Positions 1 to 52,595 of a DNA stretch of 52,595 nucleotides are shown here, piece after piece; positions within the stretch are counted from its first letter, which is position 1; every line of letters starts with the position of its first letter. Made by a program: the position numbers and the translations under genes. Below the pieces are notes generated by a model. The model ran no database searches. It was not told the DNA's origin and saw only the letters and a list, made by a program, of their open reading frames with translations. The DNA comes from a virus. Lineage: Duplodnaviria > Caudoviricetes. The DNA is taken from the IMG/VR virus record IMGVR_UViG_3300020438_002387, positions 1-52,595 of that record; one strand, written 5' to 3'.

Positions 1-60
1 TATCTAAAAGATGAAATGCACAGAATTAATTCTTACTTAGTACAAAAAGGTTTAGAATGA
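1..60 (+). CDS. 3' end of a truncated small protein (…YLKDEMHRINSYLVQKGLE*)
   Basis: Open frame from the window edge to TGA at 58-60, overlapping the next ATG (ATGA coupling). Confidence 0.5.
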   Translation, partial: YLKDEMHRINSYLVQKGLE

Positions 61-191
61 AAGATTGTAAAAATCTTGAAAAACTTAGGGCTGCTTTAAG
101 ACAAGCGGGTTTAGATTATGTAGTTACTCGTACAGACGGTGCAGTTGCTCATGTTAATGTTTGGATCAAAGAAGGTAAAGATGAAACGTGA
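57..191 (+). CDS. small hypothetical protein (44 aa), not in ORF track
   Basis: ATG57 overlaps the upstream stop; MKDCKNLEKLRAALRQAGLDYVVTRTDGAVAHVNVWIKEGKDET*; overlaps the next start. Confidence 0.5.
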   Translation: MKDCKNLEKLRAALRQAGLDYVVTRTDGAVAHVNVWIKEGKDET

Positions 192-702
192 TTATGACAC
201 AGGCGTAGAAAGTGATGTACAATTCTTTGTAGGTACAGAAGTTGAAAAGACTCCTGCTTACGGAATGAAAACATTGTTTGTTACAGGCATACATTCTTAT
301 ATAACAATTAAACAGCACATTGCAAACGAACAGGTAGAGCATGTATTCTTTGGTGCTAACCACAGTTATAATCCTGAACTAGCAGAAGACTTTGAAGAAT
401 GGGAAGCAATGGTACTTCCGCTTGTCAAAGAAGGTATTCTATGTAGTTTAGACATTCCAAGTACAATTAATATGGAATGGTTCTTAGACGGTGGACTAAC
501 TGAGTATAATAACTTCATTCCACAAATACGTGTTGTAGTACCTTATGTTGGACAGTGGAACTATAACACAATGGTTAAGATTGATGATCGAGGATTTAAA
601 GAAACTAATCCAGGCGTTTGGTGTCATAGCTTACATGATCTAATGGATCGTAATAAATTTACAGATTGGTCAAAATACGGCCTTGACAAAGTTATTAATT
701 GA
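181..702 (+). CDS. hypothetical phage protein in the deazaguanine cluster
   Basis: Long ORF; ATG181 with AAGGT upstream preferred over GTG139; no recognisable motif. Confidence 0.75.
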   Translation: MKRDYDTGVESDVQFFVGTEVEKTPAYGMKTLFVTGIHSYITIKQHIANEQVEHVFFGANHSYNPELAEDFEEWEAMVLPLVKEGILCSLDIPSTINMEWFLDGGLTEYNNFIPQIRVVVPYVGQWNYNTMVKIDDRGFKETNPGVWCHSLHDLMDRNKFTDWSKYGLDKVIN

Positions 703-711
703 AAGTATACT
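683..711 (+). promoter_or_regulatory. sigma70-type promoter
   Basis: TTGACA(683-688)-N17-TATACT(706-711) just upstream of ATG718. Confidence 0.8.
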
Positions 712-717
712 AATAAT

Positions 718-1158
718 ATGCAAGAAAGATATTACGCATATATGCAACGTAGAATGAGAGAAGAAGATAAAATGGAAGAAGCACAACGAAGTATTTGGGT
801 AACCTTTGCTAAAGAAGGTGTACACATGTACCCAGGCGCAGATACTGATCCTAAATTAGCAACAGGCGATTGGGATGACGTATCATTCCTTGGTATTCCA
901 CATCGTCATATCTTTCACTTTCGTGTTCGTATTGAAGTATTTCATAACGATCGCGACATTGAATTCATTCAGTTTAAACGCTGGATGGAAAGGTTGTATG
1001 CACAAGATGTCATACAACTAGATCACAAGAGCTGTGAGATGATCGCAGATGACTTGTACTTAGAAATTTCTACAAAATATCCAGGCCGGTTTGTAGAGAT
1101 CAGCGTTGCAGAAGACAACGAAAACGGCTGTTTAATTTACTATCCTGCAAAGTCATAA
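718..1158 (+). CDS. dpdL: QueD-paralogous T-fold protein, DpdL-like (putative 7-carboxy-7-deazaguanine decarboxylase)
   Basis: LGIPHRHIF = LxxxHRHxF instead of the QueD CxxxHGH motif; SCEMIA and C-terminal VAEDNENG T-fold strand; clustered with folE/queE. DpdL match is from recall of the literature. Confidence 0.6.
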   Translation: MQERYYAYMQRRMREEDKMEEAQRSIWVTFAKEGVHMYPGADTDPKLATGDWDDVSFLGIPHRHIFHFRVRIEVFHNDRDIEFIQFKRWMERLYAQDVIQLDHKSCEMIADDLYLEISTKYPGRFVEISVAEDNENGCLIYYPAKS

Positions 1159-1175
1159 TAAGAGGAATTAATCCA

Positions 1176-1373
1176 ATGACTATTCAAAACCCCGCAGTAA
1201 ACAAGGTCTTTAATGACTTGGATACTTATCGTAACTACTGTCGTTTCGAAGGAAAAGTGTTTGACGAAAAAGCACTTTATAAAAAAGATGATCCTAATTG
1301 GATCGCTTTCCAAAAGTACCAAGGTTGGTTACGAGCTAAAGCACGTAATCAGAACCGCAACCGGAGAAGCTAA
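1176..1373 (+). CDS. small hypothetical protein
   Basis: GAGGA RBS; TAATG coupling to the next gene. Confidence 0.75.
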   Translation: MTIQNPAVNKVFNDLDTYRNYCRFEGKVFDEKALYKKDDPNWIAFQKYQGWLRAKARNQNRNRRS

Positions 1374-2461
1374 TGACTATTCATATTGTAGACATCGAAG
1401 CAGTAGACACTCGTTATACTAAACAGTGGAAGGACTATTTGCCTCGGCAACTTCAACGTGCTACAAATGAAGACGTAAAAGTTATTAGTGGTGGGGAAAC
1501 GCCTCAGGCAACTACGCCTGGGGCTTTCTTAAACTTTGGCGGCACTAACGTTTACAAAAGTAAACAACTAGAACAGATAGGCGAAATGTTCTGCAACGGA
1601 GATGTAAAAGATGGAGATTATTTCTTATATACGGATGCGTGGAACCCAACTGTTATCCAACTTAAATACATGGCTGAGCTCTTGGGTGTTGATATCCGAG
1701 TCGGCGGTCTTTGGCATGCTGGTAGTTATGATCCTCATGATTTCCTGGGCAGGCTAATAGGTGATAAACCTTGGGTAAGACATGCTGAACGTAGTATGTA
1801 TGAATGCTTTGATGATAATTTTTATGCTACAGATTTTCATATTGATATGTTTTGTGATACAATTTTAGATAAAGAAAATAATGATCACTGGACAACACAA
1901 GAAGCATTAGATTTTGATGATAAAGTACATCGTGTAGGTTGGCCTATGGAGTATCTAAAAGGTAGTTTAGATAGTTACAAAGGTATGGAAAAGCGAGACT
2001 TGATCTTGTTCCCACATCGTGTTGCTCCTGAGAAACAAGTTGATATCTTTAGAGACCTTCAAACACGTTTGCCACAATATGAATTTGTAGTATGCCAAGA
2101 ACGTGAACTTACTAAAAATGAATACCATAATTTGTTAGGTGAAGCAAAGATTGTGTTTAGTGCTAACTTGCAAGAAACACTAGGCATTAGTTGGTACGAA
2201 GGAGCATTAGTAGATGCTATTCCTATGGTACCAGATAGGCTCAGCTACAGTGAAATGGCATTGCCAGAGTTTGCATATCCTAGCAAGTGGACAGAAGACT
2301 ACCCTGCATATGTAAAACACAGAGGCGAAATTGTTGCAAAGATATGTGATTACATGGAAAACTATGATGACTATCTTGTAAGTCTAGACAAACAACGTAC
2401 AAAGTTAAACAAAGAGTTTTTTAGCGGAGCAGCATTGTATGACACAATCCAAAGACGATAA
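1373..2461 (+). CDS. GT-B fold glycosyltransferase (GT4-like; GTDC1/QTMAN-like motifs)
   Basis: FPHRVAPEK, LQETLGISWYEG (Ex7E donor-binding motif), VPDRLSYSE. Confidence 0.75.
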   Translation: MTIHIVDIEAVDTRYTKQWKDYLPRQLQRATNEDVKVISGGETPQATTPGAFLNFGGTNVYKSKQLEQIGEMFCNGDVKDGDYFLYTDAWNPTVIQLKYMAELLGVDIRVGGLWHAGSYDPHDFLGRLIGDKPWVRHAERSMYECFDDNFYATDFHIDMFCDTILDKENNDHWTTQEALDFDDKVHRVGWPMEYLKGSLDSYKGMEKRDLILFPHRVAPEKQVDIFRDLQTRLPQYEFVVCQERELTKNEYHNLLGEAKIVFSANLQETLGISWYEGALVDAIPMVPDRLSYSEMALPEFAYPSKWTEDYPAYVKHRGEIVAKICDYMENYDDYLVSLDKQRTKLNKEFFSGAALYDTIQRR

Positions 2462-2816
2462 TGACATTGTAATACTTACAGGATCTAGTGATCCGTATGA
2501 TATTACATTTGACGATATGGCAACAACTACTACTATATCTACTGATACAATATCTACTGATAGCTTTACAATTACAGATGGCGATTATGTTTTTAATTTA
2601 GATGATACTATTAACATTGATAGTATTGTATCAGGATCAACTGTTAGTACAGGCTTTGGTACTGAATGGATAGATCATTTGCCTGCAATGAGTGTAGTGC
2701 AGGACATGTGTAAACATTATCCTGCACTTGAAAAAGCATTGGAAAATTTTAGAACCGTTTACAAAATGGTTGAACAAGATTATAAAGGGAACCATCAAGA
2801 TAATGATCTTTTCTAA
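2439..2816 (+). CDS. hypothetical protein with Thr/Ser/Asp-rich N-terminus
   Basis: GGAG RBS; overlaps both neighbours. Confidence 0.7.
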   Translation: MTQSKDDNDIVILTGSSDPYDITFDDMATTTTISTDTISTDSFTITDGDYVFNLDDTINIDSIVSGSTVSTGFGTEWIDHLPAMSVVQDMCKHYPALEKALENFRTVYKMVEQDYKGNHQDNDLF

Positions 2817-3246
2817 ACTAATGGATAAACTTGGTAGGCGTAGAGTTATTACAGAACGTGATAGCGATGTGCCTTACCTAGTACGATATTATGTGTTTCT
2901 AAAGGACAGAAAGAACTTTCCTTTTAACATAACACTACACAAGGTTCTTGTAAGTGATGAACCTGTACTGCATGATCATCCTTGGTCATATGCAACATTT
3001 ATTATCAAAGGCGGCTATTGGGAAAATACTCCAGACGGGCGTTTTTGGAGAGGACCTGGACATTTCCGTTATCGTAAAGCAAATGATACACATTGGTTAG
3101 AACTTGGCAAAGATGCAGACGGTAATGAAATTCCATGTTGGAGTTTGTTCTTTATGGGCCGTAAAGCAGGCGCTTGGGGTTTTTTAAAGAATGGTATTTG
3201 GATTCACAATAAAGATTACTTAGCAAGAGGTGCTAAACATGATTAA
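2803..3246 (+). CDS. cupin-fold protein
   Basis: LHDHPW…GGYWE…H cupin metal-binding motif; ATG2803 chosen. Confidence 0.7.
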   Translation: MIFSKLMDKLGRRRVITERDSDVPYLVRYYVFLKDRKNFPFNITLHKVLVSDEPVLHDHPWSYATFIIKGGYWENTPDGRFWRGPGHFRYRKANDTHWLELGKDADGNEIPCWSLFFMGRKAGAWGFLKNGIWIHNKDYLARGAKHD

Positions 3247-3778
3247 GAAACATTATTACAGTTGGACTGACATAGAGCGTATGTGTATAAGCATTATGAA
3301 TCAGATGTTTAGAGACAACTGGCGTCCTGATTATATTGTAGGTATTACAAGAGGCGGAAACGTTCCTGCTACTATATTAAGTAATATGACTGGAATACGG
3401 TGTGAAGCACTTAAAGTAAGTTTGCGTGACGATGACAGCGAAAGCGAATCTAACGCCTGGATGGCTGAAGATGCGTTTGGATATAATGACGGTACAATAG
3501 TAACAGCAAGTCCACTACATAAAAAAATTCTAATTGTAGATGATATCAATGATACTGGTGCTACATTTAATTGGATTAAAAAAGATTGGCAAGCGAGCTG
3601 TTTACCAAATGATCCTAGATGGAATAAATTATGGGGTGACAATGTACGATTTGCTACACTAACAGATAATCTAGCCAGCGAATTGGATGGTAAAGTTGAT
3701 TACACTTGTCATGAAATTAACAAAGCAGAAGAGGATGTGTGGCTAGTATATCCTTGGGAAAAAGTAGGAGAATATTAA
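3239..3778 (+). CDS. purine (xanthine-guanine-type) phosphoribosyltransferase
   Basis: IVGITRGG, PRPP-binding ILIVDDINDTGAT, C-terminal WLVYPWE. Confidence 0.85.
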   Translation: MIKKHYYSWTDIERMCISIMNQMFRDNWRPDYIVGITRGGNVPATILSNMTGIRCEALKVSLRDDDSESESNAWMAEDAFGYNDGTIVTASPLHKKILIVDDINDTGATFNWIKKDWQASCLPNDPRWNKLWGDNVRFATLTDNLASELDGKVDYTCHEINKAEEDVWLVYPWEKVGEY

Positions 3779-3970
3779 ATGGCACACGATAGAGAAGAAC
3801 GATTAAGATATATTAAGGCACTTGAAGAAAGTGTCGAGCGCAAAATAGAAGAACTAAAAGAAATGCAAGCAGCAAAAATTAAATATCAACATATGCAGGG
3901 CACTAAAGACAGCATTTATAGACAACAGCGATTAATTGCTAAAATTAAACGTGACATAGGAGTTGAATAA
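3779..3970 (+). CDS. small coiled-coil hypothetical protein
   Basis: AGGAG RBS; coupled to both neighbours. Confidence 0.65.
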   Translation: MAHDREERLRYIKALEESVERKIEELKEMQAAKIKYQHMQGTKDSIYRQQRLIAKIKRDIGVE

Positions 3971-4386
3971 TGGATACACTAGCCGAAGCGCAAAAAGACG
4001 GTAGAGCACCTTGGCAAGATGTTGAACTTAAAACTCGTGAATATACTGTATTCAAAGACAAATATCCTGTTACAGAAGGACATTTGTTAGTTGTACCAAA
4101 AGAAAATAATTTAGAATCTATGTTAAAGTGTTTCCAATTTGCAATTGCAACAGGCGAAGCAAACGTTGTTTCTCAAAAGACTAACATCACTGGTTTTAAC
4201 GTAGGGATGAACGTAGGAACAAGTGCAGGTCAAACGTGCATGTATCCACATGTACACTTAATATTTAGACGTGATGAAGATATGAAAAATCCCACTGGCG
4301 GGGTTAGAAATGTTATACCCGAAAAGGGGAATTATAAATCTTCTGAAATTGACTGGGATAATCTTGCAGTAAAATCAGCAGGTTAA
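3970..4386 (+). CDS. HIT-family hydrolase
   Basis: DKYPVTEGHLLVVPK, GFNVGMNVG…AGQT; histidine-triad region reads YPHVHL. Confidence 0.85.
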   Translation: MDTLAEAQKDGRAPWQDVELKTREYTVFKDKYPVTEGHLLVVPKENNLESMLKCFQFAIATGEANVVSQKTNITGFNVGMNVGTSAGQTCMYPHVHLIFRRDEDMKNPTGGVRNVIPEKGNYKSSEIDWDNLAVKSAG

Positions 4387-4402
4387 AAATGTTTTTTTAT
4401 AC

Positions 4403-4431
4403 TTGACAAAAACCTAAATAACATGTATAAT
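4403..4431 (+). promoter_or_regulatory. sigma70 consensus promoter for folE-queE
   Basis: TTGACA(4403-4408)-N17-TATAAT(4426-4431); spacer contains CTAAATA. Confidence 0.85.
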
Positions 4432-4486
4432 ATAATTATGTTATACACTATACCGGCAATCCACTGCCTAAACATCGGAGAAGTAT

Positions 4487-5176
4487 ATGAGTAAAAGTAA
4501 AGAGATAAAAGCCCGTTTGCAACAAGCAGACAAACGCTTCTGGGCTGGCGACAACATTTCAGACTTTATTAAAGACGGCGAAAAGCAAGTACTAATTGAC
4601 GAGCTTGCTGATAAGTTTGAAGACGTATTACAAGGTCTTGTAATAGATACAGAAAACGATCCTAACAGTAACGGTACAGGTAAACGTCTTGCAAAGATGT
4701 ATATCAATGAACTAATGGCAGGACGTTATGAACCAATGCCTCCAGCAACAGCATTTCCAAATGATAGCGATGATCGTTATGAAGGTATGTTAGTTGTGCG
4801 TAGTGAACTTACAAGTATGTGTTCACATCATCATCAGATTGTTAGAGGTGTAGCATACATTGGTATTATTGCATCAGACAAACTGATTGGTTTAAGTAAG
4901 TATACACGTATTGCACAATGGTGTGCTATGCGAGGTACACTACAAGAAGAACTTGCAAACGACATTGTACGTGAGATTCAAAAAGCAACTGGTGCAGAAC
5001 ATTTGGGTGTCTATGTACAAGCAACACACGGTTGTGTTGAAAACAGAGGTGTAAAGGCACACAGTAGTCTTACACAAACAACTGTTTTAAAAGGTGCGTT
5101 TAAAGATGACGCAGGTACAAAGAAAGAGTTCATGGACAATATTAAACTCCAACAAGAATTTGCATGTGGGAAGTAG
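4487..5176 (+). CDS. folE: GTP cyclohydrolase I
   Basis: SMCSHH, IGLSKYTR, LQEEL, HGCVENRGV motifs. Confidence 0.95.
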   Translation: MSKSKEIKARLQQADKRFWAGDNISDFIKDGEKQVLIDELADKFEDVLQGLVIDTENDPNSNGTGKRLAKMYINELMAGRYEPMPPATAFPNDSDDRYEGMLVVRSELTSMCSHHHQIVRGVAYIGIIASDKLIGLSKYTRIAQWCAMRGTLQEELANDIVREIQKATGAEHLGVYVQATHGCVENRGVKAHSSLTQTTVLKGAFKDDAGTKKEFMDNIKLQQEFACGK

Positions 5177-5179
5177 AGT

Positions 5180-6073
5180 ATGAAACTTAGATATTCAGAA
5201 GCGTTTTATAGCGTACAAGGCGAAGGCAAGTTTGTAGGAGTACCTAGTGTATTCCTACGCACCTTCGGTTGTAACTTCCGTTGCATGAATTTTGGTGTAG
5301 ATACTAAAAAGAATCGCACAGAGTTACATGCAGAAGGACAACGATACAATCAAGAAGTAGCAGATTTAATTGCTAAAGATGTGCATAAGACTACAGAAAA
5401 GTTTGAAGACTTACCTATCATACACACAGGATGTGATACATATGCAAGTATCTATCCTGAGTTTAAACACTTTAATAGACAAGCAACTGTAGACGAAGTT
5501 GTAGAACATTTGCTTTCACTCACTCCTAACGGTAAGTGGGTACAAGATAATGGACAAGATGTCCATTTGATTATGACAGGCGGTGAACCGTTGTTAGCGT
5601 GGCAACGACTTTACGTAGAGCTATTTGAACATCCACGTATGCAGGATTTAAAAAATGTTACATTTGAAACAAATACTACACAAGTACTCAAAGATGATTT
5701 CTACGAGTATCTCGAATCTCAAGATAGATTTACAGTCACTTGGAGTTGTTCCCCAAAACTTAGTGTTAGCGGAGAACCTTGGGAAACTGCTATTAAACCT
5801 GATATTGCTAGTCAGTATATCAGTGTTAACGGTAGTGACATGTATCTTAAGTTTGTTGTCGCTACTCAAGATGACTTTAACGAAGTTGAAAGGGCTGTTA
5901 GTGCTTATCAGAGTGCCGGGGTACAATGTCCAGTATATCTTATGCCGTTGGGTGGACGCAGTGAAGAATACGCCCTCAATGTTAAGGACGTGGCAGAAGC
6001 GTGTATGGAAAAAGGATGGCGATTTACCCCAAGGCTCCACATATCCTTATTCGGAAATGCATGGGGTACTTAA
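5180..6073 (+). CDS. queE: 7-carboxy-7-deazaguanine synthase (radical SAM)
   Basis: EAFYSVQGEG…FLRTFGCNFRC…CDT, TGGEP, ETN, SPK, RLH motifs. Confidence 0.9.
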   Translation: MKLRYSEAFYSVQGEGKFVGVPSVFLRTFGCNFRCMNFGVDTKKNRTELHAEGQRYNQEVADLIAKDVHKTTEKFEDLPIIHTGCDTYASIYPEFKHFNRQATVDEVVEHLLSLTPNGKWVQDNGQDVHLIMTGGEPLLAWQRLYVELFEHPRMQDLKNVTFETNTTQVLKDDFYEYLESQDRFTVTWSCSPKLSVSGEPWETAIKPDIASQYISVNGSDMYLKFVVATQDDFNEVERAVSAYQSAGVQCPVYLMPLGGRSEEYALNVKDVAEACMEKGWRFTPRLHISLFGNAWGT

Positions 6074-6163
6074 TCAAGTGGAACAAGAAAGACTTGATAA
6101 AGCAATGAAAGCTCCAATTAAGCAACCTATGAGCCCAGAAGAAATGAGACGAAAAGGATTAAT

Positions 6164-6556
6164 ATGAAAAACTTTTTAAAAAAACTAACAGGACTAGATA
6201 AAGTAGAAGCCGAAAAGGCTGCTGTTGAATCTGAAAAGATGGAACTACTTAAACAACGTGATCCTAAAGCATATCACACACGTAAGAAAGAACCTTGGGT
6301 AAATGTTATAGATGTTAAAGTTAATGAAGAGAATGTGCGTAATGGCTTCTTTGAACTTGACTGGAACAAATACTTTATCGCACAACTTATTGAAGCAGGT
6401 TATGGCGTTGACAATGACCCAGAAGAAGAAATTGTTGATAGATGGTTCCGTGACATTGTATATAATATGCTCGAAGAAGAAGGACAGGATACTAATCGCG
6501 GAGCCGGATATATCAATGTTACTCCACTTGGGAAAGACAAAAGCGAAGTATCATGA
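6164..6556 (+). CDS. hypothetical phage protein
   Basis: AAGGA RBS; good ORF. Confidence 0.75.
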   Translation: MKNFLKKLTGLDKVEAEKAAVESEKMELLKQRDPKAYHTRKKEPWVNVIDVKVNEENVRNGFFELDWNKYFIAQLIEAGYGVDNDPEEEIVDRWFRDIVYNMLEEEGQDTNRGAGYINVTPLGKDKSEVS

Positions 6557-6915
6557 AAGTACGCATAGGTCCATATCGTAAGAACCGTGCCACAAGAGTT
6601 GAAATAGAACCATACGACACATGGAGCATGGATTGTACACTTGCTATGATTATTCATCCTATGCTTGTACAATTAAAAGCAACTCAACACGGTCATCCAG
6701 CAGACTTGACAGAACAAGAGTGGGATGATATACTAGACGAAATGATCTGGGCGTTTGGACACAAGTCAAAAGAAATAGATGCTGGAGACATGTGTCGTGA
6801 TAAATGTTCAAACTTTGCTGATCCAGTATGCATAGCCTGTTTGAAAGAAACACAGGAACGTCTTACAAATGCATTTACATTGTTTGGCAAGTGGTATGAA
6901 AATTTATGGGATTGA
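6553..6915 (+). CDS. hypothetical phage protein
   Basis: ATGA coupling; C-terminal LFGKWYENLWD. Confidence 0.7.
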   Translation: MKVRIGPYRKNRATRVEIEPYDTWSMDCTLAMIIHPMLVQLKATQHGHPADLTEQEWDDILDEMIWAFGHKSKEIDAGDMCRDKCSNFADPVCIACLKETQERLTNAFTLFGKWYENLWD

Positions 6916-6921
6916 TAATGC

Positions 6922-6950
6922 TTGACACAAGCCAGATCTGGTGCTATAAT
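6922..6950 (+). promoter_or_regulatory. sigma70 promoter with extended -10
   Basis: TTGACA(6922-6927)-N17-TATAAT(6945-6950), TGn before -10. Confidence 0.85.
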
Positions 6951-6979
6951 AGTACTATAAATTACACAAAGGCAAACTA

Positions 6980-7966
6980 ATGGCAACTTATATTCTAGTA
7001 GATACAGCTAACACATTCTTCCGTGCTCGACATGTCGTGCGTGGCGACTTAGATACTAAGCTAGGTATGGCTCTACATATTACACTCAATGGTGTTAAAA
7101 AAGCATGGCAAGACTTTGATGCTGATCATGTTGTATTTTGTTTGGAAGGACGTAGCTGGCGCAAAGACTACTACGAACCTTACAAGCGCAATAGACAAGT
7201 AGCTCGTGATGCTCTTACTCCTGCACAAGCAGAAGAAGATACATTGTTTTGGGAAATCTTTGACGAGTTCAAAGACTTTGTTACTAATAAGACTAATTGT
7301 ACTGTTATGCGTCATCCGCAACTAGAAGCTGATGATCTTATTGCAGGCTGGGTACAAGCACACCCTAATGATGATCATGTTATTATTAGTACAGACGGTG
7401 ACTTTGCACAACTTATTGCTCCTAACTGTAGGCAGTACAATGGTATACAGAATGTTACTATTACGCACGAAGGTTACTTTGATGAAAAAGGCAATCGTGT
7501 AATTGATAAAAAGACTAAAGAAGAAAAGCCGGCGCCTGACCCTGAATACATGTTGTTTGAGAAGTGTATGCGTGGCGACACTAGCGACAACGTGTTTAGT
7601 GCATATCCAGGTGTACGCAAAAAAGGCACTAAGAACAAAGTAGGTCTTATTGAAGCATTTGCAGACAAAGACAAAAAAGGTTACAACTGGAATAACATGA
7701 TGCTACAACGTTGGACTGATCATAATGGCGACGAACATCGTGTACTTGACGACTATACTCGTAATGTTACATTGTGTGATTTAACTGCACAACCTGCAGA
7801 CATTAGAGAGATTATTAATACAACTATTGCAGAAAACGCAACACCTAAAGAAATACAACAAGTAGGTATGCGTCTTATGAAATTTTGTGCTAAGTGGGAT
7901 ATGCAACGTATTGCAGATCAAGCACAAACATATGCAACACCTTTACAAGCGAGATACCCTATATGA
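6980..7966 (+). CDS. rnh: 5'-3' exonuclease / T4-type RNase H
   Basis: ILVD, SWRK..Y..YK.NR, LEADD, ISTDGDF.QL, GDTSDNV. Confidence 0.9.
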   Translation: MATYILVDTANTFFRARHVVRGDLDTKLGMALHITLNGVKKAWQDFDADHVVFCLEGRSWRKDYYEPYKRNRQVARDALTPAQAEEDTLFWEIFDEFKDFVTNKTNCTVMRHPQLEADDLIAGWVQAHPNDDHVIISTDGDFAQLIAPNCRQYNGIQNVTITHEGYFDEKGNRVIDKKTKEEKPAPDPEYMLFEKCMRGDTSDNVFSAYPGVRKKGTKNKVGLIEAFADKDKKGYNWNNMMLQRWTDHNGDEHRVLDDYTRNVTLCDLTAQPADIREIINTTIAENATPKEIQQVGMRLMKFCAKWDMQRIADQAQTYATPLQARYPI

Positions 7967-8439
7967 CATTAAAAGCAAAACCTGTATTGAAAGATAAATT
8001 TTGGATTGTTGAAAGTAACGGAGAAAAGGTCGGAACACTTAGTTGGAATGACGATCGCTATTTGTTTACAAGCAATATAGAAACTTGCTTTTTTGACAAT
8101 AAACGTCAAATGAAGCAAAAGTTTGGTATGGAATTTATTTTTAGTGATAAACCTGATACAGGACAAATTGAAACAAAAGCCGAATATAAAATACACAATT
8201 GTCCTACAAGTGTAAAGCCATACAATGAAATGTATGATGTGCAACGCAAATTGCCTCTTTTTACTAAAAGCGCAAAATCAAAAAGTTTATACTGTGCAGG
8301 ATATTATATTATACACTTCGACAAAGGTTGGGTAAAGAGCTTTTGCCCTAAACTAATTACTGTTGAACGTTATGAAACAAAAGGTCCGTTTAAAACAGAA
8401 ATTGAAATGCGGCAGGAGTTAAGTCGTGCAACCAATTAA
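7963..8439 (+). CDS. hypothetical phage protein
   Basis: ATG7963 overlaps the rnh stop (ATGA). Confidence 0.75.
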   Translation: MTLKAKPVLKDKFWIVESNGEKVGTLSWNDDRYLFTSNIETCFFDNKRQMKQKFGMEFIFSDKPDTGQIETKAEYKIHNCPTSVKPYNEMYDVQRKLPLFTKSAKSKSLYCAGYYIIHFDKGWVKSFCPKLITVERYETKGPFKTEIEMRQELSRATN

Positions 8440-8662
8440 CACTTTGCCAATACAACAGTTTCTTACACAGGTCAAAAACGCCGATGCAAGTAAGGCAAGA
8501 GAAGTTAAAATAACTATAGAGCAAGCAAAAAATCTTGCATTTACATTAGGCATAGTTATGTCTAGACTACAAGGAGACCTAGAAAAACTTGTTGTTGAAT
8601 CTAAAAATAATAACGAAGAAATAATTAAAGTAGAACTAAACGGCGGTAATGATTGGAAATAA
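8426..8662 (+). CDS. hypothetical phage protein
   Basis: AGGAG RBS before GTG. Confidence 0.7.
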   Translation: MQPINTLPIQQFLTQVKNADASKAREVKITIEQAKNLAFTLGIVMSRLQGDLEKLVVESKNNNEEIIKVELNGGNDWK

Positions 8663-8663
8663 A

Positions 8664-9224
8664 ATGCTAACACCCTGGGAAGGTAATGAACTTAATAATT
8701 TTATAGCAGGATGGTATATAGATGAAAATTTATGTGACGAAATTGTAGATTATTTTGAAAAAAATGCCGATCTATTTCAAAGCGATACGCATAATTTTTG
8801 TAGTGTAACACCCATACAAGCATTGCCTAATAACCTAATAGATGCTTATTCTAAACAAATGTTTACAGTAATTGAGCTGTATAAAGAAAAGTATAAGTTT
8901 AGTTATGAAGATCTTGTACCGTGGAGAATGACTCCTCCAATGTTTCACAAATATTTGCCAGGACAATCATATTCAAGACCGCATTGCGAAAATGACGGCT
9001 CAACAGACCCTGAAGTTGAGCCACGGCATCTTAGCCTAATGTCTTATTTGTGTAATATTAAAGATGAAGGTGGTACTTATTTCTACAATCAAGATATAAC
9101 TACTCCTTCTAAAAAAGGTCTAACAATACTCTTTCCTGCACATTGGACGCATAGGCACAGAGGCATGCCTGCTACAAACGATACCAAATATATTACTACA
9201 TCGTTTGCTAAATTTGTAAGATAA
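8664..9224 (+). CDS. 2OG-Fe(II) oxygenase (prolyl-hydroxylase-like)
   Basis: HCE…YL…GGTYF…FPAHWTHRHRG…KY. Confidence 0.85.
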   Translation: MLTPWEGNELNNFIAGWYIDENLCDEIVDYFEKNADLFQSDTHNFCSVTPIQALPNNLIDAYSKQMFTVIELYKEKYKFSYEDLVPWRMTPPMFHKYLPGQSYSRPHCENDGSTDPEVEPRHLSLMSYLCNIKDEGGTYFYNQDITTPSKKGLTILFPAHWTHRHRGMPATNDTKYITTSFAKFVR

Positions 9225-9252
9225 TAAAATACGTAGTTAACCTACAAAAGAG

Positions 9253-9259
9253 ATAAATA
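9253..9259 (+). promoter_or_regulatory. T4-late-like promoter box ATAAATA
   Basis: Intergenic, upstream of 9289; same box at 12867 and 14073 (+) and 41160 (-); CTAAATA at 51487 (-). Confidence 0.5.
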
Positions 9260-9288
9260 TATGCGTAGTTAATAATAAGGATACGCAT

Positions 9289-9576
9289 ATGAGTCGCCCC
9301 AAACCAACTGTTCTATTAGAACACATCAATAACAAAACTTATAAAAGTGAACAAGTATTAGAAGCTGAAGCTATTTGGGCAGTATTTTATAAAGATAAAC
9401 CTTTTAATTTAAAAAGTGCTAATGCCATTACTAACTATCCGGGCCCTAAATATAAGAAAGTAAGTTTTTCTAATCCCGGACATGCACACAATCTTGCAAA
9501 AAAGTTAAACGAAATGTTTAAAAGCGAGGAGTTTGTTGTAGTTAAGTTAACAACAGGTGAAGAAGTTCCTGAATGA
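9289..9576 (+). CDS. hypothetical phage protein
   Basis: AAGGA RBS; good ORF. Confidence 0.75.
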   Translation: MSRPKPTVLLEHINNKTYKSEQVLEAEAIWAVFYKDKPFNLKSANAITNYPGPKYKKVSFSNPGHAHNLAKKLNEMFKSEEFVVVKLTTGEEVPE

Positions 9577-9968
9577 ACTGGAAAGAAACATTTACTAAAG
9601 TCTTTCTAAGAGAGCTGGGTAAGAGTTCAAACGACATCAACGTAAAAGAATATTTGCCGTTATGGTGGCAAAATACGAGATCAAAAGACTCCGGCGGACT
9701 ACGTCTAACTGATGCAGGATTAGATATTATTCAGCAAATAGAGCTTACTACTTACGACATACCTTATCCTAAAGAAATGACTCTAACTCCACAAATTGCT
9801 ATCTTTCTAGACCAATTTATCGACTGTCCGTACTATCTTTCAAATAGGTGTATTACTGTAACTGATCAAAAGAAAGCTGTAGAATTATCGTTATTTTCAG
9901 GCGATTTACGCAAATATGGCTTACAAAAAGCAATGACTCGTCAAAAGAAAAGCAAAGAAAATTCCTAA
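9573..9968 (+). CDS. hypothetical phage protein
   Basis: ATGA coupling. Confidence 0.75.
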   Translation: MNWKETFTKVFLRELGKSSNDINVKEYLPLWWQNTRSKDSGGLRLTDAGLDIIQQIELTTYDIPYPKEMTLTPQIAIFLDQFIDCPYYLSNRCITVTDQKKAVELSLFSGDLRKYGLQKAMTRQKKSKENS

Positions 9969-10006
9969 GTTGTTGATTCTAAACAAGTTCTTTTTTTAGA
10001 AAAAGG

Positions 10007-10034
10007 TTGACATTTCTTATAAAGACTGTATAAT
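10007..10034 (+). promoter_or_regulatory. sigma70 promoter
   Basis: TTGACA(10007-10012)-N16-TATAAT(10029-10034). Confidence 0.75.
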
Positions 10035-10084
10035 GTATATATAGTTAGAAATTAAGCACTGATAACTGAAATAAGGAATACACA

Positions 10085-11176
10085 ATGGAAACTACAGCAA
10101 CACGCACCGTATCACCCAACAGCGCCAAAGGCGCAATCAAACATGCTATTAAAAAGCAACGTCCGGTCTTTTTATGGGGGCCTCCAGGTATTGGTAAGTC
10201 TGACATTGTTCGTCAAATTACTGAAGGACTAGGCAACTCACACTTAATTGATATCCGTTTATCATTATGGGAGCCTACAGATATTAAAGGCATTCCATAC
10301 TTTGATAGCAATATTGGTAAAATGGTTTGGGGAGCACCAGAAGAACTTCCTACAGAAGAATTTGCATCACAGTTCGACTATGTCGTATTGTTCTTAGATG
10401 AAATGAATTCAGCGGCGCCTAGCGTACAAGCGGCAGCGTATCAACTTATTCTTAATCGTAAAGTAGGTAAGTATTGTTTACCTGACAACGTTCTTATTGT
10501 TGCAGCTGGCAACCGTGAAGCTGACAAAGGTGTTACATACCGTATGCCTGCTCCGTTAGCTAACCGTTTTATTCACTTAGAACTTGCTGTATCTTTTGAC
10601 GATTGGTTCCAGTGGGCTGCTGATAACAAGATACACCAAGATGTATTAGGTTATATTACATTCAGCAAAAAGGATCTTTACGACTTTGATCCTAAATCAT
10701 CTAGTCGTTCTTTTGCAACTCCACGTTCGTGGACATTTGTATCAGAATTATTAGAAGATGGTGTTGACGAGAACACCACTACAGATCTTGTAGCTGGTGC
10801 AGTAGGCGAAGGTTTGGCTGTCAAATTTATGGCTCACCGCAAGGTAGCGTCGAGCATGCCTAACCCTACTGACATACTTGCAGGCAAAGTAAAAGAGATG
10901 CATCAGAAAGAAATCAGTGCTATGTATTCCTTAACTGTATCTCTTTGCTATGAATTGAAAGAAGCATCAGACAAAGGTGATAAAAAGTTTGATGACAAAG
11001 TCAATAACTTCCTGCAATTTGCAATGGATAATTTTGAAACTGAGCTAGTAGTTATGGGCATTAAGCTCGCACTAACACAGTATCAATTACCCATTGATCC
11101 AGACGAAGTGGCTTGCTTTGACGAGTTCCACGAGAGGTTTGGAAAATACATTAAGGCTGCTCAAACAGTCCATTAA
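10085..11176 (+). CDS. MoxR-like AAA+ ATPase
   Basis: Walker A GPPGIGKS, Walker B LFLDE, AAGN, PLANRF, TPRSW. Confidence 0.9.
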   Translation: METTATRTVSPNSAKGAIKHAIKKQRPVFLWGPPGIGKSDIVRQITEGLGNSHLIDIRLSLWEPTDIKGIPYFDSNIGKMVWGAPEELPTEEFASQFDYVVLFLDEMNSAAPSVQAAAYQLILNRKVGKYCLPDNVLIVAAGNREADKGVTYRMPAPLANRFIHLELAVSFDDWFQWAADNKIHQDVLGYITFSKKDLYDFDPKSSSRSFATPRSWTFVSELLEDGVDENTTTDLVAGAVGEGLAVKFMAHRKVASSMPNPTDILAGKVKEMHQKEISAMYSLTVSLCYELKEASDKGDKKFDDKVNNFLQFAMDNFETELVVMGIKLALTQYQLPIDPDEVACFDEFHERFGKYIKAAQTVH

Positions 11177-11181
11177 TGGCT

Positions 11182-11219
11182 AGGAGGACGGGTCTTTTGG
11201 GCTCGTTCTCCTTTTTTTT
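11182..11219 (+). terminator. rho-independent terminator
   Basis: AGGAGGACGGGTC / GGCTCGTTCTCCT stem (with G-U pairs) followed by a T run. Confidence 0.8.
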
Positions 11220-11221
11220 GG

Positions 11222-11250
11222 TTGACAATTACTGTAAATACGTGTATAAT
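11222..11250 (+). promoter_or_regulatory. sigma70 consensus promoter
   Basis: TTGACA(11222-11227)-N17-TATAAT(11245-11250). Confidence 0.85.
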
Positions 11251-11282
11251 ATACTTATAAATTGAAATAAAGGACGTAGCAC

Positions 11283-12587
11283 ATGTTTAATCCAGACGTA
11301 CTATACAATGTAGAAGGTAAAAAGAACTGGCAACCTGACCCAGATATTACACCTAAAGCACTTGAAGAGATGCGTGTTGACGTACTTGACCGTATTATTG
11401 TTGCTAGAATTGGCTTACTACTACGTCATCCATTCTTTGGTAATATGGCTACACGTTTGCGCATCCAAGAAGGTGACGACTGGCTAGGTACAGCCGCCGT
11501 AGACGGACGTAACCTTTATTTTAATACACAATTTTTTAATGCACTATCAAACAAAGAAATTGAGTTTGTTATTGCACACGAGATACTACACTGTGTCTTT
11601 GATCACTTAGGACGTAGAGAAGGTCGTGATCCTATGATCTACAATATTGCCGCTGATTATATTGTTAACAACTTGTTAGTTAGAGATCGTATTGGTCAAA
11701 TACCCAAACTAGTTGATTGCTTCCAAGATTTTAAATACGAGAATTGGTCTTCTGAAGATGTATATGATGACATCTTCAACAAATACGACGAAGAAGAATT
11801 AAAACAATTAGGCGAGTTACTTGACGAGCATATTGATTGGGAAAAAGGTGCAGGTGAAGGACAAAGTGATAAGCCTGGTAAAGAGGGTGATGAGCCTGGA
11901 AAAGGACGTCCTAGTTACTCCAAAGATGAGCTCAAAAAGATACGTGATGAAATTAAAGAGAGCATGATAAATGCTGCGCAGAGTGCAGGTGCAGGCAATA
12001 CACCAGCAGGTGTACAGCGTATGATTAAAGAAATGACAGAGCCTAAGATGAACTGGCGTCAAATTCTTCGTCAACAAATACAATCAACTATTAAAAGTGA
12101 CTTCTCGTTTAGTCGTCCTTCACGCAAAGGTCAAATGAGCGGTGCTGTACTTCCAGGCATGAACTTTTCAAATACTATTGATATTTGTATTTCAATTGAT
12201 ATGAGTGGTTCAATTGGCAATGCACAAGCTAAAGACTTCTTAGGCGAAGTTAAAGGTATTATGGACGAGTTTCCAGACTATAATATTAAAATTTGGTGCT
12301 TTGATACTAAAGTATACAACGAACAAGACTTTACAGCAGACAATGGTGAAAACTTAGAAGACTATGAAGTTATGGGTGGTGGTGGCACCGACTTTGATGC
12401 TAACTGGAACTATATGAAAGAACATGACATTAACCCTAAAAAGTTCATCATGTTTACAGACGGCTATCCTTGGAACAGTTGGGGCGATGAAGACTATTGT
12501 GATACTATATTTGTTATCCATTCACACCATGACAAAAACTTAGAAGCACCATTTGGTCAAACGGCACATTACGAACTATCGGCATAA
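11283..12587 (+). CDS. metallopeptidase-like + VWA domain protein (DUF2201-type MoxR partner)
   Basis: AHEILH (HExxH); MIDAS DMSGS; GGGTDF; FTDGY. Confidence 0.88.
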   Translation: MFNPDVLYNVEGKKNWQPDPDITPKALEEMRVDVLDRIIVARIGLLLRHPFFGNMATRLRIQEGDDWLGTAAVDGRNLYFNTQFFNALSNKEIEFVIAHEILHCVFDHLGRREGRDPMIYNIAADYIVNNLLVRDRIGQIPKLVDCFQDFKYENWSSEDVYDDIFNKYDEEELKQLGELLDEHIDWEKGAGEGQSDKPGKEGDEPGKGRPSYSKDELKKIRDEIKESMINAAQSAGAGNTPAGVQRMIKEMTEPKMNWRQILRQQIQSTIKSDFSFSRPSRKGQMSGAVLPGMNFSNTIDICISIDMSGSIGNAQAKDFLGEVKGIMDEFPDYNIKIWCFDTKVYNEQDFTADNGENLEDYEVMGGGGTDFDANWNYMKEHDINPKKFIMFTDGYPWNSWGDEDYCDTIFVIHSHHDKNLEAPFGQTAHYELSA

Positions 12588-12588
12588 G

Positions 12589-12870
12589 ATGATAAAAGAG
12601 AGAAAAATTAATCCGTTAGAAGTATTTAATGCTAGGAAGGTAAATCATCCGCCTTCCTACTTTGAATATATTAATGTAGCACTTACTTACAACTTAGAAG
12701 ACTCAATAGCTAAATGGATCAAAAGGCATTTAAAAAATAGATTCTTTGTAGGAAAGAATGTTATACTTGATAACAATAATAGATTAACACAAGTACTTAC
12801 AATAGGTTTTGAAGACGGCAAAGACATGAGTTATTTCATGTTAGCGTGTCCACATTTGAAGTACAAATAA
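12589..12870 (+). CDS. hypothetical phage protein
   Basis: ATG12589 just after the upstream stop. Confidence 0.7.
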   Translation: MIKERKINPLEVFNARKVNHPPSYFEYINVALTYNLEDSIAKWIKRHLKNRFFVGKNVILDNNNRLTQVLTIGFEDGKDMSYFMLACPHLKYK

Positions 12871-12907
12871 ATAATATGCGCATATATACTATAACAAGGA
12901 GACAATT

Positions 12908-13147
12908 ATGAGCGAAGAACAAACTACAGCAGACGTAAATGAATCACCGGCTGCTGAAGCTACAGAGCAACAAGCACCTGACTTAACAGTTACAGACTTG
13001 CAAGCATTAAAGAGTATTATTGATGTTGCAAGTCAACGTGGCGCATTTAAGCCAAACGAAATGATGACTGTAGGACAAACTTACAACAAATTAGATGCAT
13101 TTTTGGGTGCTGTAACAGCAAACCAACCACCCGCACAAGGAGTATAA
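12908..13147 (+). CDS. hypothetical phage protein
   Basis: AGGAG RBS; ATAAATA box upstream. Confidence 0.75.
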   Translation: MSEEQTTADVNESPAAEATEQQAPDLTVTDLQALKSIIDVASQRGAFKPNEMMTVGQTYNKLDAFLGAVTANQPPAQGV

Positions 13148-13148
13148 T

Positions 13149-13739
13149 ATGTTAAAGCATGTAGGACGTATGGTCCAAAATCAAAGAAGAATTGTAGTTG
13201 CATACAAAACTCTACCCAGTGAACCGGATAGCTGTGTAGTAGTAACTACTGAGAATTTAGAAGCAGCAGATCACGACACATTAATTAAGTTAGTAGAATC
13301 TCCTGCAGGTCAACAAGCTGAAGATCTTGCTACAGTGATGGCTAGAACTAAATTATCTGACGGTAGCACTATGTTAGCTAGATTTCATAAAACAGGTAAA
13401 ATGGTTAAAGTTAAAACAGCCGATGTTGAAATGGTTCCTAACTCAAACACAACCATTTTGTTGTCTGAACTAAACGAAGTTATTGCACAACAAAAAGGTG
13501 TTAGCGTATCCGACTTAGCTGTAAAAGGTCCAGAGACATTAGCATCAGTAAGTGATGTACCGTCGTCAAACGAACCTGCTATTACACAAAACGAAGTGTT
13601 AGATGATGCAGCATTGGCAGCAAAATATAGATCAGACGCTGATCGATTAAGTAAAGAAGCTGCAGCGCTACGTAGACAAGCTGAGGAATTAGTGCCAACT
13701 AAAAGAAAAGCCAAAGCGAAGTCTGCAGAAAGTGCCTAA
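13149..13739 (+). CDS. hypothetical phage protein
   Basis: AGGAG RBS; good ORF. Confidence 0.75.
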   Translation: MLKHVGRMVQNQRRIVVAYKTLPSEPDSCVVVTTENLEAADHDTLIKLVESPAGQQAEDLATVMARTKLSDGSTMLARFHKTGKMVKVKTADVEMVPNSNTTILLSELNEVIAQQKGVSVSDLAVKGPETLASVSDVPSSNEPAITQNEVLDDAALAAKYRSDADRLSKEAAALRRQAEELVPTKRKAKAKSAESA

Positions 13740-14055
13740 TAATAAAGGTAAACTTCCACCCGAAGTCATTAAACATTGGCCAGAAGTATTCGGTGATGTT
13801 GAAATAAAAGCGGTGCCTATACAGTATATACATAGTGTACACGTACATTTCTTAGACGGTAAAGTATGGGAAATAGGAGTTGATCCAATTGATGATACTG
13901 AAACAATGAATATTGAAGAAATTGAAAATAGTTTAGATGCATTCTTTACCGAGTACGACGAGTCTATATCACACGTTGATTTTAGACTTAATACTTCTAA
14001 AGTAGTTAAAGACGTTAAAGAACGTACTAAAACATTTATGAAAAAACGTCAATGA
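13732..14055 (+). CDS. hypothetical phage protein
   Basis: GTG start overlapping the upstream gene. Confidence 0.7.
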   Translation: MPNNKGKLPPEVIKHWPEVFGDVEIKAVPIQYIHSVHVHFLDGKVWEIGVDPIDDTETMNIEEIENSLDAFFTEYDESISHVDFRLNTSKVVKDVKERTKTFMKKRQ

Positions 14056-14112
14056 AGAATTTGATTAATTGCATAAATACTACTAGCAATAAGATTATTC
14101 CAGGAGTATAAC

Positions 14113-15207
14113 ATGGCACTACGTCTAAGACGCGGAACTGAAAGCGAACGTCAGAACTTAGTAACACCTTTATCGGAAGGTGAACTTATATATGTAACCG
14201 ATACAGGAAAACTGTTCATCGGTAATGGCACGGCAACCGGCGGCGTTGAAGTTATCGGCAGCGGCGGAGGTGGTGGCGCTACTACACTAGATGCATTAAC
14301 CGATACTGATTTAACAGGTTTTACAGACGGTGATGTACTAACATACATCGCAGCATCAAATAAGTGGGAGCCAATTCCAGTTCCTGGTGCTAGTGCAATT
14401 GGAATAAACGATCTTACTGACGTTGATATTACACCAAGTGCTTTGGATATGTTAATATATGACGGTTATAACTTTGTTACAGTTCCAGTACAAACAATCT
14501 TTCAAGAACAACAAAACTGGAGAGTAAATATTGTTGGTGACGACTCGACTATACTAGTTGATACGGACACTAATAGTTTTAGAGGTACATTATTCGGTAC
14601 CGTAGAAGGTGATATAAAAGGTAGTATATTTGGCGACGATAGTACATTATTAGTAGATGCTGTAAGCAATAAGATTAGTGCAAATAGTGTGCTTTCGTCT
14701 ATCGTAGACACAGGTTTAATATATGGATCGCCGCCAGAGCGCGAAGACGGATTAAGAATTTTTATACCTAATGGTTCGTCACTCAATGTTGTTTCACACA
14801 ACGGAGCACCTGAGGAGCCTACAGCAACATCCCCAGGAGACTTTATTTCATCAATTTCGCTACTAGGTACAACTGATACTTCAACTTCTAAAGTAGCAGG
14901 AGCAATAATTTCACAATGGGACGCCACAGCAGATTTAAACACAGATTATCCTAGAGGGAATATCTTCTTTGCTGTAGGACAAAACAGTAATGATCCTAAT
15001 CTTGTTGCAGAACTTGATTACACTGGAAACTTTACTTCTAAATCTATATCGCCTGGAACTTATGCAGATGCTGCTGCACGTGATGCCGCAATTGCATCCC
15101 CAGTTGCGGGTATGATGGTATTCTTAACAGACGGCGATGGTGCAGGAAATCCTAAGTTTCAAGGAAATACAGACGGAACAATAACAGGATGGGTAAATCT
15201 AAATTAA
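14113..15207 (+). CDS. putative tail fibre / virion fibre protein
   Basis: N-terminal RLRRGT…GELIYVTDTGKLFIG motif typical of phage fibres, poly-Gly linker, repeated LxxLTDxD and GDDSTxLVD motifs; ATAAATA box at 14073. Confidence 0.7.
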   Translation: MALRLRRGTESERQNLVTPLSEGELIYVTDTGKLFIGNGTATGGVEVIGSGGGGGATTLDALTDTDLTGFTDGDVLTYIAASNKWEPIPVPGASAIGINDLTDVDITPSALDMLIYDGYNFVTVPVQTIFQEQQNWRVNIVGDDSTILVDTDTNSFRGTLFGTVEGDIKGSIFGDDSTLLVDAVSNKISANSVLSSIVDTGLIYGSPPEREDGLRIFIPNGSSLNVVSHNGAPEEPTATSPGDFISSISLLGTTDTSTSKVAGAIISQWDATADLNTDYPRGNIFFAVGQNSNDPNLVAELDYTGNFTSKSISPGTYADAAARDAAIASPVAGMMVFLTDGDGAGNPKFQGNTDGTITGWVNLN

Positions 15208-15953
15208 TGCTGAGAGGTATATTAGGACACCCCTATTTAGATTTATATAGTTACGTAGACTTAACATCTTTTGATAAGCTACACTCTGAAATATGCAGAG
15301 CATTTGTACTAGGTAAAAACTTTGCAGGCAACGGCAATTTACAACTAGAAAAGTACGATCAAGAAAACGTCAACCTAGATGCATACAATGGCGATATAAG
15401 TCCGGTTTGGCTAATGTATGAAAAATACTTAAAGCTATCTAACGATGATCCTATTAAGGTTGCAGGAGAAGGATTAAACGAAGAACAACTTATTCTATAC
15501 ATAAAATATGCATTTGGTGCATACAACCCGTGGCATGTTTATAATGTGTTTGATAAAATAGATGAAAAAAGAGTTCTTTCTCCGATACATCACCTTTTCC
15601 CTAACCTAATAACTTGGATAGACAATCTTGATATTTTTTCAAATGTTACAAGAGCATATTTTCTTTTAATAGAACAAGATGGTATATCTGTTGAACATTG
15701 TGATCCTTCCCCGCATCCAGATATACCTAGAGAATTTATACACATAAAATCTTGCGACAGCAGACCGTTTTATGTAAGAGAGTATAAAAATTCAGAAAAG
15801 ATTTATATGAATTCTAGAGTTACATATTTTAATGATCAAGATTGGCATGGTGGAGAAGCGTCTAAAAAAACTACCTATTCATTACGTATCGACGGAATTT
15901 TTACAGAGACATTTCGAAAGCAATTGAAAGGCAAAGCTGGTGCAATACGGTAA
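15207..15953 (+). CDS. putative Fe/2OG DSBH oxygenase (paralog of 23841)
   Basis: EHCD…EFIHI…FNDQDWHGG…LRIDG; TAATG coupling to the fibre gene. Confidence 0.6.
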   Translation: MLRGILGHPYLDLYSYVDLTSFDKLHSEICRAFVLGKNFAGNGNLQLEKYDQENVNLDAYNGDISPVWLMYEKYLKLSNDDPIKVAGEGLNEEQLILYIKYAFGAYNPWHVYNVFDKIDEKRVLSPIHHLFPNLITWIDNLDIFSNVTRAYFLLIEQDGISVEHCDPSPHPDIPREFIHIKSCDSRPFYVREYKNSEKIYMNSRVTYFNDQDWHGGEASKKTTYSLRIDGIFTETFRKQLKGKAGAIR

Positions 15954-16434
15954 AAGAATTGAAATTAATAATTTAAAAGAAATACAACAAGAATTAATTA
16001 ATTATAATTTTTTTAAGGCAGTACCAGACCTTGAAAGTTTTAATGGACCTTTAAAAAAGAATTCGACTTCTGGTATTACATTTTCTACCCTGCCTAACTT
16101 ACCAAAACTTAAAGAATTTTTAGAATCAACTGTAAACACAAATCTTATAACACATTTTCATATAATAAATATAGGACCAATGGAGCACAGTCCTATACAT
16201 CATGATGACGACGATGCTCCTTGGGGATTAAATATTCCTATTTTAAATTGCGAATATTCTAATACAATCTGGTACGATGACAACGATAACGAACTTGAGC
16301 GTATATGTTTAGATACTGTACATTTTTTGAATACTGTTGCTATGCATCAGGTACTTAATCACTGTGATGAAAATAGACTAGCTATGTCTATTAGATTTGC
16401 AGGTACACACGATCTAGATAAAATTATAAAATGA
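15940..16434 (+). CDS. putative Fe/2OG DSBH oxygenase
   Basis: PIHHD…LNIPI…MHQV.N…RLAMSIR. Confidence 0.6.
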   Translation: MQYGKRIEINNLKEIQQELINYNFFKAVPDLESFNGPLKKNSTSGITFSTLPNLPKLKEFLESTVNTNLITHFHIINIGPMEHSPIHHDDDDAPWGLNIPILNCEYSNTIWYDDNDNELERICLDTVHFLNTVAMHQVLNHCDENRLAMSIRFAGTHDLDKIIK

Positions 16435-16991
16435 GTATCTATAAAATAATTTGTACAGGCAATCCACACAAACCCGGAATAGCAAAATCTGTATTTGAAC
16501 GTTTTCCTAATACAACTTTTTTACATTTATCTAATGGTTATGATCTAACATCATTAGATGGACAGAATAAATTTAAGTCTATTATAAAAAATTATAATGT
16601 TTTCATCAATGTTTCTCAATTAAAAGATAATTTTCAAGAACAACTTCTTAAAATAGCACACAAAGAAAGTATGACTGGACATGTGTTTAATATAGGAAGT
16701 ATTGCAGAATATAAAAGATGGGAATGGTATAATTCAGCATACACTGAAGAAAAAAGAAGTCTACGTGAAACTAGCTTAGATTTATGCACCCAATACTTTA
16801 AAACAACTCACATTGTTGCCGGAGGGTTTCAAGACTCGACTTCAACAGATTCGTCTAGAATGGACCCAATAAAAATTGTTCAAATAATAGAGTTTATTTT
16901 AAACCTTGATATAAATATTCCTATAATAGGAATTGAAAAGATAATTGATAAGGAATTAGCTGAACAATTAAAAGGAAAAACACAATGGTAA
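16431..16991 (+). CDS. short-chain dehydrogenase-like Rossmann protein
   Basis: ICTG…GIA, FNIGS, YTEEK (YxxxK). Confidence 0.6.
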   Translation: MSIYKIICTGNPHKPGIAKSVFERFPNTTFLHLSNGYDLTSLDGQNKFKSIIKNYNVFINVSQLKDNFQEQLLKIAHKESMTGHVFNIGSIAEYKRWEWYNSAYTEEKRSLRETSLDLCTQYFKTTHIVAGGFQDSTSTDSSRMDPIKIVQIIEFILNLDINIPIIGIEKIIDKELAEQLKGKTQW

Positions 16992-17842
16992 AATACAAGT
17001 TACACGAAAACGGATGGACTGTGTTGCTCGAGGACTTTGACTTTTGCTTGGCTACACAAGAAGATATAAACGATATTGCAAAATTAGTTGCTACTAACAC
17101 ATGCGTGGTTTGTAAAAATCAAAATTTAAGTACTCAAGACGAAGTTAGAATTGTTAAAATGTTTAAAGATCCTCAATACTTTGACACACGTAACGAAAAT
17201 TCTACAGATAATATGTTTAGAGGAGCAGAAGTTGATGGATCAGAAAATATAATATTAAGAGTATCAGCTGAAAAAGACGAGGAAGGTTTAACTGGAATTG
17301 CCGGGCATGATAGCGAAATGCAGTGGCATGCTAATGATCAAACAACACCGGAGAGAAAATCTATAGTATGGCTATATTCTGTTAAAGGTAGCAAAGGTTC
17401 TAGAACAACTTATAACAATAATATAATGTCATACGAACATTTAGATATTGAAAAAAGAAAAATTCTCGAAAACCTAAAACTTACTATTTTACAAAACGTG
17501 TCTCTTAGAGAAGACGAGGATGACGGAGCTGCTAAAATTGAAAACTATACTCCAAATTTAGTTGTAGAAAATATTGCAGGGAAACGAGGATTTTATTTTC
17601 CTTTTTTACAAATATCTGGCTTTGAAGGACTAACAGAGGAAGAAAGTAAAGAAATAATTAATTGGTTATCTGAGTACACTACGCAAGAAAAATTTTGTTA
17701 TCATCACGATTGGGACGATGGTGATGTTGTAATTGCAGAACAATGGCTAGGTATACACAAGCGGTGGCCTTTTAATCTTGTTGAAGACAGACTGCTTCAT
17801 CGAATTGCATTTGATTTTCCTGATCAAGATTATAAATCTTAA
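16985..17842 (+). CDS. TauD/TfdA-family dioxygenase (HxN variant)
   Basis: WHAN, YHHDWDDGDVVI, IHKR, LHR. Confidence 0.8.
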   Translation: MVKYKLHENGWTVLLEDFDFCLATQEDINDIAKLVATNTCVVCKNQNLSTQDEVRIVKMFKDPQYFDTRNENSTDNMFRGAEVDGSENIILRVSAEKDEEGLTGIAGHDSEMQWHANDQTTPERKSIVWLYSVKGSKGSRTTYNNNIMSYEHLDIEKRKILENLKLTILQNVSLREDEDDGAAKIENYTPNLVVENIAGKRGFYFPFLQISGFEGLTEEESKEIINWLSEYTTQEKFCYHHDWDDGDVVIAEQWLGIHKRWPFNLVEDRLLHRIAFDFPDQDYKS

Positions 17843-18486
17843 GGCAAGTCGTCTATAACAATATATTTACCGCTAATTTTTTGTGCTTTGGCGGCAGAAT
17901 TCATTAGAGCTTTCCACTTATCTAATCCGTCGTGACGAGCTATAATTATATGCATTCTGTCTTCGTTACTGTTGTTTACTACGCTATGATCATAATGTAA
18001 ATTCATAGCATAGACTCCGCCTTGTTCCATTATTAATTCTTCTCCGTCTCCCCAGATCCATTTACATCCTTGCGGATTATTTAAAGCAACATTAATATTT
18101 TCAATAAGTTTCATACTAGAGTCATTATGCATTTCTATCTTACCGCCGGCTCTAAGTAGCATAAATCTAACCCTGCCGTATTTGTTACACGGAAAAACTT
18201 CTTTAAGCCATTTAGTTGTTACGGGACATTTGTCTGCTATTTCTGTCCATATATAATCATTACTAGCATCTTTGCCTTGCTTATATCCATATGCATCAAA
18301 GTTTTCATGCTTGTCTGCACCTAGTCCATGTATAGTTAAACTTTCCCATCCGTTATGTCCATATTCGCTTCCCCTATGTGGCGTAAAGTTATCTAAAAGA
18401 GTAAATGCTTCTTTAAGCATTTGTTCATACGGGATCGAAATATCTAATTTTAAATACTTGCCATCTGATTGAAAGTATTCTCTCAT
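17839..18486 (-). CDS. aspartyl/asparaginyl beta-hydroxylase-like 2OG oxygenase
   Basis: RVRFMLL..GG.IEMHND…HSVVN…DRMHII; ATG18486 couples with the upstream TGA. Confidence 0.8.
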   Translation of the reverse strand: MREYFQSDGKYLKLDISIPYEQMLKEAFTLLDNFTPHRGSEYGHNGWESLTIHGLGADKHENFDAYGYKQGKDASNDYIWTEIADKCPVTTKWLKEVFPCNKYGRVRFMLLRAGGKIEMHNDSSMKLIENINVALNNPQGCKWIWGDGEELIMEQGGVYAMNLHYDHSVVNNSNEDRMHIIIARHDGLDKWKALMNSAAKAQKISGKYIVIDDLP

Positions 18487-19913
18487 GTTAAAATCTTTAC
18501 TTGATGTGTCATTGGGCAGTAGCTTTTCCAATCGTGTTCTTGCCATGGTGGTGCATTAAATTCGTTTATATCCCATAAATTAAAATCTTTAACTTTTCCA
18601 AAATTTATTTCATCTTTATTACAATAGAAGTCTCCTAATCTAGAAGGTATAAACAGCCAGATATTTTCATCAATATTTTTTAATGTGTCTATTAAGTTAT
18701 TTTCTCTTGCTACTCGATATTTAACATTTGCTGAATTTACATATGGTATATGATTAAAAACATCACTAACATTGACGAATGTATTTTTATTAGGTTCTAA
18801 AAAATTATATGTATTAGGAGCAAAATAATCTAATAATTTATAATCAAATTTTAATTGTCTAACTTTATTCCAAAGACTTTGAAAATCATCAAAGTTTTGT
18901 TCAAACGAATCCCACCAATCTCTTATTTTTTTCTCATGATTAATTAAATCATAATTATAGCTATCAGGAACAAACTTCATTTGATTCATATAAAATGTTG
19001 CATAATCTTTTCCATCCCATTCTTCTACTAATGACTTCATAAAACTAAGTACCGCATAACTTATATCAGTAAATGTAATTTTAGTATTGTTGTGATATCC
19101 CAATGTTAAAAGATTGTGTATCCAATTTAATCCCGTTCCCGTAGTAACATAGTGGTCAACAGGATTTTCTATATTAATGTTCTCTGGTAGAGCATCGCTA
19201 TTCCACGGAGTAACCATTGTATTACATACTAGTGTATAATTAAAAAGTTCTGGAACGTGGCGCAAGTAAACGTGATCATATTCGTAATACAAATAAAACT
19301 TATTAATTCGTATGTCGTCGCCTACATCGCAGAATACAGCATTGTTTTTTAACCCTATATCTATAAAATTCCAGCCATGTCTTTGCTGCGTATAAGTTCT
19401 AGAAGTATTTCCTTGTTCAATCCATACTGGTATTTCGGTATCGCCCCGGACACACTCTTCACTTCTAATTGGTTCTATTTTAGTATGAGTTTTATTCCAA
19501 TCAACATCGCCCATTTCAGGAGACCCTAGTCTCCTATATTCTTCCAAGTTCATAATAAAAAATTGATTATGAATTTCATAATAAGCATCGTTTCGATCTA
19601 GTACATGTCCTGCTAAAGTAAATTGTTCTTTGCATTTTTGTTCAACACTAGAAAATAATCTATCAGACAATCCTAAATGAGTTCCAGTTATAACAACAAC
19701 AGCATGTGTATAAAATTTATCGCTAGCCGCTCTTTTTAATAATTTATCTGTGGAAGTGTCTATTATTATGTCATATCCATTTTGTATTGTTTTTGATAAA
19801 AAGTAATCGCTTACATTTTTAGCAGTTTCTCTAGACGAAGCACTATACTGATTATTAATATTATCAAATATACAATAAACAATTTTATTTTGTTTCTTAA
19901 TTCTATAATCCAT
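18483..19913 (-). CDS. hypothetical two-domain protein; C-terminal half possibly SAM/Rossmann-like
   Basis: 476-aa ORF; TGTGLN…FTDIS…VNVSDVF pattern. Confidence 0.55.
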   Translation of the reverse strand: MDYRIKKQNKIVYCIFDNINNQYSASSRETAKNVSDYFLSKTIQNGYDIIIDTSTDKLLKRAASDKFYTHAVVVITGTHLGLSDRLFSSVEQKCKEQFTLAGHVLDRNDAYYEIHNQFFIMNLEEYRRLGSPEMGDVDWNKTHTKIEPIRSEECVRGDTEIPVWIEQGNTSRTYTQQRHGWNFIDIGLKNNAVFCDVGDDIRINKFYLYYEYDHVYLRHVPELFNYTLVCNTMVTPWNSDALPENINIENPVDHYVTTGTGLNWIHNLLTLGYHNNTKITFTDISYAVLSFMKSLVEEWDGKDYATFYMNQMKFVPDSYNYDLINHEKKIRDWWDSFEQNFDDFQSLWNKVRQLKFDYKLLDYFAPNTYNFLEPNKNTFVNVSDVFNHIPYVNSANVKYRVARENNLIDTLKNIDENIWLFIPSRLGDFYCNKDEINFGKVKDFNLWDINEFNAPPWQEHDWKSYCPMTHQVKILT

Positions 19914-19914
19914 T

Positions 19915-20649
19915 TTAATTTCCTAATTTATTAAATGCCCACATACGTTCCTCACACCACCAACAAGAACCACAGTGTGAACCAATGTGTTCGTCATTTT
20001 CGCAACTCCTAGTTACTGGAAATAGTGTTTCTGTTACTCCTAAAGAATCATACATCCTTGCTATGTCTTTTTTATTATGATTAAACCATGGTATATATGC
20101 ACGTTCGTCTAATTTTAATTCGTCAACAGGGTTTCCATCAATTGTCAGAGGACATTCTTCTCCAAAATGTGTTGCCTTTTCAACAGGTATTGTAAATCCA
20201 AATAAAGGATGAATTGTATCTTCAGATCTAAATTCATTATGCCAGTCTGGTTGCTGACCATTCCAAGTTTTGTAAACAGTACTCGGAGGAAATTTAGTAA
20301 GCCCCAAATATATTATATCGACTTCGTTTTTATCTAATGCACTAGTTAACATATTAATATAAAATTCTGCAGATTCGTCAGGTTCAACAATTTCTCGATG
20401 TATTACATAATTATTATTTCCAGTCAGTTCTGCACATTTTTCTACAACTGCATAAAAATATTTTTCTAATGCAGGTCTTCTTTTTTCTGCCATCATATTA
20501 TATACATGTACAGTTTCTTTAACATTAGACATCAAAACATATAGCAACAATGCACTATCTGCACCACAACTTACTCCAACGCCAACAGGGCCTTTTTTAT
20601 AAATTCCGATATCGACGTCAGCATTTTTTATATAATCTAAGTTTACCAT
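19915..20649 (-). CDS. QueC-like PP-loop ATPase
   Basis: GVSCGADS PP-loop; TRSCE…HCGSCWWC.ER Zn motif. Confidence 0.75.
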   Translation of the reverse strand: MVNLDYIKNADVDIGIYKKGPVGVGVSCGADSALLLYVLMSNVKETVHVYNMMAEKRRPALEKYFYAVVEKCAELTGNNNYVIHREIVEPDESAEFYINMLTSALDKNEVDIIYLGLTKFPPSTVYKTWNGQQPDWHNEFRSEDTIHPLFGFTIPVEKATHFGEECPLTIDGNPVDELKLDERAYIPWFNHNKKDIARMYDSLGVTETLFPVTRSCENDEHIGSHCGSCWWCEERMWAFNKLGN

Positions 20650-21197
20650 CTTGTATTCCTATGCAAAACTTCAAAAAATTTGTCTGGGAATATTTCCCAT
20701 ACTGTTTGATTAGTGCCTCTATAAAACACATCTTTTATACGTTTCATTTGTCCTGTTTTTTCCATGGCCGGAGCAAATACTCTATGTACTATTTGTTGTG
20801 TTCCGGCTTCGTTTTCATTAGAAGTTATAAATGCCTTAGCTCCTTTAGGAAGCCATTCTAAACAAGCAGGAATTAAAAATTGTCCTGTTGCGTGTTGGTG
20901 TGTGACAATCTGGTTACGTGTTCGTAAACTAACTAACGGTAATTTATCTGTAAACACACATGTTCTAGCAGCAACTCTAAATGTATTAGGGCCCATTACA
21001 TCGTCAAATGTATGTGCTGCTACACTGCCTACAGCTTCATTATTATAGTATAATATCCAAGTCTGCCATTTATCTTCTTTACGAAAACAATCTACTAGCA
21101 TATGCTGTGACGCATTATTCTCAAAACCCCTACTAGCAGCATCTTTATAAAATTGCTCTAAATCTAACTGTTCGGACCAAGGAATTATTTTATACAT
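20643..21197 (-). CDS. hypothetical protein, possibly GNAT-like
   Basis: Size and the WILYYNNEAVGSVA strand pattern; weak. Confidence 0.5.
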   Translation of the reverse strand: MYKIIPWSEQLDLEQFYKDAASRGFENNASQHMLVDCFRKEDKWQTWILYYNNEAVGSVAAHTFDDVMGPNTFRVAARTCVFTDKLPLVSLRTRNQIVTHQHATGQFLIPACLEWLPKGAKAFITSNENEAGTQQIVHRVFAPAMEKTGQMKRIKDVFYRGTNQTVWEIFPDKFFEVLHRNTRW

Positions 21198-21873
21198 TAA
21201 GTGCCTTCTCTATAAAATCTGCCGGATAATTGGTTCTAAAACTATTCCAACATAATTTATCCATAACGTTCCACGGCTGTGGAACATTCCACTCGATGCC
21301 TAACTTTTCTAAATTCTTATGCATTTCGTCTTGTCTTGTGCTATATATATGACTTTCAACATCAACAATACTTACATGAGGCTCATCTTTATGGTATGTA
21401 AAGAAGTAATTCATACTTTTTAGTTTACCATCAACAACAAAGTAACTACTCGGGTGCATACTGTATTTGTGTAGTCCTAAACTCTTATGTGCTTTTATAA
21501 TTTCAAGCATTTGTTCTTGCCAATCAGGTAATACACTGTCATAATTGTGTGTTGTACAGTTTGCTCTATTCCAAAAGTCTTTACCTTCAATTTCTAGATA
21601 GACTTTACGTTCTTGTTCATCTATACTAAAGTTAGGAATATGCTCAGGATAATGCATCTTCATAAGTTTAAGGAATTTTATTTCACGATTAAACTTTTCA
21701 TCCATTAACGCAGGATCAACTACTTGATTTTGTCCTTTATGATATTCACCATCGTTATAATACCATTGTACAAAAGTAGTTAAAGTACTGTTAGCAAGAC
21801 TAGTGTAAATTAAATTATTTCGACATAGTCCTGTACCCGGAATATCATTATAATAATATTGCATTTTGTCCAA
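21190..21873 (-). CDS. protein-kinase-like fold protein, probable pseudokinase
   Basis: REIKFL alphaC-like, YLEI hinge, degenerate catalytic loop HKYSMHPSS; AGGAGG RBS supports the TTG start. Confidence 0.55.
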   Translation of the reverse strand: MDKMQYYYNDIPGTGLCRNNLIYTSLANSTLTTFVQWYYNDGEYHKGQNQVVDPALMDEKFNREIKFLKLMKMHYPEHIPNFSIDEQERKVYLEIEGKDFWNRANCTTHNYDSVLPDWQEQMLEIIKAHKSLGLHKYSMHPSSYFVVDGKLKSMNYFFTYHKDEPHVSIVDVESHIYSTRQDEMHKNLEKLGIEWNVPQPWNVMDKLCWNSFRTNYPADFIEKALNV

Positions 21874-21906
21874 CTCAATTCCTCCTGTATACTATAATTT
21901 ATCTAA

Positions 21907-21916
21907 TAAATATTTA
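21907..21916. promoter_or_regulatory. palindromic double TAAATA box between divergent genes
   Basis: TAAATATTTA is its own reverse complement. Confidence 0.5.
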
Positions 21917-21941
21917 CATAGAGTTAGATATGGAGAATTAA

Positions 21942-22796
21942 ATGGATTGCACATTACACGAGAATGGCTGGACAACCATTGTCAACGACTTTGATATTAG
22001 TACAGCTACGCAAGAAGACATAAACAAAATTTGTAAATTAGTAAGTGATACTACCTGTGTAGTATTAAAAAAACAGCCTCAATTAGATCTAGAAACAGAA
22101 CTAAGAATAATTAACATGTTTAAAGACCCATCGCCGCTATTTCATAAAAAAGACGATCACTTTAGACATACAGCAGTAGACCCAGATGGATTAATATGTC
22201 GTGTAACAGCAGAAAAGAATGAAGAAGGAAAAACAGGTATTGGTGCTAATCCTGGCGATTTTGACTGGCATGCAAATGTTACATGGCGAAGAATTAGAGA
22301 ACCTATCATTTGGCTACGTGCAGTTAAAGGAACTGAAGGTTCAACAACTAGCTATAATAACAATGTAATGACATGGAACGACTTGCCTAAGACATTCCAA
22401 GAAAAACTAAAAGATCTAAAATTAATAATTACAGGCGGTAGACGTCATGATGGTTCTCCTATCTCTGCAAGAGAAGACGAAGATCGTGGAGAAAAGTTTA
22501 ATCATCCGCTAGTATATACTAGCCCTCTTACTGGAAAAGTTGGGTTTTATTGCCCTTATTTACAAGTAAGGGGCATTGTAGATATGCCAAGAGAAGAATC
22601 AAACGAACTAATCAAATGGATCGGAGAATATATAACTCAAGAAAAATATGTATACCATCATGATTGGGAGGATGGAGATATTGTTATTGCAGATCAATGG
22701 CACGGCATACACAAACGCTGGAAATTTGTTAATCTAGAAACTAGAGTGTTGCACAGAGCAGCACTATATTACCCAGATCAGGATTATTCTAACTAA
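21942..22796 (+). CDS. TauD/TfdA-family dioxygenase (HxN variant; paralog of 16985)
   Basis: LHENGWT, WHAN, YHHDWEDGDIVI, IHKRW, LHR, PDQDY. Confidence 0.8.
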   Translation: MDCTLHENGWTTIVNDFDISTATQEDINKICKLVSDTTCVVLKKQPQLDLETELRIINMFKDPSPLFHKKDDHFRHTAVDPDGLICRVTAEKNEEGKTGIGANPGDFDWHANVTWRRIREPIIWLRAVKGTEGSTTSYNNNVMTWNDLPKTFQEKLKDLKLIITGGRRHDGSPISAREDEDRGEKFNHPLVYTSPLTGKVGFYCPYLQVRGIVDMPREESNELIKWIGEYITQEKYVYHHDWEDGDIVIADQWHGIHKRWKFVNLETRVLHRAALYYPDQDYSN

Positions 22797-23848
22797 TGAA
22801 GAATACACTTTCAGTCTGTCATCACTGTTATAGACATGTGCCAGCAATTAAATTTGAAAAAGATAATAGCATCTGGCTGCGTAAAACGTGTCCTGAACAC
22901 GGAGAATCAACACACTTAGTTGAACCAGATGCAGAGTTTTATAATAGCTATAACTACGAGAGACATGCACTAGGAAGTTACTTTATTGAAATTACAAATA
23001 GATGTAATCTAGCTTGTCCTCATTGTTATCAAATGCCTGACAATCAGTCTGTTGATCCTGAAGTTACACGTATAATAGAGGATATTAAGTCTTGGCCCGA
23101 TGACGGATTGCCTATTGCAATTTGCGGCGCAGAGCCGACTACAAGGAAAGACTTACCAGATATTATAAAGAAAATACAAGCACTGCCTGGTAAACCCCGT
23201 AGTTTAATGATTTTAACAAACGGAGTTAACTTATCTAATTATGATTATGCAAAAAAGTTTGCAGAGTTAGAAGGTGTTAGATGGACATTTGGTCTTAATC
23301 ATACTGATTACCAAGGTCCTGTGGTTAGAAAAAAACAAATGCAAGGTATTAAAAATTGTATAGACTTAGGGCTTGTAATTAAAAATATTTCGTATACACT
23401 TTTAAATATGTCTCAGTTAGAAGATTGTATTAACGAATTAGTTGACTTAGGTCAAGGATATTGCGAAGCATACAGAATTAGATGCGGCGCAGATATTGGC
23501 AGAGCTCCAAACGCAAAACAAATTTATTTGTCAGACTTGATGAAAGCAACCGAAGAAATTTGTAAGAAAAATGAATACACTTTTGAAAAATTTAACTATG
23601 GTAATAGAGCACATTACTGTGTAGAGATTAATGGATTACCGGCAAGAATAATACAATGGCCTGATGCAACTACGTTAGATTTAAGCGAAGTACAAACTGA
23701 ATCAATTGCAGATATAATACCTGGAAAGCCTCCTAGTCCACTAGTGCATCAAGTTATACTAAGAGACGGGGCAATAAACAAAGGATTACCTTTACTAGAT
23801 ACAATACCACAAGAGTGGATAGATAACTATGGAGGAATTAATGATTAA
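22796..23848 (+). CDS. radical SAM enzyme with N-terminal rubredoxin-like site (MJ0619/Tes-like N-terminus)
   Basis: TLSVCHHC…KTCPEHG; ITNRCNLACPHC; GAEPT; LTNG. Confidence 0.8.
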   Translation: MKNTLSVCHHCYRHVPAIKFEKDNSIWLRKTCPEHGESTHLVEPDAEFYNSYNYERHALGSYFIEITNRCNLACPHCYQMPDNQSVDPEVTRIIEDIKSWPDDGLPIAICGAEPTTRKDLPDIIKKIQALPGKPRSLMILTNGVNLSNYDYAKKFAELEGVRWTFGLNHTDYQGPVVRKKQMQGIKNCIDLGLVIKNISYTLLNMSQLEDCINELVDLGQGYCEAYRIRCGADIGRAPNAKQIYLSDLMKATEEICKKNEYTFEKFNYGNRAHYCVEINGLPARIIQWPDATTLDLSEVQTESIADIIPGKPPSPLVHQVILRDGAINKGLPLLDTIPQEWIDNYGGIND

Positions 23849-24650
23849 AGGCATTAACGGAAAACCATACATTAACCTAGATCCTTACTTAGATATAGAC
23901 GGATTTAGAAATTTGCATGCAGAAATCTGTAAAGGATTTGCACTTTCACGAGAATATGCAAAGGAAGGCACATGGATGGAGCCAGGATTTAAGTTTGATG
24001 ATATGAGTTATGTTTTGAATTGGAAACCTATCTATCAAGCATTTGCCGAGTATCAAATGCTGCCAGAAGATCATCCTATTAAAGAACAGGGCAAAGAAAT
24101 CTTTCCTAACGATTTTAAAAATTATAAGCAACGCAATTTATTCACACGATATTTAAAAGGTGTACTTGGTGCCAACGACCCTTACAATTATTATTTTCTT
24201 TGGGAGGAAGGCAGCTGGGACGAACGTAATGCAGAACGCAAGCCAACAGAAGAACAGAAATATTTTCCAGGCGTTGTACGTTGGGTAGAAAATTTAGTCA
24301 AAGAAGATATAATTGATCGTATCGGTCGTGTTATATTCTTCCATTGTGATCACAACGGACATGCATTTGAGCACAGAGACCTAGACGGAAAAAATGGCAA
24401 CGAGCAAGGGTATAGCAATCACAAGAATGAGTTTATACATATACGCTATCGCACAAAACGTGGATTCTATATATGGGATCCTGAATCACAAAACAAGCAT
24501 TACATAAACTCTAATGCAGCATTTTGGAATGATGAAGATTGGCACGGCGGCGAACATTCAAACGAAGTTGAATACGGACTGCGTATCGACTGCACTTTTA
24601 CTCCGAAGTTTAGAAACACTCTCGGTATTAATCATTTAGAAAGTTACTAA
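23841..24650 (+). CDS. putative Fe/2OG DSBH oxygenase (paralog of 15207)
   Basis: GGAGG RBS; EHRD…EFIHI…WNDEDWHGG…LRID. Confidence 0.6.
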   Translation: MIKGINGKPYINLDPYLDIDGFRNLHAEICKGFALSREYAKEGTWMEPGFKFDDMSYVLNWKPIYQAFAEYQMLPEDHPIKEQGKEIFPNDFKNYKQRNLFTRYLKGVLGANDPYNYYFLWEEGSWDERNAERKPTEEQKYFPGVVRWVENLVKEDIIDRIGRVIFFHCDHNGHAFEHRDLDGKNGNEQGYSNHKNEFIHIRYRTKRGFYIWDPESQNKHYINSNAAFWNDEDWHGGEHSNEVEYGLRIDCTFTPKFRNTLGINHLESY

Positions 24651-25174
24651 TGGAATTTATTGGAAATTACAAAAATTGGATTATTGAAAATAGCATTATC
24701 GAAATGCTAGAAAATAAAAAAGGCGATACTACTCCTGTTTGGCAACCGGACCGTTGGAATGGAAACCAAACATTAGATCATTATAGAGAATTAGCAAGAC
24801 CTGGATACTCGTGTAATAAATTTTTCTTCCATCAGTTAAATTCTGACTCAGAAGAAATGCAGGATTACAAGTTTATATATCCCAACTTACCTAAAGAACG
24901 TAATAATAAACTTTGGTGGTTTGTAAAACTATACCCGGGCGAGTTTCAGGCAATGCATGTAGATCCTCATTTAACAGAAGTAAAAAACTTTGTACGTTAT
25001 ACTATATTTTTACAAGATTGGATGCCAGGGCATATATTTGTTTATGACGATAAGATACTAACAAATTATAAAGCAGGAGACATGTATGAGTGGAACGATC
25101 CTGAATGTATACACGGACCTGCTAACATTGGATACACTCCTAGACTAACTTTGCAAATTACACTACACGACTAA
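24650..25174 (+). CDS. putative Fe/2OG DSBH oxygenase
   Basis: AMHVD…IHGPAN…RLTLQI. Confidence 0.65.
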   Translation: MEFIGNYKNWIIENSIIEMLENKKGDTTPVWQPDRWNGNQTLDHYRELARPGYSCNKFFFHQLNSDSEEMQDYKFIYPNLPKERNNKLWWFVKLYPGEFQAMHVDPHLTEVKNFVRYTIFLQDWMPGHIFVYDDKILTNYKAGDMYEWNDPECIHGPANIGYTPRLTLQITLHD

Positions 25175-25662
25175 TAACCTAATAAATGAAACATATATTT
25201 GTTTGCAAGTCCTGCATTTATTCCGCTGTGCCAATCTTTATAATTGTTCCACTCTAATATCTTTCCTTGATCGTTATTAAAGTGATATTCTTTATCTAAA
25301 ATAAAAATATGTCCAAGATTTGGCTTACTAACAAATATTGAATACCTTTTAATTTTTCCATATTTTAAATATTCTTGTTCGTTATCATCTATATCATAAT
25401 GATAGCCTGTTATCCAGCCAGGTTCTAAACAGCTAATCCAGCTTCTTAGAGGAGTAACTTCTAATTGTTTTGATAGTATAGTTTCAATCTCTTTAGTATC
25501 GTAAAAGTTAATCCATTTTACCGAATTAATATTGAAATTGTTTTCTTGCCATAGATTTAATATGTTTTTGTATTCAGGGTTTGCCATATTCCATCTATCA
25601 GGATCGACAGTAACAACGCTACCGTCTTTTAAATTTTCAATTACATCATCCCAGTCAATCAT
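25171..25662 (-). CDS. putative Fe/2OG DSBH oxygenase
   Basis: GYHYD…WHSGINAG…KYMF. Confidence 0.65.
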   Translation of the reverse strand: MIDWDDVIENLKDGSVVTVDPDRWNMANPEYKNILNLWQENNFNINSVKWINFYDTKEIETILSKQLEVTPLRSWISCLEPGWITGYHYDIDDNEQEYLKYGKIKRYSIFVSKPNLGHIFILDKEYHFNNDQGKILEWNNYKDWHSGINAGLANKYMFHLLGY

Positions 25663-26341
25663 TAAAAACCTCATCAAATGCAGGAATAAATGGATTATAA
25701 GGCCAGTATGTGTTTATGTGATCATTGATTGTTAATTCGTGGAATGTTTCAAAATCTATTTTTCCGTCATTAGTAGACTTATTAAATCTCCATGCGCCGT
25801 TTTTTCCAATAACTCCTTCTATTAGTCTTCTTTCAATGTAACGTTCGTTATGTGGTATTACTGCATAATAATCAATTGTTTTAATTTGTTTATTTTTGTC
25901 TAAGAAAAAACAATGCGGGTATAGAGATAGTTTATAATGATGTGCATTATAAAACTCTACAAATACATTTTTTAATTGTTCTTTCCAATCAGGTATTTCG
26001 TCGTCCATAGATCGTTGAGGATCATTAATTATTTGCGACAACGTCTCTTTATTAAATTCTATATAAATTTTTTGTTCTTTATAGTCTATGTGATACAACT
26101 TAGGCGTTGATTTTAAATCTTGCAACTCAGTTAAAAACTTTGCCTCTCTGTGAAAGAACCAATCAACTAAATCAGATTTTAGTCTATCGGGAGTATTATA
26201 TCTATATGTCCTATCAATACAATAATGCATACACATTACAGATCCGTCTTGATTAATTGTAGGGGTATACAATAGATTTGATTCTACTTCTTCTCCTTCA
26301 AGATTTAATTTATAAAAATATTTCCAATTTTCATTGTTCAT
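25655..26341 (-). CDS. protein-kinase-like fold protein (paralog of 21190)
   Basis: NLLYT, REAKFL, PKL, IYIEF, YKLSLYPHC, IKTIDYY. Confidence 0.55.
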   Translation of the reverse strand: MNNENWKYFYKLNLEGEEVESNLLYTPTINQDGSVMCMHYCIDRTYRYNTPDRLKSDLVDWFFHREAKFLTELQDLKSTPKLYHIDYKEQKIYIEFNKETLSQIINDPQRSMDDEIPDWKEQLKNVFVEFYNAHHYKLSLYPHCFFLDKNKQIKTIDYYAVIPHNERYIERRLIEGVIGKNGAWRFNKSTNDGKIDFETFHELTINDHINTYWPYNPFIPAFDEVFND

Positions 26342-26346
26342 GTAAT

Positions 26347-27882
26347 TTATTTCCAATTGAGTTTTTTATCTATATAATTCTGTACAAATGTTTTAAACTT
26401 AGAATCACCTGTGTCGACATCTGATATTTTTTTATCGTATATTTCTTGGTATGAATCTGTTTCATACAAAACAAATAATCTGTCAGATAAAAACGGATTA
26501 CAACCTCTTAAGCATTTTACACCATCGTCCGAATAAAATTCTTTAACTAATGCATCGGCTTGGTACCAGTCCATAGTGTTGTGTTTCCAAATAACGACAT
26601 CATTGCGGGTGCTGCCTACGCCTCCTCCCTGTATTGATTTAAACACAACATCGCCATTTTTGTCTTTATAAACTTCATAACCAGGATGCTGTTTTGCATC
26701 TAGTTTCTCCAAACCGTTTTGTATAAGCTCTTTTGTAAATCTACTTTGATTAGTTAGGCTAATATCGTAATCAGGTACTTCTAATATCCAAGCACTAGCA
26801 CTTTGCCTTACCCATTCTGTGCTTAACCATTCCATAGAATTATACCACGATTCGGGAGTTTCTCCAGGAATTCCAGAAATCATTTGTATGTTAGCTCTAT
26901 ACCGCTTAGGGGCATGAATGTCCGTGTATGCCTCGAACTCTTTTAATCCTGCCTGTAATTTATCAGGATTCATTCCTTTACGTACAAGTTTTCCTGCTTC
27001 TTGATTAAACGTTTCTACTCCCATTGAATGTCCTAGAAATCCTAAGCGTATGTAGTCGTCCCAATAATCTCTATGTGTCACAACTAGATCGCCTCTAGCA
27101 AAGCCACATATCCAAGGATTATACCCTAGTTCGTCAACAGCTTCTGCATACTTGCGTATTTTTTCAGGACGATCGTTAAACGTTTCGTCCATCACACGCC
27201 AATTTTTAATTCCCCACTTTTCGTATCCAGTTTGTAATTGTTTTTTAAATTCTTCTTTACTTACACTTACATCTTTGCTTTGTCCTAATAACGGAAAATT
27301 ACAGTAACTACAATTGAACATGCAGCCGCGAGCAGTTTCAATCTGTGGACATTCATAATGCATCATAAAGTCGCGTTCTTCGTAGTCAATTAAATAACTA
27401 TCTAAAGGTGTCGAAGGATAATGATGCAATCCTCTAATTACGTTCTTACTTCCAAAAAATGCAGCATCAGTTTTTAAAGGTTCGCCTAATGTTCCGATAA
27501 GATGTCTACACAATGCTAGTATAGCATTTTCGCCGTAACTGTCTACCCAGTAATCAATATTTTCAGCAGGGGTAACAAGTGCATTATTTCCGCCCACCAC
27601 TCTAGGAATATTTGGATATTCTTTTTTAAGCCAAAGAATAAAATCATTAAGATATGGACTAAATGGATTCAAAAATGCTGTGCCGAAACAAAACATTACA
27701 GTGTTATTGGTTGCTCTAGAACGAACTAACTCTTGTAATTCTTCCAATGTCCAAAAAGAAGTAAAATCGATTACTTCTGCATCCCAGTCGTTCATTCGTA
27801 AAAAAGTTGCTACTCTGTGACTCCACAAAGCTCTTTCCCACCGTTTACCAGTAAGTGAAAAGAATATTACGTTGTTTTTCAT
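26347..27882 (-). CDS. B12-binding-domain radical SAM enzyme
   Basis: N-terminal cobalamin-domain-like region (VVGG…YGE); ETARGCMFNCSYC; DETF; GVET; GIPGET. Confidence 0.8.
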   Translation of the reverse strand: MKNNVIFFSLTGKRWERALWSHRVATFLRMNDWDAEVIDFTSFWTLEELQELVRSRATNNTVMFCFGTAFLNPFSPYLNDFILWLKKEYPNIPRVVGGNNALVTPAENIDYWVDSYGENAILALCRHLIGTLGEPLKTDAAFFGSKNVIRGLHHYPSTPLDSYLIDYEERDFMMHYECPQIETARGCMFNCSYCNFPLLGQSKDVSVSKEEFKKQLQTGYEKWGIKNWRVMDETFNDRPEKIRKYAEAVDELGYNPWICGFARGDLVVTHRDYWDDYIRLGFLGHSMGVETFNQEAGKLVRKGMNPDKLQAGLKEFEAYTDIHAPKRYRANIQMISGIPGETPESWYNSMEWLSTEWVRQSASAWILEVPDYDISLTNQSRFTKELIQNGLEKLDAKQHPGYEVYKDKNGDVVFKSIQGGGVGSTRNDVVIWKHNTMDWYQADALVKEFYSDDGVKCLRGCNPFLSDRLFVLYETDSYQEIYDKKISDVDTGDSKFKTFVQNYIDKKLNWK

Positions 27883-28532
27883 ATATTACTCTCAAATTTA
27901 AATTCTTTAGGAATTATAGATTCTAATTCTTCTAATAACCAATGTTCTACATCAAAATAAATTGATGCTTCAGATTGTTTAAAATTACTTATAGTTTTAT
28001 TTTTAGATGCACGGTTTAACCAAACACTCATAGTATTATCAAAACTATACCTAGGATTGGATCCGCCTGCTGTTATTTTTACAGATACTGAGTCTTTTAA
28101 TGTATTGCGTGTTAATAATTTTCGAACTACCAGTTGCATCCGAGTGTGCTCGCCTACGCTAATTGCCGTATGCAATCTTCCTGCATCCATAATATACCAA
28201 ACTCCGTCTTTTACAAGTTTGTGCATTTGTTGATTACCAAGGTCAATAAGGTAGTCTTGATCTCCTGACAAATTTAAATGATACCTATCGTCAATGTCAG
28301 CATGTTGTGTGTAACAACTAGGCGATTCCATTACAATAACTCTTGCTTGCCCGGCGTCAATAGGAAGACTATTCCAAATACTTTCCCATACTGTATTTTT
28401 GTATTCTTCTAATAATATCCAAGGGTCGTAAAAAAAGTCTCCTGACGGTGCTGTTAAATCGTGCTTTCCTTTTTTGAGTAGTGGCATGTCATCAATAGAT
28501 ACAGTATATTGTGTTTTAACAAGCATATACAT
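27879..28532 (-). CDS. AspH-like 2OG oxygenase with C-terminal extension
   Basis: QHADIDDRYHL…MDAGRLHTA…RMQLV. Confidence 0.65.
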   Translation of the reverse strand: MYMLVKTQYTVSIDDMPLLKKGKHDLTAPSGDFFYDPWILLEEYKNTVWESIWNSLPIDAGQARVIVMESPSCYTQHADIDDRYHLNLSGDQDYLIDLGNQQMHKLVKDGVWYIMDAGRLHTAISVGEHTRMQLVVRKLLTRNTLKDSVSVKITAGGSNPRYSFDNTMSVWLNRASKNKTISNFKQSEASIYFDVEHWLLEELESIIPKEFKFESNI

Positions 28533-28580
28533 ATTTATCAGGACTAAGTTAACTGCACACTTTTCTTGGTAAATATTAAG

Positions 28581-29261
28581 ATGGAACTATACTTAAAGGA
28601 ATCGTGGAGTCGAATAGGCATTAGTCTTAGTGGCGGAGCTGACAGTGCAATACTTGCTTATTTAATATGTAAAAATGTAAGTACAACTACAGATATACAT
28701 TTTACTTCGCAAATACGCTGCTGGAAGACAAGGCCATGGCAAGGTCCTGTTGCCGACGGAGTAATCGATTGGTTTAAAAATAGGTTTGATAATAACTTTA
28801 CAGTACATAAAAACTTGGTGCCGCCCGAATTAGAAGAACCAACCGATTATCTTATTAAAGATGAGTACGGTAAAATGAAATCAGGTAATAGGATTATACT
28901 ACGTTCGCATAACGAATATATTGCACACCAATACAACTTAGATGCATTATACGGTGGCGTAAATATGAATCCAGATATAGATATTCCTGGCAAGGTTGCA
29001 GAACGTGACCAAGGGCATTTACTACCTCATTTTGTACATAACGGGGTTGACATTTGTCATCCTTTCGTGTATACTAAAAAGGATTGGATTATACGGCAGT
29101 ACTACGAAAACAATATCGTAGACTTATTAAATCTTACTCGTAGTTGCGAAGGAGAGTTTGAGGGTTTGGATTATACTACATATATACCAGGACAACATGT
29201 GCCAGAATGTGGAGAATGTTTTTGGTGCAAAGAACGTCAGTGGGGAATAGATAATGTCTAA
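28581..29261 (+). CDS. QueC-like PP-loop ATPase (paralog of 19915)
   Basis: ISLSGGADS; TRSCE…ECGECFWCKER. Confidence 0.75.
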   Translation: MELYLKESWSRIGISLSGGADSAILAYLICKNVSTTTDIHFTSQIRCWKTRPWQGPVADGVIDWFKNRFDNNFTVHKNLVPPELEEPTDYLIKDEYGKMKSGNRIILRSHNEYIAHQYNLDALYGGVNMNPDIDIPGKVAERDQGHLLPHFVHNGVDICHPFVYTKKDWIIRQYYENNIVDLLNLTRSCEGEFEGLDYTTYIPGQHVPECGECFWCKERQWGIDNV

Positions 29262-30519
29262 AAGTTGTACATTCTGTATGCATCCTTTTACTGGACTTGC
29301 TACACGAGAAGATGGTGCTATTAAAGTTTGTTGCCGTAGTCAACCTGTTGGCTGGATACAAGATGAAACATTAGAAGAAGTTTGGAATGGCGATGCTATG
29401 CGTGAAGTACGCAGACAAGTGCTTAATAACGAACGTCCAGTAGTGTGCAAACCATGCTTTGACTTAGAAGATCAGGGTGTTGAGAGCTTACGACAGCGTC
29501 ATACAGCAGGAGTAATACCTGAAGCTAGGGTCAACTTATACCCTGATGCCCTTGACGCTTTAGAAGACGATTATAGCATGCCTTTTGAGTTTCCTACAAT
29601 GGAAATCAAGCTCAACAACTTATGCAATTTGAAGTGTCGTATGTGTAATCCTTTAGATAGTACAAGTTGGAAGGATTGGAACCAAGTTACAGAATTTTAT
29701 AAAAAAGAAAATAATTATCTTATACCAACTGTTGACGCTCTAGTAGACAAACCAGGACAATATATTGGTCCTTTTGATAATAGTGATAACTGGTGGACAA
29801 GTTTTGAAAAACTACTACCGTTCTTTAGACGTGTAGAATTTGCAGGTGGCGAACCTCTAATGGATCCATACCATTATAAGATACTAGATCGTCTTGCAGA
29901 GTACGGTGAGAATATAGAACTAAAGTATGCTACAAACGGTACTACGCTTGGTATAAAGGGCGGACGTACTATACACGACTATTGGCCTAAGTTTAAAAGC
30001 ATTGCTGTAAACGTAAGCATAGACGGTGTGTACGACACGTATGAATATATTAGAGGCAACGGTAAGTTTAGTACAATAGAAGAAAACATTGAAATATTTA
30101 AGAGCTTTCCTAATGTAAGTAGAGTAGTAGGTGCATTTACTGTACAAGCAAATAATATAATGCAGATAGACAAAGTTATTGATCACTTTATTAATAAAAT
30201 GGGCATTGTGTTTTATTCACACAGAGTAAACTATCCTATGAGTCTAAGTGCGCAGGTATTGCCGCCAGAACTAAAACAAAAAGTAATAGCACGTTTAGAA
30301 CAAATGAAAACAGAAGTATTAGAATATCCAATGGTTAAACAACACAAACTATTAAAAACTGTAACACTACAACAGATACAAGATAATATTAATTTCTTAG
30401 AAGCAAAGTGTATGCACGAAACGCATTGGCAAGATTGTATAGAGTTTAACAAGCGTTTAGACAAAACTCGTGGACAAGACTTTCTTGCAGCTAATCCGGA
30501 GTTTGCAGCATATGTTTAA
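29254..30519 (+). CDS. radical SAM enzyme with N-terminal SPASM/twitch-like domain
   Basis: FCMHPF…DG.IKVCC…CKPC; CNLKCRMC; AGGEP; TNG. Confidence 0.9.
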   Translation: MSKSCTFCMHPFTGLATREDGAIKVCCRSQPVGWIQDETLEEVWNGDAMREVRRQVLNNERPVVCKPCFDLEDQGVESLRQRHTAGVIPEARVNLYPDALDALEDDYSMPFEFPTMEIKLNNLCNLKCRMCNPLDSTSWKDWNQVTEFYKKENNYLIPTVDALVDKPGQYIGPFDNSDNWWTSFEKLLPFFRRVEFAGGEPLMDPYHYKILDRLAEYGENIELKYATNGTTLGIKGGRTIHDYWPKFKSIAVNVSIDGVYDTYEYIRGNGKFSTIEENIEIFKSFPNVSRVVGAFTVQANNIMQIDKVIDHFINKMGIVFYSHRVNYPMSLSAQVLPPELKQKVIARLEQMKTEVLEYPMVKQHKLLKTVTLQQIQDNINFLEAKCMHETHWQDCIEFNKRLDKTRGQDFLAANPEFAAYV

Positions 30520-31420
30520 AGTAGAAAATCGGTGGGGGCATCACACTAGTATTCATGTAGAATGGAATATAGGTAAACGATGTAATTTAGATTGCGGATA
30601 CTGTCCTGCAGAAATACACGATAACTTTAGCCCACATACTGACTTAGATGTTATGGTTAATGCTATCTACGAATTAGAAAAAATTGGCAAACCTATACGC
30701 CTAAGTTTAACTGGCGGTGAGCCTACTGTACATCCAAAGATAGAAAAAATAATAGAATGTGCAAAAGCAAGATTACAATGGCTTAGTATTACTACCAACG
30801 CACTTCGTATGCCTGAGTGGTATGCAAAGCAGCCGGTAGACCAATGGGTGTTTAGTTTGCACTTTGATAACGAACATAGTCAGCGGGCAGCTGAAAATAT
30901 TGTTTATTATAGCCAGTTGTTAGACATGCACAGTAAAGATACTAAATTTCAAGTAAATCTAATGTGTCATCATGAACATATGGATAAAGTTCGTCAAGCT
31001 GCACAGTTGTTAGAAGGCCATAACATTCCTTATGTGTGTCGACGTATACGTTGGACTGAAGCTGAAGATCGAGATTATTTTGATGACATGCGTTATAAAG
31101 AAAAAGATTTAGAATGGATATTAAGTAAAAAATCAACAGTAAAGGCAAATTGTGTTGTAGATGACAAAGACCTAATACATGCAAATGATGTAATTAAACA
31201 TAAACTAAATGCGTTCGAAGGTTGGAGCTGTAATGCAGGACTAGAAAGTTTAATGGTCAACTGGGACGGTGATGTACATCGTGCTACGTGTAGAGTAGGC
31301 GGTAGTTTAGGTAATATTTACAAAGGAACTTTTGAATCTCCTGTTGCTCCTATTATATGTACACGCAAATGGTGTACATGTGTCGCCGACATTTCGTTAA
31401 CTAAGGTTTCCATTTCGTAA
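30512..31420 (+). CDS. radical SAM enzyme with C-terminal twitch/SPASM-like Cys cluster
   Basis: CNLDCGYC; TGGEP; WSCNAG…C…ICTRKWCTC. Confidence 0.9.
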   Translation: MFKVENRWGHHTSIHVEWNIGKRCNLDCGYCPAEIHDNFSPHTDLDVMVNAIYELEKIGKPIRLSLTGGEPTVHPKIEKIIECAKARLQWLSITTNALRMPEWYAKQPVDQWVFSLHFDNEHSQRAAENIVYYSQLLDMHSKDTKFQVNLMCHHEHMDKVRQAAQLLEGHNIPYVCRRIRWTEAEDRDYFDDMRYKEKDLEWILSKKSTVKANCVVDDKDLIHANDVIKHKLNAFEGWSCNAGLESLMVNWDGDVHRATCRVGGSLGNIYKGTFESPVAPIICTRKWCTCVADISLTKVSIS

Positions 31421-32423
31421 TATGTGTATCTGGCTGACAGCCACAACAGTCAAATGGACATTTAATTGTTGATAATTCAAAAGATGCTCTATTAAATTCT
31501 TGTTCAAATGTTTCTGAAAATAAGTTTATATTGTAATCTTCAAATAATTCAGCATTACAACTACCTTTTACTGTACCATCAAATGTAATAACTAAATTTT
31601 CTAAAGCAACATTACAATTCCAATCTTTGTAATAATTAGTTTTTTCATTTATGTAATCGCCAGTTCTTTTAGTTTCTACAGTATCATCGTTGTACAATGC
31701 TACACTATCATGTATTCTGAACAAATGCATATTATCCATTAAAAATTTTGTATCTGGTAGTCTTTTTATATCTTGTTTCATGTAGTTAGATTGCTCGTCA
31801 GTATAACTTAAATTATCTTTACCAGAGAATGAAACTATAGGCTTAGCTTCAATAAACCAAGGACATTTACTAGTTTGTAATTTATCAATTATACTTTTAC
31901 ATTTATCAAAATATTCAGCATCCATTAATACTAAAGCGGTGCAAGAAATATTATTAGAATACAAATAATCTAATACTTCGATAGTATGATCTATATCTGC
32001 AAATTCGTGATGTACACTCAGTGTGACTTTATCAACATACTTGCCGTTTTCCTTCCACCAGCGCATAGACCTACTACCATTAGTAGTTACTGTAAGCTCT
32101 ACATTATGATTGTTTCTAATGCTTTCGCAAAATTTAGCAAAGTGAGGCCACATTGTTGGCTCTCCTCCGCCTACTAAATTAATGTCAAATTTCTTTTTAT
32201 TGTATTTGGTTGCATACATATCAAAAAGTATAGTAAAGTTTTTTACTACAGTGTCAACATTTTTTGGATATCTATAAACAGCATCCTTACTTCCAGGAAA
32301 ACAATATGTGCAATTAAAATTGCATATGTCAGTTGGCCAAAATCTTATATCTAAAATATCTTTTGGTTGTAGACTTATTATTCTTTGTGGCTGTGTGCCT
32401 ATGATTGTTATTGGCTGTGTCAT
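31401..32423 (-). CDS. radical SAM enzyme (paralog of 30512)
   Basis: CNFNCTYC; GGGEP; WNCN…GSC…CPFDCCGC. Confidence 0.9.
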   Translation of the reverse strand: MTQPITIIGTQPQRIISLQPKDILDIRFWPTDICNFNCTYCFPGSKDAVYRYPKNVDTVVKNFTILFDMYATKYNKKKFDINLVGGGEPTMWPHFAKFCESIRNNHNVELTVTTNGSRSMRWWKENGKYVDKVTLSVHHEFADIDHTIEVLDYLYSNNISCTALVLMDAEYFDKCKSIIDKLQTSKCPWFIEAKPIVSFSGKDNLSYTDEQSNYMKQDIKRLPDTKFLMDNMHLFRIHDSVALYNDDTVETKRTGDYINEKTNYYKDWNCNVALENLVITFDGTVKGSCNAELFEDYNINLFSETFEQEFNRASFELSTIKCPFDCCGCQPDTHITKWKP

Positions 32424-33817
32424 AGCAAGTGTGCCAATTCTGGAAATACTTTTGCTGCATTTAAATTGCGTATTGCATCAAGTTTGTTTGTATATTCTTT
32501 AAAGCCCGGCAACAAGTGACTATTATCCTGTGCGTTCATATGATTAAGAACTGCTTCCCAACGTTTCCATCCGTAAGGATTGTGTTTCCAATAATCGTCG
32601 TCTTGTCTATAGTTGTTCCACAGCCAGTCCTTAAAGTCCATAAAACGTTCTTTAACTTCTTGCTTGTCGTGTTCTGGCAATATTTGAATACTAAGGAAAG
32701 TCGGAATGTACAGTAAGTGCATATTAACTAATCCGCCTCCCATTTGTACACCGCCCGGAACTGTACCGTTGTTTAGTTTTTTAAATCCGCTTTCAAGTTT
32801 CCATTTCATAAAGTCAGGCAAATGCTTTACGTTGAATATTTGTATTGCTGTTGCTAAACTTGTTTGTATATTGTCAGGAGTGTTATCAAGCATATGTAAA
32901 GTTTTTTCTACAGTTTCAAAGTCTGTAGGGAATCGTATGTATTCATCGCGTCCGTGGCTAGCATCCATACTAATAGCAAACTTTACTTTTTTAAACTTTG
33001 ACCATAACTCAATTAAATCTTCGTCTACTAGTAAACCGTTTGAATTATAACGTAACAATATCTTGTCTTGATAACCTTGTCTAATAATTTCTTCAATAAA
33101 CATTTTGTGTTCTTTGATCATTAGAGGCTCACCGCCTGCAAAATACACTTGTCTTAGGTTAGGAATTTGTGCATACATTTCTTCCCAGAATGTATCTTTC
33201 TCGTGCCACTTGTTATTGAATGTACTTTTATCAAATTGCATTTGCCTTTTAACTTCTGGGTCTTGTAATACAGGAATAAGTTTTTTATGATCTGCAACCC
33301 ACTTACTCGAATCATGGGGACTACACATCACACATTTAATATTACAAGTATGACCCAATCTTAGATCAAGATAAACTAACTCTTCTGGCACTGTACCGTC
33401 TGCTTGTGTTTGCTCAATTAAGTACGGAATATCTACTCCGTCTTCATCACGATGCCAAGTACCTGTTTCCCATATTCGTTTACTAACTATACCAACTTTT
33501 TCTTCTTGAAAACACTTTGTGCAACTTGCAGGTATTTCTCCTCGAAGCATAGTAGTACGTACACTTTTCATGTACTCATTATTCCACGCTTCCATTGGTG
33601 TTTCTCTACCAAAGTTTGCCGGCTGTCCGTCTTCCATCTTTACTAAGCCAATTTCATGGTCGCCGGTTACTGCTCCGCTGGCGTTTGCACTACAGCACAA
33701 CCGCATATCGCCGTTAGGACGAGTAGCAAAGTGTATCCAGGGCAATACGCAAAATGTAGGTGTGCCGCTTACTTTTGCTATCTCGGCTTGATATTTTTCT
33801 AAATCAGACATTGACAT
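32420..33817 (-). CDS. radical SAM enzyme with N-terminal SPASM-like domain (paralog of 29254)
   Basis: FCVLPW…GDMRLCC…CTKC; CNIKCVMC; AGGEP. Confidence 0.9.
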   Translation of the reverse strand: MSMSDLEKYQAEIAKVSGTPTFCVLPWIHFATRPNGDMRLCCSANASGAVTGDHEIGLVKMEDGQPANFGRETPMEAWNNEYMKSVRTTMLRGEIPASCTKCFQEEKVGIVSKRIWETGTWHRDEDGVDIPYLIEQTQADGTVPEELVYLDLRLGHTCNIKCVMCSPHDSSKWVADHKKLIPVLQDPEVKRQMQFDKSTFNNKWHEKDTFWEEMYAQIPNLRQVYFAGGEPLMIKEHKMFIEEIIRQGYQDKILLRYNSNGLLVDEDLIELWSKFKKVKFAISMDASHGRDEYIRFPTDFETVEKTLHMLDNTPDNIQTSLATAIQIFNVKHLPDFMKWKLESGFKKLNNGTVPGGVQMGGGLVNMHLLYIPTFLSIQILPEHDKQEVKERFMDFKDWLWNNYRQDDDYWKHNPYGWKRWEAVLNHMNAQDNSHLLPGFKEYTNKLDAIRNLNAAKVFPELAHLL

Positions 33818-34862
33818 ATTGCTCCATTGCAGAACTAGTTGGGGTATTACATTTACCGCAAAATTTAGCACATACTATCATATTTTTATTATGCCAAGAT
33901 TGGTGCCATGCTGAAATCCATTTAGGATCTTGTATAATAGCCCGGATTGATCTGTTTAATGTATTTATTTTTGTTTGACCACCCATTAATTTAATTATAG
34001 CGTTGTGTTCTTGTTTTGCTCTTAGATGAGCATTGTATAATATGTCTTCTTTTTTAAAGTAATCATAAGGAATTGCAGCAGTATAACAACAAGGATATAA
34101 ATCTTTATGACAATCTATATAAATTTGTTTATATTTGTTTGTTTCACACTCGATGTCTACATTTGTATTATAGAACTCTTCGATAGCATTTTCTGTTAAA
34201 GAGATTACTTGAGTTTTGCTACTCGGATTCAATGTATACAGTACATTACCTAACTTGTCAACGACTTTTTGAGTATTATTTTTAAATCTATTACTATCTT
34301 TTAGAGAAAAGTTTTTGAACCCAAGTTTTTTAGATAGCTCTTTAGCAGCATCTACTTGGTGTTCGTTATGCTGAAATCTAATCATGGCCCATTCTGCTGT
34401 GCCGCCTGCATTTATGAATGCAGTTGCGTTCTGAATAATTTTATTATAGTCTGTGCCAATTCTATACATTGAATGCGTATCTTCTAAACCATCAATTGCA
34501 AATATGATGTTATGATCTTTAGGAACAACTTTTGCTAGTTCTGTCCACCAATCTGTTGTTTTGGCGCCACCATTTGTATGTATATTCAATTGTATATTAG
34601 TATGCGTTAACTCCTTACACATATCTAAAAAGTTATTATTAACAATACAATCACCAAAATTACCAATAAACGTTAAAACATCAATTTGTTGTAAAACTTC
34701 AGGAGTAATTATTTTGCGAAAATCGTCCAAAGTCCAATCATTTAATACTAAATTTGGATTAGGAAGTCCTCCGCAATAGTTTCTAGAACACATAGGACAC
34801 GATGCTTGACACCTGTTAGTAATCTCTAAATATATTGTTTTTAATTCATCAAATGCTAACAC
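33804..34862 (-). CDS. radical SAM enzyme with C-terminal SPASM/twitch
   Basis: CQASCPMC; GNFGD; HTNG; YPCC…CAKFC. Confidence 0.9.
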   Translation of the reverse strand: MLAFDELKTIYLEITNRCQASCPMCSRNYCGGLPNPNLVLNDWTLDDFRKIITPEVLQQIDVLTFIGNFGDCIVNNNFLDMCKELTHTNIQLNIHTNGGAKTTDWWTELAKVVPKDHNIIFAIDGLEDTHSMYRIGTDYNKIIQNATAFINAGGTAEWAMIRFQHNEHQVDAAKELSKKLGFKNFSLKDSNRFKNNTQKVVDKLGNVLYTLNPSSKTQVISLTENAIEEFYNTNVDIECETNKYKQIYIDCHKDLYPCCYTAAIPYDYFKKEDILYNAHLRAKQEHNAIIKLMGGQTKINTLNRSIRAIIQDPKWISAWHQSWHNKNMIVCAKFCGKCNTPTSSAMEQYVNV

Positions 34863-35461
34863 TTTTTCTTTCCAATAATCATATAACGTGTGTATTTAGG
34901 TGTTTCAAACTCTCCTGCCCATAATACATTAATATCAGACACGTGCTTAAAATCTTCTAAATCTGTAGCACAATTAATATGTTCTTCTAGTTCAAAGTAG
35001 TTATTACTTTGTAATACAATTAAGGCATCGTCTGGCTGATTGTTTAACCATTGTTCGTACTGTTCTTGTGTAATGTGTTCGCAACTAGTGTTTATAACTA
35101 CATCAGCAGGTTGGGTATACTTGCACATGTCTGCTGTTACAGCATTAAACTTTTTTTCTATTTCATATCGTCTGTTTACTGTACAAGCAATATCTTTGCA
35201 CACAGGGTCTATGTCTACGCTTGTAATGCTGTTTAACGGTAGGTGACTGTTAAACAGTATACTTGCCAACACTCCGTTCCAGCCACCGTATATGACTATG
35301 TTATTCTGCTTTGTCTTAGGTATTATACTATATAATTCTTTTGCTAACCAAACTTTGCTGTTTACTTGGCCTTTCCAAAAACTTTCAAGTGTGCGGTATT
35401 GATCATCACTGTTTCGAATTGCATCCATCCAAAATAGCACGTCTTCAATATCAACTTTCAT
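34856..35461 (-). CDS. class I SAM-dependent methyltransferase-like protein
   Basis: IYGGWNG, SVDID, TADM, VINTSCEH. Confidence 0.7.
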   Translation of the reverse strand: MKVDIEDVLFWMDAIRNSDDQYRTLESFWKGQVNSKVWLAKELYSIIPKTKQNNIVIYGGWNGVLASILFNSHLPLNSITSVDIDPVCKDIACTVNRRYEIEKKFNAVTADMCKYTQPADVVINTSCEHITQEQYEQWLNNQPDDALIVLQSNNYFELEEHINCATDLEDFKHVSDINVLWAGEFETPKYTRYMIIGKKKC

Positions 35462-36654
35462 GTTATTTCCTCTAATGCATTGAAAACTTTTGAAAATTCA
35501 TTTGCGCTCGAGTTAGCCGCATCACTAATATAATGATCTCTGTTATGTAACAGTTTAGGTGTGATTAATTTGTAAATATCTTGTTTTTCATTGTATGATA
35601 ATTTTGAAAAATTATTAACATTATCAATAACTTTATTAATTCTAGTTACAGGATCTAATTCAGAATCATAACTTTCGTCAAACATTTCTTCAAAAGTATA
35701 ATAACCTCGTTCTCTTAATAAATGTAATGTATTTGGTGCACCAATAATTATAAAAGGGTGTAAGTTTAGAATAGGTTTGTACATTTTTTCTGTAATAAAT
35801 CTATTTACTAAAGTAGTTTCGCTAATTATACTAAAAAATGTACTTGTATAATGAAACAATTCTGTATTATGTATGTTATCCTGAGAAAATTTATCAGCAG
35901 GCATATCTAAAATCATTGGTTTAAATGCTTCTACAAAGTTAGTTAAGTGTTTAGATCCAAGGTTATAGCGTTCTAAAATTATTAAACAATCATTTAAAGA
36001 ATATGTACCATTAGTATGTTCGGATGCTGTTAAGCTAACTAAATTGTTTTCTAAGATTTCTAGACGATCGAGCTCAGAGACTGCATACAATCTATGAGGT
36101 CTTAGTTTACCATTGTAAAATAAAAAGTCATGTTTTTTTTCTAAATCAATTGAATCATTAGTCGTTGTTACATTTTCATAATAATTGCCTGCAAAATAAT
36201 CTATTCCTATAGGAGTGAGAAAACTATTAAGATTATGTTCTTTTAAGAAAATTTTATAATTAACTAGAATGTCAGGATCGCCGAATACAAATAATATATT
36301 AGCATTTAGTAAATTATTTTTTTGTAAATTTTTATAGATGTTTAAAAACCAGTCTTCTAACGAATGTCCTTCCCTAGGATAGTATAACATAATAGAAAGT
36401 CCTGCTTTAAACAAGTTTTTAGTATGTTGGGGTATTCTAGAAAATATATCTACATCTGCGTGTACATTGTGTAGTTCAATTACGTAGACATTAGTTTTTG
36501 TATTATCTAATTGTTCAGTTGTTTGTTTTATAGAAAAATTAATATTGCTACGCGACATCTTTTCTAAAATGGACCTATCAAGATGATAGACAGCATCTTG
36601 AATCAAACAATTGTTTCCTATTAAATTATCATACCATAAAACTATATCAGCCAT
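35458..36654 (-). CDS. putative glycosyltransferase-like protein (ET…TEKxxKP family)
   Basis: FLFYN…R.HR…ISET…ITEKMYKPI…HPFIIIG…DESYD. Confidence 0.5.
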   Translation of the reverse strand: MADIVLWYDNLIGNNCLIQDAVYHLDRSILEKMSRSNINFSIKQTTEQLDNTKTNVYVIELHNVHADVDIFSRIPQHTKNLFKAGLSIMLYYPREGHSLEDWFLNIYKNLQKNNLLNANILFVFGDPDILVNYKIFLKEHNLNSFLTPIGIDYFAGNYYENVTTTNDSIDLEKKHDFLFYNGKLRPHRLYAVSELDRLEILENNLVSLTASEHTNGTYSLNDCLIILERYNLGSKHLTNFVEAFKPMILDMPADKFSQDNIHNTELFHYTSTFFSIISETTLVNRFITEKMYKPILNLHPFIIIGAPNTLHLLRERGYYTFEEMFDESYDSELDPVTRINKVIDNVNNFSKLSYNEKQDIYKLITPKLLHNRDHYISDAANSSANEFSKVFNALEEIT

Positions 36655-37186
36655 TTAAGAATCCACTAATTTGTAGTGTATATTTGTGCGCCATTCCGGC
36701 GTTGGCACTAAGATGCAAATGCTTACTATCCCAAATTAATCCTTCTCCGGCACACCAATGTGTATTGTTGTGCCAACTTTTATCTTTATCTTGATACTGA
36801 ACTAAATGGCCAACTTTCCAATCTTCTAAATATACATTAGCACGTACTTTAAGACGATTGTCATCTGGATATCTCTTGTTTATTTGAAAAAACGTATCTC
36901 TATGTATAGGAATAACATTACCAGGTGGTTGTAGTATAGAACTAACGGTAATAACTTGCATACCAAGTTGTTTACTTAGTTCTTCAAAATCTACCTGCGA
37001 TTGATTAAACCATAATTGACTAATTTCTGTATTTTTACTAGTGTAACTATCTGGGAAGCCGCCATAATCTTTGTGAATATCTTTTAATTCATGTACTTGA
37101 TGCGTAATACAACTACCTCGATGCACACTGTAGTCGGCATTTAAAAATGTACTAAAATTATAATCTAATTTAATTTTTTTAATCAT
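36647..37186 (-). CDS. putative Fe/2OG DSBH oxygenase
   Basis: PIHRD…LHLSANAG…KYTLQI. Confidence 0.7.
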   Translation of the reverse strand: MIKKIKLDYNFSTFLNADYSVHRGSCITHQVHELKDIHKDYGGFPDSYTSKNTEISQLWFNQSQVDFEELSKQLGMQVITVSSILQPPGNVIPIHRDTFFQINKRYPDDNRLKVRANVYLEDWKVGHLVQYQDKDKSWHNNTHWCAGEGLIWDSKHLHLSANAGMAHKYTLQISGFLNG

Positions 37187-38174
37187 TGTGTTTTCTTTTT
37201 GGTATCTTACTATCTGCACTACTAACACAACTATAGGTTATACACTCTTGTGGTGCTTTAAACAGCTCAAATCCTCCGTCTAACGTGCCTAAAGGAGCAT
37301 CATGGCAACTATAGCTACGTTTAACTTCGTTCTCTCGAATAACGCAACCTTGATATCCTGCATTACATTCCCATCCGTGAAACTTATTGAATCCAAATGC
37401 ATTGAAACGTTCTGCTTGATCTAATTCGTATTTTGTACCTTTACTATCATATAGTGCAATTTGTGCTATTTGCTCGCCGTTCCACTTTTGTGGAAATCCT
37501 TGTCGCATTTTTGCGATTTGGTCTTCTGTATATCCGTGTACCACGTAACTGGCGGTTGGATCGGACATTGGCTTGAGAGTAACATTAATACCTCTGGTGG
37601 CAAATCGTTCAAGCCGTTGGTAAAGTTCGTCAAACTGTTCCGGAACCATAACTTGATTAATTGTAACGAATGTTTCATTGTCTATTAATTGGAGACATTT
37701 ATCTCCAAACTCCTGTTCATTTGCAAATTCTGCATGGTAACTTGCTGTTATACTTCTGCGGTGCAGAGTCTTAGTACTTTCTAACCATTTGTTCCACCAT
37801 TTGCTTCCCGGGCTAAGATTGGTCGTCATGTGGATACTTTGGTAATCGGGTGCTGTATCACTACAGTAATGATCTATGATCTCCCCAAAGTACTTATACG
37901 CTGTAGGTTCGCCTCCTGAGAAGCTAAAATGAAAGTCTGTAAACTCGTTTGCACGAGCTTGTGCTTTGATACTATCTAAGGCCTTTAAGTAAATTTCTAA
38001 ATCTTGGTGATCCGGGGTACTAGATCTAGCGTATGGCCAGCAATAACTGCATGAATAATTACAAAATCTAGCCAAAATCCATGAGACCGTGAAAAGATGG
38101 CTCTTAAGCATCGTTTGCTGTCCAAAACTGGTTATATCAGTCCATGGTATTTTGTCGTAACTATTCAAATTCAT
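37179..38174 (-). CDS. radical SAM enzyme (30512/31401 subfamily)
   Basis: CNYSCSYC; SGGEP; WECNAG…SC…CITYSC. Confidence 0.9.
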   Translation of the reverse strand: MNLNSYDKIPWTDITSFGQQTMLKSHLFTVSWILARFCNYSCSYCWPYARSSTPDHQDLEIYLKALDSIKAQARANEFTDFHFSFSGGEPTAYKYFGEIIDHYCSDTAPDYQSIHMTTNLSPGSKWWNKWLESTKTLHRRSITASYHAEFANEQEFGDKCLQLIDNETFVTINQVMVPEQFDELYQRLERFATRGINVTLKPMSDPTASYVVHGYTEDQIAKMRQGFPQKWNGEQIAQIALYDSKGTKYELDQAERFNAFGFNKFHGWECNAGYQGCVIRENEVKRSYSCHDAPLGTLDGGFELFKAPQECITYSCVSSADSKIPKRKHND

Positions 38175-39240
38175 ACTTTCTATTAGAGTTATATACTAGT
38201 TTACTACATTGTCTAGCACATGTCAAGCACTTATTTTCATCTTCCCAATATGTGTCTAGTCTCTTAAATAATTTTATACTGGTATCATTAAGTATTCCTG
38301 TACTGCAATTTTCAACATGTATATCTTTCATCATTGCTTTTGAAAACTCTACACTTATATTTCTAAGGTAATGTATCGGTAATTTTTCTTCGATATGCTG
38401 TTCTAAGTAGTCGCCACCTATCCAACAACAAGGAAAGATATCACCGTACGGATCTACATATATTCCTTGTTCATCTACACATTTTGGATCAATTACAGCA
38501 TTAGAAATTACACTATCTCTAAATTTTTTATCTACCAAATCATTTAATGTTTTGTTTGGAGTCTTTTTAAAACGTTCAGTTTTTGCAGGCTTAATTGTGT
38601 ATTCTACATTACCTTCATTGTCGTGTACTTCATATTCTGACATTTCATAAAATCTTGTAGTACTTACAAAGTTTATAGTCTGAGCTCCTAAACCTAATAT
38701 GTATTCTTCAAGCTCGTCTACTTCATGTTCGTTATGAGCAAATACTAAACTATCAACTCTTGCCCTGCCGCCGGCACTGATAAATGCTTTCATGTTAGCA
38801 ATTACTTTATCAAAATTTGTATTTTTACGATATAGTTCATGCTTTCCTTTGAAGCCGTCAACTGCAAATATTACTTCACTATTAGATTGTGTTCCTATTG
38901 CTTGTGCTAACTTAGACCACCATTGTGGATTACGCATGCCGCCATTAGTATGTATTGCTAATCTAGTATTAGGATTGCATTCGCGTACATATGCATATAT
39001 TTCTAAACAATCTTTTGCAAATGCAGGATCACCATAATTACCACAACTATAAAAGTTATCTATTTGTGATAAAAAGTTTGGGGAGAACCATTCTTTAAAT
39101 TGTTCAATACTAATATCACCGTTACGTATAAACGGGCGAGGGGCGCCGCCGTGATAGTTTCTAGCACACATAGGACACTGTGCTTGACATTTATCTGTAA
39201 GCTCAATATGAACTGTTTTAATGTCAGCTACATTCTGCAT
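38161..39240 (-). CDS. radical SAM enzyme (paralog of 33804)
   Basis: CQAQCPMC; GNYGDP; HTNG; FPCC…CARQC. Confidence 0.9.
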   Translation of the reverse strand: MQNVADIKTVHIELTDKCQAQCPMCARNYHGGAPRPFIRNGDISIEQFKEWFSPNFLSQIDNFYSCGNYGDPAFAKDCLEIYAYVRECNPNTRLAIHTNGGMRNPQWWSKLAQAIGTQSNSEVIFAVDGFKGKHELYRKNTNFDKVIANMKAFISAGGRARVDSLVFAHNEHEVDELEEYILGLGAQTINFVSTTRFYEMSEYEVHDNEGNVEYTIKPAKTERFKKTPNKTLNDLVDKKFRDSVISNAVIDPKCVDEQGIYVDPYGDIFPCCWIGGDYLEQHIEEKLPIHYLRNISVEFSKAMMKDIHVENCSTGILNDTSIKLFKRLDTYWEDENKCLTCARQCSKLVYNSNRKYEFE

Positions 39241-39898
39241 CAAACTGTTCCCTTAGCCAATCAAAATCATTTATAAGACCAATATTGCTCCTATTAGAAA
39301 TCCCAAACTTGCGGCCACTAATAGCACCGGCCAAAGCGTATAAACCATACGGTCTAGTTTTGCCAACTGTACACCAAGTTTCAAGTCGTTTTTCTGTTTC
39401 TTCGTCATGTTGCCCTTTAATAACTTTACTACTTAGCTTTGCACATTCTCTAAATGCTGACTTATATGTATTAAACGGATCTGTGTTAAATGCTGTAATG
39501 TTTGATATGTCTGGCATTGCCATAAAGTTTTTACTAATGCTAGTTGTCATATCGGCGCTGTTAATGTCTACAGATAAAGTTAGTTTTCTAGGAAGAAGTT
39601 TTACACCACCGTAGCCATAAACTAAGTCGTTAATTGGATTTTGAGTCCTCCAAACATGTACATGATCAAGTTGATGACTAGGTACGTTATATTCAAAGTT
39701 AAAATCGTCTAAAATAATTGCATCAGCATCTACAACCCAAAACATATTAGTAAAACATTTTTTAGCTGCGTTTATATGTGCTTGATGTAATCCTTTTACA
39801 CCATGCACACGTTTAGCCATAGGAAATCGTGCTTTTAGTGCAGCATAGTTTTCATCTGCATTAGGCTCTTGATAACTTATGAATACAATGTCGTACAT
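39224..39898 (-). CDS. GT-A fold glycosyltransferase-like protein
   Basis: DIVFISY.EPNA, VVDAD (DxD), GYGGVK, AFRE. Confidence 0.65.
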   Translation of the reverse strand: MYDIVFISYQEPNADENYAALKARFPMAKRVHGVKGLHQAHINAAKKCFTNMFWVVDADAIILDDFNFEYNVPSHQLDHVHVWRTQNPINDLVYGYGGVKLLPRKLTLSVDINSADMTTSISKNFMAMPDISNITAFNTDPFNTYKSAFRECAKLSSKVIKGQHDEETEKRLETWCTVGKTRPYGLYALAGAISGRKFGISNRSNIGLINDFDWLREQFDAECS

Positions 39899-39900
39899 AA

Positions 39901-41130
39901 TTATCCATGTCTCGTGTTACCGTAGTGTATTACTTTAGATGTATCAGAACTAAAGTTCCTCCACGGATCTACTACGATACTATTAGATGGAATTTTGCAA
40001 TACAATTTATCAGTACTGTCGCCTTCTTCTTGCATATACTTGTAAGTTGTACTTGCACTGTGTGCAAGTAATATAATGCTGGGCATACCTAACTCTACAT
40101 CATCGTCTGTAAGAGGGTCAATATACGTAACACGATGTCCTTGTTGTTCAACATAATGTCCTACTAGTAAACTATAGCTACCGTCACAATATTCTACACC
40201 AGGCTTGTATGCTTTACCATGAATAAAGATTGGCATATTTGTTTCTTCTGCATATTTTACAAGTTCTAATGCAACATTTTTTGCTTGTATTTCCCTTGCA
40301 TTCATTATTGCATCAAAAATATCGTAACCTAAGTTAAGTTCTTGTGCCATATAACGTAGTGCAATGTTATCTCTTGGATGACAGCCTCCTCCGTCGCCCA
40401 TACCAGCTGTCATATACTGTGGACCCATAATACGCATAGTACTATCTGCAAGAGCTTTAGTTACAACGTCTACATTAATGTTACCTTGCCTTTGTGCAAC
40501 ATCTTGTATCATGTTAACAAGACCAATTTTTGTACTAATAAATGTGTTATAGAACACTTTAATACATTCGCATTCGTCCCATGTCCCAATAACATATCGA
40601 GGATTGTTTTCCATTATAGTTTTATAAAAGTCTACAAGCTCTTTTGCATCACCTGTTTCGGTACCATCTTCTGTACCAATCATTACCATTTCCGGATTTA
40701 CCATATCCCATGCCACTGAGCCCATTGCAATAAGATAAGGATTATATATAAAGCGGCTATTGTTTGTAAGTTCAACTAACTGACTCCTAACTGTACCAGG
40801 CAATACTGTACTAATAAGTACAAGTAACTGGTCTTTATTCATATGTTCATTAGCTTGTGTTAGAACTTTCTTTACAATATCGTAAGAAAAATCTTTTGGA
40901 CTAAGGTGGGCTGTAGGAGATCTGCCGTCATATGCAGGATCGTGTGGTGTAGGAACTGCTACAAATACAATGTCTTTATTTGCTACAACATCTTTTACTG
41001 TATCAACAACTGTAATATCGTCACTTGTAACTTTTGCAACATCATACCCTTCAACTTCGTGACCTTTTTGTGCAATTGCTTCCGCACAAGGCAAGCCAAG
41101 TTTGCCGATGCCTATAAAACCAACCTTCAT
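39901..41130 (-). CDS. ugd: UDP-glucose/GDP-mannose 6-dehydrogenase
   Basis: GIGKLG, VPTP, STVLPGT, KVFYN, GGGCHPRD catalytic Cys, AYKP. Confidence 0.9.
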   Translation of the reverse strand: MKVGFIGIGKLGLPCAEAIAQKGHEVEGYDVAKVTSDDITVVDTVKDVVANKDIVFVAVPTPHDPAYDGRSPTAHLSPKDFSYDIVKKVLTQANEHMNKDQLLVLISTVLPGTVRSQLVELTNNSRFIYNPYLIAMGSVAWDMVNPEMVMIGTEDGTETGDAKELVDFYKTIMENNPRYVIGTWDECECIKVFYNTFISTKIGLVNMIQDVAQRQGNINVDVVTKALADSTMRIMGPQYMTAGMGDGGGCHPRDNIALRYMAQELNLGYDIFDAIMNAREIQAKNVALELVKYAEETNMPIFIHGKAYKPGVEYCDGSYSLLVGHYVEQQGHRVTYIDPLTDDDVELGMPSIILLAHSASTTYKYMQEEGDSTDKLYCKIPSNSIVVDPWRNFSSDTSKVIHYGNTRHG

Positions 41131-41166
41131 TTAAAACTCCTATAATATACGTAGTTTATTATTTAT

Positions 41167-41937
41167 TTAATAATCTTCAAGCGAATAAATTTTTGCAATT
41201 CTGCCGCCAATTTCCTGCCAATAATTTTTTCTTGGCATATGTTGTATACATTCACCAATACGCTCTTGCATTATGTTATAATAATCTACAGTCTCTTGTT
41301 TTAGCTCACGTCCAAAAAGATTAGCACAAACTTTTGATGCATGACTAAGGTGCCCTAGAACATCAGGATGGAAGTCAATTCCGCTAGTACGACCGTCAAA
41401 ACTAGTATTTCCGCTATTGTCAAATAATTTCTTTTCGGGTAGTGCATTCCTTAACCACGAATAATTTTTTATTAATTTGTCAGTATGTAACTGATTTATA
41501 CCTGCATACTCAACAAAATTTTCGTAATCAATCATATGACTTTGGTATGCTATTTTTATTGTATTGTTTCCGGAAATAATTGCCGTTGCATTTTTTACTA
41601 TATCGTTATATGGAGAATAGTATTTTTTTAAAAAACGTTTATCATAGTAAGGATTATTATTAAATATATTTCCTCCTGACGTCCAATAGCCTTGTTGATC
41701 AACTCTATCTTCTCGATGCCACGATGACCAATTAACTATAACTAGATCGTCGTCGTTAATACTTTGTTTAATTTTTGCTTCAACCATTTTATGGTGTATG
41801 TATATGTTACCAACGCCGGAGTATCCCCAATTTTGAGAAGGCAATCCGGTATCTCTAGCAATTATGTTTGCCCAAGTTGGCCAATAGTAATCTGTATAAC
41901 TACAACCAAAAGCAAAAAATCTATTGTATTTTTTCAT
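41167..41937 (-). CDS. SGNH/GDSL-like protein
   Basis: AFGCSYT, GVGN, DFHP…H blocks. Confidence 0.55.
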   Translation of the reverse strand: MKKYNRFFAFGCSYTDYYWPTWANIIARDTGLPSQNWGYSGVGNIYIHHKMVEAKIKQSINDDDLVIVNWSSWHREDRVDQQGYWTSGGNIFNNNPYYDKRFLKKYYSPYNDIVKNATAIISGNNTIKIAYQSHMIDYENFVEYAGINQLHTDKLIKNYSWLRNALPEKKLFDNSGNTSFDGRTSGIDFHPDVLGHLSHASKVCANLFGRELKQETVDYYNIMQERIGECIQHMPRKNYWQEIGGRIAKIYSLEDY

Positions 41938-43304
41938 TGAAGAAACTCTGAATAATCAATCTTTTCCATAACAGTCATATGGTTAAAATTATGTTCTAGT
42001 ACTTCTTGCATATCTTTATACATGTCTAGCCATTCAATATCTGATTTATTTGTAAGTTCTTGTGTTAGTTTACAAATAGCGTCCATCCTAGCTGTAGGAG
42101 AAACAATAGCATCATAACTTTCGTCCCACCATTTATCAAAAGTTTTGAATCCTAGTTGTTTAAGCTGTGCAAGCGAGTTTGGATGACTTACAACAACAAA
42201 GGGATGATGACATAACATTGGCTTAAATATTTTTTCTGACATAAAGAGACAGGTTTTACGCTCTTCATTAAACGCAGTTTCCGAAGTTAAACTAAACCAA
42301 GTTCTAAGATATGTATCTTTAAACATTGTCCAAACATGATTTTTATTAAAATCTTCTTGATCTAATACTCGAGGCAACGTTGAAAGAAAATCATTGGCAT
42401 TCTCTTTTGTAAAGCTGGGATGAGCCTCCCATCCTCCGGGTATTGCATGCCTATGAGTAATCGGTAAAGTAGACTGTCTAGGGTGCCCTCCTAAAAATTT
42501 TGAATGACTGAAGTCACAAATTTTAGGATCTAATAAGTTATAATAATTAAGCATAACACCAAGTGTCATCCTGTGCTGACGTGTAACTCTGTTCAAACAA
42601 CTAAAACTTTTCATATCTTCTAATTGTTGCTTGTATTGAATTTGTTCTTCAAAGGAAATAGCGTCAGCTTCGTTTTGATATGTTAATAGTCCGCAAAAAG
42701 AAATAGACGGAACAATATTAATCTTATCTTTTTTATTACCGTAATATTTGTCGTGAACTTCTTTTTCTTTTAAATTTGATGTTGTAATAATAATTTGACT
42801 TGGCGGGATTTTATGTTTTTCTAATGATGTATAAAGTACATCATAATAATCTCTACGAACACCAACACTTTTTAGTACTTTAGTTTCTAATAACGGAAAT
42901 CCTTCCCAACCTTGGTCAATATGTATAATACATCTACGCTTTGCTGCTGATCTTATTACTATGGGTCTATGTAGCGCCAATAAGTCAAACAAATTACGTC
43001 TAGAAGAATCGTAGCCGCCGAGCCAATTAGCAGGAGGACCTGATGTACCAATTTCGTATATATAACGCATTTTTTTAGCGTCTTTAACAGTTATTTCTCG
43101 GACTTCTCCTAAAGATCTACAATGATCTTTTAAGAAGTGGTTACACAAAACGTAACGTCCATGAAAAAATGGATCCATTAAATTACGTTCTGGCACTCGT
43201 TTACCTTTTTTGTTCTTAACAATTTTATCGTGTGCAAAATAATACACTATATTTGTTTTACCATCTACTTCTTCAATATAGTGTAGTTTGTTTCTAGTCG
43301 TCAT
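41934..43304 (-). CDS. putative glycosyltransferase-like protein (paralog of 35458)
   Basis: CLNR..R.HR…TSET…MSEKIFKPM…HPFVV…DESYD. Confidence 0.5.
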   Translation of the reverse strand: MTTRNKLHYIEEVDGKTNIVYYFAHDKIVKNKKGKRVPERNLMDPFFHGRYVLCNHFLKDHCRSLGEVREITVKDAKKMRYIYEIGTSGPPANWLGGYDSSRRNLFDLLALHRPIVIRSAAKRRCIIHIDQGWEGFPLLETKVLKSVGVRRDYYDVLYTSLEKHKIPPSQIIITTSNLKEKEVHDKYYGNKKDKINIVPSISFCGLLTYQNEADAISFEEQIQYKQQLEDMKSFSCLNRVTRQHRMTLGVMLNYYNLLDPKICDFSHSKFLGGHPRQSTLPITHRHAIPGGWEAHPSFTKENANDFLSTLPRVLDQEDFNKNHVWTMFKDTYLRTWFSLTSETAFNEERKTCLFMSEKIFKPMLCHHPFVVVSHPNSLAQLKQLGFKTFDKWWDESYDAIVSPTARMDAICKLTQELTNKSDIEWLDMYKDMQEVLEHNFNHMTVMEKIDYSEFLQ

Positions 43305-44706
43305 AATGCGTGATACTCCCTTCATGCATTTCTATTAGTGGTATTGTATCATCCAATCCAATTGTATTTAACCAGTCAGTAAGTATCTTTGGAAATACAC
43401 CTATGTCCTTGCCTCTGCGCTTATCGTACTGTGCATAAAAACTTTTAAAATCGTGCTGTAATTTATCTTTGTCTTCAGTTGTGCGCCTATGTGGTTTATC
43501 TACAACTTCAATATAATCTATTAACCGCTGTATTTGTGCCTTTTCGCCTGAATTAAATAAAGGATTATTCTTATTTTTTTCAAACCAATTTTCTAATTGT
43601 TCTCTGCAATGATCCTTAATATGATCGGGCAATGCTAACGGGCTCATAAAACTCGGCCAACGTAAAATATTTAAATCGACAGCAGGTTTATGAGGTGCAT
43701 ATTTTGCTTTTAATTCTGCCATGTCATCTAAGAATTCTGTAATACTAAACAAACTTAAACTTGTAATAGTCATCATAATTGTTGCACATCTTAAACGTCC
43801 ATTACTAATAACATATTCTAGGTTATCTTTCCAAGTATTATATTCTAGTCCGTCTCTTATATAATCTGCTTGCAATCCAGTAGCTTCGCAACTAGTAAAC
43901 AAGTCAAACTCTTTATAATTATCAAGTTTAGTAAAATCAACTAAGTCTTGTATTAAATCATCTTTCACCATAAGATTTGAATTAATTGCAATTCTTAAAT
44001 TAGGAGCATGATTTTGTTTTACAACTTTTGCAAAGTTCCAAAACTGATGACTTACTAATGCTTCGCCGCCAGTTATCCTAAGTTCTTCTAGTTCACTGCT
44101 TAATTGCGGCCACCATTTAAAAAATGCTTCTACATAAGGATTGCCTTCGTTAAATTTTCCGTACGGTTCGGTCCATTCACCGTCATGATGATAGGCGCCT
44201 GCGCCATCTGATTTCATTTGTTGATATGGACCATTCTTTTTAATATCTTGTGCCCATGTAGTGCTATAACTTGAATTACAATAACTACATGCTAAGTTAC
44301 ACGTTCTATCAAAACTAATTTCTAATGTTTTTGGAATAACATCTTCATATGGATCATTTTCTGCGATTGCAATAATATCTTTTTCTTTGTATATTTGACT
44401 CTTATATACTCTATCAGAAATATTATCTCTACCAATATCTTCAATTTTCCAGCAGTACTCACATTCAGGTGGTCGTTCACCTTTAATCATACGCTCACGT
44501 TGTTTCTTTTTGTGTGCTGTATTATGCAACGCACTAGGATTAGTTTTAATTTCTTCCTTGTCAATAGGATGAGGAATAGGCAAGTGACAACTATGTGTCA
44601 TACCATGGCCTAGATGGATAGTTGCATTAAGCCATTTAGCAGCACAGAAGCTAGGACTAACTGAATCTAATACTTTCTTACGCCAGTCAAATAATTCTTT
44701 ACTCAT
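43294..44706 (-). CDS. radical SAM enzyme with N-terminal Cys/His domain
   Basis: FCAAKW…HSCH…CEYCW; CNLACSYC; TGGE. Confidence 0.9.
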   Translation of the reverse strand: MSKELFDWRKKVLDSVSPSFCAAKWLNATIHLGHGMTHSCHLPIPHPIDKEEIKTNPSALHNTAHKKKQRERMIKGERPPECEYCWKIEDIGRDNISDRVYKSQIYKEKDIIAIAENDPYEDVIPKTLEISFDRTCNLACSYCNSSYSTTWAQDIKKNGPYQQMKSDGAGAYHHDGEWTEPYGKFNEGNPYVEAFFKWWPQLSSELEELRITGGEALVSHQFWNFAKVVKQNHAPNLRIAINSNLMVKDDLIQDLVDFTKLDNYKEFDLFTSCEATGLQADYIRDGLEYNTWKDNLEYVISNGRLRCATIMMTITSLSLFSITEFLDDMAELKAKYAPHKPAVDLNILRWPSFMSPLALPDHIKDHCREQLENWFEKNKNNPLFNSGEKAQIQRLIDYIEVVDKPHRRTTEDKDKLQHDFKSFYAQYDKRRGKDIGVFPKILTDWLNTIGLDDTIPLIEMHEGSITHYDD

Positions 44707-46115
44707 AGTGTTTTGCACTCCCAATAAAAATCTTCCATTTCAGGAAATACTTCTAAAAAATTCTTTCCTCTACGCTTGTCGTGCTCGTCAAAGAATGCAA
44801 CGAAGTTTTTTCTTCCTTCGATAAGTTCTTTTTCCTTAATATGCTTAGGACTCTGCTGCATTACCCAATATATCCTTTGTAATCTATTAATTTCATAGTC
44901 GTACATACCGATGCCGCAAAGTGGCGGCCAATGACTATGTTCTTTATTTTGGAACATCCAAGTGACTTGGTCTTCAAGCATTTTTAAATAGTTGTCATCT
45001 TGAACTATTAGTATTGATTGATGCGGTGGCCAACGTAGATAACTAACATCTAAACTCACTGCATGGCTTTTTGCAGGATCAGTGTGATGTTTTTTACGCA
45101 AGTCTAACAAGTCTTTCATTAGGTCTTGATAACTAGACAAACTTAATGAGTTGTATGTTGCCATATTTGTAATTTTGCAATCTGGTATTTCTGTTAACAC
45201 TTTATCGCAATTGTCAATCCACTGGTTATAATCCATACCATGTCTAATATACTCAGCACGTTTGCCGTGAGCTTCTGCACTAGTATAAATTTTAAAATCT
45301 TTGATTAAACCTTCGCCTTGAATGCGTTTGGCCTTTTCTATCATCTTGTCAACTAAACCGTCTGGTACACAAAGATTGCTGTTTATGTTTAATTCTAAGT
45401 TAGGATTAGGATTCTCAATAATATAATCTAAAACTTTAAAAGTATCTTTTGCCATTAATGGCTCACCGCCAGTAATTCTAAATGTATGCAAATCAGGATA
45501 CAGTTTTGGCCACCATTTCCAAAACGCTTCTACATAAGGATTATGTTCTCTATGCGGAATAGGCATTTTGCCATTTTGTTTAATCCAATCTAAATTATTA
45601 AAATTATATGTAGTGCCAGTATACCCGCCATGCTTTTGTATTTCTTGCATCCAAGTACTACTAATTTCAGGTGAACAGTATGTACACGCAAAGTTACAAG
45701 CATTTGAAAAACTAACTTCTACATAGCTAGGATTTGTATTTTCATCCGGAGAGCTCTTTGCAATAATATCTTTTTCAGGCCAAGCCCATTCTTCTGCACT
45801 TTTAGTTATTCTGTCACTAAATGTAGAACCATCCGACGAGTCTTCAGCTGTCCAGCAATAGTCACATTCTTCTGGACGTTCACCTTTAAGCATTTTAGCA
45901 CGTTGCTCTTTCTTAAACTTAGTGTTATGTAACGCACTAGGATCTACTTCAATTTCTTCTAAAGGTATTTTATGTGTTGCTGGGTGATGGCAACTGTGCG
46001 TATGACCTGTTTGCAAGTGAAGTGTAACTTGCTTCCATTTAGCAAGGCACATAGAACAACTGATGTTATTGAGCTCTTCTCTTACACTCTTATATCCTGT
46101 TAAAACGTCACCCAT
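44703..46115 (-). CDS. radical SAM enzyme, tandem paralog of 43294
   Basis: MCLAKW…HSCHH…CDYCW; CNFACTYC; TGGEP. Confidence 0.9.
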   Translation of the reverse strand: MGDVLTGYKSVREELNNISCSMCLAKWKQVTLHLQTGHTHSCHHPATHKIPLEEIEVDPSALHNTKFKKEQRAKMLKGERPEECDYCWTAEDSSDGSTFSDRITKSAEEWAWPEKDIIAKSSPDENTNPSYVEVSFSNACNFACTYCSPEISSTWMQEIQKHGGYTGTTYNFNNLDWIKQNGKMPIPHREHNPYVEAFWKWWPKLYPDLHTFRITGGEPLMAKDTFKVLDYIIENPNPNLELNINSNLCVPDGLVDKMIEKAKRIQGEGLIKDFKIYTSAEAHGKRAEYIRHGMDYNQWIDNCDKVLTEIPDCKITNMATYNSLSLSSYQDLMKDLLDLRKKHHTDPAKSHAVSLDVSYLRWPPHQSILIVQDDNYLKMLEDQVTWMFQNKEHSHWPPLCGIGMYDYEINRLQRIYWVMQQSPKHIKEKELIEGRKNFVAFFDEHDKRRGKNFLEVFPEMEDFYWECKTL

Positions 46116-47047
46116 TATACGTCCTTTAGTTCTTCGATAAATCTTTGATTATCGGTTCTTGAAGGATTTTGATAAACTGATTTAAAAAATTTACTTTGCT
46201 GTGCATCTAATGGCTGGGCTGCAATAGGTATATCTAATTTAGCTAGAATTTTATCGCCTAAATCTTCAATAGAATCTTGCAATCCTTCCATTGATACCCT
46301 TGGTTCAACTTCTTTCCAAAGACTGTTTAGGTATTTAAAATCTCTAACTTGTACATAATCCCAATCTGTACACATTGTTTTATACAGACCTTCTCGTGCG
46401 CCATAGATTGCCCAAAGGCCATTGTCAACATCTGCACCTACCATAGTCCAAATGTATAACCAATGTAAACATCTCCAATGATTATCTTTAAACTCTTGGG
46501 GTGTAATTCTTACGCCTCGGTCAGTAGCAAGTTTTACACCTTCTCTAAAACCTGCTCTCCATGCTTGTCCTGGTGTTTCATTATTAAATACGTCTGAATA
46601 AACACTATTCATTTGAATATACTGCGCATCCCAGCAAAAATCTACTTGTGCATGTGCATTAGTAGGATCTGCGTTTTCGTGTGTGCGCATGTTTAATACA
46701 TATTCAGTAGGCCAGCATTTAATGCCGCCGTTGCCGTACATCAATCCATTTATTTCATTTTGGCCGCACCAACTAATAACAGCATTTTGTAAATCAACAT
46801 GTTCAGTAAAATCAATTTCTTGATTTAGAAATTCTGCACGTATTCTGTTATCACCATCGACTGTAATAAATCTATCTGTTTCACTTAATTTTGCACAAGC
46901 CTTGTGTGCAGCATCACTACCTTCTACTCCGTGAACACGTTTAGCCCATGGAACTTTTTGACATAAATCTGCATAGTTTTTTTCTGCGTTTGGCTCGTCA
47001 TAAGACAAATAAATTATGTCATAATCAATGGGCTTAAATTTACTCAT
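46115..47047 (-). CDS. GT-A fold glycosyltransferase-like protein (paralog of 39224)
   Basis: DIIYLSYDEPNA, TVDGD, GNGGIK, GFREG. Confidence 0.65.
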   Translation of the reverse strand: MSKFKPIDYDIIYLSYDEPNAEKNYADLCQKVPWAKRVHGVEGSDAAHKACAKLSETDRFITVDGDNRIRAEFLNQEIDFTEHVDLQNAVISWCGQNEINGLMYGNGGIKCWPTEYVLNMRTHENADPTNAHAQVDFCWDAQYIQMNSVYSDVFNNETPGQAWRAGFREGVKLATDRGVRITPQEFKDNHWRCLHWLYIWTMVGADVDNGLWAIYGAREGLYKTMCTDWDYVQVRDFKYLNSLWKEVEPRVSMEGLQDSIEDLGDKILAKLDIPIAAQPLDAQQSKFFKSVYQNPSRTDNQRFIEELKDV

Positions 47048-48385
47048 TTATTGTACTACCTCATGTGCATAGTGTTCAAAATATTTTGCTGTGTATATAC
47101 TTACATTAACTCCATCTTGCTCAACGTCATATATGAAAGGGATAGTAGTTGGCTTTTCCCAAAGTAACTCTTCGGCATTTAACTCTAGCGTTCTATAAAG
47201 AATATTAGGATCATATTTTTCTGTTACACTAAAATACAACTTGTCTTTAACACTATAACCGCTAGTATTTAAAAATGCTTTAGTATACGGATTAAGTACA
47301 ATTGTCCAGCACTTATCAACAAAATTCTGTTGTATAATAACATCATAGTCCTTAGTAGTATTATAATTATAAATCTGAGTGCCTACTAGTACTAATTGTC
47401 CGTTTTTTAAAGTATCTTTATCTACTACAGTATGTTCAGTCTCATAAAACAAAGTTTTGTTATTTAATGAATCAAATTTTAAAAGTTCTTCTGAATCCCA
47501 AACAATTAAATGTCTATCAGATTCTTTCCAAAAAACTGTGTTCTGTTGTTTTTCAAACTGCTCAGAGGCATATTTAATACTAAAAATTTTATTATTACTT
47601 AATACAATCATACCCAAGTTTAGGTCGTTAGTGTCGATAACTGTTAGGTGCTTGTTTTCATCAGCGTATAAAATAACATCTTGTACGATAATTTCACAAT
47701 TTGCTTTTCTAAATTTAGTTTCTGCTTTTTGGTCTTTTTTAATTCTGTAAACTGTTCCTCGATGCCAAACATGTTGACCTTCTGTATGTGATAATTCGTC
47801 ATACCAAACATCAACATGCACACCTTCATATTCAGGTTGCATTATTAAACGATTTGAAACGTGTGTAACTGTTGACGTGTCTGTTAATAGCACATCCTTT
47901 ATAAAAAGTTCTGCATTGCCAAATACTTGACCTTTATCGTTGTCTGCTAAAAGTTTGTAAACATTATCTTCATAGAATACTATTTGATCTTTTACATATT
48001 CGCCATCAACTGCCCATATATAAACATCAACACCGTCGTATGCTGGTTCAAGTGTGCTATGGCCGTCATTATAATTTTTAATTAACGGTAACTCATAACA
48101 TAAAGTAGCTGCAATTTTATTTTCGTCTTCATATGTTTTACGTTTTAACATCCTGTCTTTAATTGAAACATCGTATGTTACGACCCATTCGTCAAGTCTA
48201 TACTCGCCTTTAAGTAAAGGTTTTGCTTCATCCTGCGTAACTACTAGCAATTCAAAATCTTCTGTATCATATTTTCTATTACTAATTTTCTTAACAGCAC
48301 CAGTTTGTTTTTCATAATAAACATATGCTTCACTTGAAACAGCTTCTACTTTTAGTTTTCTTATTAAACTTGCTAACTCAGACAT
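47048..48385 (-). CDS. hypothetical protein with internal aromatic beta repeats
   Basis: 445-aa ORF; two clear YxGVxVxxW…GxVY-type repeats. Confidence 0.6.
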   Translation of the reverse strand: MSELASLIRKLKVEAVSSEAYVYYEKQTGAVKKISNRKYDTEDFELLVVTQDEAKPLLKGEYRLDEWVVTYDVSIKDRMLKRKTYEDENKIAATLCYELPLIKNYNDGHSTLEPAYDGVDVYIWAVDGEYVKDQIVFYEDNVYKLLADNDKGQVFGNAELFIKDVLLTDTSTVTHVSNRLIMQPEYEGVHVDVWYDELSHTEGQHVWHRGTVYRIKKDQKAETKFRKANCEIIVQDVILYADENKHLTVIDTNDLNLGMIVLSNNKIFSIKYASEQFEKQQNTVFWKESDRHLIVWDSEELLKFDSLNNKTLFYETEHTVVDKDTLKNGQLVLVGTQIYNYNTTKDYDVIIQQNFVDKCWTIVLNPYTKAFLNTSGYSVKDKLYFSVTEKYDPNILYRTLELNAEELLWEKPTTIPFIYDVEQDGVNVSIYTAKYFEHYAHEVVQ

Positions 48386-49217
48386 TTAACAAACTCCTAT
48401 ATCTTTCAACAACTGGAGTTTTTTCTAAAAAGCTATTTTCTGTATAATGCAATATACCAGTTTGTATAAAATTACCTATTTTTATATTGCAATCTTTTGA
48501 AATATAAAATCCAACTTTGTCTAACCAAGACGATTCTACTTCTTTCCAATCTTGGCAATGTGCTTTCATATGCACAAATGTAGGCAATGACGATATTCTA
48601 TTAGTAATTTCATCTTCACAATCTAAAATTTTTGCAACAATTGACGCACATACATCTATACTAACTTGTTGTGGTCTAGACTGTGGCATTAATTGTTGCT
48701 CGTAAAACGTTTCCCAGTTGTTAACCACTAACTCTAACCATGCATAAAAGTCTTGTGCAAACTCACATTTTTTGAAATAATGAAATCCGCTAAACAAATT
48801 AGGAAGATTGCTGTCAATAAATGTACGTCGATAAAACTGTGTATCTGCAGGAGTTCCCCTGTAATTTAAAACTTTATTAGTAAAGAATATATCGTAATTT
48901 GATAAAAAGTCCCACCAAACATCAATATTCTGTAGTACTAACATATCTGTGTCCATTACGATAGTTTCATTGTAAGGACTAGCATGATATAACTTCCAGC
49001 GATTTTCTACTTTCCATTCACTAGTTTCTGCATGATCGCCATATGGGATTGGAATAATTTGATCAAATAAGTTTTTATTTGGTACTTCGTCATTTGTAAC
49101 TATGCTAATTTTTGTATCAGGATTATGTGTACATAAACTCATTGCTAACAAACAGGCTTGATCTACATAATTATCAGTTTCATTATTTTGAGCTAATACT
49201 ACTATTCCTTTATCCAT
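48378..49217 (-). CDS. GT-A fold glycosyltransferase (GT8/mannosyltransferase-like)
   Basis: SPYNETIVMDTDM (DxD), FVHMK. Confidence 0.65.
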   Translation of the reverse strand: MDKGIVVLAQNNETDNYVDQACLLAMSLCTHNPDTKISIVTNDEVPNKNLFDQIIPIPYGDHAETSEWKVENRWKLYHASPYNETIVMDTDMLVLQNIDVWWDFLSNYDIFFTNKVLNYRGTPADTQFYRRTFIDSNLPNLFSGFHYFKKCEFAQDFYAWLELVVNNWETFYEQQLMPQSRPQQVSIDVCASIVAKILDCEDEITNRISSLPTFVHMKAHCQDWKEVESSWLDKVGFYISKDCNIKIGNFIQTGILHYTENSFLEKTPVVERYRSLLNV

Positions 49218-50064
49218 TTTCTAACTCCTCGTCGATCATCCGTGTTAAGCTAAACTTGTTCATAACGTGTATGGTTAAGCCTTTTGTTCTTATAGAAGTG
49301 TATTCGCCTGTATAATTTTCTTTTTCAATAAGAAACATCATTTCGTCATTTTTCATTTGCCAAAGAATGTCCTTGTCGGCGGTGTAAAACATTGTTCCGG
49401 GCAATTCCTCAGCAAAACTACCCTGTGCAAATCCATTCATTATATGAATAGCAATACTAAATGCAAAGTCATTTCTAAAAAGATGAGACTTTATTTGATA
49501 TGTTCTTCTATAATGATGCCACTCGTCTTCAATGTGCTTAACTAAATCAAAAAACTTTTTATTAGTTTCTGTTTTTTTAAAAAACACAACAGTTGCCCAA
49601 TAAAAATCAACACTAACATCGTCAATTTTTTGAAATTCGTCTTCATTTCTAGCTTGAGAAATATCACTTGATTTTTTATATATCATAAAGTCTGCATCAG
49701 ATTCAAACACAGATGCTAGTAAATTATTAGATATAATGTAATCAGTATCTAATAGTAGTGTTTCATCATACGGAGATAATTCATATGCACTTGCTCGATT
49801 AGCATTCTTAAAGCCCGCAGATTTCTTTGACAATGCACCATCATAGAAATAACGCATATTTCCTTCTTCAGTATAATCTAGTTTAATTACTTTATCAAAA
49901 TCGTCAGTGCCGTATGTTTGCTCTAAGTATACGGGGCTGTCTGTTGCAAGAGACACAGGAACTTTTAGATATTTTTTGATACGTCTTGCTAAAAAAACTG
50001 CTTGTTTTACATAATCTAATTGTCCGTTATTTTTAGCAAAAAGAAATACACCTTTACTACTCAT
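49210..50064 (-). CDS. GT-A fold glycosyltransferase (paralog of 48378)
   Basis: SPYDETLLLDTDY, FRNDFAFS, HVMNK. Confidence 0.65.
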   Translation of the reverse strand: MSSKGVFLFAKNNGQLDYVKQAVFLARRIKKYLKVPVSLATDSPVYLEQTYGTDDFDKVIKLDYTEEGNMRYFYDGALSKKSAGFKNANRASAYELSPYDETLLLDTDYIISNNLLASVFESDADFMIYKKSSDISQARNEDEFQKIDDVSVDFYWATVVFFKKTETNKKFFDLVKHIEDEWHHYRRTYQIKSHLFRNDFAFSIAIHIMNGFAQGSFAEELPGTMFYTADKDILWQMKNDEMMFLIEKENYTGEYTSIRTKGLTIHVMNKFSLTRMIDEELENG

Positions 50065-50407
50065 AATCGACTAACTTCTCTACGCTTCTATTCTTTTTTA
50101 GGCTCATATAATCTGCGTGATAAGCATTTGCCGCTTCAAAATATTGTGTAAGAATTTTTTCATAAAATTCATCGACATTTTGAATAAGTGCAGGATTACT
50201 ATTATCGTCAATTAATACAATTTCGTCTTGATCTGCTTCAGCCATAGCTTTACAAAAGTTAATTAATTCTTTAGTAATTGTAAATTGTGACCCGGAATAA
50301 AAATACAATAGTCCTTCTTCAAATCTTTCTCGAAGAACACGTTTTTGATTGTTTAGTGTCATCATATAATTTGAAAAATCTAATGCTTTTTCAAGGCGCT
50401 CATCCAT
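50057..50407 (-). CDS. hypothetical phage protein
   Basis: AGGAG RBS; first gene of the leftward run. Confidence 0.75.
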   Translation of the reverse strand: MDERLEKALDFSNYMMTLNNQKRVLRERFEEGLLYFYSGSQFTITKELINFCKAMAEADQDEIVLIDDNSNPALIQNVDEFYEKILTQYFEAANAYHADYMSLKKNRSVEKLVDYE

Positions 50408-50435
50408 AGTAATACTCCTATATTATTATACTACT

Positions 50436-50464
50436 AGTATATAACAAATTTTTGGAGTTGTCAA
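50436..50464 (-). promoter_or_regulatory. sigma70-type promoter heading the leftward GT/radical-SAM run
   Basis: Minus strand TTGACA(50464-50459)-N17-TATACT(50441-50436). Confidence 0.75.
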
Positions 50465-50476
50465 GCTATTATTGGA

Positions 50477-51466
50477 TTATAACGGAGAAATGAGTGCGCC
50501 CGCAGGTAGTGTTTCTTGATATGTAACTGTAGAATATATAGTGCCATTAATATTTACTTGGCCAGTTGGTACAGATAGTAATATGTCACTTTCAAAATCA
50601 CCAAAAACAGTTTCATCAATTCCATAAGATGTGTCATTTGGCTGGCCGTCTACAAATGATACTTTAAATTGTATTACTCGTTGGCTTACTTGTCTAGCCC
50701 TTATTTCGTAATCGTTTCTAGCATATAGTGCGCCGCCACTTTTAGAATAGCATAGTCTATATGCGCTAGTTAATCCATAATTACCTACAGGATACCCTGT
50801 TCCTACACTAGAATTACTATACGTTGATTCGGCAGCAAAAGATATTTGACCCATATTGGATAAAATTGTGCGCCAATCAACTGTTTTGGATTGACTTCCG
50901 GTGTAATCAACACTTCCTTGAAATCTTATTTGTCCGCCGGAATTAAAAAAGTGCCGGCGTGCTGCATTTGTTGGAAATTCAACAGTAAAAATGTGACTGA
51001 TCTGTCCATTCCACGGACCATTAGAAGCTAATCTTGTACTTGTCATTGTATTGCCGCCGGGGTCTTCAAGTCTTACAACTGCTAGTTGGGAAGAATCGAC
51101 TAAAAATTTATCGGTTTCGAGATTTGTTGCTAAATTTTCTAATCCAGTAATATACGCTTCTTCAATTTTGTCAGCGGTTGTAGGGTTAGCGTCGATATCT
51201 CCTACAACAAAATCGTCAATACTAACAGATGATCCTATTTGGTGGTATCTAGCACGTACAATATCAACATATAAGTCTTCGTAGTCTTGTGCTGAAATTT
51301 TGTCAGCGTCAACTGGGCTAGTAACTGCCTGTGTGCCAATTACTGAGTTTGTTGTAGTGCCTTGTCCGTAACCAAATTGAGGAGAAGATGTCGTAGAAGC
51401 CCCAAGAACGGTGTTTACCCGCGCTCTTAAATTATTATATCTACTGGCTTGTACAACTGTTGGCAT
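50477..51466 (-). CDS. putative virion structural protein
   Basis: Gly/Ser/Thr-rich; GYGQ and RRHFFNSGGQIR shared with 51519; CTAAATA box upstream. Confidence 0.65.
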   Translation of the reverse strand: MPTVVQASRYNNLRARVNTVLGASTTSSPQFGYGQGTTTNSVIGTQAVTSPVDADKISAQDYEDLYVDIVRARYHQIGSSVSIDDFVVGDIDANPTTADKIEEAYITGLENLATNLETDKFLVDSSQLAVVRLEDPGGNTMTSTRLASNGPWNGQISHIFTVEFPTNAARRHFFNSGGQIRFQGSVDYTGSQSKTVDWRTILSNMGQISFAAESTYSNSSVGTGYPVGNYGLTSAYRLCYSKSGGALYARNDYEIRARQVSQRVIQFKVSFVDGQPNDTSYGIDETVFGDFESDILLSVPTGQVNINGTIYSTVTYQETLPAGALISPL

Positions 51467-51518
51467 GCATTATCTCTCATTTTAAGTATTTAGTTAGAAG
51501 TTTCAACAGAGATAATTG

Positions 51519-52442
51519 TTATGATAGTGTAACACTATTAAAATATGTAGGTGCAATTGCTGCAACATCACCGGTAGCTCTATAATGCTGTATAGTGCTA
51601 CGTAAAATTCCGTCTACATTGTTATCTATTACATTATCCACTGCTAGATCATTAAATTCAATTCTAAAAATAATTCTAGTTTCAAAATCAGATCTTACTT
51701 TAACAGTGTATGTATTAGCTGCATAAATTCCTGAACCAACACCTGAACCAACTTTGTTATAAACGTTTTGGTAATTGCTAGTTAAGTTATAATTACCTAT
51801 AGACGTTCCGCCACCAGCTGTTGATATTGTAGTATTTGCACTAAATCTAATAGTACCTGTACTTGAACACAATTGTGCCCAGTCTAGACCTTTAGGTGTA
51901 CCCGAACTACTGTTAGACGAAGTAATTCTTATTTCGCCGCCAGTATTAAAAAAATGTCTTCGCTCATCTGCACTAGAAAAAGTAGCGATAAATTCATGAT
52001 AAATTAAGCCGTTCCATGTTGAAGATCTAACTGTACTAATAGCAGGTTCTAAAGTTGCTTGACTAGAATCAACTATTGCTTTATCAGCTTCAATAGTCGA
52101 CATTAAAGATTCAAAATCCGATAATCCTTTTTTAGCTCCTTCAGGATCTGCTGAAGTTACACCACTATCATCTACAAAGAAACTTTCATCCTCGGCAATC
52201 ACGTTTAGATTTTGTACAACTTGTGCTACTGATAAGTCACCCGGGCCTACTTGGTGTACTCTAGCTTTTAGTACGTCAGCATAAATTAAATTTAAATCTT
52301 CTGCTGTAATTACATCAGCTGCATTTGATACTTGGGCACTTGATAATGATTGTCCGTAGCCGTTTTGTCCTGCACCGTTACCTAAAATAAGCTCTATACG
52401 AGATTGTAAATTGTTAATTCGTGCTGCTGTAATTTCTGCCAT
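51519..52442 (-). CDS. putative virion structural protein (paralog of 50477)
   Basis: GYGQ, RRHFFNTGGEIR, IGNYNLT. Confidence 0.65.
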   Translation of the reverse strand: MAEITAARINNLQSRIELILGNGAGQNGYGQSLSSAQVSNAADVITAEDLNLIYADVLKARVHQVGPGDLSVAQVVQNLNVIAEDESFFVDDSGVTSADPEGAKKGLSDFESLMSTIEADKAIVDSSQATLEPAISTVRSSTWNGLIYHEFIATFSSADERRHFFNTGGEIRITSSNSSSGTPKGLDWAQLCSSTGTIRFSANTTISTAGGGTSIGNYNLTSNYQNVYNKVGSGVGSGIYAANTYTVKVRSDFETRIIFRIEFNDLAVDNVIDNNVDGILRSTIQHYRATGDVAAIAPTYFNSVTLS

Positions 52443-52451
52443 TTTGATACC

Positions 52452-52595
52452 TTATACTTTAAGTACGCATTCTACTAATTTTTCGCCTTCGTCGCTGTTG
52501 CTTTCTAATGCAACACCCACTAAAGAACCTCCGTTGATTGCAGTTCCTGCACAACCATTGTTGTTTACATATACTGCATCGCCTTTTGTTACAGA
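52452..52595 (-). CDS. C-terminus of a truncated, probably structural/fibre protein
   Basis: …VTKGDAVYV…LVGVALESNSDEGEKLVECVLKV*, resembling phage fibre C-termini. Confidence 0.55.
   Translation of the reverse strand, partial: SVTKGDAVYVNNNGCAGTAINGGSLVGVALESNSDEGEKLVECVLKV

Follow-up and report, generated by a model that had tools for sequence, protein, structure and literature searches.

Layout of the island

The window analysed here, a 52,595 nt fragment of an uncultured giant phage genome, contains an island of 39 open reading frames (ORFs) between two sets of tail-fibre genes. The left border is a tail-fibre gene (14113..15207, plus strand; Pfam Mtd_N, E = 1.1e-9), the stop codon of which overlaps the first oxygenase gene of the island in a TAATG junction at 15205-15209, as a sequence-only reading of this DNA had described; this coupling is absent from the one close relative examined (G005), where the fibre-adjacent gene is on the opposite strand. 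The island was also said to end at structural genes, and its right border is indeed formed by two paralogous Ser/Thr/Gly-rich fibre-like genes on the minus strand (50477-51466 and 51519-52442, spanning 50477..52442), the domain of which is the N-terminus of proteins of 869-2065 aa in relatives.

Annotation of the ORFs by HMM and structure placed 33 of the 39 in a superfamily, including two GT8-like, two GT-A and, as leads, two GT10-like glycosyltransferases, along with a nucleotide-sugar dehydrogenase (Ugd). Sequences without such annotation include 16431..16991 (plus strand; no match in Pfam, PHROGs or NCBIfam), 18483..19913 (minus strand; 476 aa, no family match, a 30% homologue in G005), 20643..21197 (minus strand; 184 aa, with only a faint FeeM match, E = 0.11) and 47048..48385 (minus strand; 445 aa, no family match, the family being found in 63 of 82 clustered locus records). 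The SDR-like gene listed earlier was not found anywhere in the window by Pfam search. None of the 63 ORFs of the window encodes a credible membrane protein, or an initiating phosphoglycosyltransferase, flippase, polymerase or ligase. The previous description of the island as resembling a natural-product cluster without a scaffold was a fair one, an unsystematic look likewise revealing no precursor peptide, recognition element or scaffold synthase.

Radical SAM enzymes

Exactly 11 of the 63 translated ORFs contain the motif CxxxCxxC, and the 11 radical SAM genes claimed from it all proved to be real, each in its expected place, on the evidence of the motif, Pfam, NCBIfam and PHROGs. Pfam PF04055 matches ten at E<=0.01 and nine above its cut-off; the exceptions, beginning at 43294 (22.7 bits) and 33804 (no match), are both covered by NCBIfam and PHROGs. 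Four are N-terminal-twitch enzymes that pass the NCBIfam model NF033640 (N_Twi_rSAM; cut-off 170 bits) with 304-389 bits: 29254..30519 (plus strand; 329 bits), 32420..33871 (minus strand; 389 bits), 43294..44724 (minus strand; 304 bits) and 44703..46115 (minus strand; 329.8 bits), the last being 44% identical to ORF349 of the Ralstonia jumbo phage RsoM2USA. The core of 30470..31420 (plus strand) is nearest to viperin-like enzymes (family profile against the PDB, E = 6.8e-14, core only), and paralogy and the same type of profile assign 31401..32423 and, with Pfam, 37179..38174 (both minus strand) to this family. BlsE, a cytosylglucuronate decarboxylase, is the nearest solved relative of 33804..34862 (minus strand; CQASCPMC; profile against the PDB, E = 5.9e-7), whilst the BlsE-like 38161..39243 (minus strand; Pfam, NCBIfam BlsE E = 2.8e-7, profile against the PDB) lies close downstream of Ugd, with a single GT-A gene in between. 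The others are 22796..23848 (plus strand), which has an N-terminal zinc ribbon (PF23545 with PF04055; CNLACPHC), and 26347..27882 (minus strand; PF04055, 54.6 bits), which weakly resembles B12-dependent methyltransferases (50 bits to the PhpK family model, the cut-off of which is 600).

Across three radical SAM families, the nearest solved relatives are MoaA (E = 5e-6), BlsE (E = 5.9e-7) and viperin-like enzymes (E = 6.8e-14); as judged by profile similarity, which lies mainly over the common core, these are relatives that act on nucleotides or nucleoside sugars. No radical SAM family reached the cut-off of a peptide-maturase model in NCBIfam, where matches to SPASM/twitch models were weak. 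Amongst 86 long proteins with an N-twitch radical SAM domain, two are fused to GT2, one to Glyco_transf_7C, one to a carbamoyltransferase and three to the GT-A family of the island itself, with the domains ordered as the genes are here. In bacteria, 26 of 69 N-twitch loci include, at a distance of up to 6 kb, a member of a glycosyltransferase, NDP-sugar, carbamoyltransferase or flagellin cluster, a count made without a background control; glycosyltransferases are present in 18 of the 69, and ABC or ABC-2 exporter genes in nine.

Oxygenases and other tailoring enzymes

Ten genes had been listed as Fe/2OG oxygenase-like, nine of which are supported (two TauD, five AspH-like and two of an unnamed family); the tenth, 15940..16434 (plus strand), is a marginal AspH-like sequence (local HMM E = 1.4e-4) without a Pfam match. 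Both TauD-family genes are on the plus strand, at 16985..17842 (PF02668, 68.6 bits against a cut-off of 27) and 21942..22796 (90.4 bits). The AspH-like group was joined by a local HMM, built iteratively to 17 members in which the HxD...H motif is invariant, and comprises 17839..18546 (minus strand; PF05118, E = 6.4e-13), 27879..28532 (minus strand; PF05118, E = 0.003), 24650..25174 (plus strand), 25171..25677 and 36647..37228 (both minus strand). The unnamed pair, 15189..15953 (starting at 15189 or at the ATG of the TAATG, 15207) and 23829..24650, both on the plus strand, are 31% identical and share invariant HxD, H and R residues. The latter belongs to an abundant family (931 homologues; E181-H182-x-D184, H204, H239 and R252 invariant), and its AF2 model (pLDDT 83.9) has 107 Foldseek matches in the PDB at E<=1e-3, with Fe/2OG oxygenases making up 39 of 40 among the matches listed; these include T7H and ALKBH5, which act on bases or nucleic acids, as well as protein hydroxylases.

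Two PP-loop ATPases, 19915..20649 (minus strand; PF06508, C-terminus only) and 28566..29261 (plus strand; SGGADS; Pfam and alignment), had been called QueC-like, and do combine the PP-loop motif with a C-terminal Cys motif of the QueC type. As QueC equivalogs, however, they were rejected, at 22 bits against the TIGR00364 cut-off of 150. The kinase-like pair, 21190..21873 (abundant and conserved, with 2695 homologues, all unnamed) and its paralogue 25655..26356 (paralogy and profile against the PDB), both on the minus strand, has a weak profile match to TTK kinase in the PDB (E = 1.5e-5) but no invariant Asp. On the same strand, the methyltransferase-like gene (34856..35461) has a weak profile match to the class I enzyme MJ0882 (E = 0.013), and the SGNH-like gene (41167..41937), a possible hydrolase or acyltransferase, has GCSYT, SGxGN and DxHP motifs, read by eye, that are kept in eight homologues.

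Glycosyltransferases and sugar enzymes

Around six glycosyltransferase-like genes had been proposed, and four of these, all on the minus strand, are supported. The paralogues 48378..49217 and 49210..50064 are GT8/glycogenin-like (profile E = 2.8e-6; invariant DxD). The GT-A-fold enzyme at 46115..47047 has invariant D64 and D66, and its AF2 model (pLDDT 83.4) finds GT-A structures in Foldseek; VIA gives Z 10.5 (rmsd 3.2, 139 aligned), with GLT25D1 and LH3, two enzymes of collagen, also among its matches at Z of about 9. Its paralogue at 39224..39898 is present in 78 of 79 loci. The remaining two, the minus-strand paralogues 35458..36654 and 41934..43325, are GT10-like leads, their nearest named ESM Atlas cluster being Glyco_transf_10 (0.78-0.79); 41934..43325 has no sequence match in the PDB. 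The UDP-glucose/nucleotide-sugar 6-dehydrogenase gene, ugd (39901..41130, minus strand), was borne out by Pfam, phrog_9148 (E = 2e-102) and TIGR03026, the last at 157 bits, below its cut-off of 189.8. GT-A and GT8 folds do not indicate the acceptor.

A conserved module beside fibre genes

The right third of the island is a conserved module, consisting of a fibre-like gene, a small ORF, two GT8-like genes, a GT-A gene, an N-terminal-twitch radical SAM gene and a further GT-A gene, in which 46115..47047 is the most conserved. IMG/VR has it in 346 stretches, and the only cultured phage found to carry it is RsoM2USA. The small ORF (50057..50407, minus strand), the module's first gene, is present in 74 of 79 loci and has no family match. 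A fibre-like gene of the 50477/51519 type directly precedes the module in 68 of the 79, and tail-collar fibres are found in 51 loci. In RsoM2USA the module lies directly behind tail genes, one of them an NAD epimerase, and is followed by a homologue of 34856..35461. Two phage lineages that are far apart thus both have the module beside fibre genes.

Ahead of the module is a sigma-70-type promoter-like site, TTGACA-N17-TATACT (50436..50464, minus strand), kept upstream of the homologous gene in 58 of 74 loci; at a control position, 4 of 76 have such a site. The early promoters of T4 offer an analogy, by which this conserved site suggests that the module may be transcribed early by the host polymerase, rather than alongside late fibre genes.

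At the other end, the left fibre gene marks the boundary between conserved and variable sequence: the flanks are 85-98% identical to those of G005, whilst the fibre is 49% identical. In 80 more distant loci, the gene g13732 was found in 67 and the left fibre gene was recognisable in 17, so that the fibre at 14113 varies as the island does. A scan of 126 proteins from sister islands (105 of them cluster representatives) revealed an NAD epimerase/dehydratase (one cluster, 15 loci), DegT aminotransferase, carbamoyltransferase, hexapeptide acetyltransferase, GDSL protein, NTP-transferase plus kinase and a cupin/M6P-isomerase-like protein.

Function of the island

We consider it most likely, with a probability of about 0.8, that the island encodes a cytoplasmic pathway that builds and chemically edits an unusual glycan. 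This is indicated by the four to six glycosyltransferases, Ugd, the nucleotide-sugar enzymes of sister islands, the fusions of N-twitch radical SAM domains to glycosyltransferases, and the nucleotide- and nucleoside sugar-directed relatives of the radical SAM enzymes. An entirely soluble, phage-encoded set of proteins would make unusual activated sugars, which the glycosyltransferases would join; radical SAM and Fe/2OG chemistry would edit the sugars, with methyl, acyl and amide-type tailoring in addition. Hence the complex glycan-type modification envisaged by the sequence-only reading gains indirect support, whilst on its choice of target (fibre, capsid or host surface) the evidence points both ways.

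From the substrates and order of steps to the acceptor, this is a scheme that we infer, and for the acceptor we tentatively and slightly favour, over host envelope or DNA, the fibre-type proteins of the phage itself, encoded by the flanking genes 14113 (left border) and 50477/51519 (right border), given the island's place beside fibre genes and the variability that it shares with them. If so, each phage strain would have its own glycan-decorated fibres. However, this acceptor is made less secure by the conserved sigma-70-type promoter, which fits early expression.

That promoter, together with the host O-chain reading published for such islands (PMC7029224), points to a different target. Early in infection, the same pathway might alter a surface glycan of the host, be it the O-chain, the capsule or another, with the help of the host lipid carrier, flippase and ligase, and would then block superinfection by competing phages; the ABC exporters and glycosyltransferases of bacterial N-twitch loci are consistent with this. 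Against it, the window lacks the initiating, flipping, polymerising and ligating enzymes and membrane proteins that were sought. As most O-antigen glycosyltransferases are soluble or peripheral, and a phage could borrow an initiating enzyme, a flippase and a ligase from its host, this lack is weak evidence. However, a host target leaves the tight, conserved place inside the fibre block in two distant lineages unexplained, and slow O-antigen turnover would presumably bring little gain to a lytic giant phage. This explanation is rather unlikely.

A less probable acceptor is the phage DNA, on which a tailored glycan could be built from a hydroxylated base created or used by the oxygenases, as in phage DNA-glycan gene clusters. 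In the available text of bioRxiv 10.1101/2023.12.21.572611, 5hmC receives mono- to trisaccharides, hexuronic acid included, from phage GT-A and GT-B enzymes, the genes of which lie among those for epimerases and kinases and in some cases close to structural genes. This precedent is joined by FolE, QueE and a phosphoribosyltransferase 9-12 kb upstream, the two QueC-like ATPases, the early-type promoter and the equal match of the 23829..24650 model to T7H and ALKBH5 and to protein hydroxylases. However, the QueC-like genes score too low for the QueC model, and C5-methyltransferase, Tet/JBP oxygenase, thymidylate-synthase homologue, DpdA and QueD are all absent from the 63 window ORFs and 105 cluster representatives. 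Tet_JBP was found in none of five long related contigs, which cover 15-66% of their genomes, although control genomes likewise gave no match; the sole thymidylate-synthase-family match scores 330 bits, the level of canonical ThyA.

It is improbable that the oxidative enzymes mainly modify fibre side chains (through hydroxylation, cross-links or epimerisation), much as RiPPs are matured; glycosylation would then come second, with hydroxylated residues like those of collagen as one conceivable site. Many protein and amino acid hydroxylases do belong to the AspH, prolyl-hydroxylase-like and TauD-type oxygenases, SPASM/twitch radical SAM enzymes are typical peptide maturases, the GT-A model resembles GLT25D1 and LH3, and the fibre gene overlaps with the oxygenase gene that opens the island. 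However, the failure of every family to reach peptide-maturase cut-offs, the N-twitch fusions and neighbourhoods, which point to sugars, and the lack, on an unsystematic look, of a precursor peptide or recognition element all weigh against this. Least probable is a free small molecule, such as a nucleoside- or aminoglycoside-like compound directed against host or competitors, since, despite the natural-product-like enzyme density and the nearest solved relatives (BlsE, MoaA and viperin), which belong to pathways for nucleoside antibiotics and cofactors, exporter, resistance gene and scaffold enzyme are absent, and six glycosyltransferase-like genes in a conserved fibre-side place better fit a polymer or macromolecular acceptor.

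The favoured glycan pathway would not be without parallel, as islands of this type have been published, under the name 'host recognition cluster', from pelagimyophages; that cluster likewise carries GT8, Ugd and radical SAM cassettes, and host O-chain modification is the only published reading of it in the available text (PMC7029224). Hence the island is a large member of an already known kind.

Radical SAM enzymes and oxygenases

Translation of the window gave 63 non-overlapping ORFs, 39 of which lie between positions 15189 and 50407. The sequence-only reading had assigned eleven radical SAM genes to this island, and the CxxxCxxC motif was indeed found in all eleven and in no other of the 63 ORFs. 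Ten match PF04055, nine of them above its gathering score of 29.5 bits; the two shortfalls, gene 43294 (22.7 bits) and gene 33804 (no Pfam match), both match radical SAM models from NCBIfam or PHROG. Genes 29254, 32420, 43294 and 44703 belong to the N-twitch family NF033640 (N_Twi_rSAM), with scores of 329, 389, 304 and 329.8 bits respectively against a cut-off of 170 bits. Besides the CxxxCxxC motif, this family has an N-terminal domain in which four cysteines (C23, C42, C84 and C87) are invariant across 32 sequences, with Pfam SPASM hits at the N-terminus in 29254 and 32420. The others comprise a trio with a viperin-type core (30470, 31401 and 37179), a BlsE-like pair (33804 and 38161) and two singletons, one with a zinc ribbon (22796) and one weakly B12-type (26347). 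By profile, the closest solved relative of the N-twitch family is MoaA (E value 5e-6), that of the pair is the cytosylglucuronate decarboxylase BlsE (5.9e-7), and those of the trio are viperin-like enzymes (6.8e-14, over the core only); the substrates of all these enzymes are nucleotides or nucleoside sugars. No RiPP maturase model reached its cut-off among the window ORFs of 80 aa or more. A title and abstract search of the radical SAM and twitch literature found no paper on NF033640, which is a name rather than a function.

Of around ten Fe/2OG oxygenases originally proposed, nine are supported and one, 15940, is marginal. They comprise two TauD genes, both above the Pfam cut-off, five AspH-like genes and two members of an unnamed family. 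Two of the AspH-like genes were recognised by Pfam and three through an iterative local HMM, which did not spread from the single seed 17839 and required six seeds; the HxD...H motif is invariant throughout the resulting group of 17. The unnamed family (15189 and 23829) has an invariant H-x-D, H and R, and its AF2 model (pLDDT 83.9) had 107 Foldseek matches in the PDB with an E value of 1e-3 or below, Fe/2OG oxygenases accounting for 39 of 40 among the matches listed. Homologue searches with 23829 and with the kinase-like 21190 retrieved only close unnamed relatives, providing no functional lead; the 931 and 2695 relatives of these single island genes in the protein collection point to a lineage abundant in aquatic metagenomes.

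Glycosyltransferases and other enzymes

About six glycosyltransferase-like genes had been suggested, of which the pairs 48378/49210 and 46115/39224 are supported, while 41934/35458 have only a GT10 lead. The profile of the 48378/49210 family reaches glycogenin over the N-terminal 120 or so residues only (E value 2.8e-6), and both aspartates of its DxD motif (D89 and D91) are invariant. Pfam Glyco_transf_8 does not match these two proteins even at E values up to 5, and on their profiles we would call them GT8-like rather than file them as CAZy GT8 members. A DxD motif is likewise invariant in 46115/39224 (D64 and D66), whose GT-A model (pLDDT 83.4) has Foldseek matches among GT-A enzymes, PBCV-1 A64R, SunS/ThuS and TarP for example, with E values of about 1e-4. 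Alignment of this model by VIA to a Leptospira glycosyltransferase gave a Z score of 10.5 (rmsd 3.2, 139 aligned), nucleotidyltransferases with the same fold reaching Z scores of about 9. Neither the GT-A profile (A1) nor the GT10-like profile (A3) matched any PDB sequence. The motifs of 41934/35458 presumably resemble those of GT10, and the closest named clusters in the ESM Atlas, at 0.78-0.79, are GT10, which constitutes a lead only.

The UDP-glucose dehydrogenase gene ugd (39901..41130, minus strand) is confirmed in the island, and another gene there is SGNH-like by motifs read by eye; a kinase-like pair and a methyltransferase-like gene were recovered more weakly, and the supposed SDR-like gene has no counterpart in the window. 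Two proteins taken for QueC-like ATPases, 19915 and 28566, have the PP-loop and a C-terminal cysteine motif but miss the 150.3 bit cut-off of the QueC model TIGR00364 (22 bits and no match, respectively), and are better described, on these motifs, as putative PP-loop ATPases whose resemblance to QueC is confined to the C-terminus. Searching the 26 unannotated ORFs against Pfam at E values up to 5 produced only noise. A Kyte-Doolittle scan of all 63 ORFs detected no convincing hydrophobic or membrane segment, with two marginal segments coinciding with the PP-loop strand.

Organisation and conservation of the island

An all-against-all BLAST comparison revealed that the island is made of paralogous families. 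The minus-strand block running from 50407 down to 31401 contains two similar cassettes in succession: the first consists of a GT-A gene, two N-twitch radical SAMs, a GT10-like gene, an SGNH-like gene and ugd; the second, of a GT-A gene, BlsE-like and viperin-core radical SAMs, AspH-like, GT10-like and methyltransferase-like genes, and further BlsE-like, N-twitch and viperin-core radical SAMs.

A search of IMG/VR with 46115 identified 346 relatives among 350 candidate stretches, and 79 loci were kept for presence counts. Homologues of 46115 and 39224 are found in 79 and 78 of these respectively, an N-twitch radical SAM in up to 77, and each of 48378, 49210 and the small ORF 50057 in 74, together forming a core module. 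The fibre-like genes 50477/51519 have a homologue in 68 of the 79 loci, whilst genes to the left of 39224 are present in between none and 29. Tail-collar fibre genes lie upstream of the module in relatives, and in some of these the first 330 residues of proteins 869-2065 aa long are made up of the 50477/51519 domain, which is thus a fibre or surface-protein module.

At the opposite boundary, the TAATG junction linking the island to the fibre gene 14113 is real, but this coupling is not kept in the close relative G005. A variability shared by island and fibre gene is seen in where the variable block starts. Compared with G005, identity is 85-98% in the flanks and only 49% in the fibre gene, and part of the left island arm is replaced in that relative; among 80 more distant loci, genes up to 13732 are present in 67-79, the fibre gene is found in 17, and the island genes that follow it occur in 0-11. 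With the conserved flank extending to 13732, and the fibre and island genes divergent or absent, the variable block begins at the fibre gene itself.

Lineage of the virus

The window is an entire virus contig of 52.6 kb, with a G+C content of approximately 35%, and terminates within the fibre block. Megablast of both halves against 50,697 GenBank phage records gave no match; the closest cultured relatives are PA5oct-like phages, the MoxR-like ATPase being 49% identical to its counterparts in PA5oct-type Pseudomonas jumbo phages, and Ralstonia phage RsoM2USA, the only phage in the same records, and the one cultured phage, to carry the core module. In RsoM2USA, ORF358 (L001:12603-13577), which is flanked by the genes for the tail sheath and a virion structural protein, is an NAD-dependent epimerase/dehydratase annotated as hypothetical. 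Related IMG/VR contigs of 104-236 kb were estimated by CheckV to be 29-66% complete, implying genomes of about 350 kb, of which the island would represent around a tenth. A T4-type Gp23 capsid gene was present on two of the four related contigs searched, and homologues of island genes occur on contigs of 281-370 kb. Given its jumbo-phage relatives, the estimated genome size, the Gp23 gene and these long contigs, the window represents part of the genome of an uncultured aquatic jumbo myovirus. A pelagimyophage origin was rejected on the basis of the top cultured matches, which are jumbo phages, and the length of the contigs bearing homologues. The 'Moraphages', described as having four core glycosyltransferase groups (PMC12619734), were dropped as a basis for claims, as it could not be told whether they are the same lineage.

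N-twitch enzymes outside the island

A search with a narrow alignment of 12 sequences found 236 relatives of the N-twitch family in a one-genome-per-species collection, mostly in Bdellovibrionota. Four of 73 loci were phage-like; in 26 of the remaining 69, a count made against no background control, a glycosyltransferase, NDP-sugar, carbamoyltransferase or flagellin cluster member lies within 6 kb. The commonest neighbour, within 6 kb of the radical SAM gene in 24 of the 69 bacterial loci (L085-L157, e.g. L141:11774-12718) and again mostly in Bdellovibrionota, is an unnamed family of about 315 aa with no Pfam match. Contigs in metagenome-assembled genomes of Fischerella, Crocinitomicaceae and Neomarinimicrobiota (L098, L114, and L153 with L155, respectively) carry the phage glycosyltransferase module, and are probably phage contigs binned with bacteria.

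Among 86 long N-twitch proteins, 15 have tandem repeats of the N-twitch domain, two are fused to GT2, one to Glyco_transf_7C and one to a carbamoyltransferase, and in three the fusion partner is the GT-A family of the island itself, with the domains arranged as in genes 46115 and 44703. In approximately 64 of the 86 (P0241-P0326), a single N-twitch module is all that was recognised; many of these are around 828 aa long, with an N-terminal domain of some 360 residues for which neither Pfam nor the window offers a match.

Transcription signals and upstream genes

A near-consensus TTGACA-N17-TATACT site precedes gene 50057, and is kept in 58 of 74 loci, compared with 4 of 76 at a control position. 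Sites of the form TTGACA-N15-19-TATANT occur ten times in the window against an expectation of 0.7, a total reached by none of 100 shuffles; near-consensus sites are situated just upstream of genes at 683, 4403, 6922, 10007 and 11222 on the plus strand and 50464 on the minus strand, the FolE, exonuclease and ATPase genes being preceded by the same promoter type as 50057. The early promoters of T4 offer an analogy for sigma-70-type sites read early by the host polymerase, and on this model the module would be transcribed in the same way. No late-promoter map could be drawn from the T4 late-promoter word TATAAATA, for which ten copies were expected; its single copy is not intergenic. ATAAATA is strongly depleted too (9 copies against 34 expected), with all nine, at 9253, 12867, 14073, 16165, 16911, 21906, 28538, 33968 and 41166, on the local coding strand; six precede a start codon by 30-91 nt, the fibre gene, a TauD gene and ugd being among the genes concerned, and may represent a late-type signal acting on parts of the island.

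Two other groups of genes precede the island. One, at 3230-6073, is a 7-deazapurine-type set, every gene of which is conserved in G005, comprising a phosphoribosyltransferase (3230), a HIT hydrolase (3970), GTP cyclohydrolase I (4487) and a QueE-like radical SAM (5180); neither QueD nor DpdA was found in the window. These genes may represent a pathway, distinct from the island, that modifies bases or nucleotides. The other, at 10085-12587, is a highly conserved pairing of the MoxR-like AAA ATPase with a DUF2201 metallopeptidase/VWA-like protein, the second gene having 496 relatives among 498 IMG/VR stretches.

Product and target of the pathway

A scan of 126 proteins for island chemistry, 105 of them gene-cluster representatives from related islands, revealed further sugar and tailoring enzymes in those islands: NAD epimerase/dehydratase, DegT aminotransferase, carbamoyltransferase, hexapeptide acetyltransferase, GDSL and methyltransferase proteins, together with an NTP-transferase and kinase, a cupin/M6P-isomerase-like protein, class II aldolase, nitroreductase, and more radical SAMs and 2OG oxygenases. 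Judged by sequence, this set is a nucleotide-sugar toolkit. The proposal that the island installs a complex modification on fibres, capsid or host surface stands in its chemistry, in that a pathway for building and editing glycans is likely (probability approximately 0.8). The target can be named only tentatively: the fibres are favoured, at somewhat less than even odds, because of the position of the island and the variability that it shares with fibre genes.

An early-type promoter, if the analogy with T4 applies, would suit a product acting on the host surface at least as well as one on the fibres. Such a role is less probable than one on the fibres; the 63 ORFs include no convincing initiating transferase, flippase/exporter, polymerase or ligase-type membrane protein of a host-surface polysaccharide locus. 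Modification of the phage DNA, with which early transcription would be at least as compatible, is less probable still: neither the C5-methyltransferase with TET-like oxygenase (Tet/JBP) nor a thymidylate-synthase homologue was found among the 63 window ORFs and the 105 related-island representatives, the wider search for such partners having covered 15-66% of a genome.

For glycans on the fibres, we put forward a speculative scheme that is itself unlikely to be right in full: that the N-twitch enzymes, which adjoin and are fused with glycosyltransferases, perform an undescribed radical editing of sugars, and that shuffled glycosyltransferase cassettes thereby generate strain-specific, exotic fibre glycans. 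The radical edit would take place on the sugar during or just after transfer, and candidate reactions include C-C bond formation, epimerisation, deoxygenation, or decarboxylation of a uronic acid made by Ugd. Each cassette of a glycosyltransferase and a radical SAM would add one edited sugar, and cassette shuffling in an abundant lineage of giant phages could then produce chemically exotic glycans that differ between strains, serving in host recognition or shielding the fibres. Whichever the target, there are clear candidate substrates for the families of the four N-twitch enzymes and of the BlsE-like pair, and for two unnamed families of oxygenases. Were the product on the fibres, tailed phages of Gram-negative hosts would have a virion glycosylation diversified by enzymes, and host range would be determined at a further, new level; were it on the host or the DNA, the island would be a large anti-competitor or anti-restriction system.

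Comparison with known systems

The clusters described by Pyle et al. (bioRxiv 10.1101/2023.12.21.572611) as modifying phage DNA with glycans are like the island in having several glycosyltransferases and sugar-nucleotide enzymes, sometimes near structural genes. They are described there as having an adjacent C5-methyltransferase and TET-like oxygenase, or a thymidylate-synthase homologue; in the island, these defining C5-MT/5mYOX or thymidylate-synthase partners were not found.

Glycans are reported on the capsid and tail tube of mycobacteriophages (Freeman et al. 2023, as cited in PMC12619734), and in systems of this type and that of PBCV-1 the virion is described as decorated without the host secretory route. 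The island resembles the mycobacteriophages and chlorovirus PBCV-1, whose A64R (PDB 2p6w) was a Foldseek match, in having soluble viral glycosyltransferases near structural genes. It differs in its radical SAM and 2OG arm, and in being known from genes alone. Those virion-glycosylation systems have a few glycosyltransferases and methyltransferases, and are not known to include a tailoring arm of radical SAM or 2OG enzymes.

In RsoM2USA (MG752970), ORF355-347 are collinear homologues of 50477/51519, 50057, 49210, 48378, 46115, 44703, 39224 and 34856, with identities of 33-44%, and come directly after the tail sheath and structural genes, the NAD epimerase among these. This version is short, at about 8 kb with one radical SAM, and all its genes are annotated as hypothetical; the body of the corresponding paper (PMC8504454) makes no mention of radical SAM enzymes. 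Nor did title and abstract searches of the literature on such islands in jumbo phages bring up a description of the conserved core module.

The closest parallel is the host recognition cluster (HRC) of pelagimyophages and cyanomyophages (Zaragoza-Solas et al. 2020, PMC7029224), described as a hypervariable island of 34-45 kb in the structural region, between VrlC and the neck gene gp14, with a mean length of 44.6 kb in pelagimyophages. It is reported to contain tail fibres, glycosyltransferases (most commonly GT8), UDP-glucose 6-dehydrogenase and radical SAM cassettes, with an aspartyl/asparaginyl beta-hydroxylase as a core gene of these phages, and was interpreted by its authors as modifying the host O-chain. 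The island matches it in hypervariability, in combining fibre and glycan genes between conserved flanks, and in its GT8-like, Ugd and radical SAM content, but belongs to a lineage of phages of about 350 kb; in the text on the HRC no description was found of the core module, the N-twitch family or such a density of oxygenases. The island is a large example of a known island type, found in a lineage of jumbo phages and equipped with 11 radical SAMs and 9-10 oxygenases.
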